From positions 20,600 to 84,599 of the IMG/VR virus record IMGVR_UViG_3300049825_000338: DNA of 64,000 nt. The stretch is one strand, 5' to 3'. Each line of letters begins with the position of its first letter. Positions within the stretch are counted from its first letter, which is position 1. Below, one piece after another: positions 1 to 64,000 of the stretch. Source of the DNA: a virus. Its lineage: Duplodnaviria > Heunggongvirae > Uroviricota > Caudoviricetes. The notes below the pieces were generated by a model. The model worked only from the letters and a program-made list of their open reading frames with translations. It had not been told where the DNA came from and did no database searches. The translations under genes were made by a program, and so were the position numbers.

Positions 1-453
1 GCTGTCTCCACGGTGGTGCCCCAGCAATTTACCAATCCATCGGACCCTATCTTGCTCACTAGTGGTGTTCCTAGAACCCACAGCGGGCGACCGGCTGGTG
101 TGGCCTTCAGGCTAAGCATCATCTGGGCTAGCCTGTCCTGTTCCGGGCCAGTGAGACCTGCACCGATCTCCGTAGCGCCTCTCACCACGCGAGCGACGGT
201 ATCACTCCATGTTTCTACCTTCCCATCCTCAGACGTGCGTGCGTAGTGCGTGTGGTGGATGAACTGGCCCAGCGGACCCCATGGAGTAGATGAGTTTGAC
301 ATAGTAGATTTTTGTACGAACCTTCTTTAAAGACGACGAAAGGACGTCTCGGACTGAGCCGAAACGCCCTTCTGGGGTAGTAGCCTATTCTACCGCAGGA
401 CACCGAATAATGTGACTGCAATTCTAGGAAACCCTTGTAGGATAAGGGTTAAA

Positions 454-666
454 TTATTCTAGACGACTAAGAGCTTCGTCAGCCGTGATATTCCCCAACG
501 GACTTCCGACTGTATCAAGCTCTTGCTGCCACTCTTCGTCAGACATTGTTACACGTGCCATAAGAGCGTCAAACTCGTCATAGTCTTCGTTGTCGTCAGT
601 CAGTGGACTTGGTACCATCTCACTCACAATCCTACCGCCTTCATTGTCTCTAGAGCGCCAAACCAC
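454..666 (-). CDS. hypothetical acidic protein; last gene of the leftward operon
   Basis: ORF overlaps upstream lipoprotein gene by 43 nt; followed by 7-bp perfect stem hairpin (aaccctt/aagggtt ~425-445). Confidence 0.35.
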   Translation of the reverse strand: MVWRSRDNEGGRIVSEMVPSPLTDDNEDYDEFDALMARVTMSDEEWQQELDTVGSPLGNITADEALSRLE

Positions 667-2999
667 TTGCCTGTTCTATCAGCATCGCTTGAAAGTCCTC
701 CACCGTAGTGTACCCAGATTAACGCTTGAAACTCGTGAATCTTCATACGAGAAAACTGGTCCGGATGTTGTGTCTTAAGCGTGTTCAAAGCGTTACGCGT
801 AATCTTTGTTGTGTCACGGAACATTCCATCGCCAGGAGCAATGTGGTCCTTAACTGATCCAGCGCCTCGTTGAAAGATGTCTTGAGCGGTGGCGGCTTTC
901 TTTGTTCCTTTGGAATCTAGAGTCAGTTCTTTCATCGAGCCTCGTGACCCTTTATTGTGAAGTGGCGAATTTCCAGCCATAACTCGATAATGCCAGGTCT
1001 GCCCGCTGAAAAAAGTACGCCCTGCCCTACGAAAATAAGCCGTACCGTTATCAAGATTAGGACACCACACGAGTCCGTCATAAAGTTCTTCCGTGACGGT
1101 AAGAGCATCAACATGAATTGGCCGTGGCTTCAGAATTGACACATGGATATCTCCGCTAGGTGACACGTACCGTTTGGTGTTGAATCCAGCAATTCCGGCT
1201 ATGGCGTCAATATTGTCGGCCGCTAAGGAATCTTTACCTGTCCAGACGCGATTATTGTTTTTTCTTGTTCGACCGTCACCTAGAATCGCTGTGTCCAGAA
1301 ATCCATCGGCCTCATCAGCCGTCATAGAAGCAATAATTTCTTCCTTGAGTATACGTCCTTGAACCGTCTTATGTGCGTACGAACCTTCAGTAAACGAATC
1401 TCGAATTGCCAGAGCAGCAGGCCCCCCAACGGTCATTGTAGCCACACAACGATCATCACGATACCCGTACGGCCCTTCTTTAATCACAAATTCATCCGTC
1501 ACAGCACCAATATCAGCAAGCATTGTGACGTACTTGTCGGCGTTCACAGTGACAGACTGTGAACGTGTGATCTTGTTGGGGGAATTCTTAGGGATTGATC
1601 CATCAGAATGAATCCAGCCTAGCAATCGCGCCATTTTGACTCCGCCAACAATGCCAACATTACGGCCAATCGGGGCGGCTGTGTGGATTACGCCACTTGG
1701 TGGCAAAGAGTGTGATGGAGTGCGGTCACGTCGAGATATTGGTCCTGGCATGCGACTAGATGAAGTTATCCAGTTGTGATTTTTGGTGCAAACAACGTCA
1801 AACCTTGGTGACTTTTCGGAATAGCGCTTGCCTGAAATACGAACTACGTTGCCTGGCTCAGCTTGTCCAACATACACGTAGTTTATTGCCTGCCATTCTC
1901 CAACTTTCGTTTTCATGTTATAAGTCAAAGCCATATCACCTGGAATAACCTCAAAATATTTCAGCCAACCGCGCTGTGTAAGTAGTTCTGTTTCGGTGTC
2001 AAAGCAGTCGTTGGTGCTTGAGTAGTCCTTGTTCGGATTGGAGATATTAGAGAAAAATGACGAGTACTTCGGTCCCGATATTGATTGTCGTGATGTCACT
2101 TCGCCACGAAGAACGGCTACAGCCTGCTTTACTTGAAGCGTTCCCTTAGATGTGAACCACGGAAACGGAGGAGCAACTTTGTACTGCTCTGATGCTGACT
2201 TAGTGCCTGCTACAGTTCGGTCATGCCACTCGTTAAACGATCCGTGAGCGCGTAGGGCGTTAATGCTGTAGGCCGCTTCTACGAGAGTGGCTGAGTCAAG
2301 GTCTTTTGTAGAGACCGACCCCTCTTTAAGCTTCCCTCCGCACAGACCGACTTTACCAACTGCCTTGACTGACTTGCCGCAGCGCCACTGCATAAACTCT
2401 AGGTGCTTGGCTTCAATCTTTAGGTCAACCGGGTTCTTCACAATCTCGGCTAATGCTCGCGCTGTTTCGATGTTGCCGTTCTTGACACCAGACCACAAAC
2501 GTCCAGCAGAAAGTGTAGTCGCAGCTGCAACAACCTGATCCATTGGAATGCCGGTATCCGCCGAAATTGCCTTACAATCTTGGTTGGCTATTGAGTACCA
2601 CTTAGAATTGAGGGTGCCTTGAGTGGCCACTGCCAGGTCCACAGCACCAGACTTAGGATTGATTCCCATGGCAAGTTGTCCAGCCACAACAAGATTCGCC
2701 TCATATGCCGCCTTGGAAGGGCCGATGTCGTTCCAGAGGGTCGATAGCTTTGTTTCGGCTCCCTCACTAAATTTCGTAAAGTCACCCGATTCGGTAAGAC
2801 CTTCTACGCTCATTGTGCCGTCTTCGTAGAGTTTTTTCTGAGACGTATCGGACAGTCCCGTGAACAGGAGCTTTAAATCGTCACTACTTGTGAGCGCCAC
2901 ACCTGATCCGTCGCTGCTTCCTCCCGTACCTCCCGACGTAGGAGGTCTACAGGCCGCTGAATGGCAAGCAAAGACTAGTGACTGACGTGCGGACAACAT
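624..2999 (-). CDS. lipoprotein with intein-like Hint domain and LAGLIDADG endonuclease motifs
   Basis: N-term lipobox LVFAC; internal Cys-start splicing block CFDTE..., TxxH block (TKNH), two LAGLIDADG-like motifs (LLGWIHSDGS, FLDTAILGDG), C-terminal block ending FFSGQ|T. Confidence 0.65.
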   Translation of the reverse strand: MLSARQSLVFACHSAACRPPTSGGTGGSSDGSGVALTSSDDLKLLFTGLSDTSQKKLYEDGTMSVEGLTESGDFTKFSEGAETKLSTLWNDIGPSKAAYEANLVVAGQLAMGINPKSGAVDLAVATQGTLNSKWYSIANQDCKAISADTGIPMDQVVAAATTLSAGRLWSGVKNGNIETARALAEIVKNPVDLKIEAKHLEFMQWRCGKSVKAVGKVGLCGGKLKEGSVSTKDLDSATLVEAAYSINALRAHGSFNEWHDRTVAGTKSASEQYKVAPPFPWFTSKGTLQVKQAVAVLRGEVTSRQSISGPKYSSFFSNISNPNKDYSSTNDCFDTETELLTQRGWLKYFEVIPGDMALTYNMKTKVGEWQAINYVYVGQAEPGNVVRISGKRYSEKSPRFDVVCTKNHNWITSSSRMPGPISRRDRTPSHSLPPSGVIHTAAPIGRNVGIVGGVKMARLLGWIHSDGSIPKNSPNKITRSQSVTVNADKYVTMLADIGAVTDEFVIKEGPYGYRDDRCVATMTVGGPAALAIRDSFTEGSYAHKTVQGRILKEEIIASMTADEADGFLDTAILGDGRTRKNNNRVWTGKDSLAADNIDAIAGIAGFNTKRYVSPSGDIHVSILKPRPIHVDALTVTEELYDGLVWCPNLDNGTAYFRRAGRTFFSGQTWHYRVMAGNSPLHNKGSRGSMKELTLDSKGTKKAATAQDIFQRGAGSVKDHIAPGDGMFRDTTKITRNALNTLKTQHPDQFSRMKIHEFQALIWVHYGGGLSSDADRTGKWFGALETMKAVGL

Positions 3000-3004
3000 T
3001 TCTA

Positions 3005-3604
3005 CTAGAGTAGCATGTCAGCAACTACGTAGGCGAGATCGGCCATTTCGACGTCGTTATGAACAACATTGTCAACGTCAATATTGGCAACTTCCAGTTC
3101 GCTGGCATGCCCATTAAGTGGCCCTGTCCCTGGTCGATCCACTCTCCAGAGAATACCACCAGCATAGCGAACGGCCTCACCCTCGTTTGGGAACCGCAAG
3201 TCAGCAATCACGGCCTTGGGAACCTTTATGGCCGCTTCGATTGTTCGCGTGACCCAGATTTTGTCTCCCAAAAGGTTTCTGCCTACATCAGTGCCCATAC
3301 GCTGCCATAGCTCGCGACATTCCTTGCCATAACCGACATGTCCTTTGGCAACCTCAACAGCCTCATCCATAGAATCTGCCATGAGCGAATTGAGAAAGTC
3401 CTGGTAGCGAACTCCAGAAGCTAGCAGGGGGTTAAGTACCCAAACACACTCTTTAACTAGGCCAGCGAATTTGAATTTAGTGAACCCGTGATCGTTAACA
3501 AGAATAGCCGCTACGGTATCCTTACCAGACCTACCGTAGCCCGTCAGACCAACGAGCACCGGCGCTCCATCTCGTGCTCGATGAGCAAGCGAATTGTTGA
3601 CCAT
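3005..3604 (-). CDS. deoxynucleoside monophosphate kinase (T4 gp1-like)
   Basis: GLTGYGRSGKDT P-loop; blockwise similarity to T4 gp1 (AGLVKE, LWQRMGTD, RVDRPG). Confidence 0.75.
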   Translation of the reverse strand: MVNNSLAHRARDGAPVLVGLTGYGRSGKDTVAAILVNDHGFTKFKFAGLVKECVWVLNPLLASGVRYQDFLNSLMADSMDEAVEVAKGHVGYGKECRELWQRMGTDVGRNLLGDKIWVTRTIEAAIKVPKAVIADLRFPNEGEAVRYAGGILWRVDRPGTGPLNGHASELEVANIDVDNVVHNDVEMADLAYVVADMLL

Positions 3605-4131
3605 GACGCAACTCGCTGCACATTAGGATGATCCGCAGCATCTCGATTCCACGTCTGATCAAACAAAATCACATTCGGGCACCCCGTGTCAGCAAGACTT
3701 ACGCAATTCTCTTTTTTGTCGTCAATAGCGAAGTCGAAACGGTGACCACCATCTTTGTGTTGCCCGAGGTCTGCTAGTTCTAGTTCATAGTCAAATTTGA
3801 AGTGAGCCGCCAGCCACGCCTCCGTGGCGGTCCGCACTTCCGGACGTCTTGCGGTGAGGAAGGTAACTTCAGCGCCTTTCTCGGCAAGAATGGTGAGATT
3901 CCTCACCGCACCAGATATGGGTTTACCAGCACTAAAGAATCGCGGGGTTCTGAGCCATTCCTCATACAATGTATAGCTGACATCCCAATCTTTCATGAAC
4001 GACCACTGCGTGGGCCAAGGCTTGTTGTATTCCTTGGTCAGCAACCCGATGAAGTCGTATACAACTCCATCACAATCAACTGCTAGCTTCACGTTTTTCC
4101 TCTCGTTTTTCACATTCGATACCGATACCAA
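3544..4131 (-). CDS. HAD-family 5'(3')-deoxyribonucleotidase-like phosphatase
   Basis: LAVDCDGVVYDF (DxDG HAD motif I), later motifs LTAR, FAIDDK. Confidence 0.6.
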   Translation of the reverse strand: MVSVSNVKNERKNVKLAVDCDGVVYDFIGLLTKEYNKPWPTQWSFMKDWDVSYTLYEEWLRTPRFFSAGKPISGAVRNLTILAEKGAEVTFLTARRPEVRTATEAWLAAHFKFDYELELADLGQHKDGGHRFDFAIDDKKENCVSLADTGCPNVILFDQTWNRDAADHPNVQRVASWSTIRLLIEHEMERRCSLV

Positions 4132-4489
4132 GTGCTTGTCGTTCAGGGTCTTTCAAGACCCTCCCGCACTTGTAGCAACACTTCGCTGCCCGTAGCTCGG
4201 TTTCCAGCTTACCGGCTAACGAGAGGTAGTAGTCAGAATCTTCCGGGTACATCTCTGCTGCCCGCTGCATTTTGTGGATACGTCGCGCCTTGCGAACGTT
4301 GTGCTCCTTCTTTCCCTTAGAGACGGCCTGCGCAGACGGGTCCGATTCCGTGTTCGATTGAGTACTCATCGGTGAGCGTCCTTCCGCAACAAATGCATTT
4401 GCCGTACAGTTTACCGTACGCTCCCGCTTCCTCCTTGGTAAGTTTCTTGGCAGCGCCGAGCTTTCTGACAGCACCCTGAGCAAACTCAA
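4076..4489 (-). CDS. small Zn-ribbon motif protein (CxxCGRxLxDxxxxxxGIGxxC); true start probably internal, near 4270
   Basis: C-terminal CYKCGRVLKDPERQALGIGIEC; 173-nt overlap with upstream gene disappears if started at the internal Met (MQRAAE). Confidence 0.4.
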   Translation of the reverse strand: MSLLRVLSESSALPRNLPRRKRERTVNCTANAFVAEGRSPMSTQSNTESDPSAQAVSKGKKEHNVRKARRIHKMQRAAEMYPEDSDYYLSLAGKLETELRAAKCCYKCGRVLKDPERQALGIGIECEKREEKREASS

Positions 4490-4793
4490 ACGTTCCTGTC
4501 TCGCTCAGCTTCTTGGCGTACAAGTGCCCTGAACCGTGCTTAGCCTGCTGGACCTTAAAGACTTCATCATCGAGGATATAGAACCCTTCAGTAACCTCCG
4601 TACGAGGAACAATTACCGGCTTGGCTGTTGTATGAAGCCGCTTAAGAGTCATCAAGAAGGTGTCGATGGCCCTAGAAGCATCTTCACGCGAAAGATCAGC
4701 AAGATCAAGCATGAACTCTGGCTCGAACTTTTGCATTTTCTGAACCAGGTCTTGAAGAAAGCTAATCTGCTTTGGCGTTGCAAAAGAGGTCAT
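4317..4793 (-). CDS. hypothetical protein with C-terminal Zn-ribbon motif (paralog of downstream gene)
   Basis: C-terminal CICCGRTLTDEYSIEHGIGPVC. Confidence 0.5.
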   Translation of the reverse strand: MTSFATPKQISFLQDLVQKMQKFEPEFMLDLADLSREDASRAIDTFLMTLKRLHTTAKPVIVPRTEVTEGFYILDDEVFKVQQAKHGSGHLYAKKLSETGTFEFAQGAVRKLGAAKKLTKEEAGAYGKLYGKCICCGRTLTDEYSIEHGIGPVCAGRL

Positions 4794-4824
4794 GAGGTCA
4801 TTATGCCCTATCTAGTCCCTCTTG

Positions 4825-5175
4825 TCAAGCAGAACTTGCTGCATCTTGGTAAAGATTTGCAATAGACAGACCCATCATAGCAATGTCGTGGTCCTCTTGA
4901 CCACCTGCGTCAAACAATATGGATGTTGCCAGCAGCGCCCCACCAAGTGCCTCGACGGTCAAGAGTCCTTGAGCAAGAAAGGCGTCTCTGACAGTGGCTC
5001 GGTATTGGTCGGCAATCGCTGTGAATTGGGGACTAGTCGTGTATCTGTCGGTCTCTAATGGCTCGGTTAATTCGCTTTCGGCAGGCGTACTTGGCTTGCT
5101 CTTTCTTCCGATCCACGAAAGTAGTTGCACGGTTGCGAATACCGTTGCGCATGTCTTCCAAAAGTTCTTTATCAC
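4825..5175 (-). CDS. hypothetical protein (competes with overlapping basic ORF 5033-5227)
   Basis: ORF only. Confidence 0.3.
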   Translation of the reverse strand: MIKNFWKTCATVFATVQLLSWIGRKSKPSTPAESELTEPLETDRYTTSPQFTAIADQYRATVRDAFLAQGLLTVEALGGALLATSILFDAGGQEDHDIAMMGLSIANLYQDAASSA

Positions 5176-5196
5176 GAAACCTCCTCGGCTTTCTGT

Positions 5197-5967
5197 TCAT
5201 CTTCGCTGACCTGTTACTGTTGTCCATGCACTGCTAACAGTTCGTTCAGCCTCATATGAGTCCATCCCTGCTTGAATAGCAGCCTTCACAGCCTCTCTAA
5301 GCCTATCAGAGCTAAGAACACCCGAAGCGATTAGCTCTGACAAAAAACAGGATTGCTTAAAGAGCGTGATATTGCGCGACCCTTCGGCCATCGCAGCCAA
5401 CGTACCAATAATGCCGTCAGCCAATTCAGCGACAATTGTTGACTCCGAACCAGAGAAAGTGCTCACGGTCACAGCACGTCTTGGCTTGTCCGAGTACCCA
5501 GGAATGCCTACATCGGGCAGACGAGCGATAGGTGCGTCTCTCACGATCTGGTACGTGCCCGCTGACGTGACCGAGCCAGGACCAACAACAAGGCCTCCCT
5601 CAGCTCTTACGTCGATACCAGGTTTCCACCCTACGCAAGACTGTCTCTGAACGACGTCACGAAAGTACAGGTGCCATCCTCCGCCTTCGCGTGGAGATTT
5701 AACGGTCAGTGTTTCTGGCCACTCATTCCACTCAGGTTCGTTGTCGTCGAAGTCGACAACAACAAGGCCACCACTAGGTGCACCGGTGGCTACGCCGATG
5801 TTGTAGTTAGGATTCGAAAAGTATGCGAGGGCTATCTGCGGAATCGTCGTCGCTGCCTGCCTCCAGCCCTTCTGAACTGGCTTCTTCCCCTCCAGTGGGA
5901 ACAGGGCCAGGCCGAGAGAGGTGAGTTTCGTGATGAGAATAGACAGCGAGGGCGATGCCATGATCAA
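5197..5967 (-). CDS. bifunctional DNA primase/polymerase (PrimPol) N-terminal domain protein
   Basis: KKPVQKGW and NIGVATGAPSGGLVVVDFDD motifs typical of Prim-Pol domain. Confidence 0.7.
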   Translation of the reverse strand: MIMASPSLSILITKLTSLGLALFPLEGKKPVQKGWRQAATTIPQIALAYFSNPNYNIGVATGAPSGGLVVVDFDDNEPEWNEWPETLTVKSPREGGGWHLYFRDVVQRQSCVGWKPGIDVRAEGGLVVGPGSVTSAGTYQIVRDAPIARLPDVGIPGYSDKPRRAVTVSTFSGSESTIVAELADGIIGTLAAMAEGSRNITLFKQSCFLSELIASGVLSSDRLREAVKAAIQAGMDSYEAERTVSSAWTTVTGQRR

Positions 5968-6099
5968 GTCCTGACGATTGGATGATGTCGTAGATTATAG
6001 CGGCTGCCGTAAGGACAAACACATCACTAGGACGCGTGGATAAATGACGATTAAGCTCTCCGTAAGCCATAACAGCTGCTGCTGTTACGCCCGAAATTG

Positions 6100-6456
6100 C
6101 TAGGCCTGGCTCTTCAACAGGCGAGAATGAATCGTCGGACATGATACCTCCAGAAATGTTCGTAGTTCTGGATCGCAATCTTTGTAGTTATCTGTGTCCC
6201 AACCAGGAAGGCCCAGACACTGCTCGAAAACATGACCAGCAAGACGAGACGAAATGAGCGGAGGATCACCACTAGCAAGTGACTCTTCTAGTAGTACTAG
6301 GAACGTCTTTGCCTGGTTCTTCGCTAACGACATCTCACCGTCGTAAACGATACTGAAAAGTTGGTTGCTCACCCGATGACCCATCCTAGTTCCTTCAATC
6401 CTTCCACAACATCCTTTCTGTGACCAAAGCCACCGACCACCTGCACGTGGCCCCAA
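6100..6456 (-). CDS. hypothetical protein (probable start at internal Met ~6384)
   Basis: ORF between helicase and PrimPol; full-length version overlaps the helicase 3' end by 88 nt. Confidence 0.3.
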   Translation of the reverse strand: MGPRAGGRWLWSQKGCCGRIEGTRMGHRVSNQLFSIVYDGEMSLAKNQAKTFLVLLEESLASGDPPLISSRLAGHVFEQCLGLPGWDTDNYKDCDPELRTFLEVSCPTIHSRLLKSQA

Positions 6457-7964
6457 TCACCATCATACCGGTGTGAACGGCCTACGGACTGAATTACTTG
6501 TGAACGAGTCTCTTCCCTCCACAGGACTTGGTCGGCAGTCTTAGGTGCGTTCTGCGGGACACGGCTAATCACGACCGAGCGAAGAAGCTCTCCCGGCAGA
6601 TCAACACCCGTTCCAGCACCAGCCAGGCAACCAACAATCATGTGGTTCCGATGATTCGCCTTGAACGTCTGAATGGCCTTGATACGATCAACACCGCTGT
6701 AGTAGCGCAGAACTGCTCGCGAAGCCTCTAGGGGCAACTGAGCGACCACTGCGTCAAGATCGTCGCGGCTCACGAACAACCCCATCAGCGCACCTCCCTT
6801 AGCAAACTCGTCAGCAAGAACTGCTGCCACGTTTGCGGCCCATGCAGCGTGTGCCTGACGCTGTGCTTGTGTGCCCTTTGACCACGCCCATGCTGGGCCA
6901 GCGATTTCAGAAACACGACTTGCCGAGACATCGAGACCTTCGAGCTTGACAAGTGAAGCGTCAAGACCAAGCTCTTGCACGTTGCGCTCGCTCAGCGTTC
7001 CCGACATCGCTACGACTTTGCGGCCAATCATCACGTCCGTCAGGTCAGCTGGAATGGTCAGAACTGTGCGGCGACCATCAGTATCAAACTGTGGGCGGCC
7101 CTTGCCCTTCATCGCTCCCATGAAGCGACGTGCGTGCTTGGCCATCTTGTGCTCATCATCGCTAGCCCATTTGACTACCAGCGCCATCGTCTCGTCCGGA
7201 CCTTCAGCAGCGATCTCGGCCTCCGCCTCAGTCACGTTGCGGTAACGAGGACGAACTACCAGCTGCACACCAAGAATGCTCTTCAGCGGCTCAACATCAG
7301 CATGACCTTCGTCCAGCACAATGAGGGCGTCATCAACCATGTTCTTGGCCCACTCAACGTAGCCGCCCAGACCAAGACCAAGCATCGTGGCGTTGGTGAT
7401 CACGACATCCGAGGCGATAGCCGTGTCACGAGCCTGCCACAACGGGCAGGCGCTCGCACGGCGGATCGAACAGTCTTCGCACGGCGATGAGGTAGTGTCT
7501 TCATCTTCCTCGGTCTCGTCGTCTTCCGGATCGCTCACGAGCGCCGTCACAGAATGATTGATGTAGATGCGAGGCTCTAGGCCGCTGCCAATGAACGTGC
7601 CGTTCTCGATCACGAACGCCCGCTGAGCGTCGGTCAACCCAGCGAGGCTGGGCGAGGCCTTCGGGCACCAGTAGTGGCTCTTGCCAACTAGCGTTGCAAT
7701 GGTTGCATCCGTGGCGTTCGACCAGGCGTCGATCTCGCTGGCGTATTGGCTGATCAGACCGTTGGAGTGCATGGCGATTATGCCCTTGCCATGAGCAATA
7801 GCTGCGGCCACGGCGATAAGGCTTTTGCCTACGCCCGTTGGGGCCATCAGAGCAATGTGACCATCCGAACCGTCAATCTCCGCCGCCGCCGCCGCCTGGC
7901 CAGGACGCACTTCGCGCCCCTGGTCTTCGCAGATAGCGGTGAGGACTTCAAGAGTTGTGGACAT
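6369..7964 (-). CDS. DinG/XPD(Rad3)-like ATP-dependent DNA helicase with Fe-S cluster domain
   Basis: Walker A APTGVGKS, DEGH box, four-Cys cluster (YWC...CEDC...C), C-terminal helicase motifs; consensus leaderless promoter immediately upstream. Confidence 0.8.
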   Translation of the reverse strand: MSTTLEVLTAICEDQGREVRPGQAAAAAEIDGSDGHIALMAPTGVGKSLIAVAAAIAHGKGIIAMHSNGLISQYASEIDAWSNATDATIATLVGKSHYWCPKASPSLAGLTDAQRAFVIENGTFIGSGLEPRIYINHSVTALVSDPEDDETEEDEDTTSSPCEDCSIRRASACPLWQARDTAIASDVVITNATMLGLGLGGYVEWAKNMVDDALIVLDEGHADVEPLKSILGVQLVVRPRYRNVTEAEAEIAAEGPDETMALVVKWASDDEHKMAKHARRFMGAMKGKGRPQFDTDGRRTVLTIPADLTDVMIGRKVVAMSGTLSERNVQELGLDASLVKLEGLDVSASRVSEIAGPAWAWSKGTQAQRQAHAAWAANVAAVLADEFAKGGALMGLFVSRDDLDAVVAQLPLEASRAVLRYYSGVDRIKAIQTFKANHRNHMIVGCLAGAGTGVDLPGELLRSVVISRVPQNAPKTADQVLWREETRSQVIQSVGRSHRYDGDWGHVQVVGGFGHRKDVVEGLKELGWVIG

Positions 7965-7970
7965 AGAGAT

Positions 7971-7999
7971 ATTATGCGCCTTCTGAGTAGAAAAGTCAA
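7971..7999 (-). promoter_or_regulatory. sigma-70-type promoter for helicase gene (leaderless)
   Basis: minus strand: TTGACT (7994-7999), 17 nt spacer, CATAAT (7971-7976), then 6 nt, then ATG at 7964. Confidence 0.55.
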
Positions 8000-8044
8000 G
8001 AGGTTGACCAAAGAAATCACGCCAATATCCTCAAACCTCGGGCT

Positions 8045-8230
8045 GCTCAACTAGCGGGCACCTCTAGACGTTTGCAACCGCCTAGCGCCTGGCTACTCGT
8101 GCCGACTGACGTAATGATCCTTCCGCTGTGCTCGTCTGCACACCAGGGTCTGGCCCTACAGCAATGGATTCTAACTCATCCGGCGCAGGATCATTATGTG
8201 ATTGATGGATACTGGCGTGATCTCTCCAGT
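8045..8230 (-). ncRNA. candidate non-coding RNA (~180 nt) transcribed from consensus promoter, no ORF
   Basis: promoter at 8237-8265 points into an interval with no ATG/GTG-initiated ORF >20 codons in any minus frame; predicted long-range 10-bp pairing UAAUGAUCCU/AGGAUCAUUA and local hairpins. Confidence 0.3.
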
Positions 8231-8236
8231 AACTAC

Positions 8237-8265
8237 AGTCTACTCCACCTTGCTCGCTGCGTCAA
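8237..8265 (-). promoter_or_regulatory. sigma-70-type promoter with no downstream ORF
   Basis: minus: TCTTGACG (8260-8265), 17 nt, TAGACT (8237-8242); palindrome GTGACGTACGTCAC 9 bp upstream. Confidence 0.45.
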
Positions 8266-8276
8266 GAGATATCTAT

Positions 8277-8290
8277 GTGACGTACGTCAC
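8277..8290. promoter_or_regulatory. GTGACGTACGTCAC palindromic putative regulator-binding site
   Basis: perfect 14-bp palindrome; same motif recurs at 23866, 29901 and in degenerate form at 21256, always 9 bp upstream of a -35 box. Confidence 0.5.
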
Positions 8291-8553
8291 TTACCTGGCA
8301 TGTAGTGCTTGCCTTTCGCAAGCGTTTTCGCAAGGTTTTTCAGCACGCGAGGGTTATGAGCAGCGCGAGCTTTAAGTACGTTGAGTCGGCCACCCTTACG
8401 CACGCCTATCCGAGAGTTAGAAATAGCCGCAGCCTTCTCTTTAGAGTAACCCTTCGATCTGAGAATATCGTACAGGTACGGCCATTTCAAAGAAGGTGAA
8501 CGCCCGTAGGCATTCACCTTCTTTGCTAACTCAATGGCTGACCGCTCTGGCAT
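8287..8553 (-). CDS. hypothetical basic protein
   Basis: ORF only. Confidence 0.4.
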   Translation of the reverse strand: MPERSAIELAKKVNAYGRSPSLKWPYLYDILRSKGYSKEKAAAISNSRIGVRKGGRLNVLKARAAHNPRVLKNLAKTLAKGKHYMPGK

Positions 8554-8565
8554 GAGACCATCTTA

Positions 8566-9594
8566 TCAGAACGTGATGTACCGTTTGCGCTTTGGTTGCC
8601 CAAACCCAATCGCAAGAGCACCCAGACCAGCCAGCATTGATCCAATTCCGATCATCAACATCATTGAGCTGCCGTCTGATCCTGTCTTAGGAAGTACTGA
8701 TCCGGAGTGAGGGTTTGGTGTGGGAGCTGTAGGAGGAGGCACACCGACTGTCGACACTGGAGGCAGCCCTACATCAACTGTTGTACTTGGTGCGGTGGCT
8801 ACCGTTGTAGTTGGTGCTGGAGCTGTTGATGTTGGGGCCGGGAGCGTGGTTGACGGGGCTGGTGCGGTTGTCGTGGGGGCAGGTGGCTGCGTTGTTGTCG
8901 GAACAGTCGATGTGGGCGGAGTGTCACAGTTTGTGCGTACAACATAATCCATCTCTTGACCGTAGTACATCACGGTGACGGTGTGATCCCCGGAGTTACG
9001 TTCGAAAGTAAAGACTCGCGTCTCGGTGGTGTTGGCAAGAACAACGATGGTGTCATACGTGCTGTCCTTACCATCAATCTCGATCATGAACACGGCGGCT
9101 TCGCCATTTTTTCCATGAGGCACTTCTAGAACGTTTGTAAGCTTTACTACGGCCTTACCGCAAGAAACTTCAACAGAATAGTTGGGATTAGCTGGAACCA
9201 GACTGTCGTCAATTGTTGTAGTTGACTCGTAGTCGTCGTCGTCATCATCAACCGTGGTGTCGGTGCCGTCGTCAGTTGACGGAGGAGTTGACTCGTGACC
9301 GTCGTCGTTACCGTCTGGACTTGTGGTTTCTGACTCTTCATCATCGTTCTCGTCGTTCGATGTTGACGGATAGGTCGGAGGAATGCTGACCGTTACAGGC
9401 GGATAGGTGGCCTCGTCGTCATCGTTCTTGCAGTTATCTTCACCATCGTTCTTGCTAGCGTAGAGACTTTCGCACTTGTCTGACGACTTCGGTGATTCGT
9501 CATTGCCTCTAAAGTTAGCAACCATGGATGACCCGAAGGACAGGGCTGTTGTAGCGACTACTGAGCTAATTACACGTTTGATCATGATGACCAC
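8566..9594 (-). CDS. LPXTG cell-wall-anchored surface protein (sortase substrate)
   Basis: N-terminal signal peptide, acidic D/E-rich region, Thr/Pro-rich region, C-terminal LPKTG followed by a hydrophobic segment and KRKR tail. Confidence 0.7.
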   Translation of the reverse strand: MVIMIKRVISSVVATTALSFGSSMVANFRGNDESPKSSDKCESLYASKNDGEDNCKNDDDEATYPPVTVSIPPTYPSTSNDENDDEESETTSPDGNDDGHESTPPSTDDGTDTTVDDDDDDYESTTTIDDSLVPANPNYSVEVSCGKAVVKLTNVLEVPHGKNGEAAVFMIEIDGKDSTYDTIVVLANTTETRVFTFERNSGDHTVTVMYYGQEMDYVVRTNCDTPPTSTVPTTTQPPAPTTTAPAPSTTLPAPTSTAPAPTTTVATAPSTTVDVGLPPVSTVGVPPPTAPTPNPHSGSVLPKTGSDGSSMMLMIGIGSMLAGLGALAIGFGQPKRKRYITF

Positions 9595-9597
9595 TAT

Positions 9598-9625
9598 ACG
9601 CTAGATTCTCGCTGGACGCAAGCAA
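9598..9625 (-). promoter_or_regulatory. putative promoter of LPXTG gene
   Basis: minus: TTGCTT (9620-9625), 16 nt, TAGCGT (9598-9603); AGAAATTGTAAAG element just upstream, as at the 43.1 kb and 43.3 kb promoters. Confidence 0.35.
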
Positions 9626-9643
9626 CTTTACAATTTCTTGCCA

Positions 9644-10906
9644 TCAGGAAGACAACTCCATGTCCGGAACGTCGGCCTCAGCAGCCAGGCCCTCACCCAC
9701 GCGGAACGTCAAACCCTTGTGCTTCAAGGCATAGGTACGACCCTCTGGCGTCTCAACACGGGCAACCACGCCCTCGATAGGATGCGACTCGTCTAGAGGG
9801 TCCGGACCATCAAAATACACCTCAGCAATCTTAACTGTATAATGAGGATCAGCAGCTTCGTGAATGTGCCGAGCAATCTCTCTGACGTGAGGAACGCCGA
9901 GCTGCGCAGCACGATGCTTGACCTGCGGCCATGAAAGCTCTACAGAAACAGGAGCACCGAAAGCGTCTTCGGTTGTCTGTGTGACTCGGTAGATGTACAC
10001 ACCAATCGAGCCATCAATCTGGCCGTACTTGTAGGTAACACCATCGCCCCACTTCTTAAAGTCCTTCGTATCCTTGAAGTTGTGTCGACCCATGATCGGG
10101 CTGTCCTGAGCCGTGTAACCGACAATCTCGTAGTAGACGATCTCGCCCTTGTGAAGCTTGCCATCGAACAACGAAGCTGCTCGCTTGCGGAATGATTCGT
10201 CCAGGTAGTAGCCAGGGCCGTCAAACTGGTCAAGCACCGTATTACGCGTACCGGTCAAGTACATCCATTCAAACGACTCCGCTGACTTCGTCGGTCGTCG
10301 AAAAAGCTTCTCGATGAGTGTGCGCTTCTCTGTGCTCTCAACCTTGTCGAGCACGTGGCCTGTTCGGCCGCTGGTGCCGTGCATCTTGTGCGTGAAGTAC
10401 ACCATCGAGCCGTCAGGAATCTGATCGAAGTAGTAACCTAGCTGTTCGGTGTCAAAATGCTTCGCAAAGAACGGATTTGACCGTCGAAGCTTGTGATCAT
10501 TCGGACCACCAGCTGCCTTAGTCTTCGGTACATGCTTGAGGCACACTTCGTGACCATTCAATTCCGTGAATATGTCACCGGACTTCAGTGCTGACAGATC
10601 GTAGCCTGTGTAAGCGAGCGATGACAATGGTGCAATGTAGCCGTCAGATGACTCGCCACGAAACTTCTGTGGGCGAACGCGCAACGAGTCGGGGAAGTAC
10701 CCGCCGTCCTTGGACCGTAGCCTGTTCTCGGTTGCATACTCATCGGAGACTGCTAACTCCGAAGAGAAAAAGACGACAAGCTCACCGTCTGTCGTGTCCA
10801 GCCCGACAACAACCTGAAAGCCGCCCACCTGAGCGAGCTTCAGTCGGTCTGCATTTGGGTGCGGACGAATCGACGCCTGTGTAATGAATGCTCCGTGCGT
10901 TGTCAT
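9644..10906 (-). CDS. RNA ligase with N-terminal tRNA-binding (OB-fold) domain
   Basis: HPNADRLKLAQV (tRNA-binding domain signature), KMHGTSGR resembling ligase motif I (KxDG variant); adjacent phosphoesterase genes. Confidence 0.55.
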   Translation of the reverse strand: MTTHGAFITQASIRPHPNADRLKLAQVGGFQVVVGLDTTDGELVVFFSSELAVSDEYATENRLRSKDGGYFPDSLRVRPQKFRGESSDGYIAPLSSLAYTGYDLSALKSGDIFTELNGHEVCLKHVPKTKAAGGPNDHKLRRSNPFFAKHFDTEQLGYYFDQIPDGSMVYFTHKMHGTSGRTGHVLDKVESTEKRTLIEKLFRRPTKSAESFEWMYLTGTRNTVLDQFDGPGYYLDESFRKRAASLFDGKLHKGEIVYYEIVGYTAQDSPIMGRHNFKDTKDFKKWGDGVTYKYGQIDGSIGVYIYRVTQTTEDAFGAPVSVELSWPQVKHRAAQLGVPHVREIARHIHEAADPHYTVKIAEVYFDGPDPLDESHPIEGVVARVETPEGRTYALKHKGLTFRVGEGLAAEADVPDMELSS

Positions 10907-11565
10907 GATGCTCTCTTTCGTGCAATAGAAATTTCTTTGATCAATTCTTGCAAGCTTAACGGCCCTTCGATCCAGCTGTCAACTCCAACGTGAAATGAAT
11001 TCATATCGTCATGGGCGACTTGGCCGTGAGTGTGCCCGTGTACCAAAACGGTTCCGTCTCTGAAGTCCTCGCGCTTTGGGTACCACTTCGCGATGTCGTA
11101 ACCTCGGTCAGCGTCGTCGTGATCTGGAGTGCCAAACCATGGAAAGTGACTGAAAATGGTGCCCTCCAATTCAGGAGCGATAGTGACACCGGCCATAATT
11201 GTAGGGTGGATGGTGAACGTACCTTCGTACAACTCACGAGCACCTTTAGCTCGTTCGGGATTCTTGTGTTGTGCTGCTGGGTGAACGTTGTCGTGGTTGC
11301 CTGGAATCAAGTGCTTGATTCCGTTCAAGTTCTCAGCCATCCATGGAATCGACACAGACCGAGTACCCATAGCGGCATCGCCCACGATCCAGATGTGGTC
11401 GTCCTTACCGACAACTCTATTCCAGGCTGTTTGCAGCACGGCGTTATGTGTCTCGACAGTGCCATCAAACATAGCTCCCTGACGAAATTTCTCAGCCAGA
11501 TTGGTGTGAAAGAAGTGCGTATCACTCCAGAAAAACGTGTTCATAGGGTTACACTCTACCCGCAA
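10903..11565 (-). CDS. calcineurin-like metallophosphoesterase
   Basis: DTHF, GDAAMG, GNHD, GHTHG motifs. Confidence 0.7.
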   Translation of the reverse strand: MRVECNPMNTFFWSDTHFFHTNLAEKFRQGAMFDGTVETHNAVLQTAWNRVVGKDDHIWIVGDAAMGTRSVSIPWMAENLNGIKHLIPGNHDNVHPAAQHKNPERAKGARELYEGTFTIHPTIMAGVTIAPELEGTIFSHFPWFGTPDHDDADRGYDIAKWYPKREDFRDGTVLVHGHTHGQVAHDDMNSFHVGVDSWIEGPLSLQELIKEISIARKRAS

Positions 11566-11577
11566 AACCTAGATATG

Positions 11578-12357
11578 TCAAGTGCTGTACAGAAACTGAT
11601 TCAACGTAACAATCGTGTCGAGAACCGTGTCAAGAACTCTGGCAGAACTGTGAAGCGTAACGCCCTGGCTTGACTCAGCCAAGCCGGTGCAGTGAAAGCC
11701 GTCTACATTGTAATCTTCGTTCATATGCCAGTGACCATGGACAAGTCGTTCAGGTCTGATTTCGTTTAGGCACTGGCGAATGAGGTTCTGCCCTGCCCTG
11801 CTCCCCTTACGGTGCTGCTCGGGGATTCGACTCTGAAAGTCGTCATGACCGTACTTATGAAGTACCAGGCTTACCGGTGCTTCGTGAGTCAGTAGAATGT
11901 GCGCTCGCTTGCCACGAACAAACTCAAGCGAGCTAGGCGAAACAACCTCTTCATCAAAGTAGGAGTGCCCAAGAGAGCGCATGTCACGATCGATGGAATA
12001 GGCACCACCAATGGCGATTATGTCCGTCTCATTCCAGCGCCATGCGCCGTGACGAGGCACAAACTGTGTGCCTTCGACGTCCACAAACGGACCTTCTTCC
12101 AGAAGATAGCCCGAAAGAGACTTCCAATCTTCGTGATTACCCGGCAACCAGAAAAGTGCTACACCGGTTTTGGACTGCTCTTGCCTGGCTACGGAGAGAA
12201 AACGCTGACCAGCTTCGTTACGTGGCCAATATCCGAAATCGCCCATCTGAAAGATGGCATCAATGCCGCTGTCTTGCGCAACCTTGAATGCCGACAGCAG
12301 AGCATAGGTGTCACAGTGAGTGTCACCTAGAAGGAGTACGAAGCGAGGGTCGGTCAT
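11578..12357 (-). CDS. calcineurin-like metallophosphoesterase
   Basis: LLGDTHCD, MGDFGYWP, GNHEDW, LLTHEAP motifs. Confidence 0.7.
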   Translation of the reverse strand: MTDPRFVLLLGDTHCDTYALLSAFKVAQDSGIDAIFQMGDFGYWPRNEAGQRFLSVARQEQSKTGVALFWLPGNHEDWKSLSGYLLEEGPFVDVEGTQFVPRHGAWRWNETDIIAIGGAYSIDRDMRSLGHSYFDEEVVSPSSLEFVRGKRAHILLTHEAPVSLVLHKYGHDDFQSRIPEQHRKGSRAGQNLIRQCLNEIRPERLVHGHWHMNEDYNVDGFHCTGLAESSQGVTLHSSARVLDTVLDTIVTLNQFLYST

Positions 12358-12371
12358 CAGTCTAGTCTACT

Positions 12372-13016
12372 TTAAACGCTTTGGTTTGTCAACTCACTGA
12401 TGCGAACGGATAGTAGCCAGTCGTTAATGGTGCTGTAGTCAGGAAGTTCGTTTAGGCGGGATGCATAACTAGTCACCTGCTCAAAGAGACTCCGAACCGT
12501 CGAGATATCGGCATTGCGACAAAAGTCAATCTGTGCGTCTGTCAGTGCCGGGGTGATTGTTCCCCAGTAAAGAAGTGACTGTAGCTGTAGTGACAGACGA
12601 GCAGCATGGCGCAACAGCTTGGGATCGTCCTTACCGACGCGTGCGTAGCGGATCAGTTGATTGTTGATGTACCCCTTGTATGCTCTCACAGCTTCATTAC
12701 TCAAAAAACAGTGACGAAGCTCAACTAATTCAACTCCGGTCTTTGTCAGCGTCTCGTGAGACGGCAGCCACAGTACTTCATTGACCGTTGGATTACCTTT
12801 CAAAGCTAGAGCGCAAAATCGGCCTAACTCGTGATACGTTGTGTCAAACGGCTCGTGACTTTGAATACTCACGTTCTTGTCATACTCAATACCAAGAACT
12901 TTTCGCGTCGGCGCAAGCTGAACTTCTATATAATCATAATCGGAGTCGGGTGTCTCTAATCCGTAGGCACGTGAACCCACCAAAGCCTTAAGAATCGTGA
13001 TCATGGTGAAGCGCAA
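12372..13016 (-). CDS. nucleotidyltransferase-fold (Pol beta-like) protein
   Basis: LVGSRAYGLETPDSDYDY matches G[SG]x(9-13)DxD NTase motif. Confidence 0.5.
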   Translation of the reverse strand: MRFTMITILKALVGSRAYGLETPDSDYDYIEVQLAPTRKVLGIEYDKNVSIQSHEPFDTTYHELGRFCALALKGNPTVNEVLWLPSHETLTKTGVELVELRHCFLSNEAVRAYKGYINNQLIRYARVGKDDPKLLRHAARLSLQLQSLLYWGTITPALTDAQIDFCRNADISTVRSLFEQVTSYASRLNELPDYSTINDWLLSVRISELTNQSV

Positions 13017-13173
13017 TATACCGTGTCTGTTGCGTCGTTGTCACGCTGATCTACGCAAACGTAGCGACCTAGAAATGTGGCCAGTAGACGTGCAGACAAC
13101 ATAGCGTGCACTTCGATCATAGTCTTTAGTAGCAGGATCGGTCGACGCTTGCCCGTTGTCCACACATCATAAA

Positions 13174-13455
13174 TCACTTTACAAGAACCTTCTGCTTGTA
13201 CGTCTTCAAACCGTAATGCACTTGAAGAGCGTCTTCGACGGTTTCGGCCGTTCCTCGTTCAGAGCACGTAGCCATAATCTGCATCGAGATGTTTGCCGGG
13301 TCAAGACCGCTACCTGTCAACGTGTCCTGACGCTTACCAGCAACGGCAGCGCGATGAGACCAAAGACGCTTTTTCGGATGTTCCGTGACCCCGATGTAGG
13401 CTGGTTGACCGTTAATGATTCCGGAATGTACTGCGTACACATAAAATTGCTTCAC
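13174..13455 (-). CDS. GIY-YIG nuclease domain protein (catalytic domain only)
   Basis: FYVYAV...YIGVTEHPKKRLWSHR. Confidence 0.6.
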   Translation of the reverse strand: MKQFYVYAVHSGIINGQPAYIGVTEHPKKRLWSHRAAVAGKRQDTLTGSGLDPANISMQIMATCSERGTAETVEDALQVHYGLKTYKQKVLVK

Positions 13456-13757
13456 TTGTTTGCCAACTCTCTGATTGAAGGGTTTGCCCCAGATATTCCT
13501 AGGTGCTTATGAACGGCTTTTCTAAGCCTCCTGGTATAAAGTGTATGTCTGTCAAAGGGATGAGGATTATCCAGATAGGTCATGTATCCACAACGAACTT
13601 TTAAGTCACCAAGATCAAATTGCCAGAACCTGTTATCGTTGTCGCCATAAAGTCGTTTAAAGTTTGTTGCGCGACCGGCCTTAACTCCGCTAACTACAAC
13701 GGAATACCACCAAAGTCCTCGTGCTTTCGATTTCTCAATTCGGATACCTTCAGCCAC
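13452..13757 (-). CDS. hypothetical protein (ATGA-coupled to GIY-YIG gene)
   Basis: ORF; start/stop overlap. Confidence 0.4.
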   Translation of the reverse strand: MAEGIRIEKSKARGLWWYSVVVSGVKAGRATNFKRLYGDNDNRFWQFDLGDLKVRCGYMTYLDNPHPFDRHTLYTRRLRKAVHKHLGISGANPSIRELANK

Positions 13758-15213
13758 GGAGACGTTCTCTGATCTTGTCTAGCGTGTTGTCTTCGGCATA
13801 GTCCATCGAAATCAAACTGTCTACGAACGCTGGTCGAAGAAGATCGCGTGTAGACGACTCCTGCTCTTCTGGAGATAGGCCATCATTCAGAACGAGTTTG
13901 CCGTTCTCACGAGTCACCGTCAAGAATCCAGTTGCAGACTTCTTCAGGCCGTCATCAGTCACTGGGTCTTTGGCAAGAAAGTGAATCTTTCCGTTGATCT
14001 CGGCTGCTGTAGCCTTCATGGCCCACCCGAACGTATCGCGAGTTACGTACTGGTATGTGTAGCTGCCAATACCGAGCACAACTTCTGGAGCGTAGCCAGC
14101 GGACTGAAGTCGAGCAAGAATTTCTTGCGCTCGATCAAACGTAATGGCGTCTCCATAAATCACGCCAACCTTAGGATTGAGCACTCTGTAACCTTGAGTG
14201 TTCGTTGTGCTTCCAAATACTTTGTCAAGAAGACGGACAACGCCTTTCGATTCATCAGAATCAGCAGGTGCGTCAGGATCACCGCAAATGATCTTTACCG
14301 GGTCGCCACTGTCAGGACGGATCACGAGCTTGCCGTCACGAGCCTCAATTTCTTCCTTAAGGTCAGGAAGAATGTTGTTGATCACGTTCCACAAGTCCCA
14401 AGTGTCAGAAACAACCGAGACAATCCCAGAAGGGTACAGGTGCAAAAGTCGATTGAATGTCTCTCGCTCGTCCATTTTTGATCCAGCGCACATCACTGAG
14501 TGCTCGGTAGCAGCCACTGAGCCACCGATGAGTCCTTGACCGTCGTAGTAGTGCTCAAGCAGCTTGATTGCTGGGATGGTGTCCGTGCCCGTAAAGCTGA
14601 GAAGGTGGCCAGCGCCTGAGATAGCGGCGCTTTCTGGACTGGACATGCCGCGGAAACTGAAGTCATGACCTTGCCACTGCACGAACTCTGGTGCTACACC
14701 GGTAGCGGCTGCGCTACGGTCAAACAACTTTCGGTATCTGTCCGCAGTCGTAGCTGACGTCGATGGCAGCCACAGGACGCTGGACAGCAGCGTCTCGATA
14801 TAGTTGGTCAGCCAGAAGAACTCTGGGTCAGTATTTTCGACCGTAAGAACGGGAACCCTCATCGGCACTCTCGTGCCCTCGTCCAAAGCCATGATGGCAA
14901 TCGGAAGACGTTGCAACTTATGCAGTGCTTCGATGTGGTCGACGCCGATATTGTTGGGTCCGAGGTAGCTATCCAAGAACTCGCGATACTCCGCAACCGC
15001 TACGTCACAGGGGGTATCGAACCATTCATTGAACTCGTCAACAAGATACTTCTGCATGAAATAGCGAAGACCAAAGAACACAATCTCGTCAACACCCTCA
15101 ATGCGTGATCCTCGCGGCGTCAGGTTAGAGTAGACAAACGTCGTTCCTTCTGGATACTGACGACGGTGGTCTACCTTGTAGCCGTCAGTTAGCAAGATTG
15201 CTGGTGTGTTCAC
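13750..15213 (-). CDS. nadV: nicotinamide phosphoribosyltransferase (NAMPT)
   Basis: LLTDGYKVDH, VENTDPEFFWLTNYIETLL, GHDFSFRG, VVSDTWDLWN match NAMPT family blocks. Confidence 0.85.
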   Translation of the reverse strand: MNTPAILLTDGYKVDHRRQYPEGTTFVYSNLTPRGSRIEGVDEIVFFGLRYFMQKYLVDEFNEWFDTPCDVAVAEYREFLDSYLGPNNIGVDHIEALHKLQRLPIAIMALDEGTRVPMRVPVLTVENTDPEFFWLTNYIETLLSSVLWLPSTSATTADRYRKLFDRSAAATGVAPEFVQWQGHDFSFRGMSSPESAAISGAGHLLSFTGTDTIPAIKLLEHYYDGQGLIGGSVAATEHSVMCAGSKMDERETFNRLLHLYPSGIVSVVSDTWDLWNVINNILPDLKEEIEARDGKLVIRPDSGDPVKIICGDPDAPADSDESKGVVRLLDKVFGSTTNTQGYRVLNPKVGVIYGDAITFDRAQEILARLQSAGYAPEVVLGIGSYTYQYVTRDTFGWAMKATAAEINGKIHFLAKDPVTDDGLKKSATGFLTVTRENGKLVLNDGLSPEEQESSTRDLLRPAFVDSLISMDYAEDNTLDKIRERLRG

Positions 15214-16129
15214 GGTGGAACCTTTCGATTAGATTAGCAATTGAATACGTGCGAGTTACGTTCACGTTTGGATGAGCATACGAGTCTGTCGTAAGAATAT
15301 GTGTGTACCGTTTCAGTAGTTCTGATGTGCCTTTCGAAAAGATACCATGAGATACCCACAGCGACAATGGCACTCTACCGCCAACTATGTCAGCAAGACC
15401 ATGAAATGTTGCACCACCATCACAGATATCGTCAACAACAAGCCCGTTAGTGACGCCTTCCGGAATAGCGAGAGACTCGTACCCAGTGATACTGCCGGTG
15501 TCGAAGTTTCGTTTCTTTATTCCGTAGCTCACTTTCTTAATCCCTAGGAATTCTGCAAACGCTTCGGCGCGACCTACTGCCCCATGATCTGGAGTAATGA
15601 CCCAATCAAACTTTGGCATCCATACTTCAGCCTTTGCCAGAACTTCGTGAGCGCTGTAGACAACAACGTTTTTGTTCCAGTTATGAAGCCAATTCAGTGA
15701 ATGAGGATCAAACACGCCGACATAATCGCAAGCGTCCATGAAGTAATCCATGATGATGGAAGCCGTATCGGGCGTTCCATTTTGTTGACGATCCTGACGT
15801 CCTCCGTAGATATACGGAATGAATGCAGAGACGTAGGCACCAGCACCAACCAAAGCATCTACCAGCAGCATCGACCGAAACATACATGATGTCGAACTAT
15901 GGTCAACAACCAACGTCATTTCAAGTCCAGCAAACTTCGGTGGATCAGTCAACTGCACCTGCTGTGCTCCATCAGGAAAAACAAACTCGGCGTACCACGA
16001 CTGATCTGTCTGATACAGGATCATAGCACTGAACGATTTAGGTAAAGTAGACCAGCGCACAGCAACACTCCAAGGATCAGCACTACCGCTCCCATGGCCA
16101 ACGCCCGCTGCTAGCGAGTCCGACAACAC
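15185..16129 (-). CDS. prs: ribose-phosphate pyrophosphokinase (PRPP synthetase); likely start at MILYQT (~16024)
   Basis: IPYIYGGRQDRQ (Prs hallmark) and VVDDICDGGATF PRPP-binding loop. Confidence 0.8.
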   Translation of the reverse strand: MLSDSLAAGVGHGSGSADPWSVAVRWSTLPKSFSAMILYQTDQSWYAEFVFPDGAQQVQLTDPPKFAGLEMTLVVDHSSTSCMFRSMLLVDALVGAGAYVSAFIPYIYGGRQDRQQNGTPDTASIIMDYFMDACDYVGVFDPHSLNWLHNWNKNVVVYSAHEVLAKAEVWMPKFDWVITPDHGAVGRAEAFAEFLGIKKVSYGIKKRNFDTGSITGYESLAIPEGVTNGLVVDDICDGGATFHGLADIVGGRVPLSLWVSHGIFSKGTSELLKRYTHILTTDSYAHPNVNVTRTYSIANLIERFHREHTSNLAN

Positions 16130-17612
16130 TAGGAATCAGATCAAGAATCTGATCCGAAAATCCGCCGACAACAAAGCGGTTATGTGAGCCATGCTGGGCA
16201 TGGGCAACTGCGTATCCGGCGACATTCCATGTGACTACAGGAACGTTAACGATGCTGGTATCTCTAACCGACGTCTGCTCATCTGTCAAGATGATAACCA
16301 GATCGTACCTGCCTCGTCGGAATGCTTCTGACGTGCAGTGCCACGTGTCAGTGCCGCCGTTAGGACGGAACCATCCAGAATTCACGACACCTAGAACAGA
16401 CTGTGTGTCGAGATGAGCGTTCTTCTGTTCACGAAGAAGGCGAGTATCGTAGCTCACGATATCGGCTGACTTAGCTCGTCTAGCAAGTGTAACTGCAAAT
16501 AGTCCTGCAACCTGCGATCTCGTAGGAGACGTTCCCCGGCTGTCGTTTCCGACGCGTGTGCCCATAGAGCCAGAGCAGTCAACCATAATAAGAACGTTCT
16601 TGTTGATTAACGGAAGGTTCTTCACCGACTCTTCTAACGCATCGTTCAACGGCTGCTTGAAGCGATCGCTCTTTGTGTTCATGTACGCAGACAAGAAGCG
16701 ATACGGAAGCTGCTTGGACTTAGCTACTTCTTCAGCGTTTGCGATTCGGGCTGCCGCCTTAGCAAGTTCTTTAACGGGAACGTGAGCGTCTTCTAGGTTG
16801 CGCAGGTTGCGCAGAAGCGCCATGTAGCCTAGCTCTGGAACTAGTGCAGACCATGCAGACGCATCCAGGCCTCCAGGCAGCCATGAACCAAGACGTTCCC
16901 ATGAGAAGCCAGCCGACACGGCCTCGTCTAGCCGTGCACGTCGCTCAGCTGCTGGAATGCTCTGAAGATTCAGAACTTGAGAAATTCGTCCTAGCTCTTC
17001 GGGAGTACTTACGGCATTACGTCGTCGATCAAGCGCAAACTTGAACAGCGCAGACTGCTTCTCTGTTGACGGTATAGGGTGCACAATCTCGATGACGTCA
17101 CCGAACCGCCAGCCCTTATTAGAGCCGTCGTAGCGAAGCAACGCGTTCTCTGTGTACAGGCGTTTCACAGCATCACCAATGCCGCGCTTTAGCGCCATTG
17201 GCATCTGGCGACCGTACTGGCTGAACCAGTAACCGAGCATTTCTCCCGGCTCGTCAGCGCGCTGAAGAACGGAGTTAACAACCGAACGAGCGTTCGGTCC
17301 CTTCATCCGAGCGTACTCTGCTGCAATGACAAGCGAGGCCGAACGAATGTTTGCCTCATTGCGGAGCCACTTCACGAACGGAGCAATCCATGACGGATCA
17401 CACCTACTCACCAATGTCGCAAGACGATCAAGCTGGTCAGCGCCGCTTTCGTAGAACTGATCCTTGAGGAGTCCGGATACGGCCGTCAGAAACAACTCTG
17501 TTTGAGCAGTGTTCTCGAATCCTAGTCCGCCTTCAAACGTCTGTACTCGGTTGGTTGTTGATGCCAGTAGTGCTGGCCGCGCCTTGGCTGGTGTGTTACT
17601 GAATCGTGCCAT
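16083..17612 (-). CDS. rsr: Ro60-like TROVE domain protein with C-terminal vWA domain
   Basis: alpha-helical TROVE-like N-terminal ~340 aa (QFYESG...IAAEYARM), then vWA MIDAS motif VLIMVDCSGSMG and downstream T/D motifs. Confidence 0.6.
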   Translation of the reverse strand: MARFSNTPAKARPALLASTTNRVQTFEGGLGFENTAQTELFLTAVSGLLKDQFYESGADQLDRLATLVSRCDPSWIAPFVKWLRNEANIRSASLVIAAEYARMKGPNARSVVNSVLQRADEPGEMLGYWFSQYGRQMPMALKRGIGDAVKRLYTENALLRYDGSNKGWRFGDVIEIVHPIPSTEKQSALFKFALDRRRNAVSTPEELGRISQVLNLQSIPAAERRARLDEAVSAGFSWERLGSWLPGGLDASAWSALVPELGYMALLRNLRNLEDAHVPVKELAKAAARIANAEEVAKSKQLPYRFLSAYMNTKSDRFKQPLNDALEESVKNLPLINKNVLIMVDCSGSMGTRVGNDSRGTSPTRSQVAGLFAVTLARRAKSADIVSYDTRLLREQKNAHLDTQSVLGVVNSGWFRPNGGTDTWHCTSEAFRRGRYDLVIILTDEQTSVRDTSIVNVPVVTWNVAGYAVAHAQHGSHNRFVVGGFSDQILDLIPSVVGLASSGRWPWER

Positions 17613-18457
17613 TAGTAATCGTCGTCCTCATCTTCCCGATCTTCGTACTCGCTGTCATCGTAACCCCAACCGTCATCGTCGTCTTCTTCAGACCACACAG
17701 CTGGCCAGATGTAGACCTCTGCGACTTCTTGCTTGATCTCACCTACAACCTCGTAGCGCCACGTGCGGCCCTTGCTGTAGTTGTAATCGTCCGGAATGGA
17801 TACGACATCGGCGGGATTGATCTTCACAACCATCACGCGTGCCCCGCCAAAGCTCTTCAGGTAGTTCTTAGAGCAGAAGTGCAGACCAGTTGAGCAGTGG
17901 TTGCGTCGATTGTCATCCACCTCTCCCCGATTCATCTGAACCGTCTGGCCGATGCTGTTGTCGATCGTTCCGGTGTAGCAGTCGGTGTAGTCATCATGGA
18001 CCTTCTTGAAGGCCAAGAAGTGCCCGTCAGGAGTGATCGGAAGACCAGCAACCTCCAGGAAGTCGTACAACTCGTCACGAGCCGCTACGAACGGGTTGCG
18101 GTACAGATTGGTTATGAACTTGACCCACGCCGCAACGTCCAGACCTTCGTTGATGATTTGGAGTACTCGGTCGGTGAGCGTTGTGTGGACTGGCTCGCCG
18201 TCGTAGTAAACACCGCTGGTGGTTACCGTCAGTTCACCCTCAGGCAAGAGGATCATCGTGTCAGGCAGGCTGCTAAAGGCATCAGCGATGCTCTTGGCTG
18301 GACTGGCCAGCCCGACTAGGTATTCGATGTCCGGGTTCGGGTTACGCAGCGCTTCTAGAGCGTTCTCGAACGCCATCGTACCGGTTTCGATCGAGTGGCT
18401 GTTAAAGTCGTTGTCAAAGAACGTGAGAGTGTTCGATGTGAGGAGATAGTTGATCAT
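17612..18457 (-). CDS. hypothetical protein with poly-acidic C-terminal tail
   Basis: ORF; TAATG stop/start overlap with rsr-like gene; tail EEDDDDGWGYDDSEYEDREDEDDDY. Confidence 0.5.
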   Translation of the reverse strand: MINYLLTSNTLTFFDNDFNSHSIETGTMAFENALEALRNPNPDIEYLVGLASPAKSIADAFSSLPDTMILLPEGELTVTTSGVYYDGEPVHTTLTDRVLQIINEGLDVAAWVKFITNLYRNPFVAARDELYDFLEVAGLPITPDGHFLAFKKVHDDYTDCYTGTIDNSIGQTVQMNRGEVDDNRRNHCSTGLHFCSKNYLKSFGGARVMVVKINPADVVSIPDDYNYSKGRTWRYEVVGEIKQEVAEVYIWPAVWSEEDDDDGWGYDDSEYEDREDEDDDY

Positions 18458-18489
18458 TTGAAAGTTCCTTCCCTTTGTTAATAGATAGC

Positions 18490-20472
18490 TTACTGGCTGA
18501 CTTGGTTTGTGACAACTTGATTGAGAGAATTTTTCCAGGCGATGTACGCAGCCACCTCGTCATCGTGACCGTTGCTGAACAGAAGCGGATAAGTGTTATG
18601 GATGGTGGACAGTACTTCCTTGGACATCGTGTCCACGTCCCAGTAATTCACCATAAATCCTGCGAATCGGTCATCATCTTCACCAAGATCGCTGAAGATT
18701 GGGTGATCCATCACTGTTTCCAGTAGCGCCGGATACCGGTCAAGCTGTGCAACAACCTGCGACCTTGCCCTATGACGAAGAACCACGTCCTTGTATTTCT
18801 CTGACGTAGCGCTGAGCGCCTCACTCCAGTGACGACTTTCTGGTAGACCCAGCTTCCTCACCTCGGCTGGTGTGTAGTGCTTGACCTCTAGAGTTGGGTG
18901 GTCGATACTAAGAACGTTCCACTCCGAACCTGACGGGCTGTCCTGGTGACGTTTGCTGCGACTCTGGTTGGCCCAAAAAAGGTCAGGGTTACTCAAATCA
19001 AACGTCGGTTTAGGACGCTTAGGTGTCGTGGATGCCTGACGAACCTCCTTTGGCTTCTTGGGTAGGTCGTCAAAGTTGATGATATTCTCATCCGGAATAC
19101 GCGCCTCGGTCTTAATCTTGTCCATATCACTATGCGAGCCAACCAGCAAAAAATCATCTCTATGGCGAGAAGATGGATAGTTGAACGTGAGAGTGGTGCG
19201 TACTCCCTTACTTCCTGTTGGAATGACAATGAACTTGTGCCGCAGACGTCGTTCGATATAGACTCTGTGATCACAAGGTACGGAGTAGGTCGGGAACACC
19301 GGACCCTTGGTAAATCGACTAGCGTAGGTAGGATCATGGTCAAGCGCCACATCAATACTATCGATCAAAGGGGCACCACGGTAATTGAACGTGTTACGGG
19401 CCAGACCAAAGTTCTGTACTGTGTCGTACCAGTAGAACGATGCGTCTACGACTGAGCTACAGGCGTCCAATTTGTCTTGAATGTGGCTGATCACCGAAGC
19501 ACGAGCGTCAGTGATGGCATCCCGAACCGCTACGATGCTCTGCTCATCGTATGAGAAGTCTTCACGAGAGGCCGTCACGTCGATCGACCCAATCGGAACA
19601 TCAATGACCACAGCAATTCTGTGCACTCGCAAAGAGTTTTGAAGAACCGAACTCTTTGAAATTGGGTAGATCACGCAACCTTGACGAATGTACGTGCCCT
19701 CATCCAACTCAGACGTTGCCAGCAATATCCGAACGTTGTCGACGTGCAGAATCTCTTCCGGCTCTGCAAAGTTCATGCCTTCGACAGCTGGCACAGGAAA
19801 GAACCCGTTAAGAAAGCGTCGTGCTGCTCGTGCAAACTCGTGATAGTCGCCGTGCTTGATTGAAAGCTTCACCTCGACACCTTGTGGCTCCGAGCAGTCC
19901 TCTTCACCCGCAAGCGTCAGCGCCGGAACGCCGCTGTTTTCGATGAACGCCAAGTAACTGCGTACTCGCGTTCCGTCGTAGCAACGAATCGCAAACTGAT
20001 CGGTGTAGGAGAAAGGCGACTTAGAGCCGAGACCGAGCATACCTACCTGGTCGTTGGTGCTTTCCTTTGACGAGCCAAACAACGTTGTGTACAGCGTGGT
20101 CACGGTCTCGTGATCCATGCCGGTGCCGAAGTCGCGAACACCGAACACAGGATTTAGTGCTGTAGGAACTGTAACCTCGAACGGCACGTCAGCCTTGCCT
20201 GCGGCTACGTGCGAGTCGAATGCGTTAGAGCACAATTCTCGCACGATTGCGCCAGGCTTGTCAGAGTAAAGCTTGTCCACGAGTGTGCGGAAGGCCTTAC
20301 CGTTCGCTTCAATCGTGAATGACTTCACGGTTCCGGTCATGTTCGACTCAAGAACGGTGGTGTCTGCGTTGCGGGGGATCATGATGTGACCTCTTCTGTC
20401 AGGTTGAACTGAGCGTAGTAGGGTGATGTGTCGTGAACTTTTCCTTCGGGACCGAAGACGCCATAGCACCAT
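18490..20472 (-). CDS. GHKL-family ATPase (HSP90/MORC-like); probable start at 20382 (ATGA overlap with upstream gene)
   Basis: N-box RELCSNAFDS, G1 box VRDFGTGM, G2 box GMLGLGSKS. Confidence 0.6.
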   Translation of the reverse strand: MVLWRLRSRRKSSRHITLLRSVQPDRRGHIMIPRNADTTVLESNMTGTVKSFTIEANGKAFRTLVDKLYSDKPGAIVRELCSNAFDSHVAAGKADVPFEVTVPTALNPVFGVRDFGTGMDHETVTTLYTTLFGSSKESTNDQVGMLGLGSKSPFSYTDQFAIRCYDGTRVRSYLAFIENSGVPALTLAGEEDCSEPQGVEVKLSIKHGDYHEFARAARRFLNGFFPVPAVEGMNFAEPEEILHVDNVRILLATSELDEGTYIRQGCVIYPISKSSVLQNSLRVHRIAVVIDVPIGSIDVTASREDFSYDEQSIVAVRDAITDARASVISHIQDKLDACSSVVDASFYWYDTVQNFGLARNTFNYRGAPLIDSIDVALDHDPTYASRFTKGPVFPTYSVPCDHRVYIERRLRHKFIVIPTGSKGVRTTLTFNYPSSRHRDDFLLVGSHSDMDKIKTEARIPDENIINFDDLPKKPKEVRQASTTPKRPKPTFDLSNPDLFWANQSRSKRHQDSPSGSEWNVLSIDHPTLEVKHYTPAEVRKLGLPESRHWSEALSATSEKYKDVVLRHRARSQVVAQLDRYPALLETVMDHPIFSDLGEDDDRFAGFMVNYWDVDTMSKEVLSTIHNTYPLLFSNGHDDEVAAYIAWKNSLNQVVTNQVSQ

Positions 20473-20609
20473 CCCGTCCGGCGAGCGAGCGCCTGCGCTT
20501 CGATGATTGCCTCATCCTTGGAGTCGATCGTGCGGGCATTGAATGTGCGATAAAAGCCGTCACCGCCGTTGTCATCGGTGTAGGTGACAATCTTGATTGT
20601 GTAACTCAT
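20379..20609 (-). CDS. hypothetical small protein, first gene of the GHKL/rsr/NAD-salvage operon
   Basis: consensus leaderless promoter 20616-20644. Confidence 0.5.
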   Translation of the reverse strand: MSYTIKIVTYTDDNGGDGFYRTFNARTIDSKDEAIIEAQALARRTGWCYGVFGPEGKVHDTSPYYAQFNLTEEVTS

Positions 20610-20615
20610 AAGCTA

Positions 20616-20644
20616 AGCTTACTCTTCCTCGTTCAAGATGTCAA
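20616..20644 (-). promoter_or_regulatory. sigma-70-type leaderless promoter
   Basis: minus: TTGACA (20639-20644), 17 nt, TAAGCT (20616-20621), 6 nt, ATG 20609. Confidence 0.55.
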
Positions 20645-20671
20645 GGACTTCTTTGCGCTCAGCAAACATGG

Positions 20672-21208
20672 TCATGATGACGCCATCGTTGCGTGAGCGG
20701 TGCGCCAGGAAGTGATGCGTCGATGGTTGAAAGTCGGAACCATGCTGGCCTTGTGCTTCTTCCAGCCTGTAAACGTGTAGCTCTTGTGCTCGTAGCCTTC
20801 AACCTGAAGATCGGTGCCAATCAGGCTGTCATCCAGGTCTTTCACCTTCAGCGGCCACTTTGAGCGATAGTCCTCAACTTGCTTGCGCCACTCAACGGCG
20901 TACTGGCTACGGCCCTCGATCGACGGGCGCAGATTCCAGATGGAGTCGGGCACATCAAGTTCACCCGGACCCATGACCTCGTCCACAACCTTGACGCTGT
21001 TCCAGGTCTCACCGTACTGCTTGTATGAATGCACGAGACACACGGCGAGGCCTGTGTTCTCTTTGTGCTCGCCGTACTTGAAGATGACCCAGCAGGTCTT
21101 GTAGCCGTTCGACGATGCGCCCCACGAGCGCTTGATGATGTTTTCAGCGCCACCAAACTCTGAATTGATCAGGTCTGAGGCGTTTTGTGGTGATGCGGTC
21201 CAACCCAT
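20672..21208 (-). CDS. hypothetical protein
   Basis: ORF with consensus leaderless promoter. Confidence 0.5.
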   Translation of the reverse strand: MGWTASPQNASDLINSEFGGAENIIKRSWGASSNGYKTCWVIFKYGEHKENTGLAVCLVHSYKQYGETWNSVKVVDEVMGPGELDVPDSIWNLRPSIEGRSQYAVEWRKQVEDYRSKWPLKVKDLDDSLIGTDLQVEGYEHKSYTFTGWKKHKASMVPTFNHRRITSWRTAHATMASS

Positions 21209-21214
21209 GAGTTA

Positions 21215-21243
21215 AGTATGCGCCTTTGTTAGAGGAAAGTCAA
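21215..21243 (-). promoter_or_regulatory. sigma-70-type leaderless promoter with upstream palindrome-like site
   Basis: minus: TTGACT (21238-21243), 17 nt, CATACT (21215-21220), 6 nt, ATG 21208; TGACCTACGTCAC at 21256-21268. Confidence 0.55.
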
Positions 21244-21295
21244 GAAGTTTGTGTATGACCTACGTCACACCTCGTGCTTACAACATTTGAACATA

Positions 21296-21730
21296 TCAGT
21301 CATGAAAAATCGCTCCCGTTGTCCGAGACAGGTAATCACCCGTCAAAACAAACTTCTCGTACATATCCATGATTGCCCGCTCCGGGACAACTCGCTCACG
21401 TGCGGTGTTGCGAGCCAGGCACAGAGCAAGGGGCGTATCGAAGACGTGATAGGACACTCTTGCTTCCCGTGCAAGCGCCAAGTTACGCAGGTCGGAGCGA
21501 ACCTTAGGTGACAGGTTCGTGTCCGCACTGACGACCGTAGACCCGTTAGAGATGGCGTCGGCAATTCGTTGGTTACGAATCGCAACAACCTTTTTCTCAT
21601 CACGAGGCCAAACGGCGTCAATCTCTTCGCGTATATCGTCCCGTGTGACGGTCAAATATCCAGTCGTCTCCGCCCACGTTGACTTGCCGCTCGCTGGCAG
21701 TCCGATCGTAATTATCAGATGTCCCGGCAT
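21296..21730 (-). CDS. polynucleotide 5'-kinase (T4 Pnk kinase-domain-like)
   Basis: IITIGLPASGKSTW P-loop, RDD, VVSADTNLSP, HVFDTP, blockwise like T4 PNK N-terminal kinase domain. Confidence 0.7.
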   Translation of the reverse strand: MPGHLIITIGLPASGKSTWAETTGYLTVTRDDIREEIDAVWPRDEKKVVAIRNQRIADAISNGSTVVSADTNLSPKVRSDLRNLALAREARVSYHVFDTPLALCLARNTARERVVPERAIMDMYEKFVLTGDYLSRTTGAIFHD

Positions 21731-21986
21731 CTGCGGTCTCCTCTGCGTCTTGTATCGCTAGCTGAAGTGTTTTGGCAAGCGATGTTGTTGTTGAAATTGG
21801 ATCGTGATCTATCAAAGATAGATCGTCATTCGTTGTGAAATCTGAAAGAAACGCCAAATTAATCAATGGCGGGGTAAGGCGAGTCAGGATGGCCACAAGC
21901 ATCGAAGCTTCTTCAATCGTCATTGTAACCGATACGTTGTAGCCGTCAATAACTACATGCGTTCGATGCTCGGTTTTGTGCTGCAT
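21618..21986 (-). CDS. hypothetical protein
   Basis: ORF only; overlaps the kinase gene by 113 nt, so the reading or start may be wrong. Confidence 0.3.
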   Translation of the reverse strand: MQHKTEHRTHVVIDGYNVSVTMTIEEASMLVAILTRLTPPLINLAFLSDFTTNDDLSLIDHDPISTTTSLAKTLQLAIQDAEETADAGTSDNYDRTASERQVNVGGDDWIFDRHTGRYTRRD

Positions 21987-22140
21987 CAGCGACCATCCAA
22001 GCCAACAAATGGCTGGTTTGTCTCGTCATCGGTAAAGAAGCCGATCGTGTGAAGAAGTCCTTCGGCACCAAGGTAAACCTCAGCTACTCCATAGCCCTCA
22101 TCTTGAATTGCCTGCAACTTGAAGATCAACTCGTTCACTG

Positions 22141-22623
22141 TCATGGCTTGCCTTTCTTTGGTCTACCAAGGTGAATACCTTTGGCTTTTGCTGCGGCCAT
22201 ACCGGCCTTCGTGCGTTCTACGATGATCTCTCGCTCAAACTCTGCAACAGCCGAGAGAATTCCCGCTACTAGCTTACCGACCGGTGTGCCCAAATCAACC
22301 TGAAGATCAAGAACGCTGAGAGACCAGCCGTTGCCCTGGAACTCTTCCAGAAGAGTGGCAAAGTCCTTGACTGAGCGCGACAACCGATCAAGCTTGGCAA
22401 CCACAACCCCGTCTGCCTCTCCACGGCGAAGCATAGACAGCGCCCTCTGTAGCTCAGGGCGAGCCTCAGCACTTTTGCCCGAGGCGGCTTCGGTAATGTG
22501 ACCAACGATGTCGTGCTCATTCAACTGACTCCAGAGTCCAATCTTATGCCACTGTGCGTCGAGACCGTGGCCATCCTCGGCTTGGTCGAACGTTGAGACT
22601 CGCGTGTAAGCAATATAGCGCAC
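22141..22623 (-). CDS. serine recombinase (resolvase/invertase) catalytic domain, lacks HTH domain
   Basis: YIAYTRVSTFDQ with catalytic Ser, ends at GRPKKGKP where HTH normally begins. Confidence 0.6.
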   Translation of the reverse strand: MRYIAYTRVSTFDQAEDGHGLDAQWHKIGLWSQLNEHDIVGHITEAASGKSAEARPELQRALSMLRRGEADGVVVAKLDRLSRSVKDFATLLEEFQGNGWSLSVLDLQVDLGTPVGKLVAGILSAVAEFEREIIVERTKAGMAAAKAKGIHLGRPKKGKP

Positions 22624-22774
22624 TAAACGATGTCCTCGTTGCCGATTAGGACGTAGCCGTCTTCGATCACGATGTACTCAACGGGAAAGTCCCTGTAGAA
22701 GTTACCCATAAAGACCTCGACGTTACCTATTGCGTACTTGATCTGCCATAATGCCTGGATTGCGTCATCAATGG

Positions 22775-23053
22775 TCATGGACGCACGCCCATCACTTCAG
22801 CTGCGGACAACAACTCCCAACGGATAGCGTCAAACGAGACCACCACGGTATTGGTCTTGCCGCGAGCCTCGTTGGCTGCTGTATTGCACGCAGGAAACGA
22901 CTGGCCCCACTCGCTGTAGTCCACAAAGAACTCGGCAGTTGCGCCGCAGCGAGCATTCTCGTGCAGGCCTCCGTGATTCAGGACGCACTTTGCCTGCCCT
23001 GTGATGGCTGTGATCAGGAGAGCGGTCTTGTTGAGCGACTCGTTGTTGTTCAT
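22775..23053 (-). CDS. hypothetical protein
   Basis: consensus leaderless promoter 23060-23088. Confidence 0.5.
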   Translation of the reverse strand: MNNNESLNKTALLITAITGQAKCVLNHGGLHENARCGATAEFFVDYSEWGQSFPACNTAANEARGKTNTVVVSFDAIRWELLSAAEVMGVRP

Positions 23054-23059
23054 GAGGTA

Positions 23060-23088
23060 AGCTTACTCCAGTTGTGTGAGAGTGTCAA
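23060..23088 (-). promoter_or_regulatory. sigma-70-type leaderless promoter
   Basis: minus: TTGACA (23083-23088), 17 nt, TAAGCT (23060-23065), 6 nt, ATG. Confidence 0.55.
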
Positions 23089-23456
23089 GAAGAATCTTTG
23101 ATCCAATTACCAAACAGTTCCATTTCTTCGTCATTACGCAACACACCTAGCTTGCGAAGACGGAAAAATTGTTCGTGTGAAAGAAACGAGGCAGCCGTCT
23201 CAAACGTTTGGCCGTCATAATCTGGGTAATATCCTCCAACGGTGCATGACAGGTCTTGATTGCAGTTGTAGTCGAACTCATCGTTGACGAAGGCCTCAAT
23301 CAGTGGTCGCATGGCCGTAAAGTCGCAGGAGCGCACCATATCGTGCGCTTCATGCAGCCCAAGATTCGTTACCTCCCGTAGGTACTTGATTGCCAGAACG
23401 CGTTGGCCGTGAATTGTCTCCTCAATGATCGCCAGCAAATGCTCAGCGGCAGTCAT
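23085..23456 (-). CDS. protein with ribosomal L7/L12 C-terminal-like segment
   Basis: LAIKYLREVTNLGLHEAHDMVRS resembles L7/L12 CTD ([22 protein letters not shown]). Confidence 0.4.
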   Translation of the reverse strand: MTAAEHLLAIIEETIHGQRVLAIKYLREVTNLGLHEAHDMVRSCDFTAMRPLIEAFVNDEFDYNCNQDLSCTVGGYYPDYDGQTFETAASFLSHEQFFRLRKLGVLRNDEEMELFGNWIKDSS

Positions 23457-23677
23457 CAGTCAGCGTCCAAAGCCGTGAGAAACTGAACCTCGGCCATCGT
23501 CAGATGGCGCTGTGCAGCTTCTAAATGCTCAGCGTTGCCGGTGCTCTGGAACCTCCACACGGATGTCATGGCAGAAACGGCGCTGCGCTCAGCGTCAGGA
23601 TTACCAACCCTCAAGGAAGCGAGACGGTAGGTGCGTGCGTCACGCTCAAGCTTTGCTGCGGTCTGTGTAATGTTCAT
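23456..23677 (-). CDS. hypothetical protein
   Basis: consensus leaderless promoter 23684-23712. Confidence 0.5.
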   Translation of the reverse strand: MNITQTAAKLERDARTYRLASLRVGNPDAERSAVSAMTSVWRFQSTGNAEHLEAAQRHLTMAEVQFLTALDAD

Positions 23678-23680
23678 GGC

Positions 23681-23818
23681 CTAAGTATGCGCCTTCTCTG
23701 AGAGGATGTCAAGAGATTTCTTTGACATCTGGATGCGAGCAGTCACAGCGTCTGTAGACGGATGGCTCCAAACATCAAGTTGGGCGGTTCTTGGGGGAAG
23801 AGTAGGGACGTAACTCAT
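23681..23818 (-). CDS. possible 45-aa micro-ORF (not in ORF track)
   Basis: ATG 7 nt after the TATGAT of promoter 23826-23854. Confidence 0.3.
   Translation of the reverse strand: MSYVPTLPPRTAQLDVWSHPSTDAVTARIQMSKKSLDILSEKAHT
23684..23712 (-). promoter_or_regulatory. sigma-70-type leaderless promoter inside an inverted repeat
   Basis: minus: TTGACA (23707-23712), 17 nt, CATACT (23684-23689); -35 lies in the inverted repeat ATGTCAAGAGA / TCTTTGACAT. Confidence 0.55.
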
Positions 23819-23825
23819 AAAGACA

Positions 23826-23854
23826 ATCATAAGCTTTGTGCAAGCAACTGTCAA
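23826..23854 (-). promoter_or_regulatory. sigma-70-type promoter with upstream palindrome
   Basis: minus: TCTTGACA (23849-23854), 17 nt, TATGAT (23826-23831); GTGACGTTCGTCAC at 23866-23879. Confidence 0.5.
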
Positions 23855-23875
23855 GAGGCGAGTATGTGACGTTCG

Positions 23876-24148
23876 TCACGTTGTCTTGTCGTTGTGCCAT
23901 TCGGTGAAACGGTCGTACTTTACTTCCGAACGAGACGTGACCACATCCTGGCTCATGTCATGAGTATCCATCACAAACGAAATGGCTGCCAACACGTCAG
24001 CAGATTCCTCCTCAAGACGCTGCTTGAGAAGTTTCGGATTGTCATCCGGATGATCGCCCAGACCGTAAGCAAGCACCTTGCCGACCACCTGAAGAAGCTC
24101 TCCGCACTCTTCAACCAGCTTAGCCATGCCGTTGTTGCTCATCGTCAT
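23876..24148 (-). CDS. mazG: MazG-like nucleotide pyrophosphohydrolase
   Basis: VEECGELLQ and RLEEESADVL (EExxD/E) motifs in a 90-aa all-alpha protein. Confidence 0.6.
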   Translation of the reverse strand: MTMSNNGMAKLVEECGELLQVVGKVLAYGLGDHPDDNPKLLKQRLEEESADVLAAISFVMDTHDMSQDVVTSRSEVKYDRFTEWHNDKTT

Positions 24149-24420
24149 ATCGCTGGACTCTCATTCAGGCTGTTCTTGAACATTCGATACAGATCGTAAA
24201 TCTCTTTGCAAGACGGACACACAGGCATGCCTTCGGCATTCTTAGACGGAACCCACGTGTAGCCACACAGCGCCTCTATCGGGAATCCGGAGATGCGCGC
24301 CTCTAGCACGAGACCAGCGGCCGATTGTCCTGGTTTAGTGCGAACGATGTGAGCGCACTTAGCTGGATCGGCCGTCGTTGTTTCTTCAACAGTTGGTGCT
24401 TCAAGAAGTGCTGTACTCAC
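24145..24420 (-). CDS. hypothetical Cys-containing protein (possible Zn ribbon)
   Basis: CGYTW...CPSC. Confidence 0.4.
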   Translation of the reverse strand: MSTALLEAPTVEETTTADPAKCAHIVRTKPGQSAAGLVLEARISGFPIEALCGYTWVPSKNAEGMPVCPSCKEIYDLYRMFKNSLNESPAI

Positions 24421-24562
24421 TGGTCCTCGGTCATAGTAGTGCGTCTCGCCCTGTCCACTTTGATCAACGTAGAGAGGATATCGGCTGCATCTTCGAGCGG
24501 TTCACTCCACTTCCACGAGAACTTCCTGGCCTCTTTGGCCGCTCTCCAAAGAAGTTCTGTGC

Positions 24563-24898
24563 TCATAAGACAAGATTTCCGGTTTCTGTAAGTTCGTAGG
24601 TGCCTGGTAGTGTTCCCCAGTAGTCAAAGTCATCAGATAGACGTTTCGTCCACGCTTTGGTGTACTCACATCGAAGCAAAGCGTCAGGGCCAGCAAGGCG
24701 TTCGCAAATCGGGTGTTGAATGACCCACCCGTCTCTGTCGATATCAATCATATGATGCCTGTCACGAAGTACGACTAATAAGTGGTCTGCGTCGGTAATT
24801 ACGTCTTCCTGGTCGTGTCCTGTTGCAATGAGAATCTGCTGAAGACGGCTAAAAGCGTCAACAAGATAACTAAACGACTGTGGCTCCGGACTCGTCAT
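24563..24898 (-). CDS. hypothetical protein
   Basis: ORF, start overlaps the phosphatase stop. Confidence 0.4.
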   Translation of the reverse strand: MTSPEPQSFSYLVDAFSRLQQILIATGHDQEDVITDADHLLVVLRDRHHMIDIDRDGWVIQHPICERLAGPDALLRCEYTKAWTKRLSDDFDYWGTLPGTYELTETGNLVL

Positions 24899-25572
24899 TA
24901 GACCATCACCGTTGTGAACGTGTAATTATCCGGTGCGCCCTTGCTCTCACAAAGATCAGCTAACCGAGCGTTGACGGCTTGCGGAGTGCGTTCGCTGTCA
25001 CGAATAACCTCCTCAATCTCCGTGTCGGTTGAATAGTTGAAGAGACCGTCAGTCGCCAAGATAAGCAATTCGCCGTCATGAAGTTCTAGGCCTCCATGAT
25101 GACCTACCTCCATAAGATAGCCGAGGCATGACGTCAAAATGCCGTTATGATCTTCGTGATCCTGTGTCAGCCGCATCAGAACATCATGATCGGTGTAGAT
25201 ATAGATGCGCGAGTCTCCCGCCCACGCAACGTCAAGAACATTAGTCTCGCTGAGACGAGCAATGACCATAGTCGTGCCAGGAAACCCAGTCAGGCGTCCG
25301 TGAGGGTTCAGCTTCTCAACCTCTGCATTCGCCTGCTGCACAACAAACTCCAAATCAGCTTGGGCGTCATTCGTCATTATCATCCACGTAGATGCTGCTG
25401 CATCTTGGCTGGCGACGTCCCCCTGCGGGTGACCGCCTAGACCATCAAACACCGCCCACCAGCGAGCACCGCTACAGTGTGAATCCTCTTGCGCCTGACG
25501 TCGTTGGCCAATGGCGGTTGTTGTGTGGTAAATCACAACATGAAGTCTACGACGGACGACCGATTCCGACAA
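24898..25572 (-). CDS. PP2C-family Ser/Thr protein phosphatase
   Basis: WAVFDGLGGH, DGLFN, C-terminal DN motif typical of PPM/SpoIIE phosphatases. Confidence 0.7.
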   Translation of the reverse strand: MSESVVRRRLHVVIYHTTTAIGQRRQAQEDSHCSGARWWAVFDGLGGHPQGDVASQDAAASTWMIMTNDAQADLEFVVQQANAEVEKLNPHGRLTGFPGTTMVIARLSETNVLDVAWAGDSRIYIYTDHDVLMRLTQDHEDHNGILTSCLGYLMEVGHHGGLELHDGELLILATDGLFNYSTDTEIEEVIRDSERTPQAVNARLADLCESKGAPDNYTFTTVMV

Positions 25573-26005
25573 CTTTTTCCCAACGAACTTTGGAAATTTT
25601 TACAACAGAACCGCTATTTGGGGCATGCACCATTTGATCATTACCTATGTAGAGCGCTACGTGATGATTGAATAGGAGCAGGTCACCCGGACGAGCATCC
25701 GATTTGGCAACGTGCTTTACGGCGTTATACTGTCTTCGAGATTGGTGTGGTAATGACACTCCCGCTTCGCCCCATGCGTACTTGGTGAGACCTGAGCAGT
25801 CGAACGCCTTCCCGGGAGACTCAGCGGCGAAGCGGTAATGCACACCGAGCTGGCTGAGTGCTGCCTGAACAGCAATATCAGCTTTAGAAGTGCTGCGAAT
25901 CTCAGACGACTCACTCTTTACCAATAGGTCATTTGGATCATTTGGAAGCTGGCAAGCCGACAGAGAAACGAGCGCGACAAGGCCGATAAGGGATTGTTTG
26001 AGCAT
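25547..26005 (-). CDS. NlpC/P60 family cell-wall peptidase lipoprotein
   Basis: lipobox LSAC; FDCSGLTKYAW (catalytic Cys), HHVALYIG (His). Confidence 0.75.
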   Translation of the reverse strand: MLKQSLIGLVALVSLSACQLPNDPNDLLVKSESSEIRSTSKADIAVQAALSQLGVHYRFAAESPGKAFDCSGLTKYAWGEAGVSLPHQSRRQYNAVKHVAKSDARPGDLLLFNHHVALYIGNDQMVHAPNSGSVVKISKVRWEKVVGIGRPS

Positions 26006-26084
26006 TCACTACTCTACCACACTTCTGTAACAATTGTAACATTCAGAGGAGAAGACTTACTTCGGCTATACTTAAAGGAGTCAA

Positions 26085-26336
26085 ATGAATAAGATTGCTC
26101 CCTCTAAACCTTCAATTGTTGTGCTGTCGCTAGGCGTGGTGGCTACGCTACTTTACACGAAAGCGTTATCACCTGAAGTAACTACACCAATGCTTACAAT
26201 GATTATTGGGTATGCCGTGGGTAAAGATGAGAATCCTCCGGTAGCAGCACCAAAAATTCCTAAGACGGAAGCAACTATAGCTTCCTCGGAATCATCTAGA
26301 CCAGTTGCTCCAATAGGTAAGGGTAACAGTCAGTAA
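26085..26336 (+). CDS. small membrane protein (holin-like candidate), plus strand
   Basis: strong SD AAAGGAG 8 nt upstream, hydrophobic segment, divergent from peptidase gene. Confidence 0.45.
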   Translation: MNKIAPSKPSIVVLSLGVVATLLYTKALSPEVTTPMLTMIIGYAVGKDENPPVAAPKIPKTEATIASSESSRPVAPIGKGNSQ

Positions 26337-26590
26337 AATCTGATCACGTTGTCGTCATCACCGACGTTAACGACCTCTGTAATTCCTTCGATGCGCGATA
26401 TCAAAATTCGTTCTATACCCTCTTTCAGGGTAACAGCACTGAGTGAACATCCTACGCAGGCACCAAGCAACTCTACCGTTACAACTCCAGTATCCTCGTC
26501 CACTGACACAAGCGTCATATCTCCGCCGTCCATCTGAAGGGCGGGGCGGATGACTTCGATGGTCTCTTCAACTCGTTCGGTGAGTGTCAT
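26330..26590 (-). CDS. NifU-like (Nfu) Fe-S cluster domain protein
   Basis: IRPALQMDGGDMTLVSVD...GACVGCSLS...TLK pattern of NifU C-terminal domain. Confidence 0.6.
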   Translation of the reverse strand: MTLTERVEETIEVIRPALQMDGGDMTLVSVDEDTGVVTVELLGACVGCSLSAVTLKEGIERILISRIEGITEVVNVGDDDNVIRFY

Positions 26591-26600
26591 ACTTCCAATA

Positions 26601-27107
26601 CTAGATGGAACAGATCATCAACTGTGGCCCGCCAAGAATCGAATCTTCGGCAAGCTGAAGCGTCTGAATAACCTCACTCCATTCCAGGCCACCAATCCCT
26701 GCGCCAATGCGTGGGATGTAGAGGAAGTCGATGCCGAACCCAAACCGCTTGTTGATCGAGTCTAGGCTGGACAAGGCGTTGATCGTTGCATCTCTAATCG
26801 CCTGCTGCTCTGCAAAGGGACCAGGCTCCACCTGAGTGATCATATTGAACACCAACGGAGACTCTGGAGTAACGCCTGCCGGATTGCCGTCATGCCATTG
26901 CACAACTTGACCGAGATTGACGGCTCCATTGCGGCACTGGTCGGCGTAGTATTCGTAGCATGTCGGGTATAGCTGACGAACCTGGCGAGCAAACCCCGCC
27001 CCCATCATTCCGCGAGCGTTGCAGCCATGCGCAAACGCACGCGGCCTGAAGTCAAACAAATTCCCAAATACCTCAATCAAGAGGATTCTCCGTTCCCATG
27101 TAGTCAA
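26601..27107 (-). CDS. macro domain (ADP-ribose binding/processing) protein
   Basis: HGCNARGMMGAGFARQV resembles the macro-domain N..GGGV loop. Confidence 0.6.
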   Translation of the reverse strand: MTTWERRILLIEVFGNLFDFRPRAFAHGCNARGMMGAGFARQVRQLYPTCYEYYADQCRNGAVNLGQVVQWHDGNPAGVTPESPLVFNMITQVEPGPFAEQQAIRDATINALSSLDSINKRFGFGIDFLYIPRIGAGIGGLEWSEVIQTLQLAEDSILGGPQLMICSI

Positions 27108-27771
27108 CCATCTTGCGCATCTTTGTGATAGCGCCGTCGTATTTACGACGAACCATCTCTCCGGTTATCTGCATCTGTGCTCCGATGTCTTTGAAGATCA
27201 TACCGGACGAACGCATACTGACAACCAGACGCTCTTCAGGAGTAAGATGCTTGAGCAATGGTGAAAGCGTGGACTTGAAAGATGTGTCGCTAGAAATAGA
27301 ATCACTTTCGTCGTCGACAGAGCCAAATATAGTGTAAGGCATCCTCTCCAACGATCGACTAGAACGAAGTGACGCAAGAGTTCTGATAGCCTCTGACGGG
27401 TTATCGTCGTACTTCATTTCGTGATTGACTCTAGCGTTCAACTCGTCGCCCAGAATGATGTTGGCCGTTTTACGAATAGCCTCCTGAATCTCGTTGCGAA
27501 CCCAGATCGAAGCATACGTCGAGAACTTGATTCCACGAGACGGATCAAAACCCTCAATAGCTCTAATCAGACCAATAACCGCAGCCTGCTCCATATCCTC
27601 ACCGTGTTTGCTGTACAGAGCGTGCTTACGCGCCCAGCTGATTGCTAGCTTATGGTTGTGCAGCACAAGCGTGTCACGAATCGATCGATCGCGTGTGGTG
27701 TAAAACTCCTTGAGCAGACGCTCCTGATCTGCAAGCGCCAAAACATCTCGTGCCTTTACCATGATCGCCAT
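27073..27771 (-). CDS. RNA polymerase sigma factor (sigma-70 family, SigB/F-like)
   Basis: region 2 (FSTYASIWVRNEI), region 4 HTH (LTPEERLVVSMRSSG...IGAQMQITGEMVRRKYDGAITKMRK). Confidence 0.75.
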   Translation of the reverse strand: MAIMVKARDVLALADQERLLKEFYTTRDRSIRDTLVLHNHKLAISWARKHALYSKHGEDMEQAAVIGLIRAIEGFDPSRGIKFSTYASIWVRNEIQEAIRKTANIILGDELNARVNHEMKYDDNPSEAIRTLASLRSSRSLERMPYTIFGSVDDESDSISSDTSFKSTLSPLLKHLTPEERLVVSMRSSGMIFKDIGAQMQITGEMVRRKYDGAITKMRKMVDYMGTENPLD

Positions 27772-28214
27772 CCTTCTTTAACTGGTTGAGTAACTGCGAA
27801 TGTGCTGTCTAAACCTTGCGATGTGTAGCTGTCGGACAACAGAACCGCATTATGGATTCCAAAGTATGCCTCGACAATATCAATGTGCCAACCTCTGAAA
27901 CTCTTGCCATGCGATTCTTTGCCCCCACCATTCAAGATGTGGGCTAGCTCGTGCGTGACTACATACATGTGCGCCCCGTCAGCGTAGGCGATTTCATCAA
28001 TGCCATGAAAGGCAATACCTTCACCGGACGTCCCCCAAACCGTCTGACGAACGGTCACCTGTACGTCACCTTTCATCTTCCACCACATCCCTGACGTGAT
28101 CTCTTTCGTCAATTCCAGTAGGCGGTCGTGAGGGAGCCACTCGAAAAGAATTGACTCGTCTCTAAATGCCTCTGACTCGGCGTGGTAAACAAGGAATTGA
28201 TCGGGATCATTCAT
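27756..28214 (-). CDS. putative HExxH zinc metallopeptidase-like protein
   Basis: YVVTHELAHIL. Confidence 0.4.
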   Translation of the reverse strand: MNDPDQFLVYHAESEAFRDESILFEWLPHDRLLELTKEITSGMWWKMKGDVQVTVRQTVWGTSGEGIAFHGIDEIAYADGAHMYVVTHELAHILNGGGKESHGKSFRGWHIDIVEAYFGIHNAVLLSDSYTSQGLDSTFAVTQPVKEGWRSW

Positions 28215-28440
28215 TAGGAACGATTCCTGGGCACGTAAACCATGTGATCATCTGCGTTCGTGTGACCGTACTACCACTCATTTCGATAGTCGTTCGATGC
28301 TTTTCATACCATAGATGAGGCTCATGATCTTCAGCAGTCTCGATAGGAAAGCGATTCAATGCGTCATTCGATTGTGAGCAGTGAAGAGACCTCATTTCTC
28401 TAACTAGTGGTGTGTTTTTATTTTTTGCAGTCCAGTTCAC
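28207..28440 (-). CDS. hypothetical protein
   Basis: ORF only. Confidence 0.35.
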   Translation of the reverse strand: MNWTAKNKNTPLVREMRSLHCSQSNDALNRFPIETAEDHEPHLWYEKHRTTIEMSGSTVTRTQMITWFTCPGIVPNE

Positions 28441-29141
28441 GCTGTCAGTTCCTTCTTATTGGCGAGAGGAGCGCGAGATGTGTTGGCGTTTGTGCCGTCT
28501 TCGTATCCTGCATTAAACCCAGCCATAGAAGAAAGACGAATACGTGAAGCTGTCGTGAAATTTCGTTTCCGATAAGCGGCATCAACCTGCTTAGAGCGCT
28601 CCACAAAGACTAAAGCGGTAGAGATAGACTGTTCTGGCGTGGTCTCCTGTTCAGCGATGCGAGACGCCTCCTGAAATCGAGTTGCAATTGCTCTCGCAAA
28701 CCCTATTAGATAGGATTGACGAAACGCACGGGCATGCACGTTTGGACTTGTTTTATATGACGCCTGAGTCAGCGCCTCATTCATCAGCATCTTGCCGAGA
28801 GAGATCGAGCGCTCAGCGTCAGATTTGAATCCGAAGATCGAAACGTCCTTACCTTCTGGTTTGGTGTACCACCAGACACGGCACGAGTAGGCTGAGGCAA
28901 CTGAAGACAGAATTTGAAGTAGTGGACGAGCATACCCACCTGCCACCATACCAAACTTGTAATCAGCTAGGGGGTCTTTACGCTCAATATCAAGCTGAGC
29001 CATAACAACACGATGGCGTGCCATAAGCGCTAGCGCTTTTGCTTCAAAGGTCTCGCGCTCAACGTCGGATGTGTGACTGTGATTGGCAAGCCTCCACAGT
29101 TTTTCGATCTTGGAGACAATGATATCAAGTTCATCGCTCAT
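28437..29141 (-). CDS. hypothetical phage protein (DUF2786-like N-terminus)
   Basis: KIEKLWRLANHSHTSDVERETFEAKALALMARH. Confidence 0.4.
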   Translation of the reverse strand: MSDELDIIVSKIEKLWRLANHSHTSDVERETFEAKALALMARHRVVMAQLDIERKDPLADYKFGMVAGGYARPLLQILSSVASAYSCRVWWYTKPEGKDVSIFGFKSDAERSISLGKMLMNEALTQASYKTSPNVHARAFRQSYLIGFARAIATRFQEASRIAEQETTPEQSISTALVFVERSKQVDAAYRKRNFTTASRIRLSSMAGFNAGYEDGTNANTSRAPLANKKELTA

Positions 29142-29142
29142 C

Positions 29143-29571
29143 TTACCGCACCCAGTAAACGTAGCGGCCGAGACGAATCGCTGTGTAGTTATCCTTAAAC
29201 AGCTGATCAGCCGCCTCGGCCCAGTCGATAGTTGAGAACGGCCAAACGCTGAAGTCGGTATCGTGAATTTCTTCAGCCATGTCGCGGGCGTAGATAGCTG
29301 TATACCGGTCGTTGATCAGTGTTGCACCGTACTCCCAGTCGTCGCTGTACTGCGCCGCTTCCTCAGCGAATGCTTGCAGTTCGCTCAAGGACTGAACGCT
29401 GTCTTGATCAGCCTCGTCACTATCGAGCCATTCACTGTAGCTCATCGGAACAATGTACGACTTAGTAAGGCGAGTATCGTAATCAACATACTCACTACGA
29501 AAATCGGCCTCAAGTGAGTCGATCTCTTCGATGATTTCTCTGCTGTCGATGGTGTCTTGGTTCCAGTTCAT
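29143..29571 (-). CDS. hypothetical acidic protein
   Basis: consensus leaderless promoter 29578-29606. Confidence 0.5.
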   Translation of the reverse strand: MNWNQDTIDSREIIEEIDSLEADFRSEYVDYDTRLTKSYIVPMSYSEWLDSDEADQDSVQSLSELQAFAEEAAQYSDDWEYGATLINDRYTAIYARDMAEEIHDTDFSVWPFSTIDWAEAADQLFKDNYTAIRLGRYVYWVR

Positions 29572-29577
29572 GATGTA

Positions 29578-29606
29578 AGCGTAGTCCTTTGCGTCGAGAA
29601 TGTCAA
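29578..29606 (-). promoter_or_regulatory. sigma-70-type leaderless promoter
   Basis: minus: TCTTGACA (29601-29606), 17 nt, TACGCT (29578-29583), 6 nt, ATG 29571. Confidence 0.5.
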
Positions 29607-29859
29607 GAGGTAATTCTGAAGAGTTTCAGAAACACGTCGCCCAACTACTCCGTTCGCTTTACCCTCCTCCTATCGTGGCCACTCCAGGGATGCTCTCAAG
29701 CTTGCGTTTCGATGGTGGCACTGCGTCTATCGCTGTAATCAGCCTCCCCTCCACCACCTTCATGAGCCTTGCAGCCGTAGGGCGTTTCATCGGGTGCCTT
29801 TCACGTTACCTAGCAGGTCGGCGTGCTTCTGAAACTCTTCAGTTGTTCTTACAGACATC

Positions 29860-29942
29860 ACTGTAGTCCTACTGACCAACAAAGTCAAGCAGAACATGAC
29901 GTGACGTGCGTCACTTGACAAGTGACATAAAGAGAGTAAGAT
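29860..29942. promoter_or_regulatory. divergent promoter pair flanking a central GTGACGTGCGTCAC palindrome
   Basis: plus: TTGACA (29915-29920), 16 nt, TAAGAT (29937-29942), 6 nt, ATG 29949. Minus: TTGACT (29883-29888), 17 nt, TACAGT (29860-29865). Palindrome 29901-29914 between them. Confidence 0.5.
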
Positions 29943-29948
29943 GATCTC

Positions 29949-30224
29949 ATGAAAGACCTCTCCTACAAGCAAATCTCCGACACCTGCGCATGGTTTGCGG
30001 CGAACGCCACCAATACCAGCGCCATGTCATGCGTACGAGACGCCTTCAACTGCCTTCGCAGCATCGACCACGGACACTACTTCCCGTTCTACCAGGACGT
30101 AGCCGAGGGTCTGCCGCAGTCATGGACGCAATCCGCTGCCGCATGGCTGGTCAAGGCCGCACAGCACGAGTTTGGCTTCAACGTTCCCGAAGCTCTGAAC
30201 TATCTCAGGCCGGTGACACCGTAA
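29949..30224 (+). CDS. hypothetical protein, lone plus-strand gene driven by divergent leaderless promoter
   Basis: promoter as above. Confidence 0.5.
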   Translation: MKDLSYKQISDTCAWFAANATNTSAMSCVRDAFNCLRSIDHGHYFPFYQDVAEGLPQSWTQSAAAWLVKAAQHEFGFNVPEALNYLRPVTP

Positions 30225-30630
30225 TCCCAACCTGCTTCATACGCGGCGTTGTTGTTGTCCACCTAGCCTGATCCTCGTTGGCCTCAGCTAACGAGGCATA
30301 CGTGTACTCAAGAACCCGAACTACACGAACACGATCTTTAGTGGAAGGCGAAGACGGCGCAAAGTAGGAGCGTCTCCACTCAGCTACCTTGAACTCTTTT
30401 TCGGCTGCTGTTACATGCTCATGCCAGGCTAGATGTGGAGTGACTCTGATTATCATGTCATGTTCGCCTAACGTGCGGTCGCGAAACCGTCCGTAAACAA
30501 CGTCCTGATATGAATACGTCTTAGTTGTGACACCGTAGGCGTTCAGCCACTCGCTGTTGTCGTCAATCCACCGCAAGGCATCACGATGCGCTCCGCCAAC
30601 AACGTGGTAAACAATCGGCTTGTTGTTCAC
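30205..30630 (-). CDS. hypothetical protein
   Basis: ORF only. Confidence 0.4.
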   Translation of the reverse strand: MNNKPIVYHVVGGAHRDALRWIDDNSEWLNAYGVTTKTYSYQDVVYGRFRDRTLGEHDMIIRVTPHLAWHEHVTAAEKEFKVAEWRRSYFAPSSPSTKDRVRVVRVLEYTYASLAEANEDQARWTTTTPRMKQVGITVSPA

Positions 30631-31128
30631 TTAGAACCTTATCTTGTGTAGATAACTCATTGTAGGGCCGCGCTCAGTGAGCTTACCGCCTTGACTTGCT
30701 ACAGCAATCTCATCATTGAACGGGACAAAGAGTGTAGTCTCAAGAGCAGCAGCGACCGTCAGAGGCGACAGTGCCACGTCAGGCTCGTCTAGGACATAGA
30801 CCTCCGGGGCATTGTGCGCACGAACAACGTATTTTACAGCGTTAGCAAGCGCCAAACCGCAAGGACGCACAACTAGCCGAGCTTTTGAACGCTCCGTTAT
30901 TTGCTTCGGTGATCTAATGACTCCAGCGTCCACGATGATGATGTCCTCTTCTCCATCTGTGGATGCACCGTTAGGAAGCTCTCCCAAGATTCTTACAAGA
31001 TCACCAGACCCCGTAAGGTCGTCAATGCGGACAGCCTTACCCTCTCCCGTTGCCTGGATGACGTGCATAGCCGCTAACGTTGACGTGCCCTGACCACCCT
31101 TAGCCGAAAAATATACGTATTCAATCAT
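30631..31128 (-). CDS. ParA/MinD-like P-loop protein with degenerate Walker A
   Basis: FSAKGGQGTSTLA (lacks the signature Lys), DIIIVDAG Walker B-like. Confidence 0.3.
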   Translation of the reverse strand: MIEYVYFSAKGGQGTSTLAAMHVIQATGEGKAVRIDDLTGSGDLVRILGELPNGASTDGEEDIIIVDAGVIRSPKQITERSKARLVVRPCGLALANAVKYVVRAHNAPEVYVLDEPDVALSPLTVAAALETTLFVPFNDEIAVASQGGKLTERGPTMSYLHKIRF

Positions 31129-31514
31129 TGAAACTCCTCTAGGTAGTATGTCATGTCTTGACCGTCCTTAAACACAACAACGTTCATGTTCGCACCCATC
31201 TGTCTCACTATGTGAGATGAGACCTTCCGAAGAGCATCAGAATTCAGCCACGAAGTTGAATACCAGATCGTAGCATCATCCGGCGTAGGTTCGGTGCCGT
31301 CTACAAAGAACGTCACCGAACCATCTGAACCAATAGCTACTGCTCTGTTTGTGTACTGGTTTGGCTGTTCCTCAAGCTTCTGAAGATCAAGAACGGTGTC
31401 GGTGTCGTGGCTCCAGATCAGTCGTTGCGTGCCGTAACCTCGCATAGTCGCTACTACAGCTGAATCAATCAGATCGGTAGGTGACTGAAGCCACCTCGGC
31501 TTTTTGAACCTCAT
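31125..31514 (-). CDS. hypothetical protein
   Basis: ORF only. Confidence 0.4.
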   Translation of the reverse strand: MRFKKPRWLQSPTDLIDSAVVATMRGYGTQRLIWSHDTDTVLDLQKLEEQPNQYTNRAVAIGSDGSVTFFVDGTEPTPDDATIWYSTSWLNSDALRKVSSHIVRQMGANMNVVVFKDGQDMTYYLEEFQ

Positions 31515-32464
31515 TTCGGAACTTGGCTCACAAGAACCTGAGAGCCAGCCGGAATGTAGACTGTATTAGCCTTCTCAAGTGCTTCAATCTGCTTCAGCGT
31601 CAGCAACTCCGGTGTAAGGCTTGCTGTGATGATGGCGTTAGAATCTGCTTCGCCCTGAGCGGCGATGACCTTAGCCTTGGCATCCGTCTCAGCCACCTTA
31701 CGACGCGTCTCGGCCTCCGTTACCTGGGTCTTCTGTGTGATCTCCGCCTGTAAAGCCTGTTCACGAGCCTTCGCACGGTCGCTGATCGCTGAAGCGAGCA
31801 CAGGGTCTGGCGCAACATTACGCACGTTCACCGTATCAAGACGAAGACCGTACTTCAGCAGTCGCTTAGCAAGATCGGCTTCGATTTCAGTGCGAATAGC
31901 TTCACGCTGCGAGGTGTAGCCTTCCTCAGCGGTGAACTTGGCAAACACAACACGAACGGCCTCACGAGCTTCCGGACGAACCAGGCGTTCACGAATTCCG
32001 GTCTCACTGCCAACAAGACGGAACAGAGCCGAAGCGGACTTCTCTTCAATGAAATAACGAATCGTGATGTCGACGCGCATCTGATAGCCGTCCGACCCAC
32101 GAACCTCTATAGCGTCCTTTTTGGCTCTGTCGCCTTCGTCCAGAACATCCAGCATCGAAGATTCCTGAACGCGAGTTGAAAACGTGTTGATCGACGTCCA
32201 CGGTGCAGTCAGATGGAACCCAGCGCCCTTAGCCTGACCGATCGACCCGAACGTAGTAGGGATACCGACCGTGTTCGACGGAACGATACGAACCGTCGAA
32301 AATCCAAGTAGTAGGACCGCCAAGATGGCTAGAGGAATAGCTGCAAGCGTGGCAATCTTTTTCTTCTCTGTTCCTCCATACGTCTTGCCTGTCAGGACTC
32401 GTGAAACGCCAAAGAATGAAAGCGCTGCGATAAGAAAGATGACTCCTAAAACAAATCTAATCAT
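31511..32464 (-). CDS. SPFH/Band-7 (stomatin/prohibitin-like) membrane protein
   Basis: N-terminal TM helices, VRIVPSNTVGIPTTFG...PW start of SPFH fold, long coiled-coil C-terminus. Confidence 0.65.
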   Translation of the reverse strand: MIRFVLGVIFLIAALSFFGVSRVLTGKTYGGTEKKKIATLAAIPLAILAVLLLGFSTVRIVPSNTVGIPTTFGSIGQAKGAGFHLTAPWTSINTFSTRVQESSMLDVLDEGDRAKKDAIEVRGSDGYQMRVDITIRYFIEEKSASALFRLVGSETGIRERLVRPEAREAVRVVFAKFTAEEGYTSQREAIRTEIEADLAKRLLKYGLRLDTVNVRNVAPDPVLASAISDRAKAREQALQAEITQKTQVTEAETRRKVAETDAKAKVIAAQGEADSNAIITASLTPELLTLKQIEALEKANTVYIPAGSQVLVSQVPK

Positions 32465-32478
32465 GGTAATGTGACTCC

Positions 32479-32973
32479 TCAGTCGTGTTCAAACTCGGAA
32501 ATATGGACAATTAGCTCGGCTCCAGGAGCATCGCGCGTGATAACGACAGACGCATGGTCTCCAAAAGCAGACCGAAAAGCATTCTCAAGTGGATGTCGGC
32601 TGATGGCATCCCGCAACTCTCTGGCTCTGATATTAGGAGGAGCGTATCCCTTCAGGTAGTCGACGGAGAAGTACAAGACGTCGTCGGTGGAGTCGTCGTT
32701 GTATCGCAGGTCAAGCTCGTTGTCATACCCTGCAAAAATGGCCATCTCGGCATAGTCATCTTCTTTGGCTTCACCCTTAGGAACGAACGACCAGATATCG
32801 TTAACACTAAATTCACACGGGTCACCGTCGTTAAAGTACGGTGTGTACTGCTTCCATCCGATAATGTTGGTGTTGAGGATATTCATCACCTCAACCAGAA
32901 CCTCATTCAAGGCCTCCTGAGAGAGCGCCTTGATCTGCTCCTGAAGAGCTTCAATCTTTGATAGTGCGGACAC
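32479..32973 (-). CDS. hypothetical protein
   Basis: ORF only. Confidence 0.4.
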   Translation of the reverse strand: MSALSKIEALQEQIKALSQEALNEVLVEVMNILNTNIIGWKQYTPYFNDGDPCEFSVNDIWSFVPKGEAKEDDYAEMAIFAGYDNELDLRYNDDSTDDVLYFSVDYLKGYAPPNIRARELRDAISRHPLENAFRSAFGDHASVVITRDAPGAELIVHISEFEHD

Positions 32974-33316
32974 TGTGTTTTCCTTTCTGTGGTGACAGTC
33001 TTTCGGCGTATTCCAAAGGAATCATCTCGCAAATCTCGGACACGGAAGGAATCCTGCCCAGGTCTTCAAGAATATGGTCCTCCAGAACTTGACGAACATC
33101 AACCACTTTACCGGCGCTGTTCGTAAATGTGCGTCCAAAAACCTGAATGGCAATAAACGGACCCATGCTGTTGTGCAGAAGAGCGCGATGACGCATGTCA
33201 GCATGACCGGCCTTGGTCTGATCTAGAAACTCGTGAATCTCCAGATATTCTTCCCAAGTGCCTCCGTACTTTCGGGCACTACGATGGGCGTGATGCGTGG
33301 GCTTACTCATCACCAA
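32951..33316 (-). CDS. hypothetical protein
   Basis: ORF only. Confidence 0.4.
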   Translation of the reverse strand: MVMSKPTHHAHRSARKYGGTWEEYLEIHEFLDQTKAGHADMRHRALLHNSMGPFIAIQVFGRTFTNSAGKVVDVRQVLEDHILEDLGRIPSVSEICEMIPLEYAERLSPQKGKHSVRTIKD

Positions 33317-34008
33317 CCGCTATTCGTTGCAGGGAGGTATACCTGAGACTGACGTCTGATCTTCGGACCACCCGAACGAGGGCCAGGATTGAACGTCAGA
33401 CGTGCAAACCAGCGCCAGCCAGTTGATTCGGCCGGTACAGCACGATGAAACGAATGCTGATCAAACGCAACGATTCGACCAGACTCAACACGGAATGTTT
33501 CGCTATCATCTTCAGACTCAATGGCCTGATTCCAGTAACGATAAATTGGAGCGTCGGTGGGCACCGGCCACGGTACAGAAACATTCTCACCTCGGCACAC
33601 AAACTCAGTCAGCGAACCTGTAGGCGCATCAAGAGCGTCAACCACAACGGCGTACATTTCTCGTTCAGGATTAGGAAGATTGATTCCAGATGTGTAGTCG
33701 GGCTGTCCGTCAAATCCTCGGTCAACATCATCATGATGCCACCCAGGAATTGCCGGGTACCAGCCGCGCATCAGCATATGCGAACGAGTATCTAGCGACC
33801 ACGGTGCTGTTCGCAATAACTCATCTAGCCGCTTGTTTGCTGTCAGTTCAGCAATAAATTTGCGCGCCAACGAATACGGCTTAATGTCGTCCTTTGATGT
33901 AAAATTGAAGAACATCGTCTCGTCTTCAATCTGCCTTGCCGTTGCATGCAACCTACCATCAAATGGTAAATAGTTGGTATACTGCCGAAACTTCATGGCA
34001 TCACACAC
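33310..34008 (-). CDS. possible 2OG-Fe(II) oxygenase-like protein
   Basis: WHHDDVD (HxD) ... HSFHRAV ... RWFARLTF (R) spacing; weak. Confidence 0.25.
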   Translation of the reverse strand: MCDAMKFRQYTNYLPFDGRLHATARQIEDETMFFNFTSKDDIKPYSLARKFIAELTANKRLDELLRTAPWSLDTRSHMLMRGWYPAIPGWHHDDVDRGFDGQPDYTSGINLPNPEREMYAVVVDALDAPTGSLTEFVCRGENVSVPWPVPTDAPIYRYWNQAIESEDDSETFRVESGRIVAFDQHSFHRAVPAESTGWRWFARLTFNPGPRSGGPKIRRQSQVYLPATNSGW

Positions 34009-34208
34009 GTGATAGCGCCAGGCGAGTGAACCGGAGTACCGCCGCGACTGATACAGTCCTTCTCCTTAATCTTGCCACACATAGCAAAGCTGAGCACGGC
34101 AACAATAAAGAGAATAATCCACGTAAACCAGCCAGGGCCGGTTTTTTCCTTAGGTGGCTTCTTGAATCCGTAAACAAGCTCGTTTTTCTTGTCTCGTCGC
34201 TTACTCAT
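33993..34208 (-). CDS. small membrane protein
   Basis: single TM segment. Confidence 0.35.
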   Translation of the reverse strand: MSKRRDKKNELVYGFKKPPKEKTGPGWFTWIILFIVAVLSFAMCGKIKEKDCISRGGTPVHSPGAITCVMP

Positions 34209-34789
34209 TATGACCTCCTAAATGACAGCTTAACCGTGTCGAACAGAATTTGCAAGTCCAACTTTAAAGACCAGTTGTCAACATAGAACAGGTCCAGTTC
34301 CTCATACAGCTCAAACGATGGATCATGATGGCCATGAACCTGCCACAAGCCTGTGATACCTGGCAGAACTTGCTCACGTCGGCGCAGATCAGGCGAAAAC
34401 TGAACAACCTCAGAAGGCACGGCGGGCCGCGGGCCAACAAGACTCATCTGACCAGCCAGAACATTGATCAGCTGTGGAAGCTCATCAATATTGAGCCGAC
34501 GTATGAGTCTGCCGATCGGAGTCACTCGTGGATCATTCTCGATCTTGAACAGTGGGCCATGACGCTCATTTAACTCCATCAACTCAGCAAGATGAGCCTC
34601 GGCGTCAGGAACCATCGACCTAATCTTAATCATCGAGAACAACGAACCGTGAAGACCTACGCGCCTTTGAAAGAAAAACGGATCGTGCCAATCAGAAACC
34701 CACACCAGAACGAGAACTACCAGCATCAACGGACTGAGACTTATGAGAAGAAAGGAAGAAAGAATGATGTCTAGCGCCCGCTTACGCAT
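34208..34789 (-). CDS. polyprenyl-phosphate sugar phosphotransferase (bacterial sugar transferase, PglC/WbaP C-terminal-domain type)
   Basis: N-terminal TM helix, KFRSM-like KIRSM, DPRVTPIGRLIRRLNIDELPQLINVLAGQMSLVGPRP. Confidence 0.7.
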   Translation of the reverse strand: MRKRALDIILSSFLLISLSPLMLVVLVLVWVSDWHDPFFFQRRVGLHGSLFSMIKIRSMVPDAEAHLAELMELNERHGPLFKIENDPRVTPIGRLIRRLNIDELPQLINVLAGQMSLVGPRPAVPSEVVQFSPDLRRREQVLPGITGLWQVHGHHDPSFELYEELDLFYVDNWSLKLDLQILFDTVKLSFRRS

Positions 34790-35171
34790 TTATCACCGCT
34801 ACCGGCTTGTTAACCTTCCGAGCATAATTGACCGTTGACCACGTACCGCCAGTCTTCCGACTCTTGCTAGGTGTAGCAATCATAAAGTCTGAAGCATCCA
34901 CGATGTCCTTATTGCGATCCAAATACGGCCTCTCAACCTCAAGAACGTCGGCCTCACAGAACGCACGAAGCTTCGGGTCGGACGGAGGATGCCCTACCGT
35001 AAAGTACCCAAGTTGCTTAGCGAGCTTATGAGCGTATGCGTCAGCGCCCACACAGTCACCGTGATGGAATCGAGCACCGCTGACAAACAGTGCCTCAAGA
35101 AAAAAGCCTAGCTGAATAGCTTGAGCCTCTGTTACACCTTCGCGTGATCCAGTAAATCCTACGTTAATCAC
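34782..35171 (-). CDS. SLOG/LOG-like Rossmann-fold protein (YpsA/DprA-like)
   Basis: GFTGSREG ... HHGDCVGADAYAHKLAK. Confidence 0.4.
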   Translation of the reverse strand: MINVGFTGSREGVTEAQAIQLGFFLEALFVSGARFHHGDCVGADAYAHKLAKQLGYFTVGHPPSDPKLRAFCEADVLEVERPYLDRNKDIVDASDFMIATPSKSRKTGGTWSTVNYARKVNKPVAVINA

Positions 35172-35187
35172 AACTTACAGCCTACTT

Positions 35188-35370
35188 TCACAGCTTGCAT
35201 CCTAAAAAGTCAACGACCTTGCCATAAGCGTCCTGAGTGAAGATGGGAGTACCGAAGTCCTCTTCAATGCAGACCCGAATCTGTTCCTCGTCAGTGTAAT
35301 CAGGTCTGTCGTCGTCACCGCACGCTACTGCGGAGAAACTCAGTACCAGAGCAAGGAAAAAACCCTTCAT
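35188..35370 (-). CDS. small lipoprotein
   Basis: lipobox SAVAC. Confidence 0.4.
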   Translation of the reverse strand: MKGFFLALVLSFSAVACGDDDRPDYTDEEQIRVCIEEDFGTPIFTQDAYGKVVDFLGCKL

Positions 35371-35717
35371 TTCACTTCCTCAAGATTCTTAATGTTTGGA
35401 TAAGTAGACGTGCAACCGAACCGCCACCCATACGATGTGATCCTATAAACTCGGCCTTCACGGATGCGTCCGTAAATGTCAGACGAGTCGAATCGTCCAA
35501 TCACCAACGAGTCCGTCAGCTTGAACGTCCCGGCTTCAGTAAACACGAGGTACTGGCACTTAACCTGCCCAGTTGAATCCGAATCACAGACTCGTTCTTT
35601 ACTGATTACCTCGGTCGTAACCGTCTCCTCCTTGAAGTAGCTCGGCGCTACAAAAAGCGCAACCACTACGACAACGGCAATAAGGGCTGGAACGACTCCG
35701 ATACGCGATCCTCTCAT
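35367..35717 (-). CDS. membrane-anchored hypothetical protein
   Basis: N-terminal TM. Confidence 0.4.
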   Translation of the reverse strand: MRGSRIGVVPALIAVVVVVALFVAPSYFKEETVTTEVISKERVCDSDSTGQVKCQYLVFTEAGTFKLTDSLVIGRFDSSDIYGRIREGRVYRITSYGWRFGCTSTYPNIKNLEEVK

Positions 35718-36109
35718 GGCAAGAGCCGATAATTGCTGACAAGTCTTTCAAGAGAAGCAACGCCTACCGAACTAAACCCCAGTTCCTCACCTTGGTCCGA
35801 CGTGTTCCAGTTATATGGAGAATCGTGCACGACCTGAAGCTCATCGAGAAAACTTCTACTTACATTCGTAACGACCTGACCGTACATTATAAGCTTTCCA
35901 ATCACAGAATCATCCGCCTCATCGAACGACTTAGCAGCGTCATCGTCATCAATCAGAATACCGATGGCGCACTTTCTGCCGTCGTGACCGCGATAAGCAC
36001 ATCGCGACTTGTCAGGTGACATAGAACGTCCGGTCATGGCCGCAAGATGCGCCGAGACCTTATCGAACGCCTCTTGTTCTGTCCGCACGTTTAGTGTGAC
36101 TGGTTCCAT
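35714..36109 (-). CDS. hypothetical protein
   Basis: ORF only. Confidence 0.4.
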   Translation of the reverse strand: MEPVTLNVRTEQEAFDKVSAHLAAMTGRSMSPDKSRCAYRGHDGRKCAIGILIDDDDAAKSFDEADDSVIGKLIMYGQVVTNVSRSFLDELQVVHDSPYNWNTSDQGEELGFSSVGVASLERLVSNYRLLP

Positions 36110-36381
36110 TCCTTAATCTCCTCTTCAGTAGCAATGTACATGGTCTGACGACCTTTGCCGTTGTCGGGACTGACAAACATTCGGGCGAACCTGCTTGCAA
36201 AGCTTGCTTTCAGCGCCTCGCCCTTAGCTCGCTGCTCGTCAGTAAGTGCAGCAAATGCCTCCTGCGCCCTAACCTTTGCCCAACGAGCCGCCGCCATGGA
36301 TGTAGCAACAACATCCTTAGACTCTCGCGCCTTCTCAAGCGCAAGAATCGCAAGAGCTTCGTCGTTGCTGATCAAGGTCAT
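36091..36381 (-). CDS. hypothetical protein
   Basis: ORF only. Confidence 0.35.
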   Translation of the reverse strand: MTLISNDEALAILALEKARESKDVVATSMAAARWAKVRAQEAFAALTDEQRAKGEALKASFASRFARMFVSPDNGKGRQTMYIATEEEIKEWNQSH

Positions 36382-36599
36382 GGCTATATCCTACTTGCTC
36401 AGTCAAGGAATGTCAACAACTAACTTCTACAACTCTGTGAAGTACTCGATAGAGACTAGTTTGTTGTCCACAATCTCAAGTATTGGATCAAACTCTTCTT
36501 GACCACAAAAGATGAGCGGCTCGGCCGTCCCCAGAATGTCTGAACCCTCCCACAGAGCCGACATGATCTCTTCAGTTGTGACCTCAATCGTGCGCTTTC

Positions 36600-36905
36600 T
36601 CATGTCACGTATTCCAAGACCGAAACGGTAACAGTTAGGTACTCATTTGACCAGCCTTCACGGGGGCTGTTATTAGGATTAGCATGTCCCGAAACCATAA
36701 TCCTGGCAGTTTTCCAGTTATGGCCGAGTGCATCAGTCATAAATCCGGCAGCAATCGCAGCATCTTCAACAGCATTGATCGACTCGAAAGACGTTCCATG
36801 CTCTGCCTGACTGCTTAGTGAGCTTCTATGAAATTCGCGGCGGATGGAATCCGAAAGATCAGGCACATCCTCGTATGTTACGGTTAGGTTGAATGAGTAA
36901 CTCAT
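36600..36905 (-). CDS. hypothetical protein
   Basis: ORF only. Confidence 0.35.
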   Translation of the reverse strand: MSYSFNLTVTYEDVPDLSDSIRREFHRSSLSSQAEHGTSFESINAVEDAAIAAGFMTDALGHNWKTARIMVSGHANPNNSPREGWSNEYLTVTVSVLEYVT

Positions 36906-36908
36906 GAC

Positions 36909-37202
36909 TCAACACTCTAAGGTGACAGGATCGACATTGCAACTTAGCATTTCAGATAACTGCTCAATCGTGACCTCAAACTCCCCAACCAGCTCGACCG
37001 GCTGAATGATCGGAGGAAGCGGCCTGCTTGTGGTAGTAGATTCCGAAACAACTATGGACGTTGTCGGTGTGGGCAGTGGTCTAGACGGCGGTCCAAGAAG
37101 CGGTAACGTCGGCTTGTCAGCACCGCTAGAGATAGAACAGGACGCCACCAACAATGCAGCCGCTGTTAGAGCGTAGAGCCTTGAAGCACGGCGGTTGCCC
37201 AC
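36909..37202 (-). CDS. lipoprotein, Pro/Thr-rich
   Basis: lipobox LVASC. Confidence 0.45.
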   Translation of the reverse strand: MGNRRASRLYALTAAALLVASCSISSGADKPTLPLLGPPSRPLPTPTTSIVVSESTTTSRPLPPIIQPVELVGEFEVTIEQLSEMLSCNVDPVTLEC

Positions 37203-38041
37203 GACGTTGCTGTTCCGTTCTTGGTCACTAACGAATACGTACCGAAATTTGGATCATAATTAGGAACCGTGCTATACGGATTGACGCCACCAAAGATCAA
37301 GAAACTGTCACAGCCGTAATTACGTAGTGATCGCATATCGGACTTGATCTTTGTGGCCGACGTGACCCATGAGTGATTCAAGGCATTGACAGCACACATC
37401 AGATGATTCACTCTAAGATTGAAGTGGTCGGCCAGCCATAGCGCTGAATTGATATTGTATTCGTCAAAACTCAAGTGATAGACGTGCTCAGGCATAGACG
37501 CAAGCGCTGGGTCGATGGCCCACGGCAGATGATTACTGAATGGACCAACGCCCAACTGAGGAACCACGTAGGCCATCATGACCTGCCAGCGATGAACCAG
37601 GACTGACCACTCCGGACCATTCGGATCAAACTCGTCGCCCATATCAAACGCTCGCACCCAGGCAATGTGTGGACGCCAGAACTCAATCGCTGCGTTACGC
37701 GTTGCCGGATCGTCTGACCAGATACGGGCATCGTAAACAATCGTCTTCATTCCAGCGTTGGCGTTGATTACCGTCAAATACAAGTACCCAGTAGGGTCAA
37801 TGTATCGCTGCCCTGGAAACGCTGGCGAATACGTCGACCAGTTTGGGGGCATGCATGGGCCGAACGTTGCATCAATACCGCCTGACGCCGCTAATGCGTT
37901 TGCCTTTCGCTGGGCGTACGGATCAGCGGGATGTACTCCACAAAACGCCCACGTCTCGGCAGGCGGTCTGACCGCTGATACCGAGACAGTAGGTGACCAT
38001 ACGGACAATGCGATAAGTAGTAGTGCAAGAAGTTTCTTCAT
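37166..38041 (-). CDS. secreted protein of unknown function (adjacent to lysin)
   Basis: signal peptide MKKLLALLLIALSVWSPTVSVSA. Confidence 0.5.
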   Translation of the reverse strand: MKKLLALLLIALSVWSPTVSVSAVRPPAETWAFCGVHPADPYAQRKANALAASGGIDATFGPCMPPNWSTYSPAFPGQRYIDPTGYLYLTVINANAGMKTIVYDARIWSDDPATRNAAIEFWRPHIAWVRAFDMGDEFDPNGPEWSVLVHRWQVMMAYVVPQLGVGPFSNHLPWAIDPALASMPEHVYHLSFDEYNINSALWLADHFNLRVNHLMCAVNALNHSWVTSATKIKSDMRSLRNYGCDSFLIFGGVNPYSTVPNYDPNFGTYSLVTKNGTATSWATAVLQGSTL

Positions 38042-38059
38042 AACGAAGAATACTACCGG

Positions 38060-38857
38060 CTACGGCCAGAGTTTAGCCCAAGTCTTTGGGCCAACCACGC
38101 CATCGATCGTCAAACCACCGATAGCGGTCTGCCACGCCTTGACTGCTATCTCTACAGTCTGGTCAAGGTACCCCTCAGTGCCAATTTCGGCACCGTCACG
38201 GATCAACCCGGCGCGCAGCCAGCGAACAGCGTCATACTCTCCAGGAGAACCGGACCCTGATCCAAGGCGAAGCGTGTACGTCTTAGCTGCCGCAATCCCA
38301 GCCGCCAAATCTGGAAGAGGCTCTGGAACTGGTTCGGGGGTAGGAGGATTCTCAAAGTCAAGAACTGCCTGAGGAAGATCATCTCCAGCAACATAGCGCC
38401 AGTGCCAGCTTTCAGACTGAGCCTCGGCCGAAAAACCAAACGTAGCCGCAACCGCAATAAGCCACGTCACAAACCCTAGATAATCGGGCATGTTCGTAGC
38501 AAAGTCAATAGCTAGACCCAGACCGTGATTGCTTGTGCCCGGAACAGCTGCCATGGCGGTACGCGGCTTCTGCCAATACGTGCGTCCGTTCCAAACTTTC
38601 TTTGGACGACCTGGCAACGGAACTCGCGTGTATCGAGACTGAAACAATGCAACTTGCTGGTCATATGTCCGATATGTTCCTGTAGCAGACACTTGAAACC
38701 CGCTAGTGGCAATCAGCGCCTCAAGCGCACGAGCCGCTAGGTGATGCATCTTGAACGGATGAATGCTGAGATAACTCATCAACCCGTCAGAAAGACGGCC
38801 GTTAGGCGCTCCAACTAGGTCAGAAGGAGGGGTAAGAGGAAGAACCGGTAAAGCCAT
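38060..38857 (-). CDS. endolysin: M15 (VanY-like) peptidase with C-terminal peptidoglycan-binding domain
   Basis: YRTYDQQ, VPGTSNHGLGLAIDF (LAS metallopeptidase), C-terminal DGVVGPKTWAKL PG_binding_1 motif. Confidence 0.75.
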   Translation of the reverse strand: MALPVLPLTPPSDLVGAPNGRLSDGLMSYLSIHPFKMHHLAARALEALIATSGFQVSATGTYRTYDQQVALFQSRYTRVPLPGRPKKVWNGRTYWQKPRTAMAAVPGTSNHGLGLAIDFATNMPDYLGFVTWLIAVAATFGFSAEAQSESWHWRYVAGDDLPQAVLDFENPPTPEPVPEPLPDLAAGIAAAKTYTLRLGSGSGSPGEYDAVRWLRAGLIRDGAEIGTEGYLDQTVEIAVKAWQTAIGGLTIDGVVGPKTWAKLWP

Positions 38858-39056
38858 GTGACCCAGTGTAGTTCACAGGTTTACCGGCCCTTGACCCTCC
38901 TCACAGTCACCTTACGCTTACCGATGGCGTGTCTCGACTCAACCGAATGAAGCGGGCACGTTGGATCATCCATTGCCGGAATGTCTCCGTCGTCAAAGCG
39001 CTCACACAGGCAGTCACCATGAACTGCACACCATACGGCCGTTAGACCGGAACAGT

Positions 39057-39263
39057 TCACCTCTTACGGCCCTCAAAGATGTTGATGACATGACCAACCA
39101 GAAACGCCAGGACAATCAGCCCCCAGAAACCGAGAAACAGCCTCCAAAAGATGGCCCATGCCAGCACAATCATAGCGATACCAAATCCTGTCGTCAGCGC
39201 TACAGCAGTTCCAACTACGAGAACCAGTAACCCGGTGATAATCTTCTCAGCTGGAGTCTTCAT
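39057..39263 (-). CDS. holin candidate (2-3 TM, basic C-terminus)
   Basis: 68 aa, hydrophobic helices, ends EGRKR; just upstream of lysin block. Confidence 0.5.
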   Translation of the reverse strand: MKTPAEKIITGLLVLVVGTAVALTTGFGIAMIVLAWAIFWRLFLGFWGLIVLAFLVGHVINIFEGRKR

Positions 39264-39547
39264 GAAGGATCGTTCACAAATTCCAGCATCGCAACCTCAT
39301 AGGCGTCCAGCGCTTCTTTGAGACGGTTGCCTCGGGCAACCAGATACTCCAGACGATTAACTTGGTTGTACGCCATAGCAAGAGCTACGAGCAGGTAGTC
39401 CTTGCTAGCGTCCGCTGCCAGCGTCTCAACCAAGTCCGATGCTCGGTCATCTGCCTCAAGATACGGCACAGCCACCCGCTCCGCAAACTCTCGCCAATTC
39501 GTGTAGTGCTTTTGACGTTCTTCGAGATTCACTGCGCCTTCTCCCAC
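39260..39547 (-). CDS. hypothetical protein
   Basis: ORF only. Confidence 0.4.
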   Translation of the reverse strand: MGEGAVNLEERQKHYTNWREFAERVAVPYLEADDRASDLVETLAADASKDYLLVALAMAYNQVNRLEYLVARGNRLKEALDAYEVAMLEFVNDPS

Positions 39548-39759
39548 ATCTTCAGCATGTCCTGCTCAGTAGACGGCAGCTGACTCTGAAACGGAAGCTC
39601 GTTGCTCCACGCCATCGCCACACCAAACAAGCTGAGTAGGCCCGCCGTAAGGTCGCTGTGATGACCCACTGTCAGCACTTTGCCGGTGGTCGTGTCGATA
39701 GCCACAGACCAGTCGCCAGACCAGAAGATGATTCCTACGTTTGCGGGATTGATAGTCAC
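39529..39759 (-). CDS. hypothetical protein
   Basis: ORF only. Confidence 0.35.
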   Translation of the reverse strand: MTINPANVGIIFWSGDWSVAIDTTTGKVLTVGHHSDLTAGLLSLFGVAMAWSNELPFQSQLPSTEQDMLKMWEKAQ

Positions 39760-39919
39760 TTGTGCTCCTTTATGTTAGATACTGCTTCTGCCATGCTGCT
39801 GAACGACTTGATGAATCGCTCGCCGCTATTGACGGGGTTGAAATAGACCCTACACGTGTCGTCAGACATGATGTCAATACGGTGATCACCGACAACCACG
39901 AGACTCATTCTCTCCCTCT

Positions 39920-40114
39920 TCATGACGGGTTAAGGACCATCGGGAAGTGCATGTCGAGAGTCTGCTGACGACGCAGCATCTCTTCCTGAGCCAGTACTGT
40001 GAAGACATGCCACGCCTGCTTGCGCTCACTGTCACGAGCAGCCTCGGCCTCAAACTCGAAACGTGCCTCGGCAAGCTCGGTGAGCAGAAGGTCAAGAGTA
40101 AGTGTGCGGTTCAT
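39920..40114 (-). CDS. hypothetical protein
   Basis: consensus leaderless promoter 40121-40149. Confidence 0.5.
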   Translation of the reverse strand: MNRTLTLDLLLTELAEARFEFEAEAARDSERKQAWHVFTVLAQEEMLRRQQTLDMHFPMVLNPS

Positions 40115-40120
40115 GAGGTA

Positions 40121-40149
40121 ATCTTACTCCTTGTTGGCTCAGATGTCAA
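40121..40149 (-). promoter_or_regulatory. sigma-70-type leaderless promoter
   Basis: minus: TTGACA (40144-40149), 17 nt, TAAGAT (40121-40126), 6 nt, ATG 40114; CAAAGAAA element upstream. Confidence 0.55.
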
Positions 40150-40828
40150 GGCGTTTCTTTGAAACTTCTACAGCAGACGAGGACACGTCAATACCTACGA
40201 ACCTCCGCCCATGCTTCAGCGCAGCAGCGCCAGTAGAGCCGGACCCACAAAACGGATCAAGCACCAAGTCACCTGGTAGTGTGTGTGCCAGCACAAACGG
40301 CTCGATAATTTCAATCGGTTTCTGATTAGGGTACCCGACCCTATCAGGATGTGTGTTCGACATCGTGAAATCCCACACTGAGCCAGAAGGCTTATCCTCT
40401 GAATACCCAGGCTTAGGCGCAAGACGCTTGGCTCTCGGTACGGCGCTACCGTCAAACAATCCGGACTCTTCGGTTTTTGTGAACGTCAACAGATTGTTGT
40501 GGCGCACCGGCCACCATGACGTGCGCGGCCGACCCAGCCCAAACTCCCAGATTATTTCGCCCCGGTACGTCCACCAACAATCCTGCATGAATGATGTAAG
40601 GTCAGTAGCCAAACGATAATCACAGCATACAACGATTGTGCCATTCTCGTTCATTGCTGGAAGACACGCCTTAAGTACGTTCAGCACGTATGACGTGTCA
40701 AACGGATCATAGAATTCGTTGTCGCCCTGCTTCTGTACCTTGCCAGTGCCGTACGGCGGATCGGTCCACAACAGTCTGACGTCTGACAAGTCCTTAACTG
40801 CTTCCAGAGCGTCACCCAAAATAATCAT
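40139..40828 (-). CDS. DNA methyltransferase (beta-class N6-adenine/N4-cytosine; DPPY type)
   Basis: WTDPPY (motif IV) near N-terminus, LDPFCGSGSTG (motif I) near C-terminus. Confidence 0.8.
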   Translation of the reverse strand: MIILGDALEAVKDLSDVRLLWTDPPYGTGKVQKQGDNEFYDPFDTSYVLNVLKACLPAMNENGTIVVCCDYRLATDLTSFMQDCWWTYRGEIIWEFGLGRPRTSWWPVRHNNLLTFTKTEESGLFDGSAVPRAKRLAPKPGYSEDKPSGSVWDFTMSNTHPDRVGYPNQKPIEIIEPFVLAHTLPGDLVLDPFCGSGSTGAAALKHGRRFVGIDVSSSAVEVSKKRLDI

Positions 40829-40901
40829 GAGTCGCCTCGTAGAAGTGTGAGAAGCTCTTCCTCTTGCTGATATTGCGCATCCCGTGCTGCCCTGCGCTTG
40901 C

Positions 40902-41069
40902 TCACCTGGTCATGCCACTTGTGGATGCGTATCTGCGCCTCGCGAATGGCTGCTGGAGGGCGATTAAGCTCCGCTCCCGCCTGAGACCAGAAAGCACCTG
41001 ACCCATGTGACGAACGAGACCAGCTAAATCAGCTACAGCCTGCTCAAGAGCCTCAAAGTCTTCAGTCAT
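40902..41069 (-). CDS. hypothetical 55-aa protein (trimmed from 96-aa ORF)
   Basis: leaderless promoter 41077-41105 placed 7 nt upstream of internal ATG. Confidence 0.4.
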   Translation of the reverse strand: MTEDFEALEQAVADLAGLVRHMGQVLSGLRRERSLIALQQPFARRRYASTSGMTR

Positions 41070-41271
41070 GGTGACCACTCTACAGACTTCAGCGGTAAAG
41101 TGCAACATGCAAATCGACAGATACGCCGAATGCGACGGATGCGGATGTCGCATATACAGCAGCGACGCTGGCGCTATTCTCCAACTAATCAAAGACGCTG
41201 GCTGGTCGTGGAGCAGATGTCCGGATTGCTACGAACTCGCTTGCGGTAGAATACAGCATGAGAAACCCTAG
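41068..41271 (+). CDS. Cys-rich small protein
   Basis: CDGCGC...CPDC...C. Confidence 0.35.
   Translation: MVTTLQTSAVKCNMQIDRYAECDGCGCRIYSSDAGAILQLIKDAGWSWSRCPDCYELACGRIQHEKP
41077..41105 (-). promoter_or_regulatory. sigma-70-type leaderless promoter
   Basis: minus: TTGCAC (41100-41105), 17 nt, TAGAGT (41077-41082), 7 nt, ATG 41069. Confidence 0.45.
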
Positions 41272-41491
41272 TAACTTCGAAGTCGGTTTTCTGGCTCTAA
41301 CGAGTTTCATGTTTGTCGCTGCCATTGTTGGCGGTGTCTCATGGGCCATAGGCGTTCGTCCGTGGGCGGCACTGGTTGGAGTACTAATTGGGTGTGCACT
41401 TCTTGGGCTTTGCTGGCCTCTTGGGTGGCTGCTCAAGCGATGTGGTAGCAAGATCGGTACCCGAACCACTACTCAGACGGGGCCAAAATGA
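41258..41491 (+). CDS. small membrane protein
   Basis: two hydrophobic helices. Confidence 0.35.
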   Translation: MRNPSNFEVGFLALTSFMFVAAIVGGVSWAIGVRPWAALVGVLIGCALLGLCWPLGWLLKRCGSKIGTRTTTQTGPK

Positions 41492-41694
41492 TTGGTAACA
41501 CAGAGTCTGGCATGTTCATACAGTGCACATGTGGCAAACGATCCGAAGCTTCGGACGGCGTGAAGCTACTTGAGGTAGCTAAATCTGAACGATGGGCGCT
41601 CATCAGGCACTCAGACAGCTACGAACTAACCACCGAATGTCTGGATTGCTGGACAGATGGACTAATTGAGAGCGTGTCCGAAAATGCGGACTAA
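41488..41694 (+). CDS. Cys-rich small protein
   Basis: CTCG...CLDC. Confidence 0.35.
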   Translation: MIGNTESGMFIQCTCGKRSEASDGVKLLEVAKSERWALIRHSDSYELTTECLDCWTDGLIESVSENAD

Positions 41695-41929
41695 GTGGGG
41701 ATGGCAGGCACTACTGCCGTGGGGAGATCACCACTTCAAAGAAGGTGTCTACTCGGCAGCAAGAGCCGTGCGATTCCGTAGTCCTAAGCACGGATGGTTC
41801 GCAACCGGCATAAACGTGCCAGAAGCTGGACGCATACACTGGGGGCCGTTTGGCAAAGTGCGGGCAGTGATTGACTGTGTTCGGCTTGTGCGGAAAGCTA
41901 ACCGTGATCGCCCGTCTTGGGTTAATTGA
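41666..41929 (+). CDS. hypothetical protein
   Basis: ORF only. Confidence 0.3.
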   Translation: MRACPKMRTKWGWQALLPWGDHHFKEGVYSAARAVRFRSPKHGWFATGINVPEAGRIHWGPFGKVRAVIDCVRLVRKANRDRPSWVN

Positions 41930-41930
41930 C

Positions 41931-42422
41931 TCAGAGTACGGGTTGAACAGACTCCAGAAAACCGACGTAAACGATCGATCGGCCACGAGTCCACGAGCAC
42001 TGCAACACGATGCGCCGAGCCGCTGGATCAAGGCCATAGATAAGTTCAGCGGGCGGGTCTTGAGACGTCACGGTTCTGGTGGCAATACGATACGTGAACA
42101 CCTGGTCATAGGAATTGATGTTCACCGTTTGCCCAGCACGGAGACGTGGGAGCTTACGGAACGGAGCACCGTGACTCGAACGATGACCGGCCAGCCAGAC
42201 AGTACCGACCTCGCCAGGAGCCACAGCCGGTGACCAGCCGTCAAACAAGGTGACGCTACCAGCATCAATTGATTCCTGGTCACCTACGTAGATGTCAGCG
42301 CCGAATCGAAGCGACGGAATCTCCAAGTACCAGTCGGTGGTATTTGAAGAAGCGGAAGCCGGAATGCTTGTAGCTATCGGTAACAGGATTACAGCCAGAA
42401 AGACACACAAAGCTTTCATCAC
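41931..42422 (-). CDS. sortase-family transpeptidase
   Basis: signal peptide; VWLAGHRSS (His), RIVLQCSW (Cys), TRGRSIVYVG (Arg) in SrtA-like order. Confidence 0.6.
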   Translation of the reverse strand: MMKALCVFLAVILLPIATSIPASASSNTTDWYLEIPSLRFGADIYVGDQESIDAGSVTLFDGWSPAVAPGEVGTVWLAGHRSSHGAPFRKLPRLRAGQTVNINSYDQVFTYRIATRTVTSQDPPAELIYGLDPAARRIVLQCSWTRGRSIVYVGFLESVQPVL

Positions 42423-42573
42423 TCAGTTTCTCCGTATTCAACCTTGCCGCCGAACACGGCGAGGGCGTAGTTGACCTGTTCCCAGATAGACGCAGAATGC
42501 GGGGTGTTGATCAACTCGCGTAGCTCGTCTTCAGTCAGGAAGATTGGAAACGTGACGTCTTCTTCATTGAGGT

Positions 42574-42783
42574 TCATAGCATGTCTTCTTTCAGTAGGGT
42601 GTCTAACAGGATAACAACTTGGCGTGCACTAGCCGTCTTGACGGTTGCTGAGCATTCTTGACAGCCAATAAAGAACACGACACTGACGTCGTGCAGATCA
42701 GAAAGACCGCCAGCAGGAATAGAGGTGCCTAGGGTGTAATCCCAAGACAGATCGTCAGAGCCGCAATCAGGGCATGTGATCAT
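42574..42783 (-). CDS. Zn-ribbon small protein
   Basis: CPDC ... CQEC. Confidence 0.4.
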   Translation of the reverse strand: MITCPDCGSDDLSWDYTLGTSIPAGGLSDLHDVSVVFFIGCQECSATVKTASARQVVILLDTLLKEDML

Positions 42784-42937
42784 GACAGACCTAACGCCTT
42801 GCGCAGTCGCTCAAGCTGATCGCCATCCATTGACTTGGCAAGCTCGATCAGCATCTCACCCGTCAACGTCACCTCCGGACATGGAAAGATGTGTGGTGAT
42901 ACGTCAAGGTCTACATGCGCATAGGACTTGGGCATGC

Positions 42938-43114
42938 TCATGACATACCCGACCGGACAAAGAAGCGGTCACGGTCGAAGTGAGAGTCAGCGCACAAAAG
43001 AGCGGACGCCACGTACTCAACCGCCCGGTCAAACGATGGTGCGTGTGAATCCTCTCCATCCTCACGGGCGAACCAGAAACCGTCAGCAATGGCGTCGTAG
43101 GTGTCTTGTGTCAT
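42938..43114 (-). CDS. hypothetical 58-aa protein (track ORF trimmed to ATG 43114)
   Basis: leaderless promoter 43122-43150; the track start is a TTG that is the first half of the -35 hexamer. Confidence 0.4.
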   Translation of the reverse strand: MTQDTYDAIADGFWFAREDGEDSHAPSFDRAVEYVASALLCADSHFDRDRFFVRSGMS

Positions 43115-43121
43115 GAACAAC

Positions 43122-43150
43122 ATCTTACCAGACTCAGCCAGCCGTGTCAA
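43122..43150 (-). promoter_or_regulatory. sigma-70-type leaderless promoter
   Basis: minus: TTGACA (43145-43150), 17 nt, TAAGAT (43122-43127), 7 nt, ATG; AGAAATTGTATAAA element upstream. Confidence 0.55.
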
Positions 43151-43175
43151 GTGGTTTATACAATTTCTTCGGAAT

Positions 43176-43325
43176 TCAGGGTCGGCTCACGAACGGCCCG
43201 TACGCCTGTACCAACTCAAAGAAGCCGCTCTTCAGAAGAGAATCTCTTGTTCTGAGAGCCTTTACCTGCTCCTTTGTCAAAATCTCTGCTTCAACAGTCT
43301 CAGCTTTGAGAATCTCTGTGGTCAT
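43176..43325 (-). CDS. 49-aa micro-ORF not in track
   Basis: promoter 43332-43360 (TTGACA, 17 nt, TATACT, 6 nt, ATG); ORF MTTEILKAETVEAEILTKEQVKALRTRDSLLKSGFFELVQAYGPFVSRP. Confidence 0.4.
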   Translation of the reverse strand: MTTEILKAETVEAEILTKEQVKALRTRDSLLKSGFFELVQAYGPFVSRP

Positions 43326-43331
43326 GCCTCC

Positions 43332-43360
43332 AGTATACCACCACCTACTGAAGTTGTCAA
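43332..43360 (-). promoter_or_regulatory. sigma-70-type leaderless promoter
   Basis: as above; AGAAATTGTACAAA element upstream. Confidence 0.55.
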
Positions 43361-43731
43361 GTCAAGATTTGTACAATTTCTCTCGTTTGGCCTGGTAGAT
43401 GAGGTGGGCACCGCCATACCAGGGAGGGGGCCAAAAACCGAAACCTGCTGAAACAACTACCCCCCTTGCTCATGTGTATAATCTGAACAGGTTCAATTTT
43501 TGCATCATTAGTCATCTCAACGCGCTGTTGATCTGCTGCGCTGCTCCGCCCCTGGTAGGGCATAGCGCCAGGTCACATGAGGCGAGAGGCCTAAAGGGTT
43601 CCCTTTCTCACATACTGAGATTACCACTCAATGTGAACAGAACACTTGTTCTATTATAGAACGCTGCGTCAGCCTCGTACACTGTACGACTAGGTGCGTT
43701 GCGCTATCAGGTGCAACCAGTTAGTTGCACA

Positions 43732-44052
43732 TCACGTTCTAGGAAAGATCACCGCTGTGTCGAGTAGATTCAGCATTACCCTGATCACTGACTCAAGCGT
43801 TCTGTCCTTCTCGCGTCCTGCCAACCACAGTAGTACAGTCAGGGCATCACGTATCTCAGTGTGATCCTCTGCATTCTTCAGTTGTGCCAGTACTTCTGCA
43901 ATGTCAGTGTCACGAGTGCTCGTGATGACGGGGGCTGTAGAAACCCACACAGAACCAGCATGTCGGTCAGGTGGTGGATTGCGGTACTCGTAAGTGATTG
44001 GTGGAGAAGGTGTTATGGCTGCCGTTGCTGCTGTATTGCTCATACTTCTCAC
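43732..44052 (-). CDS. hypothetical protein
   Basis: ORF only. Confidence 0.4.
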   Translation of the reverse strand: MRSMSNTAATAAITPSPPITYEYRNPPPDRHAGSVWVSTAPVITSTRDTDIAEVLAQLKNAEDHTEIRDALTVLLWLAGREKDRTLESVIRVMLNLLDTAVIFPRT

Positions 44053-44070
44053 TTTACTTCACACTGAACG

Positions 44071-45345
44071 TTAGGGAAGCGTGAAGTAAGAAACTACACA
44101 GAATCCTGGATGACAGCGGCTAGCAAACAGTTGCCAGTTTGCGGCTGTTATAACAGGTATAGGCGTGGTGTTGGCGTTCAATACTCCAGTAGCCACAAAG
44201 AACGGTGACGTAGACGGTGCTATAGTGAAGCCGTTTGTAAATTGCTGAACAGCGCCTATACCTAGTGGTGCTCCGTGCCTGCCTGAAATAGCTCCATCTT
44301 CACTAAGTGATTCTGTAATAGAGCGTAGTGCCCCGCCTGTAAGAACAGCTGGGTCACCAACTAACGCACCAATCTTGCCAGAAGCACCACCAATAAACCC
44401 TCCACCGCCACCTGGAGATTTAAGTTCCATAGTTCTTGCAAGTGGAACATTAATAAACGTCTGCATACGTCCACCACTTCCTCCATTAGTGGCAGTACCG
44501 TTTATGGGAGGATTGAATGTTGTGTTTCCTGTGAAAGCGCTAGTTGAAACAACAACGGGCGGAAATCCGTATGCGGGAGGAGAGCTTTGTGAAGAAAAGA
44601 AATGACGATTTAACGAGTAAGACGAAAGGGAATCAAATTTAGAAGGGTTTGCTAAGTTTGAATTGAAGAGAAAGTTCTCCGATAATACCGAAAAATTTCT
44701 GTTCCATGTAGGACTTGCTGAAAGCCCACCCTGCCCTCCAGCTATAAGAATGACTTGTCCGTTCAACCGAAGAACGCTACGACCAAAGCCGCCAGTTGAT
44801 AAGACGTCTCGTGAAACTGCGCCAAACCCGGCTACAGTCCAAGCCGATACACTCCCATCACCACCGTTTCCAAGACCATCACCACCTCGCCCGCCAAGTG
44901 GGCCACCATATGCTCCGTTTGCCCATCTAGCAGGTTCACCTAGGGCAACTTCCAACACATCACCATCAAAGACGTTGACCAGCGCTCTCACCGAACCGTG
45001 ATTTTCATTCGTGACAACCGTATCAGATCGCGTGCTTCGGTAAGCCCCTGTAAGATAAACACCGATAGTTGGCACACCAAGTCGCGTAGCTAGCGACGGA
45101 ACAGGTATTTGCTGCCACTGCACTGGGCCTGAAAAAGTTGCAGCACGGTGGCTAGTTACTGGAACAACAGTCGTAGGAGGAGCTGCGGGAGTCATTGCCA
45201 TACCGGCACTCATTCCGCCCGAACCTGGAGTTAAAATAGGTCCGGGGGAGGGAGGAATTGGTACTCCTGTAAAACTGAAAGAGTTTACTGCCGGAGTTGT
45301 GATTACCTTGTCTAGATCAGGCCAGCGACCCGAAAAGATCGCCAT
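44071..45345 (-). CDS. glycine-rich protein (minor-tail/fibre-like)
   Basis: multiple GGxGG runs (GGRGGDGLGNGGDG, SPGGGGGFIGGASG) as in actinophage glycine-rich minor tail proteins. Confidence 0.45.
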   Translation of the reverse strand: MAIFSGRWPDLDKVITTPAVNSFSFTGVPIPPSPGPILTPGSGGMSAGMAMTPAAPPTTVVPVTSHRAATFSGPVQWQQIPVPSLATRLGVPTIGVYLTGAYRSTRSDTVVTNENHGSVRALVNVFDGDVLEVALGEPARWANGAYGGPLGGRGGDGLGNGGDGSVSAWTVAGFGAVSRDVLSTGGFGRSVLRLNGQVILIAGGQGGLSASPTWNRNFSVLSENFLFNSNLANPSKFDSLSSYSLNRHFFSSQSSPPAYGFPPVVVSTSAFTGNTTFNPPINGTATNGGSGGRMQTFINVPLARTMELKSPGGGGGFIGGASGKIGALVGDPAVLTGGALRSITESLSEDGAISGRHGAPLGIGAVQQFTNGFTIAPSTSPFFVATGVLNANTTPIPVITAANWQLFASRCHPGFCVVSYFTLP

Positions 45346-45450
45346 TACAGTTGTTCGTCGTTGAGATCATCTTCAAAGACAGCAAGAAGAGCCTCTTCAA
45401 CAAAGGCGTCTTTCTCTTCGTCAGTCATATCATCCCAGTTGTCGGGTACC

Positions 45451-46620
45451 TTAAACACTTCTGTCTCCTCCGGTTCCTCCGGTGCTGATTAGCTCGCCTG
45501 TATGGAGAGCAAAGATTGCGATCTGATCTTCGGTTTTGGCGAATAAAACAGCGTCGGCGCGTTTGTTCGTCGGGAATACAGCCGTCACATTCACTTCTAG
45601 TTTACCGTCATCTGGGTTGTGCCAGCCACCTACCCCGACTGTGGCACCTTCAATCTTTATCGCCATTGCTGCGTCGATTCGCTCTCTAACCGCTTTCACC
45701 ATCGCTGGTTTCGGCCGGGGACCGTCGAACGAGTCGGCAGCAAGAAAGAGTCGATCTGACCCGCCAAGCGCCACGGCAAATCCTTCCGTGATCGGCTCTA
45801 GGCTAGGGACAGCGAGCGTGAAACCTGAATCCGGCTGTGCCAGTGGGTCAGTTGCCCGACTTTCTGGAGACCGCGCAAACCGACCCGCTGAATCGTGGTT
45901 CTTGTTGTAGAACGCTTCACTTTCAACTTCGTCATCACTAATTGAACCAACAACAGCCTTCTTTCGTGGGCGACTCGATGCAGCAAATAGAGGAACGTTC
46001 AGTAGTTCATCATACGTAACTTCACCGCCAGCTATCGGATTTCCTTTGGCTAAAGCGTCTCTAGTTGCGTCAGTCCAATGTCCAACACTACTTCCTGACT
46101 GAAAGTACGCTCCAAGCTTTGAATAAAACGGCTTAGCTGTGCCGATAGCGCTATAAACAGCAAGATCAAAGTCAAGTGCAGCAGCAGTCTTAGCTACTTC
46201 CGTAAGAGCCTGCGTACCATGACCTTGCCTCTTATCCAACATTCTCATGTCTGTGATAGCGACTTGTTTGCTGGTTCTGCTTATCTGAAATTGCACCCCG
46301 CCACGAACTTGTCCTTCGGCGTTACGCACAACAACGACAGAATTACCCATCCAACTTTGAAAGATGTGGCGAAGAGGGTTCAGTTCCTCTATTCCTTGAG
46401 CATCTAGTTCCTTGAGAATCGCCTTTCTCTCACGCTGAATATCGCCACGAATAACCGAAATAGTGCCGCCACTGGAAGCAAACCGGCCTTTCTCGTCGTG
46501 ATTCTTGTTGTAAAATTCTTGTCCGTCTAAGCCAACAAGTTCAGTGAAAGATTCGTGCAAAATCTGAACATCATTTCTAGACCACCACGAAAGAGGCTGT
46601 TCGATTCCTAGAACGCTCAT
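45451..46620 (-). CDS. multidomain polyvalent-type protein: GNAT acetyltransferase domain plus unknown domain, two FYNKNHDxxGRF linker motifs
   Basis: QEFYNKNHDEKGRFAS and EAFYNKNHDSAGRFAR; GNAT-like RQGHGTQAL. Confidence 0.55.
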   Translation of the reverse strand: MSVLGIEQPLSWWSRNDVQILHESFTELVGLDGQEFYNKNHDEKGRFASSGGTISVIRGDIQRERKAILKELDAQGIEELNPLRHIFQSWMGNSVVVVRNAEGQVRGGVQFQISRTSKQVAITDMRMLDKRQGHGTQALTEVAKTAAALDFDLAVYSAIGTAKPFYSKLGAYFQSGSSVGHWTDATRDALAKGNPIAGGEVTYDELLNVPLFAASSRPRKKAVVGSISDDEVESEAFYNKNHDSAGRFARSPESRATDPLAQPDSGFTLAVPSLEPITEGFAVALGGSDRLFLAADSFDGPRPKPAMVKAVRERIDAAMAIKIEGATVGVGGWHNPDDGKLEVNVTAVFPTNKRADAVLFAKTEDQIAIFALHTGELISTGGTGGDRSV

Positions 46621-46802
46621 TGATAAATGCCCTTAGCAGCAAACTCGTCAAGACGTCGGTCTACCGCAAAGTCTCCGAGAATCAGACGTGCGTCCTCAAG
46701 CGAGGCAACAGTTATCGACTCGCCACTAGTCCACAAACGACGCGCTTCCTCTGCCGATAGCGCTGAGGATTCGTCAATCGTCATTGTAGGTAGTAAGTTC
46801 AC
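46617..46802 (-). CDS. hypothetical small protein
   Basis: ATGA-coupled ORF. Confidence 0.35.
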   Translation of the reverse strand: MNLLPTMTIDESSALSAEEARRLWTSGESITVASLEDARLILGDFAVDRRLDEFAAKGIYQ

Positions 46803-48658
46803 TCTGATTCCTTTACGAGCACTGCCTTCAACATCTTACCAGTGATCTTCGCTGCAACAGCACGGTGGTGTCCAGAGAGAATTACTCTGCGTCCATCTGC
46901 CTTCTCATAAACGACCGGGTATGTGTTACCTGCCTGATGAGCGTCAGCAAACGTCTTACCAGTACGTTCGTATTGACCTGTTGTGTAGTGCTGCACTCCC
47001 GACTTAGTGACCCACGGCTGCGTGGCGTGTAGGTTGTCGGTCGGAATGTCAACTAGCCGAGGAGTCTTGACGGCTGCTTCGACCTTCGCACGATCGAACA
47101 GAGGTTCTGTTTTCTTACGTCCAATCGACGGAAATGGTACGGGTACCTTGTCGTGGTGAGCAAATAGCTTCTCAACTCCGGGGTGATCCTTAGCAGGAGA
47201 CTTAATTACTCGGTGAATGGCCTGAGTCATTGTCTCGGCGTTATCTGCGGGCTTCGTGAACCTTGTCTTGACTACTCGGCTAGCCTCTGGAAAGTAGTTA
47301 CGCCCAGACGTGAACTTGCCTTCGGCATCGTGATTTTTGTTGTAGAAGTCATCTGCATCAAGAATCACAAATGAATCAATTGTTTCTTGAATGAGTGATG
47401 CAGTCACCTGAATACCAGCAAAGACAAGAGAATCGGGCATCAGTGCAATTTTCTGAACAGGAAAACGTCCAGTCTCATGAACTACAGCGTTCTGCGCTTC
47501 TGTCTCAGTTGCCAGCGCTCTGATAGCGCCACGACTCTTGAACATCTCGGAGTGAGAAACGTAAGCCGCACGTTCTCCATGACGATCAAACCCTCGGCCG
47601 GTGGCAGCGTGACCGAACACATCATGAACGGCGCGAAACATGTCATTTTCCTGATCGGTAAAGAACGTGTGACTTCCCGTCACTGCCGTCTTCATCACCT
47701 TGATCGTGCCCGCTTCAACGTCGGCAGTCATCATCTTGGCTGTTCGGTATGGGTCGTATGAAACAAACTCGACCTTGATTCCCTTAGACGTCATAAAATC
47801 AAACTGCTGTTTCACTTCACCAGCAAGTGCTCGATACGATGGGTGCGCCGATGGATCATCAACAGGCATAGCTTCATACGCCTTAGCCATCTTTGAGCGT
47901 AGCTCGGCGGGAGCCATTATTTCATCCCAAGCACCTTCAGATCGTTCGGTGCTCTGCGTGTACGCATCCCGAATTTGACGCGCTCGTGCTGATCCAGTCA
48001 CATCTTCGATTACTTCTGGATTGGCTACGTTTACGTCAGAGGCAGTGAACCGACCCTTTGCGTCATGATTCTTATTGAAGAATTCATCAGAACCTTGATC
48101 GAGCGACCAACGCCCATTTGACGTGTGGTAGATGTGGTACTGAGCAAATAGATTGTCATCAGCCACCACAAACTCATTTGTCTGAACTACAGATAGGGTC
48201 ACTTTCTCGGCACCCTGACGACTCGTTAGCGTATTCACGATACCTTGAAACATAGGCTTCTTCATGTAGTCACCTTCACGTCGATACGATTTGTCGCTGA
48301 TCTGGATTAACCGATCAAACCTCAGATACGACTCACGACCTGTCTTATCCCACTTGCCTTCACCGATGCTCACTCGGCCAGGTCCAGACTTCGACGTTAG
48401 TTGAAGTGCAACTAGATTCTTGCCGTCAGCGGTACGGCCGATAATCAGCACAGGACGATCCTTGCTTTGCGAAGCGTCTTCTTGAAACGGAACGCGTGCC
48501 CACACCACTTCGCCTGGATCAGCGTGACCGTCTGGATATCGTGGGCGGTAGGCAATCTTGATATTAGAGAACGACACATCAGGAAGAGCTGTCGATCCTG
48601 ATGTAGTAGTGAACCGACCTACGTTGTCGTGAGCCTTGTTGTAGAATTCGTCATCCAT
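46799..48658 (-). CDS. multidomain polyvalent-type protein: MazF/PemK-like, unknown and ParB-like nuclease domains separated by three FYNKNHDxxG[RK]F motifs
   Basis: DEFYNKAHDNVGRF, DEFFNKNHDAKGRF, DDFYNKNHDAEGKF. PGEVVWARVPF...RPVLIIG (PemK-like). YPVVYEKADGRRVILSGHHRAVAAKITG (ParB GxxR/HHR box). Confidence 0.6.
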   Translation of the reverse strand: MDDEFYNKAHDNVGRFTTTSGSTALPDVSFSNIKIAYRPRYPDGHADPGEVVWARVPFQEDASQSKDRPVLIIGRTADGKNLVALQLTSKSGPGRVSIGEGKWDKTGRESYLRFDRLIQISDKSYRREGDYMKKPMFQGIVNTLTSRQGAEKVTLSVVQTNEFVVADDNLFAQYHIYHTSNGRWSLDQGSDEFFNKNHDAKGRFTASDVNVANPEVIEDVTGSARARQIRDAYTQSTERSEGAWDEIMAPAELRSKMAKAYEAMPVDDPSAHPSYRALAGEVKQQFDFMTSKGIKVEFVSYDPYRTAKMMTADVEAGTIKVMKTAVTGSHTFFTDQENDMFRAVHDVFGHAATGRGFDRHGERAAYVSHSEMFKSRGAIRALATETEAQNAVVHETGRFPVQKIALMPDSLVFAGIQVTASLIQETIDSFVILDADDFYNKNHDAEGKFTSGRNYFPEASRVVKTRFTKPADNAETMTQAIHRVIKSPAKDHPGVEKLFAHHDKVPVPFPSIGRKKTEPLFDRAKVEAAVKTPRLVDIPTDNLHATQPWVTKSGVQHYTTGQYERTGKTFADAHQAGNTYPVVYEKADGRRVILSGHHRAVAAKITGKMLKAVLVKESE

Positions 48659-49100
48659 TCTTGGAGTGTCCTGTCTGCGTTATGATTACATTCTCGGTTG
48701 TCATTCCGATAACATCGAGCTTTTCATGGACTGATTGAATCAAGACATTAAGCATTTCAACCTGTAGTTCCGTTCTGGACATTTTGTCAGATAATGATGA
48801 TCCACCATTAGGAAACACCTGCTTACGAATATCTTCGGTCTCTTCTTTAATAACCGTTCTGAATTTGTTTTCGATTCCTGTATTAATTGGCTTAATAAAT
48901 AATCTTGAAAAACTTCTCATTACCCACTGAGTTGGTTTAAATGCCCAAAGAGCTGTGATTGCTCCAGCAATAACAGCAGCAGCCAAAAGAATAGTTCTGA
49001 TCTGGTCCCATGTAGAGATGGCGACAATCACTTGAGAAACTTCTTTACTCGTTTGAATGCCCGTCGAGCGATTGGATGATTCGGATCGACACCTTCCCAC
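48651..49100 (-). CDS. membrane protein
   Basis: one TM segment. Confidence 0.4.
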   Translation of the reverse strand: MGRCRSESSNRSTGIQTSKEVSQVIVAISTWDQIRTILLAAAVIAGAITALWAFKPTQWVMRSFSRLFIKPINTGIENKFRTVIKEETEDIRKQVFPNGGSSLSDKMSRTELQVEMLNVLIQSVHEKLDVIGMTTENVIITQTGHSKNG

Positions 49101-49345
49101 GGTGAAGTACCATCACCATGAATGAAAAATCCTGTAGACACCAAAAATTCTGGGTCCGGATAATACATAGTCATGTGGTACCCACGAGGGTTTAGAAGCT
49201 CAGCGTTCACCAACCAGTGAAGTCCGAGGTTGTTAAATTCAGCCCACGGCATGTAGCTTTCGACATTGCCTTCAAACATCGGGTGAATGACTTCCGGTAC
49301 ATAAAGATCAGAGATGATACACCGCCTCGTAGTCGGGTGTCTCAT
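49028..49345 (-). CDS. hypothetical protein (probable internal start)
   Basis: fills the 49101-49307 gap; overlaps both neighbours if full length. Confidence 0.3.
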   Translation of the reverse strand: MRHPTTRRCIISDLYVPEVIHPMFEGNVESYMPWAEFNNLGLHWLVNAELLNPRGYHMTMYYPDPEFLVSTGFFIHGDGTSPWEGVDPNHPIARRAFKRVKKFLK

Positions 49346-50111
49346 CGAATTGACCGGTCATAAGGTCTTTGCCAAACCACGAGTGTGACCGTCCTGCGTC
49401 TCGTTTGCCGATTGATGCAAAGTGAATCGGCTGCACGTCTGCACCGTCACGGACTGCCTGAAGAACTGCGTCTAGGTCGTTCTTTGTTCCTTGCGAAAGG
49501 TACTGACGATTCTCGCTACCATACTTTTCAAACACCTCAGCCACGTTAGTTCTATCAATGTTGTCCCTAAACCTAAACCCGGCCTTGGCCCAGGCGTACG
49601 GTCCAACAGCACCAGCACCTGTCGAAGAAGCATAGACTTCGATGTCGTTCACACCGGCTTCGTGATAGAACTTCAGTGCTTTAGCATTTATGGCGGTACC
49701 TATGCCTTTTCCTTGCATAGTTAAGTAGTTAATTGACAAATAATCGTGTGAAGCAATAAGCTTTCTTGTCTGTGAATCAACCATAATTCGTCGCTTAAAT
49801 TCACCTATTGGTGCCCCATCCTTATCACTGATTACTCCACTAACCGCAAAGCTGTGCCCAATACTTTCTCTAAACACTACTGCTTTAGCACTCCATTCGT
49901 TATTTGTCTGGGTAAAGGCTTCAGCAATTTGAATTTCAGTTAATTTATCAAACTGTCTGAATACGTTTCGTCCAGATGAAGAGGAGGAAGAAATAGGAGA
50001 AATAGGTACATCACTACCAGGAAGTGAGCCTCCGCTGCCCGTAGGGGGAGGAGCGCAGGTTGACGAATGACAGGCGAAACTAAGAGACTGAACTACGTGC
50101 AACATCAGCAA
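49308..50111 (-). CDS. lipoprotein with GNAT acetyltransferase domain
   Basis: lipobox SFAC with leader paralogous to gene 624-2999; MQGKGIGTAINAKALKFYHEAG GNAT motif. Confidence 0.55.
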   Translation of the reverse strand: MLMLHVVQSLSFACHSSTCAPPPTGSGGSLPGSDVPISPISSSSSSGRNVFRQFDKLTEIQIAEAFTQTNNEWSAKAVVFRESIGHSFAVSGVISDKDGAPIGEFKRRIMVDSQTRKLIASHDYLSINYLTMQGKGIGTAINAKALKFYHEAGVNDIEVYASSTGAGAVGPYAWAKAGFRFRDNIDRTNVAEVFEKYGSENRQYLSQGTKNDLDAVLQAVRDGADVQPIHFASIGKRDAGRSHSWFGKDLMTGQFDETPDYEAVYHL

Positions 50112-50610
50112 TCCGCGCTTCGACCGCAGCGAGTAGAGCTGCCATTTCAGAGGGACTTTCAGACGGAAGAATTATCTCCAGTTCAAGAGGAAACGAGACT
50201 GTCAACGGTTCAGCAAGAGGAACCGAGTAACGACCGAAGTCACCATCCGCCCATACTTCCATGCGGTCAAATTCAATGGAAGTCGGCATCGTACCAGTGT
50301 ACTCGTCTTCACCGTAACTCAGGGACAGGTGCGGCAGCCACTCAGGATGCTCCGATTCACAAAGATCGGCTACAGCCTGACGGTAAATGTCAGCCTGTTT
50401 CGGGTCAAGATAGACGACTTCAGCGGCCCATTTGCCCTCTCCAAGCTGCCCGGTTCCGACCACTGAGAGTGATCTTTTAGGAAGGGTTGGCGCAAGCGCT
50501 CCGACTCGTTGACACCACGAAGCGTAACTACTTTCTGTGGTATTTTCACTGTACGCTAAGGTCATGTGCCCTTCACCGATAGCGTTGGTCGGTACTAGTG
50601 CGATGATCAC
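50080..50610 (-). CDS. 2H phosphoesterase (LigT-like cyclic phosphodiesterase/2'-5' RNA ligase family)
   Basis: two H-x-[TS]-x motifs, HMTL and HLSL, ~88 aa apart in a 176-aa protein. Confidence 0.55.
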   Translation of the reverse strand: MIIALVPTNAIGEGHMTLAYSENTTESSYASWCQRVGALAPTLPKRSLSVVGTGQLGEGKWAAEVVYLDPKQADIYRQAVADLCESEHPEWLPHLSLSYGEDEYTGTMPTSIEFDRMEVWADGDFGRYSVPLAEPLTVSFPLELEIILPSESPSEMAALLAAVEARIADVARSSVS

Positions 50611-50889
50611 TGACTCGCAGCTTTCGCTTCGTCTGACGCCTCAACGTCGGCCCAAAGAGCAATGTCGGCAAACACCTGTTCCCAGTCTACGAGATCGGCG
50701 TCAAAGTCGCCAAAGTCCTGGTCATCCTCATCGGCAGCACCCATAAGGTCTGCCAGCACCTGGTCGTCAGAAATGTTCGTCATGACTCAAGTCTACCTTG
50801 CCGAGCGTGGATTCTGCACCACCGACCCGAATCGGGTCCAAAATCTCCGGCATACACCTCGGTACAGGCTGGGCACGTCGTTGTCTCGG

Positions 50890-51246
50890 TCATTCTTCCA
50901 AGTCTACCCACTGGCTTCGATCGTTCAACACCTGAGTTCTGATGTTTTTCGGATTCATGGCTTTCTCAACCAGCGACTCAACAGACGGCCGACCCGCAGC
51001 CAGTGCTACAGCCGTACGAAACCACGCTTTCCATTCAGGAGTCTCGCGTAGACGCTGGAACGCAGCAGTCTTGTTTCGGTGTTGCTCACGGCTGTCTGTC
51101 GCTTCGCCAACAGCACCAGAAGCTCGGTGAACAAGCCGAACACCGGTATGCGATTTGTTGCGATGCTGTCCACCGGCACCCGAACCACGAATATGCGTCT
51201 CGTCAAAGTCTTTCGCTGTGATCGTCAGAATCAGTTCTCGGCTCAT
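50890..51246 (-). CDS. GGQ-motif peptidyl-tRNA hydrolase domain protein (ArfB/release-factor-like)
   Basis: RGSGAGGQHRNKSHTGVRLVH matches the ArfB GGQ block; DSREQHRNKTAAFQRL follows. Confidence 0.75.
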   Translation of the reverse strand: MSRELILTITAKDFDETHIRGSGAGGQHRNKSHTGVRLVHRASGAVGEATDSREQHRNKTAAFQRLRETPEWKAWFRTAVALAAGRPSVESLVEKAMNPKNIRTQVLNDRSQWVDLEE

Positions 51247-51305
51247 GCGGTCTCATCATAGCACTTTCCAGGGTCGAAGCGCTTAGAATCGAAAATAGAG
51301 GCCTC

Positions 51306-51647
51306 TCAGGTGTCTGTAGCGGTGGTCTCAATCGAGTCCGTTTGGCGCTTCGCTCGGTTTCGCTCTAGACGCTCGATCATGATCTCGGCTTCACGGTCCA
51401 CGCTCAGATCAACGTGTACGTTCGTTGACCGTGTCTCTTTGATTTCACCGACGCCGACGAGAGCAAGAATCTTTACAGCGGCGGCAAGACGCACAGCCTC
51501 GCTGTCACCGAGTTCGCTCAACTCTACGAGCGTGCGCACGGCTTTGTCAGCGTGACCAGACAGTTTGGCTCGTAGATCGTTTCGTTTCAGTTCTAGAGCA
51601 AGGGCAGTATCTTCGTTGAGCGCTGGCAGGGCCATGATGCTGATCAT
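51306..51647 (-). CDS. hypothetical protein, first leftward gene (likely starts at second ATG 51635)
   Basis: TATGAT (51643-51648) 7 nt upstream of second ATG. Confidence 0.45.
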   Translation of the reverse strand: MISIMALPALNEDTALALELKRNDLRAKLSGHADKAVRTLVELSELGDSEAVRLAAAVKILALVGVGEIKETRSTNVHVDLSVDREAEIMIERLERNRAKRQTDSIETTATDT

Positions 51648-52037
51648 AGCACATCACTGACTTTCTGTGATTTATGCTGGTCACGACACGAATTTTTTCG
51701 TTTTACCACGACACGTCGACGTTTTCTGAAACCCGTAACTGATTTTGAAACTTTCAAAAACCTTAAGACCCTTAAGAAATAAGACATATATAGTACAGTT
51801 ACATAAGTTACATAAGTTACATAGATATATAAGCCTACATGACTACATAAAGGTCTAAAGCTCTCATGACGCTCTCGTGTACGTATAGCTTTATTTTCAA
51901 CTTGAAACCTCCTTTTTTGTAACTGGCAAAAAACGGCCGTCTAGCAGGTACGATGCATTTCTCAGTTACAAAAAGGCGTTGCAACTCTGCAAAATTACGG
52001 TGCTTTTCTGCCCCGACGGGGGGTAAAGTGACGTTGC
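51648..52037. promoter_or_regulatory. divergent AT-rich control/putative origin region with iterons
   Basis: three tandem 9-bp gttacataa/g repeats (51798-51824) plus two further TACAT copies to 51850; direct repeats cacgacacg (51682-51690, 51707-51715); palindrome acgtcgacgt (51713-51722); GC hairpin ccccgacgggg (52011-52021); strand switch. Confidence 0.5.
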
Positions 52038-53912
52038 ATGACAACCACATCCACGACGCAAACGCTCCCTTCGGCTGCCCATCTGGTCGCCGCCCTTCTC
52101 ACGGCTATGGCTGCCGACACACCCGACACGGACAAGGTGATGGACCTCGATCGGCAACTGGCTACGCTAGACGCTTCCGCAGACGCTCCGATCAGCCTAC
52201 CGCTGTTCCTTCACTGGAAAGAGTCCATGAAGGAGCTTTACTCCAAGGTACCTTCCATGGATGCGAACGGCAAGCCCACCGAGTCTCCGTCGCTGAAGCA
52301 GATTCAGACCGACATCGACAACGCCGAGCTTGTTCTTCGATCCGTAGTCTTCGACGTTTCCGCAGGTAGACGATCACTGCTCGCTCAACTCAGGGACTCT
52401 GGCACTCACGTAGAGTTTGCTGAGTCCATCATCACGGAACCGCAAACAGCGGCGCTTCTTGTCGCCGCCACGGGCGTCTCGTACCCGACCGATAAGGTCA
52501 AGCCCTTGCGCAACTACGTAAAGTCGTTCGTGCGCGAATGGCAGAAGAACGACCGCCCGATAGCTCAGGTTGGCGGCTACCGCGCTGTGTGGTCTGATCG
52601 GGGTGAGTTCCTACTGTCTCGCAAGCATCTACAGCACATGCCCTCCGAGCAGGCACGTGAAGACGCTCGTACGGCATTCAAGGAGATTCTGGAAGAGTTC
52701 ATCAAGCAGTGTGACCGAAAGGCTCCGACTGAGGATGGTGACAACACAGTCAACGCACTGAACGGACTTCTGGTACTCGGCGCAGCGTGGGCGTGCCCAT
52801 TCTTCGATCAACTCACTACGACCACTCTGCGTGGCGCTTTATGGCATATGTGGGGCAACTCGGGCAAAGGCAAGACCGTCTTTATCGACCTAATTCACTC
52901 ACTCTGGGCGGCGGATGTTCGGAGTACGTGGGACACCACGGTGGCTGGTCTCACGTCGGCGCTTGCCGAAAGTCACCTGATTCCGTACTGCATGGACGAG
53001 GGTGGGCGCATTGATGAAGACAAGCTCTCTGAGATGATCTTCTCAATCGGTGACGGCACCGAGCGTACGCGCAGCACGACATCGGGTAGGGCCAAGGAAA
53101 AGAAAAGTTGGCGAACGATGGTGTTCTCGTCGGGTGAGTCTCAGCTAGAGACAGCGTCTGGAGCAGACGGCGAGACACGCCGAATCATCAACATCCCTAT
53201 GCCGGTAGCCGATTTGCACACAAATTCGGTCATCATGGGCTACCTGGCCCGCAATCATCGGCTGTTTCCGGTTCCTACCGCCGATATGCGCACCCGCATG
53301 ATCTTGATGTACCGCAAGTTTCACACGATCCTGTCCGAGACGTACGCTAGCAGATCATCGTCTAAGGCTCGTGGCGTTACTGAGGCGCGTATTGCCATGG
53401 CGTCCATGGCCTGCGCTGGCGTCAACTTGATGTTTGAGTTTGCTGGCGTTCTGCCTCCTTCGATTGGAGCGCTTGTCGATCACGTCGGTGCTCATATCAG
53501 GGACGTGGCCGAAGAAACGGAATCTCGTCTTGAGACACGAGTGTGGGATATTTTCAGCGCTTTCTTGGACGCTCATAGTGCTCAATGGAACTTCGACGCC
53601 AGTTCCGATCCGCAAAGTCCTCACACCTGGTTCGGTGTGTTCCACGAACGGAACACGCCGTATAGATTCCGACGAAACATCAAAAATGACACACTATCTC
53701 TAGATAAGACGTCCTTTCAGTTATGGCTAGAGTCAACAGGCAACCAGAAGAATCTGTCCAACCTCGTCAAGAACTGGTCTCGCGATGGTCTCGTGACAGT
53801 CAGTCCAGGCCGCAGGTGGCACGCCGTAAAGCTCGACGGAGTGACGGTTGACTGCTTGACTGTGAATATAAGACGTTTAGGAGTCGGAACGTCTTCAGAC
53901 GGTACAGTGTGA
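52038..53912 (+). CDS. SF3 helicase / P4-type primase C-terminal domain protein
   Basis: P-loop GNSGKGKTVF within a D5/P4 primase-helicase-like context. Confidence 0.5.
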   Translation: MTTTSTTQTLPSAAHLVAALLTAMAADTPDTDKVMDLDRQLATLDASADAPISLPLFLHWKESMKELYSKVPSMDANGKPTESPSLKQIQTDIDNAELVLRSVVFDVSAGRRSLLAQLRDSGTHVEFAESIITEPQTAALLVAATGVSYPTDKVKPLRNYVKSFVREWQKNDRPIAQVGGYRAVWSDRGEFLLSRKHLQHMPSEQAREDARTAFKEILEEFIKQCDRKAPTEDGDNTVNALNGLLVLGAAWACPFFDQLTTTTLRGALWHMWGNSGKGKTVFIDLIHSLWAADVRSTWDTTVAGLTSALAESHLIPYCMDEGGRIDEDKLSEMIFSIGDGTERTRSTTSGRAKEKKSWRTMVFSSGESQLETASGADGETRRIINIPMPVADLHTNSVIMGYLARNHRLFPVPTADMRTRMILMYRKFHTILSETYASRSSSKARGVTEARIAMASMACAGVNLMFEFAGVLPPSIGALVDHVGAHIRDVAEETESRLETRVWDIFSAFLDAHSAQWNFDASSDPQSPHTWFGVFHERNTPYRFRRNIKNDTLSLDKTSFQLWLESTGNQKNLSNLVKNWSRDGLVTVSPGRRWHAVKLDGVTVDCLTVNIRRLGVGTSSDGTV

Positions 53913-53915
53913 ATT

Positions 53916-54158
53916 ATGAACTGCAAAGACTGCGCCTTCTGGAAATCGAACGACGATGAAACCGTTGGTGATTGCCGAGTTCACGCTCCAGTAGCCCATA
54001 TCCTTCCTGTCCTGGATGCGTTTGGTAACCCAGGTCTACGGACGGAGTCGATGTTTCCGCAGACTCGACCAGACATCTGGTGTGGAGAATACAAGAACCG
54101 AACCGACTACGCTGTTCAGGGATTAATTGAAAACTTATCAAAGGAATCAGTAAAGTGA
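53916..54158 (+). CDS. hypothetical Cys-containing protein
   Basis: ORF only. Confidence 0.4.
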   Translation: MNCKDCAFWKSNDDETVGDCRVHAPVAHILPVLDAFGNPGLRTESMFPQTRPDIWCGEYKNRTDYAVQGLIENLSKESVK

Positions 54159-54568
54159 ACGCAGAGCTACTTCTTAAAGTTGCCGATTTGATCGAACAGA
54201 CAGACCGCTTTGATCTCAACCATTTCTTCTGTAAGAAGACCGGAGAAGATGAGAACGGCGGTCTCTTGACGGATTGTGGTACTACTGGCTGTGTAGCTGG
54301 ATGGGTTAACGCCACTATAGGAGTGCCGTTTAATGACGACCTTGACTACGGCAACACCGAACGAGCCGCCGAAGCGCTTGGTATTGATGAAGACTTAGCA
54401 GATGACAGACTCTTTTACGCTTGCCGAGGGAGTATCTGGGCCGAAGTAATGGATGAATTTGGCTGGGAAGACGACGGAAACGGCCGAGTTGATGACTGGT
54501 CAGGAATTACATCATCACAAGCTGCCGAAGTGCTGCGTAGACTTGCAGACGGAAGACTGACGCTGTGA
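54155..54568 (+). CDS. hypothetical acidic protein
   Basis: coupled ORF. Confidence 0.4.
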   Translation: MNAELLLKVADLIEQTDRFDLNHFFCKKTGEDENGGLLTDCGTTGCVAGWVNATIGVPFNDDLDYGNTERAAEALGIDEDLADDRLFYACRGSIWAEVMDEFGWEDDGNGRVDDWSGITSSQAAEVLRRLADGRLTL

Positions 54569-54954
54569 GAGACCTACCACCAAACGCCATTATGCCAAAA
54601 GGTAAGGACCGTCCAATCTGGCTCCGCAAGTTGCGCGACAAGCGTTCTCGGATGATCAGAGGCGAGTGGCTGCTGGCTGGTACTTACGGAGGATCGACTG
54701 CTTACCAGATGGCGCTGAGAAACAACAGCTTTAGGCGGTTTCCAGAATGTGAGCTTGCCTACAAGCAGCTCTCAGGAGATGAGCAAGAGCTTTGGGTTCG
54801 CTATCGGCCGCTAGCTACTGACTTGGCTGCCCTTCTTCAAGCTCACGTTGATGGTCTTGAAGAGATTGTTGACCGTATAAAGGCAATTGTAGAGCCGCTA
54901 GCTGATGATGAAGATCAGCCGGAAACTATCAAGGCAATTATAGCAGCTCTATAG
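54565..54954 (+). CDS. hypothetical protein
   Basis: coupled ORF. Confidence 0.4.
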   Translation: MRDLPPNAIMPKGKDRPIWLRKLRDKRSRMIRGEWLLAGTYGGSTAYQMALRNNSFRRFPECELAYKQLSGDEQELWVRYRPLATDLAALLQAHVDGLEEIVDRIKAIVEPLADDEDQPETIKAIIAAL

Positions 54955-54966
54955 GTAGAGTCAACT

Positions 54967-55206
54967 ATGTTCACATTCGCCATACAATCAGTTAGTGGCC
55001 ACATTTCTTACTTTGACTCATCTCGGGTAGTTTCTTTTGTAGAAATAAAGGACGAACCCGACAAGGTGATAGTAGTTATGGATAACGGAACATCGGAACC
55101 GGTGTTTGTGGGCATTGAAGCTTCTCCAGCAGTCTTTTACAGAACTCTTCAAATGAGGTCTAGATTTCTCAACGATGTGCCTATTCTCAAGGAAGTGACA
55201 CTATGA
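54967..55206 (+). CDS. hypothetical protein
   Basis: ORF only. Confidence 0.4.
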   Translation: MFTFAIQSVSGHISYFDSSRVVSFVEIKDEPDKVIVVMDNGTSEPVFVGIEASPAVFYRTLQMRSRFLNDVPILKEVTL

Positions 55207-55916
55207 CACTTTTTCCAGTGTTAGACCTTTCTTCGGATAACTTCGTTCAAGAACCACTTCTGGACAATGCCATCAAGCAGGCCAGACTGCACCGCACTTT
55301 GGCCGAGTCTCGGTCGGCGTCGGCGGCATCCGATCAGATCAGAATTCTCGCTGACGAAGCGCTGCGAACTGAAAGACACATTGTTGCCGGTGATTCACAC
55401 AACAATACTCTCTGGATGTACGGCGACGTCAACATGGACAAGACGCGTATGATCATTGCCGATCTGAACGCACGACACCGTATTGATCCTACAGCCGATC
55501 TCACGCTTTATGTGTGCTCTGAAGGAGGCGACATTATTGCTGGCCTGGCACTGTACGACCAGCTGAAGGCGCTTCAGGCAGCGGGTCACCACCTGACCAC
55601 GATTGCTACCGGAATGTGCGCCAGCATGGGCGTACCGATCTGGTGTGCTGGTGATGTTCGGCTGATGGGCGACAACTGCACGTTTCTACTTCATCAACCA
55701 AGTCTCGGTTCCGAGGGAACCTTAGGTGAATTGTATGATACAGTGGAATTAGCTGAACAGCTTTACAGTCAAATTCTAGACATCCTTGCCAGCACTTCGG
55801 AGAAGTCGGCTCGATCTCTTAGAGCCTTGATTAAGCGTAAAGACCTCTGGCTCAGTGCTAAAGACATGGCCGAATATGGATTCGGTCAGCTATTATCGGA
55901 AGGATTACCCCTATGA
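55203..55916 (+). CDS. clpP: ClpP-family (S14) serine protease
   Basis: SEGGDIIAG, GMCASMG (Ser), LLHQPS (His) in ClpP order. Confidence 0.8.
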   Translation: MTLFPVLDLSSDNFVQEPLLDNAIKQARLHRTLAESRSASAASDQIRILADEALRTERHIVAGDSHNNTLWMYGDVNMDKTRMIIADLNARHRIDPTADLTLYVCSEGGDIIAGLALYDQLKALQAAGHHLTTIATGMCASMGVPIWCAGDVRLMGDNCTFLLHQPSLGSEGTLGELYDTVELAEQLYSQILDILASTSEKSARSLRALIKRKDLWLSAKDMAEYGFGQLLSEGLPL

Positions 55917-56545
55917 CAAAGACACACCACGTATTTATCATTGACACAAGCGGCTCGATGATCACCCACATTTCGGCAGCTCAAGAGTTTCTCGACTCTA
56001 GAATGATTGAGTTGCCAGAGGGAGATTCGATCACTATCGGCACGTTTTCGGACGACTACACATCACGGATTGAGTACACTCGCAAAGCTAACGTCAATGA
56101 GTTGGCCACGGCTCCGCTTCGTGCGGGCGGTATGACGGCTCTTCGTGACGCTGTAGGCATCGGCATTGACCGAGTTGGCCGAGTGCTTAGGCAGCTTGAC
56201 GATCGTCACCGGCCAGCTAAAGTTCTTTTTACAGTCTTCACTGACGGAGGAGAAAACTGTTCGCGTCGGTACAGCAGCCACCAATTGCGAGAAATGATTC
56301 ATCACCAAAAGGATAAGTACAGTTGGGACTTCATGTTTATCGGCCCTCGCGGCGACGCCGCCCCACTTGACTGGCTTGACCAGGAGGATGCGGCGTTCTA
56401 TGTTCCGTCGTGGTCAGCTACGACGGTACTTCGGTCGCTAAACACGACATATTCTAATGTGTACACAGGCGCTGATTTTTCGGCTAGTCGAAGCACGTTG
56501 TCAAACACTTTAGCGCAGGATCAGCCACAAGAGGTTGCGTTGTGA
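55913..56545 (+). CDS. von Willebrand factor A domain protein
   Basis: FIIDTSGSM MIDAS, GGMTALRDAVG, FTDGGEN. Confidence 0.65.
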   Translation: MTKTHHVFIIDTSGSMITHISAAQEFLDSRMIELPEGDSITIGTFSDDYTSRIEYTRKANVNELATAPLRAGGMTALRDAVGIGIDRVGRVLRQLDDRHRPAKVLFTVFTDGGENCSRRYSSHQLREMIHHQKDKYSWDFMFIGPRGDAAPLDWLDQEDAAFYVPSWSATTVLRSLNTTYSNVYTGADFSASRSTLSNTLAQDQPQEVAL

Positions 56546-56856
56546 AGTTTGTTCGAGTGCCTGCATTCGTAACGTTACCTGACGGTACTCATCTAGGAAG
56601 TTCGGGATCAACACCAGCTAAGGTCTTTTTGCATAGTGACGACACGCTTGAGGTGTACACGCAAGATGCTCAGTCTGCACCGATTGTCTTGTCGTTCTCG
56701 GCTAAGCTGTCCGAGGAGTACACAGGCGGGTTTAACGCAGCGGTAGCTATGTTCAAAACTGTTGACGGCATCGTTGACGTGAGAGTCGGGCCAGGATGTT
56801 CGTGCGGGTTTGCTATCAAGGCGTTTGCACCCGCTCCTCACGTTGAAGAGGAATAG
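56542..56856 (+). CDS. hypothetical protein
   Basis: ORF only. Confidence 0.4.
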   Translation: MKFVRVPAFVTLPDGTHLGSSGSTPAKVFLHSDDTLEVYTQDAQSAPIVLSFSAKLSEEYTGGFNAAVAMFKTVDGIVDVRVGPGCSCGFAIKAFAPAPHVEEE

Positions 56857-57034
56857 TGAACAGTTACGGAGAATACCAGGAAGCACAGATTGATGCCATG
56901 AATCGGTTGTTTGATGATCCTTCAAAACTTGTTCATCAGTTCACCATTTTAGCTACTCGTTGGACGACGCGCAAGTCTCGGCTTCGTCGTGCTCTGGATG
57001 AGATGTCTATCATGGCGGGATTTCCGTAAAAAAC

Positions 57035-57355
57035 GTGAAACAGACGTTCATCTTCCCGGACATGAAGGGTATGCCGAAGTGGCCTGAGATGTGTAAGCGG
57101 TCAAGCAAGCGGTCTAATGGGCTGCCGTGCGAGAAGCCCGCTATTCCGGGTGGCTACGTGTGTCGTTGGCACGGCGGTAACGTCGGCCGAATTCGCGAGG
57201 CTGCATGGTATCGGTATGTTACGTGGGTGGTAACTGGCTGTCCTGAGCACCGTTTTTACGATGTTGCCATGAAGGGTTTGACGCGTCACCTGCTCATGAA
57301 CACGAAGTTAACTGATGAGCAGATGCTTAAGCTCGCAGATTTAGTTCTCGGCTAG
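57035..57355 (+). CDS. hypothetical Cys/His-containing protein
   Basis: C...C....C.WHGG. Confidence 0.4.
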   Translation: MKQTFIFPDMKGMPKWPEMCKRSSKRSNGLPCEKPAIPGGYVCRWHGGNVGRIREAAWYRYVTWVVTGCPEHRFYDVAMKGLTRHLLMNTKLTDEQMLKLADLVLG

Positions 57356-57689
57356 TCACGAACACCGTAAGATGAAGGTCATGAAGGAAGTGTTATTGCT
57401 CATCGGGGCTGTGGCTGCTGGAGTGGTTATAGGAGTTTGGGGGTTCTGTATATGGATGATGACCAAGTTCAGGAACTGAGGCCGAGAGAACTAGATGATG
57501 AACAATTGATCGTTCGTCTTCTTTCGACCAGCGATCACGCTTCTTCACTGCTGACAAGTCTCGGCTTTGTTAGCGCCGCCATCAATTTGGAGGCTGCTGT
57601 TGCAGAGATAGTGATTCGTTACGATGATTTTATGAGCAAAAGAGGATGGCGTTGATGGACGTCTCAACCTATAAATCAGGGAACGAAAA

Positions 57690-58037
57690 ATGTTAGCGAC
57701 TAATCCGTGGAAACCGTTGAGGTGGGTGCAGGTAGGTGACCCCATTCCGGAAATTTACACCGATGACAGCACCAAGATTTGGCGTATTCTCACGCCAGTT
57801 CGCGGTCTTGAGAATGAGAAGGCCATACGAATGAACGCCCCTGGTAACCCGGACGAGTTCAATCCTTGCCTGATATCCAGCCCACCTATGGAACACGCCG
57901 ACGATCACGGAGGATATTCGTATTCGATCATTGCTAGCCAGACAGGCTGGCTCTGCTTTCAAGAAGTAACCGTACCCGATAAGGCCACCTTTGTCGGTGA
58001 CCTTCCTCTAAGACCAGGATTTTGGCCTAATTTATGA
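57690..58037 (+). CDS. hypothetical protein
   Basis: ORF only. Confidence 0.35.
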   Translation: MLATNPWKPLRWVQVGDPIPEIYTDDSTKIWRILTPVRGLENEKAIRMNAPGNPDEFNPCLISSPPMEHADDHGGYSYSIIASQTGWLCFQEVTVPDKATFVGDLPLRPGFWPNL

Positions 58038-58477
58038 GTACCGATTGGACAGTTCATCAGCGTATGGTGATGAAGTTCGCAAACTCTGCAAAACGCAAGT
58101 ATCACACACGACTAGGGTCTCAATCAGTTGAGGATATTTCTCAGTCGCTGTGGGCCATTGCGCTACCGAAGCTTGATAAGTATGACCCTACGTTGGCGGC
58201 TGAGTCGACGTTCATGTGGCGTGTCTTGTCAGGGGCCGTATCAAATCTGATACAGCGAAAGGAGTTCAACCTTGATCACTTGACAAGCCAGTTTGACCTT
58301 TCATCGGACCCTGTATTTGAGGACACGTACAGTACGTCTTACGGTGACGTTACAAGCGACCGAGTTGCAAAGATGATTATGGACGGCCACTCGGTAACGG
58401 CAACGCGCAAGTCTCTCAACTTGACTGTGAAGCAGATGGATGCAGCGTTCACGCAGATTAGAAAGAGCTACGAATGA
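58034..58477 (+). CDS. sigma-70 region-2-like domain protein
   Basis: VEDISQSLWAIALPKLDKYDP...FMWRVLSGAVSNLIQRK. Confidence 0.4.
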   Translation: MSTDWTVHQRMVMKFANSAKRKYHTRLGSQSVEDISQSLWAIALPKLDKYDPTLAAESTFMWRVLSGAVSNLIQRKEFNLDHLTSQFDLSSDPVFEDTYSTSYGDVTSDRVAKMIMDGHSVTATRKSLNLTVKQMDAAFTQIRKSYE

Positions 58478-58962
58478 TTCCGGTGCAGGCAAAGAACGGA
58501 GCGATCTTTAACTGGGAGGATGTTTCGGCATACCTGGTTGAAGACGACGTTGCGGTTGTCTATTTGAAGTCGGGAATGCGATTTGAGCTGACCGAAAAAG
58601 TTTCGGACGCTCAGGAAAAACTTACTCGGCTAGCTGACACCATCCAGTCACATATCGCTGGCGGTGTGCAAATAGTCTTTGGTGATCCGCCTGAAGCTCA
58701 ACACTCGATTCGTCCTGCTCGATGGACTGTTTCAGAGATGACAACACTCTTACGGGACGACGCTACAATTTATGCTTACGTAAGGGCATGGGATTCTCCT
58801 GATGACTTAGTGATCAATCTTTACGTTGAAGATTCGGTCTCGGAAGACGAGCGAGATTTGGTAAGGTCTATTGCAGAAGAGTTAACCGGTGGTCAAGTTA
58901 GAGTTCTGACATACGTACCGAGTCTGACTCGGCTGAGTTACTACGATTGGGAGTCATCATGA
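58474..58962 (+). CDS. hypothetical protein
   Basis: ORF only. Confidence 0.4.
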   Translation: MIPVQAKNGAIFNWEDVSAYLVEDDVAVVYLKSGMRFELTEKVSDAQEKLTRLADTIQSHIAGGVQIVFGDPPEAQHSIRPARWTVSEMTTLLRDDATIYAYVRAWDSPDDLVINLYVEDSVSEDERDLVRSIAEELTGGQVRVLTYVPSLTRLSYYDWESS

Positions 58963-59273
58963 ATCCGCCACACAAGCACGGAACACTGAAGCGAGCAAAA
59001 ACTTGCGGCTGCATGGCGTGTTCCTATTGCAAAGACGGTAGGGTGTTCGAAGGGCCAATGTCTTGGCCGCTCAAGCCGCTGTTGTGGGCGATGGGTAAAG
59101 GAAGTCTAAAAGAACTAAAGGAGCTTTGTGGCGAAGAAACCGTCAAGCGCTGGGAGCAAGAAGGCCTCACGGAAATCGACTCGGACGAAGTTGCGATCCG
59201 TATCGCTCGTAAACACCCCTTTGAAGTCTGGCGTGGATGGATACAAGCCGGTCTCGACCCTTTGGAATCCTGA
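58947..59273 (+). CDS. hypothetical Cys-containing protein (overlaps alternative ORF 59128-59481)
   Basis: ORF only. Confidence 0.35.
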   Translation: MGVIMNPPHKHGTLKRAKTCGCMACSYCKDGRVFEGPMSWPLKPLLWAMGKGSLKELKELCGEETVKRWEQEGLTEIDSDEVAIRIARKHPFEVWRGWIQAGLDPLES

Positions 59274-59751
59274 GCACGAGCACGTAGGTAAGTGGGTTCG
59301 GACGCCGAAAGCTAAGGGTAAGCAGTTCATCGTCATGGCCGTTCACAAAGAACGTGATGAAGTTTCGGTTTATGGCGGTGACAAGAACCAGAATGGACAT
59401 CAGTCTTTCAGAACGTTCTTCTTAAGCGACCTGGTGTTTCTACCGACGAAGAAGGTAGCGAGAAAGCTGGAGGACGCATGAGGAAAAATACAAATCCACC
59501 ATTTTTTGTGGTGCACACTTCTGATGGAGTACGGCACGAATTTATTACCCCTGTAGAATGGCAGGTACGTTCGGACGGTGTATTACGCGTAACACCGCGT
59601 GACGACAATAGCTATTTCTTCGTTGTGCGTAACGTGGTGTGGTGGGGATGATGAGTAGAAGCAGATCGAGTTGGCTGACTGAGTTTGTTGTGATGGTCAT
59701 CATTCAGCTATTGCTGATACTCGGCATAGCCTGGCTCATAGCTAATCATCT

Positions 59752-60030
59752 GTGGATAGGTGTTCCAGTTGCTGCCCTAACTGTCTGGGCGATTTTCAAG
59801 TACGAACAGATGCCGTAATGGAGGCATTAGTTGTGGCACTCACTGCGCTTCAAGTTGACGCCATCATGTCAGTTCACCGATTCGGTGAAGAGACGTTTGA
59901 TAACGAGGCCCTTGCCGACCTCTTTGGGGTTTACAGTGTCACTGACGTTATACTGGTTGATGATAGACGGGTTCAGGTTGTGTATGTCCCTGGCTTCAAG
60001 CCGTTTTCCCGTATTGCTCTAGTAGATTGA
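59752..60030 (+). CDS. hypothetical protein
   Basis: ORF only. Confidence 0.35.
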   Translation: MDRCSSCCPNCLGDFQVRTDAVMEALVVALTALQVDAIMSVHRFGEETFDNEALADLFGVYSVTDVILVDDRRVQVVYVPGFKPFSRIALVD

Positions 60031-60037
60031 AAAAAAC

Positions 60038-61804
60038 ATGTCAATTCTTGAGGCCGATCTTCACTTTCTGGATTCGGTAGATAAGGTTGCCGACTTCTTG
60101 ACGTGGCTTCACTCGGATCACGCCATGCTCGCTGTTGACACGGAAACAAACGCCAAGCACTGGGCGCGTGGTGGTAAAGTTCGACTTTTCCAGATTGCCG
60201 ACCATAAGCAGGGGTGGGCTATTCCGTTTGATGGACATAGAGCGTTGTGCAAGCACGCTCTCGATTGGTGGACTGGTCCGTTTATCTTCCACAACGCTAA
60301 GTTCGATGTCATCTTCTTGATGCACGAGCTAGGTTGGAAGCCTCAGTGGGCAAACATCCACGACTCGTTTCTGGCCTCTAAAGTGATCAACGAGTTCGGT
60401 CACCATGGTCTGAAGCCTCTCGGCACGTGGAAGGTTCATCCGGCTGCGGCTGCTGGTCAAGGAGCACTAGAGGCAGCGTTTGACAAATATGGATGGGACT
60501 GGGCTACCGTCCCACTTGACCTTCCTGCATATTCTATCTACGGAGCATTCGACACGGTACTTACTGTGTACCTGTTCGAAGAGCTGATGAAACAACTGAA
60601 CGCCGATGAGGGGTTCATGCGTGCCTATCTGATCGAGCAGGGCAGCATCGAAAGCGTCTGTAAAGTTGAGATGCACGGCATCACGGTAGACCCCGACTAC
60701 ATAGCGGCGAAGACCGGCGACTTACGGGTAGAAGCCGATGAGATCGCTAAGCAGGTACGCGAGCAGTACGGTGATGAGTGGTCTATTTCGTCCAACAACT
60801 CGATGTCGGCTCTGTTAGTTCGTGAAGGTGTGCCGCTGTACGAGCGTACGCCTACAGACAAGTTCAAGATGAACAAAGACGTTGTTGCCGAGTTCGAAAA
60901 CTTCCATCCGCTTGTCGGGATGATGTCCACGTTCCGGAAGAATAACAAGATCATCTCCACGTACTACGACGCACTGATGGAGCTACGAAATGCCGACAAT
61001 CAGGTGTTTGCTGAGTTTCGGCAGTGTGAGGCCGACACTCTGCGCATGTCTGTCGCCAATCCTCCCTTCCAGCAGATTCCGAGTCGGTCTGAGAAAGGTA
61101 AGATGGTTCGGCGTTCGATCGTAGCGCCACCAGGCCAGAAGCTGATTGCGGTTGACTTGGCACAGATCGAGTTCCGTATCTTTGCGCACCTTGCTAATGA
61201 CCCTGGCTTGATTCAGACGATCAGAGACGGCCTAGACATTCACTCGTTTGTGGCTGCTAAGGCGTTTCGCACCGAGGCACCGACAAGCAAGCAGCGTGCG
61301 GAAGCGAAGAGCGTAGTTTTCGGATCGCTCTATGGTGCAGGCGCACGTAAGATCGCTCACACGCTTGGCTACACTGAGGAAGACGGCCAGGTCGTGTACG
61401 ATTCTGTGCACAACGCCTTTCCTACAATGAAACGATTCTCTAAGGGTGTCGAGCAGGAAGCGAAGCGCCACAAGCGTAACGGCTTAGTCAGCGCTATCTC
61501 GATGTACGGTAATCGCCTGACGATCGGTGAAGACGACGCTTACAAGTTGACGAACTACATGATTCAGTCTCCAGCAGCTCTACTGTTCAAGGAATGCCTG
61601 CTGCGCGCCAGTGCCTGTGGTCTGTCTGACTTTTTTACTAACTTCGTGCATGATGAGTTGGTTGTGTCTGTTCCGGATGACCACGAAACCATCCGAGAGG
61701 TATCAGCTATTCTGCATGATTGCTTCTCTGATAGCGAACTTATGCGAGTGCCGGTAACATGTGAGGTGTCCGCACCTTCTGATGACTGGAGTCAATGTAA
61801 GTGA
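60038..61804 (+). CDS. polA: DNA polymerase I (family A) with 3'-5' exonuclease domain
   Basis: Exo I LAVDTETN; motif A VDLAQIEFRIFAHL; motif B RAEAKSVVFGSLYGAG; motif C FVHDELVV. Confidence 0.85.
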   Translation: MSILEADLHFLDSVDKVADFLTWLHSDHAMLAVDTETNAKHWARGGKVRLFQIADHKQGWAIPFDGHRALCKHALDWWTGPFIFHNAKFDVIFLMHELGWKPQWANIHDSFLASKVINEFGHHGLKPLGTWKVHPAAAAGQGALEAAFDKYGWDWATVPLDLPAYSIYGAFDTVLTVYLFEELMKQLNADEGFMRAYLIEQGSIESVCKVEMHGITVDPDYIAAKTGDLRVEADEIAKQVREQYGDEWSISSNNSMSALLVREGVPLYERTPTDKFKMNKDVVAEFENFHPLVGMMSTFRKNNKIISTYYDALMELRNADNQVFAEFRQCEADTLRMSVANPPFQQIPSRSEKGKMVRRSIVAPPGQKLIAVDLAQIEFRIFAHLANDPGLIQTIRDGLDIHSFVAAKAFRTEAPTSKQRAEAKSVVFGSLYGAGARKIAHTLGYTEEDGQVVYDSVHNAFPTMKRFSKGVEQEAKRHKRNGLVSAISMYGNRLTIGEDDAYKLTNYMIQSPAALLFKECLLRASACGLSDFFTNFVHDELVVSVPDDHETIREVSAILHDCFSDSELMRVPVTCEVSAPSDDWSQCK

Positions 61805-62262
61805 CCTATCCCTTCCCTACCGACCCGAAGCAGATGTGGACGGCAACGGATATAGCTGCGCTTGTCTGCACACGAATTTCTTCGGGCGACTGGCGCGCTA
61901 TAACAGCGGTCGCTGTTGTGCTAGCCGAGAGCCGAGGCAACCCGCTTGCGCTGGGCAAGTTCATTATAAGGCCCGGTCATCCGTCTCACCTTTCGCTGGA
62001 CGTCGGCATGTTTCAGCTGAACACGTACTATCAGATGTCTGTGGACCCATACCCATCCGTTCCGAGAATCACGTGGGCCGACGCAGTTGATCCTTTTAAA
62101 GCGTGGGAGCATGTGTGGAAGTTAATCAACGTCTGGCGTACCGGCTGGAGCTATAACTGGACAGGATGGACTGCGTTCAAGACCGACTATTATCGGCAGT
62201 TCATTACCGAGGCTTACTTAGGTATGGCCGCATACAGGAAGATTGAGACAGGAGCACCGTGA
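61801..62262 (+). CDS. possible lytic transglycosylase-like (SLT) domain protein
   Basis: LAESRGNP ... DVGMFQLNTYY resembles the ES...GLMQ...Y SLT motifs. Confidence 0.35.
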   Translation: MTYPFPTDPKQMWTATDIAALVCTRISSGDWRAITAVAVVLAESRGNPLALGKFIIRPGHPSHLSLDVGMFQLNTYYQMSVDPYPSVPRITWADAVDPFKAWEHVWKLINVWRTGWSYNWTGWTAFKTDYYRQFITEAYLGMAAYRKIETGAP

Positions 62263-62588
62263 ACGAAGAGGTAAAGCAGCAGTGGATAACTGCCTTAAGG
62301 TCTGGAAATTACCCCAAAGGACGAGGGAAGCTTAGAGGCGTTGACGGCACATTTTGTTGCATGGGCGTTCTGTGCGATCTGTACGACTCAACTAGGTGGC
62401 TAGTGATCGACGGATACAACGTCATGCACTACGAACGGCCTAATAATCACCCTTCTACACACATCGCACCTCCCGAAATTGAAAGGTGGGCCGGTTTGCA
62501 CACAATTAATCAAAGCGTTCTAGGCGTTCTCAATGATGCCAGTGACGACTTTGATTCCGTAATTGTCTGGATAGAAAGCAACCTATGA
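62259..62588 (+). CDS. hypothetical protein
   Basis: ORF only. Confidence 0.4.
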   Translation: MNEEVKQQWITALRSGNYPKGRGKLRGVDGTFCCMGVLCDLYDSTRWLVIDGYNVMHYERPNNHPSTHIAPPEIERWAGLHTINQSVLGVLNDASDDFDSVIVWIESNL

Positions 62589-62729
62589 CCTACGTAATGA
62601 ACAAGACGTATAACGGCAACGTGCAAGATATTTTGCTGCTGATTCAAGACGTTGATGCACGAAAGGCGTCAACGTTTGAGATCGTATGCAAAGATGGCAC
62701 AACCGTTTCAGTGACGTGGGATCGAACGA

Positions 62730-63179
62730 CTAGCCCTGCAACTGTGACGGTTTCAGGAGACCCTGAGTTAAGCAATACAATCCGAGATGACGTGCAGCGT
62801 CGTTCGCGTGACTTCCCTTCGTGGCCTTCCACCAACCGAGACGCTTTAAAGCAGGATCAGGAAGCAGTTTCTTTGCGGATACGGGAAGCTGCAATACAAG
62901 AGACAAACCGGATTTTTGGCAAAGATACTCAACTGCCCCGATAACTCTCATCGGCTCATACGCTGGTGCCTTCTTGGCAGTAGCCTGATTGATAGTGAAA
63001 CGCTCACAAATGACTACATCGACTGAAGGTTCTACAAGTGATTCTTCTAGGAGCGATTCGACAAACGAGACCGCTTCGAATACACCGGAGACTTCTCCGC
63101 TTTCTACGGTAGAGTTATCCCATATCGCCCATCCAGTGACTAGTCCTGGGTCTATAGCAAGCAGCTTCCCACTCATCAT
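62730..63179 (-). CDS. RuvC-like Holliday junction resolvase
   Basis: LLAIDPGLVTGWAIWD (Asp), VVICERF (Glu), HANDAARHLG (Asp/His). Confidence 0.65.
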   Translation of the reverse strand: MMSGKLLAIDPGLVTGWAIWDNSTVESGEVSGVFEAVSFVESLLEESLVEPSVDVVICERFTINQATAKKAPAYEPMRVIGAVEYLCQKSGLSLVLQLPVSAKKLLPDPALKRLGWWKATKGSHANDAARHLGLYCLTQGLLKPSQLQG

Positions 63180-63225
63180 GCAAAAGATCGTAGCCGACTA
63201 TAACCCTTCCACCGGAAGAATCGAG

Positions 63226-64000
63226 ATGGATTCGGGGTGGCTTGTGAGCAAAGACGCTCTGTCTCTTGCGGGTCTCCACTACAACGCCAAGTCTAAGCTT
63301 TGGACTACTCCATTCAACTGGGTCACCGCCCGTCGTATTCGGTCTCTCTTTGGTGAACGCCTGGAGGTCACCGAACGTCTTGCCGACAAGGCCTCTAAGG
63401 ATTACGCCGAGTGGATTTATCCGTCGTTACAGGCTCGTACAGACGCCTCTACAGACCCGAAGCTTCCTGCAACACTGTTTGAGTATCAGAAGCGAGGCGG
63501 ATCGTTTCTATTGGCCGCTAAGCGTGCTGTGTTAGCCGACGCCCCTCGCGTAGGTAAGTGTGGCTCCGTGATTGCTGCGGCTGAGTTGGGTGATCTGTAC
63601 CCGATGATCTGGATCGGCCCTAAGTCGACGCTTATTTCGGCCGAACGACAGTTCAAGGCTCACGTTCCTCATCGAACGACAAAGCAGCTTGACGGCACAC
63701 CGGCAAAGCGCCGTAAGGAGCTTGAGAAGCCGGTTGACGTTCTGTTCATGTCGTACGAGGTTGCTGTATCACATTCACGTCTAGCGTCATACGGCTCTGT
63801 CCGCATGAAGCGTTGTCCGGACTGCGGCGGGGTGGCTGGAGGCGATGACGAGATCACGGCAGCTAAGTGCCAGGCGCATAGCAAGGAACTAAACGCTATC
63901 CACTTCAGGCTCACCGTTGTAGACGAAGCTCACAACCTAGCTGATCCGAAGAGCATTAGAACGAGAGGATGCTGGGCAATAGCGGATCAGACAGAATACG
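63226..64000 (+). CDS. SNF2/Rad54-like SF2 helicase, N-terminal part (continues past window end)
   Basis: manual translation: LFEYQKRGGSFLLAA (motif I/Q region), VVDEAHNLADP (DEAH box); no stop in window. Confidence 0.6.
   Translation, partial: MDSGWLVSKDALSLAGLHYNAKSKLWTTPFNWVTARRIRSLFGERLEVTERLADKASKDYAEWIYPSLQARTDASTDPKLPATLFEYQKRGGSFLLAAKRAVLADAPRVGKCGSVIAAAELGDLYPMIWIGPKSTLISAERQFKAHVPHRTTKQLDGTPAKRRKELEKPVDVLFMSYEVAVSHSRLASYGSVRMKRCPDCGGVAGGDDEITAAKCQAHSKELNAIHFRLTVVDEAHNLADPKSIRTRGCWAIADQTEY

What the first reader, a model, noticed from the sequence alone, without database searches (positions are those of the whole stretch)
8045..8265. Consensus promoter firing into a ~180-nt ORF-less interval: candidate structured ncRNA
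A full promoter module sits at 8237-8290: the palindrome, 9 bp, TCTTGACG, 17 nt, then TAGACT. It is of the same design as the mRNA promoters. The ~185 nt that follow have no ATG/GTG/TTG-initiated ORF longer than 20 codons on the transcribed strand. They can form a 10-bp long-range helix (UAAUGAUCCU with AGGAUCAUUA) enclosing local hairpins. Given the phage-encoded Ro60 homolog, a cognate Y-RNA-like or other regulatory RNA is plausible. The overlapping plus-strand ORF 8072-8305 is on the wrong strand for this cluster.
Basis: seen in the sequence. Interest (0 to 1): 0.55.

Follow-up and report, generated by a model that had tools for sequence, protein, structure and literature searches.

The report
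Stem-clamped orphan phage small RNA candidate

Summary
The promoter (TTGACG-17-TAGACT, 8265..8237, minus strand), with the GTGACGTACGTCAC palindrome 9 bp upstream of TCTTGAC, matches about 12 other promoters in the window. Those all start leaderless genes exactly 7 nt after the -10 hexamer. Here that position is A8230, and no ATG follows. A8230 is also the first base of a 24-bp helix (19 Watson-Crick, 5 G.U) that pairs 8230-8207 with 8030-8007. The unit is therefore 8230..8007 (224 nt), not 8230..8045.

The minus strand folds to -100.3 kcal/mol (z -5.5), against -82.7 for the plus strand. A second unit of the same build (palindrome-promoter, 228 nt, 21-bp end helix) lies at 29843..29616, but it holds a 43-codon ORF with coding-like codon usage.

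The Y-RNA reading fails every test available. There is no Rfam or tRNA-like match, no CGAA/GNCGAA motif and no T-arm, and the unit lies 7.9 kb from the Ro60 gene. I found no homologue in any related phage, so there is no covariation evidence.

Best reading: an orphan, end-clamped small RNA. The duplex probably stabilises it or marks it for RNase III-type processing. Its partner and function are unknown.

The parts
8277..8290 (.). 14-bp palindrome GTGACGTACGTCAC (half-sites GTGA-N6-TCAC), a likely regulator-binding site. It overlaps the TGA stop codon of the upstream DUF7218 gene.
   Evidence: It occurs 4 times in the window against 0.31 expected, always 9 nt upstream of (T/G)CTTGAC. It is conserved in relatives L001 and L019, including directly upstream of their helicase promoters.
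8237..8265 (-). Promoter: -35 TTGACG (8265..8260), 17-nt spacer, -10 TAGACT (8242..8237).
   Evidence: It has the same design as about 12 leaderless-gene promoters of this window.
8230..8230 (-). Predicted transcription start (A), 7 nt after the -10 hexamer. It is also the first paired base of the end helix.
   Evidence: Inferred from the fixed -10-to-ATG distance of the leaderless promoters.
8007..8230 (-). The whole candidate RNA, 224 nt.
   Evidence: MFE -100.3 kcal/mol, z -5.5 for 8233..8000. The plus strand gives -82.7, z -3.8. It holds no ORF of 20 codons or more.
8207..8230 (-). 5' arm of the end helix: ACUGGAGAGAUCACGCCAGUAUCC.
   Evidence: 24 contiguous pairs, 19 Watson-Crick and 5 G.U.
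8007..8030 (-). 3' arm of the end helix: GGAUAUUGGCGUGAUUUCUUUGGU.
   Evidence: As DNA, only 19 bp with 2 mismatches pair (I5).
8187..8196 (-).
   Evidence: I2.
8112..8121 (-). 3' strand of the 10-bp helix (AGGAUCAUUA).
   Evidence: I2.
8122..8186 (-). Interior of domain A. A 3-bp helix encloses three predicted hairpins: GGAU/AUCC with an 8-nt loop, UAGGG/CCCUG with a 5-nt loop, and UGUGC/GCACA with a 6-nt loop. The overall shape is cloverleaf-like.
   Evidence: Predicted only. The interior alone is not more stable than shuffles (z -0.98). A covariance model of this domain finds no second copy.
8031..8105 (-). Domain B: a long imperfect hairpin plus a small hairpin, ahead of the 3' arm.
   Evidence: Predicted only.
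7971..7999 (-). Separate promoter TTGACT-17-CATAAT for the leaderless helicase gene (ATG at 7964). It starts 7 nt after the end helix.
29616..29843 (-). Second unit of the same build, 228 nt. Palindrome at 29914..29901, promoter at 29888..29860. End helix of 21 contiguous pairs (29842-29822 with 29636-29616), extendable to 32 positions with 3 mismatches. Its 5' arm also begins ACUGRAGAG. It contains a 43-codon ORF at 29790..29659.
   Evidence: (I1). ORF codon usage LLR 0.26 per codon. A 34-aa version was called by JGI and has no homologues. Its interior is less structured than shuffles (z +1.8).

Best explanation
The interval is a separate transcription unit for a small non-coding RNA of about 224 nt, specific to this phage lineage.

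Steps, with their status:
1. Host-type RNA polymerase starts at A8230 from a palindrome-controlled promoter of the phage's standard design. This is inferred from the promoter grammar.
2. The first 24 nt pair with nt 201-224 of the transcript. The RNA is therefore closed by a duplex of two or more helical turns that buries the 5' nucleotide. The complementarity is shown in the sequence. That it forms in vivo is inferred.
3. No intrinsic terminator follows. The 3' end is therefore most likely made by processing. A 24-31-bp duplex is a double-strand-specific RNase III-type substrate, like the long-range stems that bracket precursor rRNAs. Trimming back to the duplex is an alternative. After processing, the clamped ends should protect the RNA from 5'-end-dependent and 3' exonucleolytic decay. 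This whole step is inferred.
4. The 176-nt interior carries the 10-bp helix with three hairpins, plus a second hairpin domain. It would be the part that is presented to a protein partner. That partner is unknown, and the phage Ro60/RNA-repair proteins are only one candidate.
For: 1. Promoter fit. The module matches about 12 promoters that each place an ATG 7-9 nt after the -10 hexamer. Only two promoters of this design lack such an ATG, at 8265 and 29888.
2. Exceptional helices. The two longest long-range helices in the 64 kb have 24 and 21 contiguous pairs, against a shuffle maximum of 15-18. They start 0 and about 11 nt after the predicted starts of exactly those two promoters.
3. Strand asymmetry. 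All 5 non-Watson-Crick positions of the 24-bp helix are G.U on the minus strand. The minus strand folds 17.6 kcal/mol better than the plus strand, z -5.5 against -3.8.
4. No coding signal. The unit has no ORF, non-coding-like codon usage and no family hit for the overlapping ORFs.
5. Independent downstream gene. The helicase gene has its own leaderless promoter 7 nt after the helix, so the unit is not needed as a leader.
6. No terminator. No terminator-like site lies between 8290 and 7965.
Against: - No homologue was found, so there is no covariation:
  - nhmmer and blastn against the fetched relatives found nothing.
  - A covariance model of domain A found only itself.
  - Isolated-phage records contain neither the DNA nor the helicase protein.
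  - In relatives the helicase gene is preceded directly by other genes or by the palindrome-promoter.
- Without the end helix, the interior is not significantly structured (z -0.98).
- The sister unit looks protein-coding, and it folds equally well on either strand. The end helix is therefore not by itself a mark of a non-coding RNA.
- There are no expression data.
- The wobble bias over both units is modest: 7 G.U against 1-2 A.C.
Confidence: 0.5

Rival explanations
1. Y-RNA-like partner of the phage Ro60. The end helix would be the Ro60-binding module and the variable interior would tether an effector such as PNPase or the RNA-repair enzymes, as in Ro60-Y RNA-PNPase complexes.
For: - The window encodes a Ro60 homologue within an RNA-repair/NAD cluster: RlaP, two phosphoesterases, RNA ligase, NAMPT and a PRPP-synthetase-like protein. 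Its closest solved relative is phiLo Ro60, E 1.7e-21.
- phiLo Ro60 binds two phage RNAs that are defined by a 5'-3' stem (PMC12135203).
- No canonical YrlA or tRNA-like RNA exists anywhere in the window, so the Ro60 homologue has no identified RNA partner.
- The two units share the first 9 nt of the helix (ACUGRAGAG) but differ inside. This is the pattern expected for a conserved binding stem with variable modules.
Against: - There is no CGAA/GNCGAA motif, no bulged GGUCCGA-type helix and no T- or D-arm.
- The helix is continuous rather than stem-bulge-stem.
- The unit lies 7.85 kb from the Ro60 gene, whereas described bacterial and phage Y RNAs are adjacent to it (PMC4201824, PMC12135203).
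- The sister unit looks coding.
Confidence: 0.13
2. Decayed small-gene cassette (moron). Unit 1 would be the remnant of a short protein-coding unit like unit 2, that is, promoter + end helix + small ORF. It has lost its start codon. It may still be transcribed, but it would have no function of its own.
For: - Unit 2 has the same architecture and size and carries a 43-codon ORF with coding-like codon usage and a weak GAAAGG ribosome site.
- One frame of unit 1 is open for 59 codons with no start codon.
- That frame shows a weak peptide match to the unit 2 product (P..LESI/PGV.T). Shuffle p is 0.012, uncorrected for the frames tried.
Against: - Codon usage of that frame is at the level of off-frame sequence, 0.05.
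- The matching peptide segments sit about 85 nt apart relative to the helix arms, so they are not collinear.
- The promoter and a 24-bp helix whose only departures are wobble pairs are intact, which suggests continued selection on the RNA.
- The 10-bp inner helix has no counterpart in unit 2.
Confidence: 0.15
3. DNA-level element. The inverted repeats would be recombination sites of an invertible segment, or the ends of a small inserted element, rather than an RNA helix.
For: - Two pairs of inverted repeats flank segments of 163-176 bp. That is the size range of invertible switches (own knowledge).
- The phage encodes a serine recombinase catalytic domain at 22141..22623, E 1.5e-39.
- Unit 2 folds equally well on both strands.
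- In relatives the palindrome-promoter abuts the helicase gene, so the unit looks like an insertion.
Against: - As DNA, the unit 1 repeat has only 19 bp with 2 mismatches. As RNA it has 24 pairs, and the helix starts exactly at the predicted transcription start.
- No promoter lies inside either segment.
- The recombinase stops right after the catalytic domain and has no DNA-binding helix-turn-helix. It is conserved in relatives that lack the units.
- The repeats of the two units differ apart from 9 nt.
- There is no target-site duplication and there are no further copies.
Confidence: 0.1
4. Cis-acting leader of the helicase/replication operon. Polymerase starting at 8230 would read through, and the structure would act on that transcript, as an attenuator, an antiterminator or a processing site that separates upstream and downstream messages.
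For: - No terminator lies between the unit and the helicase gene.
- The upstream DUF7218 gene also has no terminator before the unit, so read-through transcripts must contain the helix.
- In relatives the palindrome-promoter drives the helicase gene directly.
Against: - The helicase ATG has its own promoter at the leaderless distance and no Shine-Dalgarno sequence at the proper spacing. A leadered copy would be poorly translated (inference).
- Unit 2 shows the same build in front of an unrelated gene.
Confidence: 0.1
5. Chance: an accidental promoter-like sequence next to accidental complementarity.
For: The unit is not conserved elsewhere.
Against: - The helix lengths exceed all shuffles.
- The two exceptional helices coincide with the only two promoters that lack an ATG.
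- The palindrome-promoter module is over-represented.
Confidence: 0.02

Closest known systems
Y RNAs / bacterial and phage Y-RNA-like RNAs (YrlA of Salmonella, Mycobacterium and mycobacteriophages; Yrl1/Yrl2 of Thermus phage phiLo)
   Same: - It is a small RNA whose 5' and 3' ends pair into a stem that closes a variable interior.
- It is encoded by a phage that has a Ro60 homologue. The closest solved relative of that Ro60 is the phiLo protein.
- It is modular, with two units per genome, as in several species with two Y RNAs (PMC4201824).
   Different: - It matches no Rfam model.
- It has no CGAA/GNCGAA motif and no bulge in the stem.
- It has no tRNA-like T/D domain.
- At 224 nt it is about twice the length I recall for bacterial Y RNAs (own knowledge).
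- It lies 7.9 kb from the Ro60 gene instead of next to it.
Long-range processing stems of precursor rRNAs, and the RNase III sites of phage T7 early transcripts (own knowledge)
   Same: - A duplex of two or more helical turns forms between sequences that flank a functional RNA or lie between genes.
- There is no terminator, and the duplex sits inside a transcript that is likely polycistronic.
   Different: - Here the 5' arm begins at a promoter's own start site.
- The enclosed RNA is only 176 nt.
- T7 sites are local hairpins of about 60 nt.
- Cleavage has not been shown.
5'-terminal stabiliser stem-loops of bacterial RNAs (ompA, ermC and aprE leaders; own knowledge)
   Same: The 5' nucleotide is base-paired, and that is what protects these leaders from 5'-end-dependent decay.
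   Different: Those are short local hairpins on mRNAs. Here the partner strand lies 200 nt downstream.
Phage morons and mobile regulatory cassettes (for example the promoter-plus-stem-loop units flanking small ORFs in T4-type phages; own knowledge)
   Same: - It is a self-contained promoter-plus-short-insert unit placed between conserved genes.
- Relatives lack it.
- The sister unit carries a small orphan ORF.
   Different: - Unit 1 has no ORF.
- The stem spans the whole unit rather than forming a local terminator hairpin.
Invertible DNA switches with a serine invertase (Hin/Gin type; own knowledge)
   Same: Inverted repeats of about 20-30 bp flank a segment of about 170 bp, and a serine recombinase gene is present in the genome.
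   Different: - No promoter lies inside the segment.
- The recombinase lacks a DNA-binding domain.
- In unit 1 the repeats pair better as RNA than as DNA.

Membership tests
Y RNA / YrlA (Rfam families; Chen et al. 2014, PMC4201824) | Match to the curated covariance models (Y_RNA, YrlA and related) | tested here: not met
   No match at gathering score in the window. None at E<=10 in 7900-8400. None at E<=5 in the whole window.
Y RNA / YrlA | Ro60-binding motif: GNCGAAN0-1G near the 5' end (bacterial), CGAA in the bulge (phiLo Yrl1/2), or GGUCCGA in a bulged helix (animal) | tested here: not met
   Unit 1 has no CGAA, no G.CGAA.?G and no GGUCCGA within one mismatch. Its helix is continuous over 24 pairs.
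Y RNA / YrlA | tRNA-like domain with T-arm and D-arm | tested here: not met
   ARAGORN finds nothing. There is no tRNA-model hit at permissive thresholds. One heptamer, UUAGAAU (starting at 8174), resembles a T-loop but has no 5-bp T-stem.
Y RNA / YrlA | Stem formed by the 5' and 3' ends of the RNA | tested here: met
   A 24-bp helix pairs 8230-8207 with 8030-8007 and starts at the predicted transcription start.
Y RNA / YrlA | Encoded next to the Ro60 gene | tested here: not met
   The Ro60 gene is at 16083..17612. The unit starts 7,853 nt downstream, with eight ORFs in between.
Y RNA / YrlA | Physical binding to Ro60 | not testable with these tools
   This needs a gel-shift or pull-down experiment.
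RNase III-processed long-range stem | Double-stranded RNA of about 20 bp or more, formed by distant segments of one transcript | tested here: met
   24 contiguous pairs, and about 31 with the inner extension across a one-base bulge.
RNase III-processed long-range stem | Staggered cleavage in the duplex in vivo | not testable with these tools
   This needs end-mapping in wild-type and rnc-mutant hosts.
Intrinsic terminator | G+C-rich hairpin followed by a U tract | tested here: not met
   No terminator-like site lies between 8290 and 7965.
Invertible DNA switch | Inverted repeats flanking a segment that carries a promoter, plus a site-specific recombinase with a DNA-binding domain | tested here: not met
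   The repeats are present. No promoter lies inside. The only recombinase is a catalytic domain that stops before any helix-turn-helix. Orientation variants could not be tested.
tmRNA / 6S RNA / phi29-type packaging RNA (other end-paired RNAs) | Match to the curated models or to the ARAGORN tmRNA detector | tested here: not met
Small protein-coding gene | ORF with a start codon, coding-like codon usage and homologues | tested here: not met
   Unit 1 has no ORF of 20 codons or more, and its LLR is 0.05. For contrast, the unit 2 ORF scores 0.26 but has no homologue.

The most novel reading that the evidence does not exclude
The two stem-clamped units are a new class of partner RNAs for the phage Ro60/RNA-repair module. 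They would lack both the tRNA-like domain and the CGAA motif of all described bacterial and phage Y RNAs. The conserved base of the helix (ACUGRAGAG and its complement) would be the protein-binding site, and the divergent interiors would act as effector or decoy modules.
Probability: 0.12. Interest if true: 0.7.

Novelty: new variant of a known kind. Interest (0 to 1): 0.4.

Why it matters
- **If the RNA is real**, it adds an unclassified family to the short list of phage-encoded structured small RNAs, in an actinophage-like lineage that has no cultured representative.
- **Regular promoter grammar.** The transcription start falls 7 nt after the -10 hexamer, mRNAs are leaderless, and some promoters share an upstream palindrome. 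This makes the prediction unusually sharp. The 5' end should be A8230, and the RNA should be closed by a 24-bp duplex. A single RNA-seq or RACE experiment can test this.
- **Ro60 in phages.** This phage has a Ro60 gene but no recognisable Y RNA. Either its Ro60 works with host RNAs, or its partner looks unlike known Y RNAs.
- **If the RNA is not real**, the finding still documents a tidy case of promoter-plus-helix cassettes inserted between conserved genes.

Tried and rejected
1. **Rfam.** Gathering thresholds on the window, permissive thresholds on 7900-8400 and on the whole window, and gathering thresholds on eight related loci gave nothing relevant.
2. **ARAGORN.** It found no tRNA or tmRNA in the window.
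3. **Isolated-phage records.** Megablast, sensitive blastn and tblastn of the helicase all gave no match.
4. **Relatives by helicase.**
   - There are 22 proteins at 42-59% identity.
   - I fetched eight contigs.
   - Scans of IMG/VR, JGI metagenome contigs and GTDB genomes gave only distant or no relatives.
   - nhmmer and blastn of the unit, a scan for long-range helices, and a covariance model of domain A found no counterpart.
5. **Shared 16-mer.** GAGATAACCGGCCCTG is shared by the non-coding stretches upstream of the helicase in L001 and L019. Its one near-match in the window lies in a small ORF. Six of its eight viral-contig hits lie in regions that look protein-coding, and the other two (L023, L027) were not followed up.
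6. **Helix-start pattern.** ACTGRAGAG..CACGCC in IMG/VR gave 119 chance hits, none with a partner arm.
7. **Palindrome-promoter pattern.** In IMG/VR it matched 45 loci. Several have the module, but none has an end-clamped unit downstream.
8. **Homology of the two units.** Local alignment is not significant: p 0.09 for the 5' arms and 0.5 for the interiors. A MAFFT/RNAalifold alignment was uninformative.
9. **Antisense targets.** No complementarity of 13 nt or more to unit 1 exists elsewhere in the window, and unit 2 has a single 13-nt match, which is chance level.
10. **Look-ups that failed.** Two look-ups of the window's own contig (the 791-aa ORF and the helicase) were not on record. The 42 kb of the contig outside the window therefore could not be searched for further units.
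11. **Ro60 relatives in IMG/VR.** Only one was found, at 31% identity.
Full report
**1. What is in the sequence**

All genes around the finding are on the minus strand.
- An 88-aa DUF7218 protein (8553..8287) ends with its TGA inside the palindrome GTGACGTACGTCAC (8290..8277).
- Nine bases later comes TCTTGACG, then a 17-nt spacer, then TAGACT (8242..8237).
- After a further 272 nt a second promoter, TTGACT-17-CATAAT (7999..7971), sits 6 nt before the ATG of a 531-aa Rad3/DinG-type helicase (7964..6369).
- The non-coding gap is 322 nt (8286..7965).

**2. Is the promoter credible?**

I listed every CTTGAC in the window together with what follows it.
- About a dozen minus-strand sites have the form (T/C)CTTGAC(A/T), 17 nt, xAxxxT, and then an ATG 7-9 nt after the -10 hexamer.
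- Four of these ATGs are exactly the starts of long ORFs: 7964, 4793, 21208 and 29571.
- The phage therefore makes leaderless mRNAs from host-type promoters, and the transcription start can be placed 7 nt after the -10 hexamer.
- The palindrome occurs four times, against 0.31 expected, always 9 nt upstream of (T/G)CTTGAC.
- It is conserved in two related phage contigs, where it lies directly upstream of the helicase promoter.
- The module at 8290..8237 fits this grammar fully. Only two promoters of this design are not followed by a usable ATG: this one, and the one at 29888.

**3. The structure**

A much larger feature was missed.
- Bases 8230-8207 (ACUGGAGAGAUCACGCCAGUAUCC) pair without interruption with 8030-8007 (GGAUAUUGGCGUGAUUUCUUUGGU). 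That is 24 pairs, 19 Watson-Crick and 5 G.U.
- A few more pairs continue inwards across a one-base bulge.
- The first paired base, A8230, is the predicted transcription start.
- For 8233..8000 the minus strand folds to -100.3 kcal/mol (z -5.5, 0 of 200 shuffles as good). The plus strand reaches -82.7 (z -3.8).
- All five non-Watson-Crick positions are G.U on the minus strand and would be C.A mismatches on the plus strand. As DNA, only 19 bp with two mismatches pair.
- A scan of both strands of the 64 kb for contiguous long-range helices (G.U allowed, 80-320 nt apart) ranks this helix first at 24 pairs. Twelve dinucleotide shuffles of the whole window never exceed 18.
- The unit is therefore 8230..8007 (224 nt), not 8230..8045.
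- A caveat applies. Without the end helix, the 176-nt interior is not significantly more stable than shuffles (z -0.98). Its cloverleaf-like arrangement (the 10-bp helix, a 3-bp helix and three hairpins) and the second hairpin domain are predictions only.

**4. Coding potential**
- No minus-strand ORF of 20 codons or more lies in 8230..8051.
- I built a codon-usage log-likelihood from 20 long genes of the window. It gives 0.33 +/- 0.13 per codon for real 43-codon windows and -0.22 +/- 0.17 for off-frame windows.
- The longest open frame of the unit has 59 codons and no start codon. It scores 0.05.
- The plus-strand ORF 8072..8305 scores 0.00.
- Neither ORF that overlaps the unit, the plus-strand 8072..8305 nor the minus-strand TTG ORF 7847..8050, matches a PHROG family.

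**5. A second unit**

The second-ranked helix of the window has 21 contiguous pairs, 29842-29822 with 29636-29616. It extends to 32 positions with three mismatches.
- It follows the other ATG-less palindrome-promoter (29914..29860), about 11 nt after the predicted start.
- At 228 nt it is almost the same size as unit 1.
- It is followed at once by the next leaderless promoter.
- Its 5' arm begins with the same nine bases, ACUGRAGAG.
- Beyond that, the two units are not significantly similar.

The two exceptional helices coincide with the only two promoters that lack an ATG. That is hard to ascribe to chance, and it ties the helices to transcription starts.

Unit 2 differs in three ways that matter.
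- Its interior is less structured than shuffles (z +1.8).
- It folds as well on the plus strand as on the minus strand.
- It contains a 43-codon ORF (29790..29659) with a weak GAAAGG ribosome site and coding-like codon usage of 0.26. JGI called 34 codons of it as a gene. It has no homologue among 5.8 billion protein clusters.

The end helix is therefore a property of a cassette type, not proof of a non-coding RNA. A weak peptide resemblance exists between an open frame of unit 1 and the unit 2 product (shuffle p 0.012, uncorrected, not collinear with the helices). It keeps open the possibility that unit 1 is a decayed copy.

**6. Relatives**

The phage has no relative among isolated phages, by DNA or by helicase protein.
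- The protein database holds 22 helicase homologues at 42-59% identity, all from metagenomes.
- I fetched eight contigs. They share gene order: helicase, DUF6011, kinase, DUF7178, terminase, DUF7218, ribonucleotide reductase. They also share a small serine recombinase.
- None has a counterpart of the unit. nhmmer and blastn found nothing, no comparable helix lies next to a promoter, and a covariance model of the 91-nt inner domain hit only itself.
- In most of them, genes abut the helicase gene. In L001 and L019 a short non-coding stretch follows a palindrome-promoter upstream of the helicase, but it is unrelated in sequence and weakly structured.
- The unit is thus lineage-specific. No covariation test was possible, and this is the main weakness of the case.

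**7. The Y-RNA idea**

The window does encode a Ro60 homologue (16083..17612; TROVE E 8e-13, Ro60 vWA domain E 2e-4).
- It sits within a cluster of RNA-repair and NAD-salvage genes: a PRPP-synthetase-like protein, NAMPT, RlaP, two phosphoesterases and an RNA ligase.
- Its best solved relative is the Ro60 of Thermus phage phiLo, E 1.7e-21.
- That protein binds two phage RNAs recognised by a 5'-3' stem and a bulge carrying CGAA (PMC12135203).
- Bacterial and mycobacteriophage YrlA RNAs are defined by GNCGAAN0-1G near the 5' end, tRNA-like T and D arms, and a position next to the Ro60 gene (PMC4201824).

Unit 1 meets only the first trait, the paired ends.
- It has no CGAA at all.
- It has no tRNA-like element.
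- It matches no Rfam model.
- It lies 7,853 nt and eight genes from the Ro60 gene.

Membership is therefore not supported. That it works like a Y RNA is not excluded, because this Ro60 has no recognisable RNA partner anywhere in the 64 kb. I give that reading about 0.13.

**8. Other readings**
- **DNA switch.** A serine recombinase catalytic domain is encoded at 22141..22623. It ends right after the catalytic domain with no helix-turn-helix. It is conserved in relatives that lack the units. No promoter lies inside either segment. For unit 1 the repeat pairs better as RNA than as DNA.
- **Cis-acting leader.** The helicase gene has its own leaderless promoter 7 nt after the helix. Unit 2 has the same build in front of an unrelated gene.
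- **Base-pairing regulator of phage genes.** No complementarity of 13 nt or more to unit 1 occurs elsewhere in the window.

**9. Most likely mechanism**
- Shown in the sequence: a standard, palindrome-associated promoter; no ORF; and a helix that starts at the predicted +1 and closes a 224-nt unit with a minus-strand bias.
- Inferred: the RNA is made.
- Inferred: its 3' end is produced by processing, because no terminator follows and a duplex of 24-31 bp is a natural RNase III-type substrate, as in precursor rRNAs.
- Inferred: the clamped ends make it long-lived.
- Inferred: the interior is presented to a protein.
- Confidence in this package is about 0.5. The identity of the partner is open.

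**10. Verdict**
- It is a plausible new, orphan phage small RNA that is cheap to test, but it rests on one genome.
- Interest is 0.4.

Noticed in passing
window 29616-29914 (minus strand): A second promoter-plus-end-helix unit of 228 nt has a 21-32-bp helix and a 43-codon orphan ORF (29790..29659) with coding-like codon usage. Its interior is less structured than shuffles, and it folds equally well on both strands.
   Followed up: yes
window 8277-8290, 21255-21268, 23866-23879, 29901-29914; L001 9577, 9699, 9940; L019 6207, 6880, 8808, 9951, 11572: The palindrome GTGACGNACGTCAC (a CRP-like GTGA-N6-TCAC) recurs upstream of promoters and is conserved in related phage contigs. It is probably the operator of a shared regulator. 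The regulator was not identified.
   Followed up: partly
window, minus strand, e.g. 4828, 7999, 20644, 21243, 23088, 23712, 29606, 40149, 43360: About a dozen promoters of one design place an ATG 7 nt after the -10 hexamer. Most early and middle genes appear to be expressed as leaderless mRNAs, which fits an actinobacterial host.
   Followed up: partly
window 29915-30224 (plus strand): A divergent promoter, TTGACA-16-TAAGAT, shares the 29.9-kb palindrome and leads to a leaderless 91-aa plus-strand ORF (29949..30224). That ORF is the only plus-strand gene candidate I examined within this otherwise minus-strand block. The layout resembles a regulatory switch.
   Followed up: no
window 8488-8525: A 17-bp hairpin with a 4-nt loop (94% complementary) lies inside the first 22 codons of the DUF7218 ORF, just downstream of the LPKTG-protein gene. 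It may be a terminator or a processing site.
   Followed up: no
window 8566-9594 (minus strand): A 342-aa phage protein has a signal-like N-terminus, an acidic region, a Thr/Pro-rich region and a C-terminal LPKTG sorting motif followed by a hydrophobic tail. It looks like a sortase-anchored surface protein encoded by a phage. It has no Pfam or PHROG match.
   Followed up: no
window 9644-18457 (minus strand): A cluster encodes an RIIB-like protein, Ro60, a PRPP-synthetase-like protein, NAMPT, RlaP, two metallophosphoesterases and an RNA ligase. No YrlA or tRNA gene is found anywhere in the 64 kb.
   Followed up: partly
window 22141-22623 (minus strand): A serine recombinase (Resolvase domain, E 1.5e-39) stops right after the catalytic domain and has no DNA-binding helix-turn-helix. 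Relatives carry versions of 178-190 aa.
   Followed up: partly
window 24898-27771 (minus strand): The phage encodes a PP2C phosphatase (24898..25572), a macro-domain protein (26601..27107) and a sigma-70-family sigma factor (27073..27771).
   Followed up: no
L019 9822-9950 and L001 9618-9698: In two relatives a palindrome-promoter upstream of the helicase gene fires into a short ORF-less stretch. Both stretches contain the motif GGAGATAACCGGCCCTGC (18 nt, identical in both). This is a different candidate small RNA or binding site, and it is weakly structured.
   Followed up: partly
L200 9777-9849: In the only viral-contig relative of this Ro60 (31% identity), the Rfam tRNA model hits at 45.6 bits about 150 nt upstream of the Ro60 gene, but ARAGORN does not call a tRNA there. 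It could be a tRNA-like Y RNA.
   Followed up: no
L017 2607-2627 / 2858-2878: A 21-bp long-range complementarity (3 G.U) spans the 3' end of the helicase gene and the 5' part of the DUF6011 gene in a relative. It lies within coding sequence.
   Followed up: no

What the first reader, a model, noticed from the sequence alone, without database searches (positions are those of the whole stretch)
8277..29914. Recurrent GTGACG-NN-CGTCAC palindrome fixed 9 bp upstream of -35 boxes
There are four copies: 8277-8290, 23866-23879, 29901-29914, and a degenerate one at 21256-21268. Each lies exactly 9 bp upstream of a TCTTGAC -35 element. At 29.9 kb it sits between two divergent promoters. A 2-nt centre is too tight for a hairpin, so a dimeric DNA-binding protein site centred at about -55 (class-I activator or repressor position) is more likely. 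It marks a sub-regulon: the ncRNA candidate, the 20672-21208 gene, a 45-aa micro-ORF, and the divergent pair at 29.9 kb.
Basis: seen in the sequence. Interest (0 to 1): 0.6.

Follow-up and report, generated by a model that had tools for sequence, protein, structure and literature searches.

The report
Operator-like palindrome upstream of phage promoters
A 14-base palindrome recurs at one fixed distance upstream of four promoters in a previously unseen phage of an actinobacterium. It is most likely the docking site of a dimeric regulator, not yet identified, that controls a small gene set including two highly structured RNAs.

Summary
GTGACG-NN-CGTCAC occurs three times exactly (0 in 100 shuffles) and once with two mismatches. 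It is the only recurrent 6-N-6 palindrome in the window. All four copies lie 11-12 nt upstream of the TTGAC of a sigma-70-type promoter on the minus strand.

- **Position.** The centre is at -53.5 at three sites and -54.5 at one. At 29.9 kb the same copy abuts a divergent plus-strand promoter, centred at -41.5.
- **Correction.** Site 4 reads GCTTGAC and is one base further.
- **Setting.** The window is a novel circular actinophage genome of about 106 kb (WhiB gene, many leaderless promoters) with no close relatives, so comparative footprinting was impossible.
- **Best reading.** This is an operator for a dimeric transcription factor held in fixed register with RNA polymerase. Its identity is open: a phage ORFan, or a host CRP/GlxR-family protein, whose consensus the motif fits.
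- **Named candidate.** The 91-aa divergent gene product models confidently as a plain three-helix bundle with no DNA-binding resemblance.
- **New finding.** Two of the regulated promoters drive ~225-245-nt RNAs closed by the two best long-range stems in the window.

This is ordinary in kind, and only modestly interesting.

The parts
8277..8290 (.). Palindrome copy 1, GTGACGTACGTCAC. It overlaps the TGA stop codon of gene 8287-8553 by 4 nt.
   Evidence: Exact match; sequence read.
8237..8265 (-). Promoter served by copy 1: -35 TTGACG (8265-8260), 17-nt spacer, -10 TAGACT (8242-8237). The palindrome centre is at -53.5.
   Evidence: The transcription start is inferred, not mapped.
8005..8230 (-). 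Non-coding RNA of about 226 nt starting at the predicted transcription start of promoter 1. The 5' and 3' ends pair in a stem of about 28 bp. The 3' arm ends just before the -35 box of the next promoter (7999). There is no sense ORF of 20 aa or more.
   Evidence: MFE -98.5 kcal/mol, z = -5.2, 0 of 200 shuffles as good. Inverted repeat I2. No ORF. No Rfam match.
21255..21268 (.). Palindrome copy 2, degenerate: GTGACGTAGGTCAT on the minus strand, 2 mismatches.
   Evidence: It is accepted because of its exact 11-nt offset from TTGAC.
21215..21243 (-). Promoter served by copy 2: TTGACT-17-CATACT, then 6 nt and the ATG of gene 20672-21208 (a leaderless arrangement). The palindrome centre is at -53.5.
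20672..21208 (-). 178-aa ORFan gene driven by promoter 2.
   Evidence: No Pfam or PHROG family and no homologue other than itself.
23866..23879 (.). Palindrome copy 3, GTGACGTTCGTCAC. It overlaps the TGA stop codon of the MazG-like gene 23876-24148 by 4 nt.
23826..23854 (-). Promoter served by copy 3: TTGACA-17-TATGAT. The palindrome centre is at -53.5.
   Evidence: Best-scoring promoter-like site of the 8-28 kb scan, 11 of 12 matches.
23681..23819 (-). Transcript of promoter 3. It is either a 45-aa micro-ORF whose ATG lies 7 nt after the -10 box, or a short leader with a 12-14-bp hairpin. It runs through the next promoter (23712).
   Evidence: (z = -2.0). Not called as a gene in the public contig.
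29901..29914 (.). Palindrome copy 4, GTGACGTGCGTCAC, shared by two divergent promoters.
29860..29888 (-). Minus-strand promoter at copy 4: TTGACT-17-TACAGT, 12 nt from the palindrome. The palindrome centre is at -54.5.
29610..29853 (-). Transcript of about 245 nt from the minus-strand promoter at copy 4. It is closed by 32-nt arms (29811-29842 pairing with 29616-29647). The 3' arm ends 9 nt before the -35 box of the next promoter (29606). It contains a 43-aa ORF with a possible ribosome-binding site.
   Evidence: Inverted repeat I1, the longest in the window; fold; ORF. No gene is called here.
29915..29942 (+). Plus-strand promoter abutting copy 4: TTGACA-16-TAAGAT, then 6 nt and ATG. The palindrome centre is at -41.5.
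29949..30224 (+). 91-aa gene transcribed divergently from copy 4. It is one of only four plus-strand genes within the minus-strand block.
29910..29926 (.). Second perfect palindrome, GTCACTTG-A-CAAGTGAC. It shares GTCAC with copy 4 and covers the plus-strand -35 box.
   Evidence: Read directly; it forms the 7-bp hairpin seen.

Best explanation
The palindrome is the operator of a homodimeric transcription factor, most likely of helix-turn-helix type. Each monomer reads a GTGACG half-site in successive major grooves. Its position just upstream of the -35 box is held to within one base pair, so the bound protein lies on a defined face relative to host sigma-A RNA polymerase.

At four minus-strand promoters the centre is at -53.5/-54.5. 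That leaves about 11 bp between the protein and sigma region 4, enough room for an alpha C-terminal domain. This is a class-I-like geometry for a small regulator. At the divergent promoter of the 91-aa gene the same bound dimer is centred at -41.5, the class-II geometry.

I commit to a regulator that acts through direct contact with RNA polymerase. I think activation or fine-tuning is more likely than simple occlusion. It co-regulates five units:

- two structured RNAs of about 225-245 nt;
- a short leader or micro-ORF;
- a 178-aa ORFan;
- the 91-aa gene.

What is shown: the motif, its non-random recurrence, its register, the promoters by consensus, and the RNA structures by folding.

What is inferred: protein binding, the transcription start sites, the sign of regulation, and the identity of the factor. 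For identity I estimate roughly 50% a phage ORFan protein, 30% a host CRP/GlxR-family protein and 20% something else.
For: - **Recurrence.** Three exact copies against 0 in shuffles. This is the only recurrent 6-N-6 palindrome in the window.
- **Register.** All four copies lie 11-12 nt from the TTGAC of a full promoter, at p of about 0.001 each. No other promoter-like site carries the motif.
- **Location.** Every copy is intergenic. None lies in coding sequence in the window, and there is no further copy in the ~16 kb fetched beyond it.
- **Half-sites.** Seven of eight read GTGACG, so six bases per half-site are constrained. The flanks are otherwise unrelated, which argues for selection on a binding site and against duplication of a DNA segment.
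- **Geometry at 29.9 kb.** The centre falls exactly at -41.5 for a promoter followed by a leaderless ATG.
- **Promoter quality.** Promoters with the palindrome have a slightly weaker -35 box (TTGACG, TTGACT, TTGACA, TTGACT). Eleven of the 12 other leaderless promoters have TTGACA. The plus-strand promoter has a 16-nt spacer where most of the others have 17. This is consistent with partial dependence on an activator.
- **Hairpin alternative.** It is weak.
- **Motif class.** The sequence lies within the range read by CRP/FNR-type dimers (PMC3520106; PMC10187061).
Against: - No protein that could bind the site was identified. No helix-turn-helix or other sequence-specific DNA-binding Pfam domain appears in the roughly 80 kb of the genome whose genes were looked up, apart from a sigma factor and a WhiB protein.
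- The promoters are close to consensus, so they may not need an activator.
- -53.5 is not a position from which E. coli CRP activates (established knowledge: Gaston et al. 1990).
- No related genome carries the arrangement, so conservation could not be tested.
- The transcription start sites are predictions.
- Copy 2's C-to-T change keeps a G-U pair in a minus-strand RNA hairpin. This is a faint hint, from one site only, of an RNA-level role.
Confidence: 0.65

Rival explanations
1. The factor is specifically the host's CRP/GlxR-family (cAMP receptor type) regulator. The phage has placed host-type sites at these promoters, so that the units follow the host's cAMP or metabolic state.
For: All three exact copies fit the Streptomyces coelicolor Crp consensus GTG(N)6GNCAC (PMC3520106). 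They contain the family core GTGA-N6-TCAC. Three of the four 16-mers match TGTGA-N6-TCACA with one mismatch. The family member Clr reads a 6-base half-site with C6/G11 and an N4 spacer, as this motif does (PMC10187061). The centre at -41.5 is the canonical class-II position. The host is an actinobacterium (WhiB gene; leaderless promoters), a phylum in which Crp/GlxR homologues are widespread (established knowledge). No DNA-binding regulator was found in the phage.
Against: The two inner bases (CG) are invariant in 7 of 8 half-sites, whereas the CRP spacer is normally free. Natural CRP regulons are degenerate, yet here three copies are perfect. -53.5/-54.5 is not a CRP class-I position in E. 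coli. CRP-like motifs in general are not enriched in the window (39 found against 40.7 expected at 2 mismatches or fewer). The host is unknown.
Confidence: 0.3
2. The 91-aa product of the divergent gene 29949-30224 is the regulator and controls itself, in a cI/PRM-like arrangement with its operator at -41.5.
For: It is the only gene transcribed divergently from a palindrome. It is one of four plus-strand genes in the minus-strand block. Its -35 box abuts the palindrome.
Confidence: 0.08
3. The site binds a repressor that acts as a roadblock or anti-activator. It would stop read-through from the upstream genes (two copies overlap their stop codons) or displace the polymerase alpha subunit. This is loosely like the stoperators of mycobacteriophage L5.
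For: Copies 1 and 3 sit exactly at the 3' ends of upstream genes. The promoters are near consensus and may not need activation. In promoters without the palindrome the same -60 to -40 stretch is A-rich (CAAAGAAA), resembling an UP element.
Against: A roadblock does not need a register fixed to within 1 bp relative to the next -35 box. There are only four copies. The site is symmetric, unlike the asymmetric, orientation-dependent 13-bp stoperators (established knowledge). Copy 4 has no upstream gene reading into it on the minus strand.
Confidence: 0.15
4. The palindrome acts in RNA, as a small hairpin that terminates or stabilises the 3' ends of transcripts coming from the upstream genes.
For: A 5-bp stem with a 4-nt loop can form. 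The terminator scan flagged copy 3, though on the plus strand. Copy 2's substitution keeps a G-U pair.
Against: The energies (-6.3 to -9.5 kcal/mol) are no better than shuffled sequence (z from -0.07 to -1.4). There is no U tract after the stem on the transcribed strand. This reading does not explain the fixed distance to the next -35 box, or copy 4, which lies between divergent promoters.
Confidence: 0.04
5. The copies are dispersed centromere (parS-like) sites of a partition system, as in the plasmid-prophage N15.
For: Dispersed 14-16-bp palindromes are typical of parS and N15 sopC sites (established knowledge). The protein encoded at 30631-31128 begins with a KGGQGTST stretch that resembles a deviant Walker A box.
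Against: That protein has no Pfam or PHROG family, and its only PDB hit is insignificant (E = 0.45). The signature lysine is missing. No ParB was found. A centromere role does not predict a fixed register with promoters.
Confidence: 0.02

Closest known systems
Binding sites of CRP/FNR-family regulators (E. coli CAP TGTGA-N6-TCACA; Streptomyces coelicolor Crp GTG(N)6GNCAC; Corynebacterium GlxR; Sinorhizobium Clr TGTTAC-N4-GTAACA)
   Same: Both are dyads with a GTGA...TCAC core 10 bp apart. The motif fits the S. coelicolor consensus exactly and the CAP 16-mer with one mismatch in three of four copies. C6/G11 are conserved as in Clr. One promoter has the site at the class-II position, -41.5.
   Different: The innermost CG is also invariant, so the spacer is only 2 free bases. 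The other four promoters have the site at -53.5/-54.5, which is not a canonical class-I position. No CRP-family protein is known for this system. Three copies are perfect instead of degenerate.
Late-promoter activator sites of phages P2, P4 and 186 (Ogr, Delta, B), a dyad centred near -55 (from established knowledge, not tested here)
   Same: Both are phage promoters that carry a dyad at a fixed position of about -55. The dyad is read by a small regulator that contacts the polymerase alpha subunit, and it defines a small co-regulated promoter set.
   Different: The sequence is different (TGT-N12-ACA). Those promoters have poor -35 boxes and depend strictly on the activator, whereas the -35 and -10 boxes here are near consensus. 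No Ogr-like zinc-finger protein was seen.
Lambda cI at OR2 relative to PRM, centre about -42 (established knowledge)
   Same: Both have a dimer site abutting the -35 box of a promoter that diverges from another promoter served by the same operator region.
   Different: Lambda uses three tandem operators that overlap the opposing promoter. Here a single site lies 12 nt clear of the opposing -35 box. The divergent gene product does not look like a repressor.
Stoperators of mycobacteriophage L5 and conserved inverted repeats of Streptomyces phage phiC31 (established knowledge)
   Same: Both are short, highly conserved protein-binding motifs scattered through the intergenic regions of an actinophage genome.
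   Different: Stoperators are asymmetric, number about 30, depend on orientation, and act on elongation wherever they lie. This motif is symmetric, has four copies, and is locked to the promoter register.

Membership tests
CRP/FNR-family binding site | Inverted repeat with core GTGA-N6-TCAC (TGTGA-N6-TCACA; in actinobacteria GTG(N)6GNCAC) | tested here: met
   All three exact copies contain GTGA-N6-TCAC and fit GTG(N)6GNCAC (PMC3520106). The 16-mers match TGTGA-N6-TCACA with 1, 1, 1 and 2 mismatches.
CRP/FNR-family binding site | Spacer bases largely free; sites within a regulon degenerate | tested here: not met
   The inner CG is invariant in 7 of 8 half-sites, and three copies are identical at all 12 specified positions. 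The Clr subgroup does read position 6, so this lowers membership but does not exclude it.
CRP/FNR-family binding site | Centre at a class-II (-41.5) or class-I (-61.5, -71.5 ...) position | tested here: inconclusive
   -41.5 is met at the plus-strand promoter. The four minus-strand promoters have -53.5/-54.5. The transcription start sites are predicted, and positional rules in actinobacteria are less well defined.
CRP/FNR-family binding site | A CRP-family protein is present in the host or the phage and binds the site | not testable with these tools
   The host is unknown. No cNMP-binding or CRP-type domain appears among the phage genes looked up.
Operator of a phage-encoded autoregulated repressor or activator (cI/Cro-like module) | Regulator gene adjacent to and divergent from its operator; the product has a DNA-binding fold | tested here: not met
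   The divergent gene exists (29949-30224). Its confident model (pLDDT 90) is a three-helix bundle with no match to a DNA-binding fold. A homologue elsewhere lacks the palindrome.
Intrinsic (rho-independent) terminator | Stable G+C-rich hairpin followed by a U tract on the transcribed strand | tested here: not met
   The stem is 5 bp, at -6.3 to -9.5 kcal/mol, within the range of shuffled sequence. No U tract follows (sequences).
L5-type stoperator | Asymmetric 13-bp site, many copies, one orientation relative to transcription, position independent of promoters | tested here: not met
   The site is symmetric, there are four copies, and all lie at one promoter offset.
Bacterial Y RNA (YrlA type), considered for the RNAs driven by copies 1 and 4 | Long stem formed by the 5' and 3' ends, and a Ro60 (TROVE) gene in the genome | tested here: met
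   Terminal stems of about 28 and 32 bp. A TROVE gene lies at 16083-17612.
Bacterial Y RNA (YrlA type), considered for the RNAs driven by copies 1 and 4 | GNCGAA(N0-1)G Ro-binding motif, tRNA-like T-arm, length 80-130 nt, Rfam match | tested here: not met
   None of these motifs is present (motif taken from PMC4201824). There is no meaningful Rfam match even at E up to 10. The lengths are about 226 and 245 nt. The RNAs are not next to the TROVE gene.
parS/sopC-type centromere | ParA and ParB genes, with the sites bound by ParB | tested here: not met
   No ParA or ParB family was detected. The Walker-A-like protein at 30631-31128 has no significant match.

The most novel reading that the evidence does not exclude
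The palindrome is a host cAMP-receptor (CRP/GlxR-type) site that the phage has copied onto a small promoter set. The main products of that set are two long-stemmed non-coding RNAs that work with the phage's own Ro60 (TROVE) protein and RNA-repair enzymes. The phage would then tie an RNA quality-control or repair programme to the metabolic state of its host. The RNAs would be a new, non-YrlA class of Ro60 partner.
Probability: 0.08. Interest if true: 0.7.

Novelty: new member of a known kind. Interest (0 to 1): 0.38.

Why it matters
This genome has no cultured relative and about 70% ORFan genes. In that setting, the palindrome gives a concrete handle on the phage's regulatory circuit.

- **Bait.** It is a 14-bp probe that could fish out the regulator by DNA pull-down.
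- **Defined regulon.** It marks five units, two of them abundant-looking structured RNAs.
- **If the binder is the host Crp/GlxR.** This would be a clear case of a lytic actinophage wiring host cAMP signalling into its programme.
- **If the binder is a phage ORFan.** This would add a new DNA-binding family.

Either way the principle is textbook: an operator held in fixed register with RNA polymerase. The value is local to this phage lineage, not conceptual.

Tried and rejected
**Comparative footprinting failed.**
- There was no megablast match among phage records.
- There were no relatives in IMG/VR for the rIIA-like or 91-aa proteins, except one locus at 39% identity.
- The best homologues of the rIIA-like protein are 31-35% identical. 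Their loci have 61% GC and lack the motif.
- The 178-aa protein is an ORFan.
- The distant freshwater actinophage DSL-LC01 has neither the motif nor this promoter style.

**Pattern scans for palindrome plus TTGAC were uninformative.** Scans of viral, metagenome and genome collections gave only single, scattered hits unrelated to the window. They say nothing about a host regulon.

**The search for a regulator found nothing.**
- Pfam and PHROG scans of about 35 neighbouring and small proteins found no DNA-binding domain.
- The single-sequence structure model of the 91-aa protein was poor (pLDDT 63).
- The model built with an alignment was confident but not DNA-binding-like.

**Other readings were rejected.**
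- Hairpin or terminator: rejected on energy and the missing U tract.
- A duplicated DNA cassette: rejected because the flanks do not align.
- The two long-stemmed RNAs as paralogues or copies of one MITE: rejected because they have no significant sequence similarity.
- Those RNAs as known families: no meaningful Rfam match, no Y-RNA motifs, and no blastn hit in phages.
- A ParA/centromere system: no support.

**A literature search** for the exact half-sites as a bacterial operator found nothing relevant.

Full report
**1. The observation**

The pattern GTGACGNNCGTCAC matches exactly at 8277, 23866 and 29901. None of 100 dinucleotide-preserving shuffles gave a match. Allowing two mismatches adds 21255-21268, 41007 and 56196. 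That class is not enriched (6 found against 4.3 expected), so the extra copies need independent support.

I enumerated all perfect palindromes with 6-base arms and gaps of 0-8. GTGACG with a gap of 2 is the only half-site that recurs three times.

On the minus strand the four sites read as follows:
- Site 1: GTGACGTACGTCAC-ATAGATATCTC-TTGACG
- Site 2: GTGACGTAGGTCAT-ACACAAACTTC-TTGACT
- Site 3: GTGACGAACGTCAC-ATACTCGCCTC-TTGACA
- Site 4: GTGACGCACGTCAC-GTCATGTTCTGC-TTGACT

The gap to TTGAC is therefore 11, 11, 11 and 12 nt.

Each TTGAC is the -35 box of a full TTGACN-17-NANNNT promoter. A random position has about a 0.001 chance of lying at that offset from one of the 34 such promoters, which validates the degenerate copy at 21255. 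Among 73 promoter-like sites, only these four carry the palindrome at the offset (0, 0, 0 and 2 mismatches); all others have at least 4.

The near-matches at 41007 and 56196 are inside genes, away from promoters, and are best treated as chance.

**2. Where this is**

The window is a phage genome.
- It encodes a family-A DNA polymerase, a DUF927 primase-helicase, rIIA- and rIIB-like proteins and a large terminase.
- A WhiB gene and several actinophage-specific domains of unknown function point to an actinobacterial host.
- At least 13 promoters have the form TTGACA-17-TAnnnT, followed by 6 nt and ATG. This is the leaderless arrangement typical of that phylum (established knowledge).
- The public copy is a 105,914-bp contig whose ends overlap by 30 nt. 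The genome is therefore circular or terminally redundant, and the window spans the junction.
- I found no close relative anywhere. There is no megablast hit among 50,697 phage records. The polymerase is 32% identical to those of Microbacterium phages. The best rIIA-like homologues are 31-35% identical.

Conservation of the palindrome in relatives therefore could not be tested.

**3. Anatomy relative to transcription**

I take the transcription start to be 7 nt after the -10 box. For the leaderless genes that position is the A of the ATG. On this basis the palindrome spans -60 to -47 at sites 1-3 (centre -53.5) and -61 to -48 at site 4 (centre -54.5).

At site 4 the other edge of the palindrome touches the -35 box of a plus-strand promoter: TTGACA at 29915, a 16-nt spacer, TAAGAT, 6 nt, then ATG at 29949. 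Relative to that start the centre is exactly -41.5.

A second perfect palindrome, GTCACTTG-A-CAAGTGAC (29910-29926), overlaps the first and covers that -35 box. I cannot say whether it matters.

Copies 1 and 3 overlap by 4 nt the TGA stop codons of the upstream genes, which encode a DUF7218 protein and a MazG-like pyrophosphohydrolase.

**4. What the regulated promoters make**

- **Promoter 1** starts a 226-nt stretch with no ORF of 20 codons or more. Its first and last ~28 nt pair with each other. The MFE is -98.5 kcal/mol, z = -5.2, and no shuffle folds as well.
- **The minus-strand promoter at site 4** starts a ~245-nt stretch closed by 32-nt arms.
- These two stems are the top two of the ten long-range inverted repeats found in the whole 64 kb. 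Both begin within 12 nt of the predicted start of a palindrome promoter.
- In both cases the 3' arm ends 5-9 nt before the -35 box of the next, palindrome-free promoter (7999 and 29606). That promoter drives a leaderless gene.
- The two RNAs are not similar in sequence.
- They match nothing meaningful in Rfam or in phage records.
- **Promoter 3** gives either a 45-codon micro-ORF or a ~105-nt leader with a modest hairpin (z = -2.0). This too ends at the next promoter (23712).
- **Promoter 2** drives a leaderless 178-aa ORFan.

The genome carries a Ro60-type TROVE gene and a set of RNA-repair-like genes, so I tested whether the RNAs are bacterial Y RNAs. They share the terminal stem. They lack the GNCGAA motif and the tRNA-like T-arm that define YrlA RNAs (PMC4201824). 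They are about twice as long and are not next to the TROVE gene. I do not file them as Y RNAs.

**5. What the palindrome most likely is**

A perfect dyad with GTGA/TCAC cores one helical turn apart, intergenic, and in fixed register with the -35 box is what a homodimeric DNA-binding regulator site looks like.

- Seven of eight half-sites read GTGACG while the flanks are unrelated. The copies are therefore kept by selection on the sequence, not by duplication of a segment.
- As RNA the element is only a 5-bp stem with a 4-nt loop. It is no more stable than shuffled sequence and has no U tract.
- A register held to within one base pair at four independent promoters, plus the exact class-II position at a fifth, points to a protein that works by touching RNA polymerase and not by simply covering the promoter.
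- With a 14-bp site centred at -53.5, about 11 bp remain free next to the -35 box. That is enough room for an alpha C-terminal domain. This is the arrangement known for the P2/P4/186 late activators near -55 (established knowledge).
- The palindrome promoters have slightly weaker -35 boxes than the rest. The plus-strand promoter has a 16-nt spacer where most others have 17.

I therefore lean towards activation or tuning, with low confidence. Repression by blocking alpha-subunit contacts, or by holding the polymerase, is not excluded.

**6. Who binds it**

A full HMMER scan then found a small family of ~90-aa proteins with conserved Cys28, Cys35, His73 and tryptophans.
- With that alignment AlphaFold gives pLDDT 90.4: a three-helix bundle with a long loop.
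- The closest homologue lies in another phage contig, co-directional with its neighbours. It sits behind a leaderless-type promoter with no such palindrome.
- The 113-aa product of 51306-51647 has only a marginal PHROG hit to a small terminase.

None of the roughly 35 proteins I scanned, and none of the precomputed annotations for about 80 kb of the genome, shows a sequence-specific DNA-binding domain. The exceptions are a sigma-70-family protein (27073-27771) and a WhiB protein.

*A host factor.* The motif fits the footprint-derived consensus of Streptomyces coelicolor Crp, GTG(N)6GNCAC (PMC3520106). It fits the family motif TGTGA-N6-TCACA with one mismatch in three of four copies. The family member Clr reads C6/G11 with a 4-base spacer, as this motif does (PMC10187061).

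Several points count against the host factor:
- The inner CG is invariant.
- Three copies are perfect.
- -53.5 is not a canonical position.
- CRP-like motifs are not otherwise enriched in the window.

I put the odds at roughly 50% an unrecognised phage protein, 30% a host CRP-family protein and 20% something else.

**7. Verdict**

The named regulators are not supported, and one positional detail needs correction.

In kind this is an ordinary operator-promoter arrangement in an unusual, unrelated phage. The association with two long-stemmed RNAs that sit just upstream of leaderless promoters is the part most worth following up.

Noticed in passing
window 8005-8230 (-): Non-coding RNA of about 226 nt with a terminal stem of about 28 bp joining its two ends (MFE -98.5 kcal/mol, z = -5.2). 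It has no ORF, no Rfam family and no blastn match in phages. It ends just before the promoter of the helicase gene 6369-7964.
   Followed up: partly
window 29616-29647 and 29811-29842: The longest long-range inverted repeat in the window: 32-nt arms, 84% complementary, 163 nt apart. It closes a ~245-nt transcript that contains a 43-codon ORF with a possible ribosome-binding site. It has the same architecture as the 8.0-8.2 kb RNA but no sequence similarity to it.
   Followed up: partly
window, e.g. 43360, 43150, 40149, 36416, 29606, 23712, 23088, 21243, 20644, 12392, 7999, 4828 (-) and 29915 (+): At least 13 promoters have the form TTGACA-(16-17)-TAnnnT followed by 6-7 nt and ATG. These are leaderless mRNAs, nearly one promoter per small gene. 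Many have an A-rich CAAAGAAA-like stretch at about -50 to -40.
   Followed up: partly
window 43150 and 43360 (-); 40149 and 36416 (-): Other promoter pairs share their own upstream motifs. AGAAATTGTA(C/T)AAA, with a TTGTACAA palindromic core, lies before the 43150 and 43360 promoters. TGTAGAAGTT lies before the 40149 and 36416 promoters. This suggests further promoter classes.
   Followed up: no
window 27073-27771 (-): The phage encodes a sigma-70-family protein (regions 2 and 4). It presumably serves a promoter class different from the host-type promoters seen here.
   Followed up: no
window 9644-17612 and 21296-21730 (-): A cluster of RNA quality-control and repair-like genes: TROVE/Ro60 (16083-17612), an RNA-ligase-like protein with a weak PHA02142 match (9644-10906), a metallophosphatase (11578-12357), an RlaP nucleotidyltransferase (12372-13016), NAMPT/NAPRTase (13750-15213), an AAA_33 kinase (21296-21730) and a Macro domain protein (26601-27107).
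   Followed up: partly
window 29910-29926: A second perfect palindrome, GTCACTTG-A-CAAGTGAC. It overlaps the right half of palindrome copy 4 and covers the -35 box of the plus-strand promoter.
   Followed up: no
window 29949-30224 (+): The 91-aa protein is not a true ORFan. It belongs to a small family of ~90-aa proteins with invariant Cys28, Pro46, Trp59 and Trp66 and near-invariant Cys35 and His73. It is confidently predicted as a three-helix bundle with no known structural relative.
   Followed up: yes
window 22141-22623 (-): A serine-recombinase (resolvase) catalytic domain of 160 aa. It ends right after the GRPKK arm, so it lacks the usual C-terminal helix-turn-helix domain.
   Followed up: no
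window 46799-48658 (-): A 619-aa protein with an N-terminal PemK/MazF-like toxin domain (Pfam E = 1.7e-6).
   Followed up: no
window 51914-51930 and 51958-51974: A 17-nt inverted repeat, TTTTTGTAACTGGCAAA / TTTCTCAGTTACAAAAA. It lies in the region where transcription switches from the minus-strand block to the plus-strand block, so it could be a bidirectional terminator or an origin-like element.
   Followed up: no
window about 7178-7207: The public contig (logan SRR35533331_34691, 105,914 bp) has ends that overlap by 30 nt inside the helicase gene, and the window runs across this junction. The genome therefore assembles as a circle of about 105.9 kb. A 106,011-bp JGI copy also exists.
   Followed up: partly
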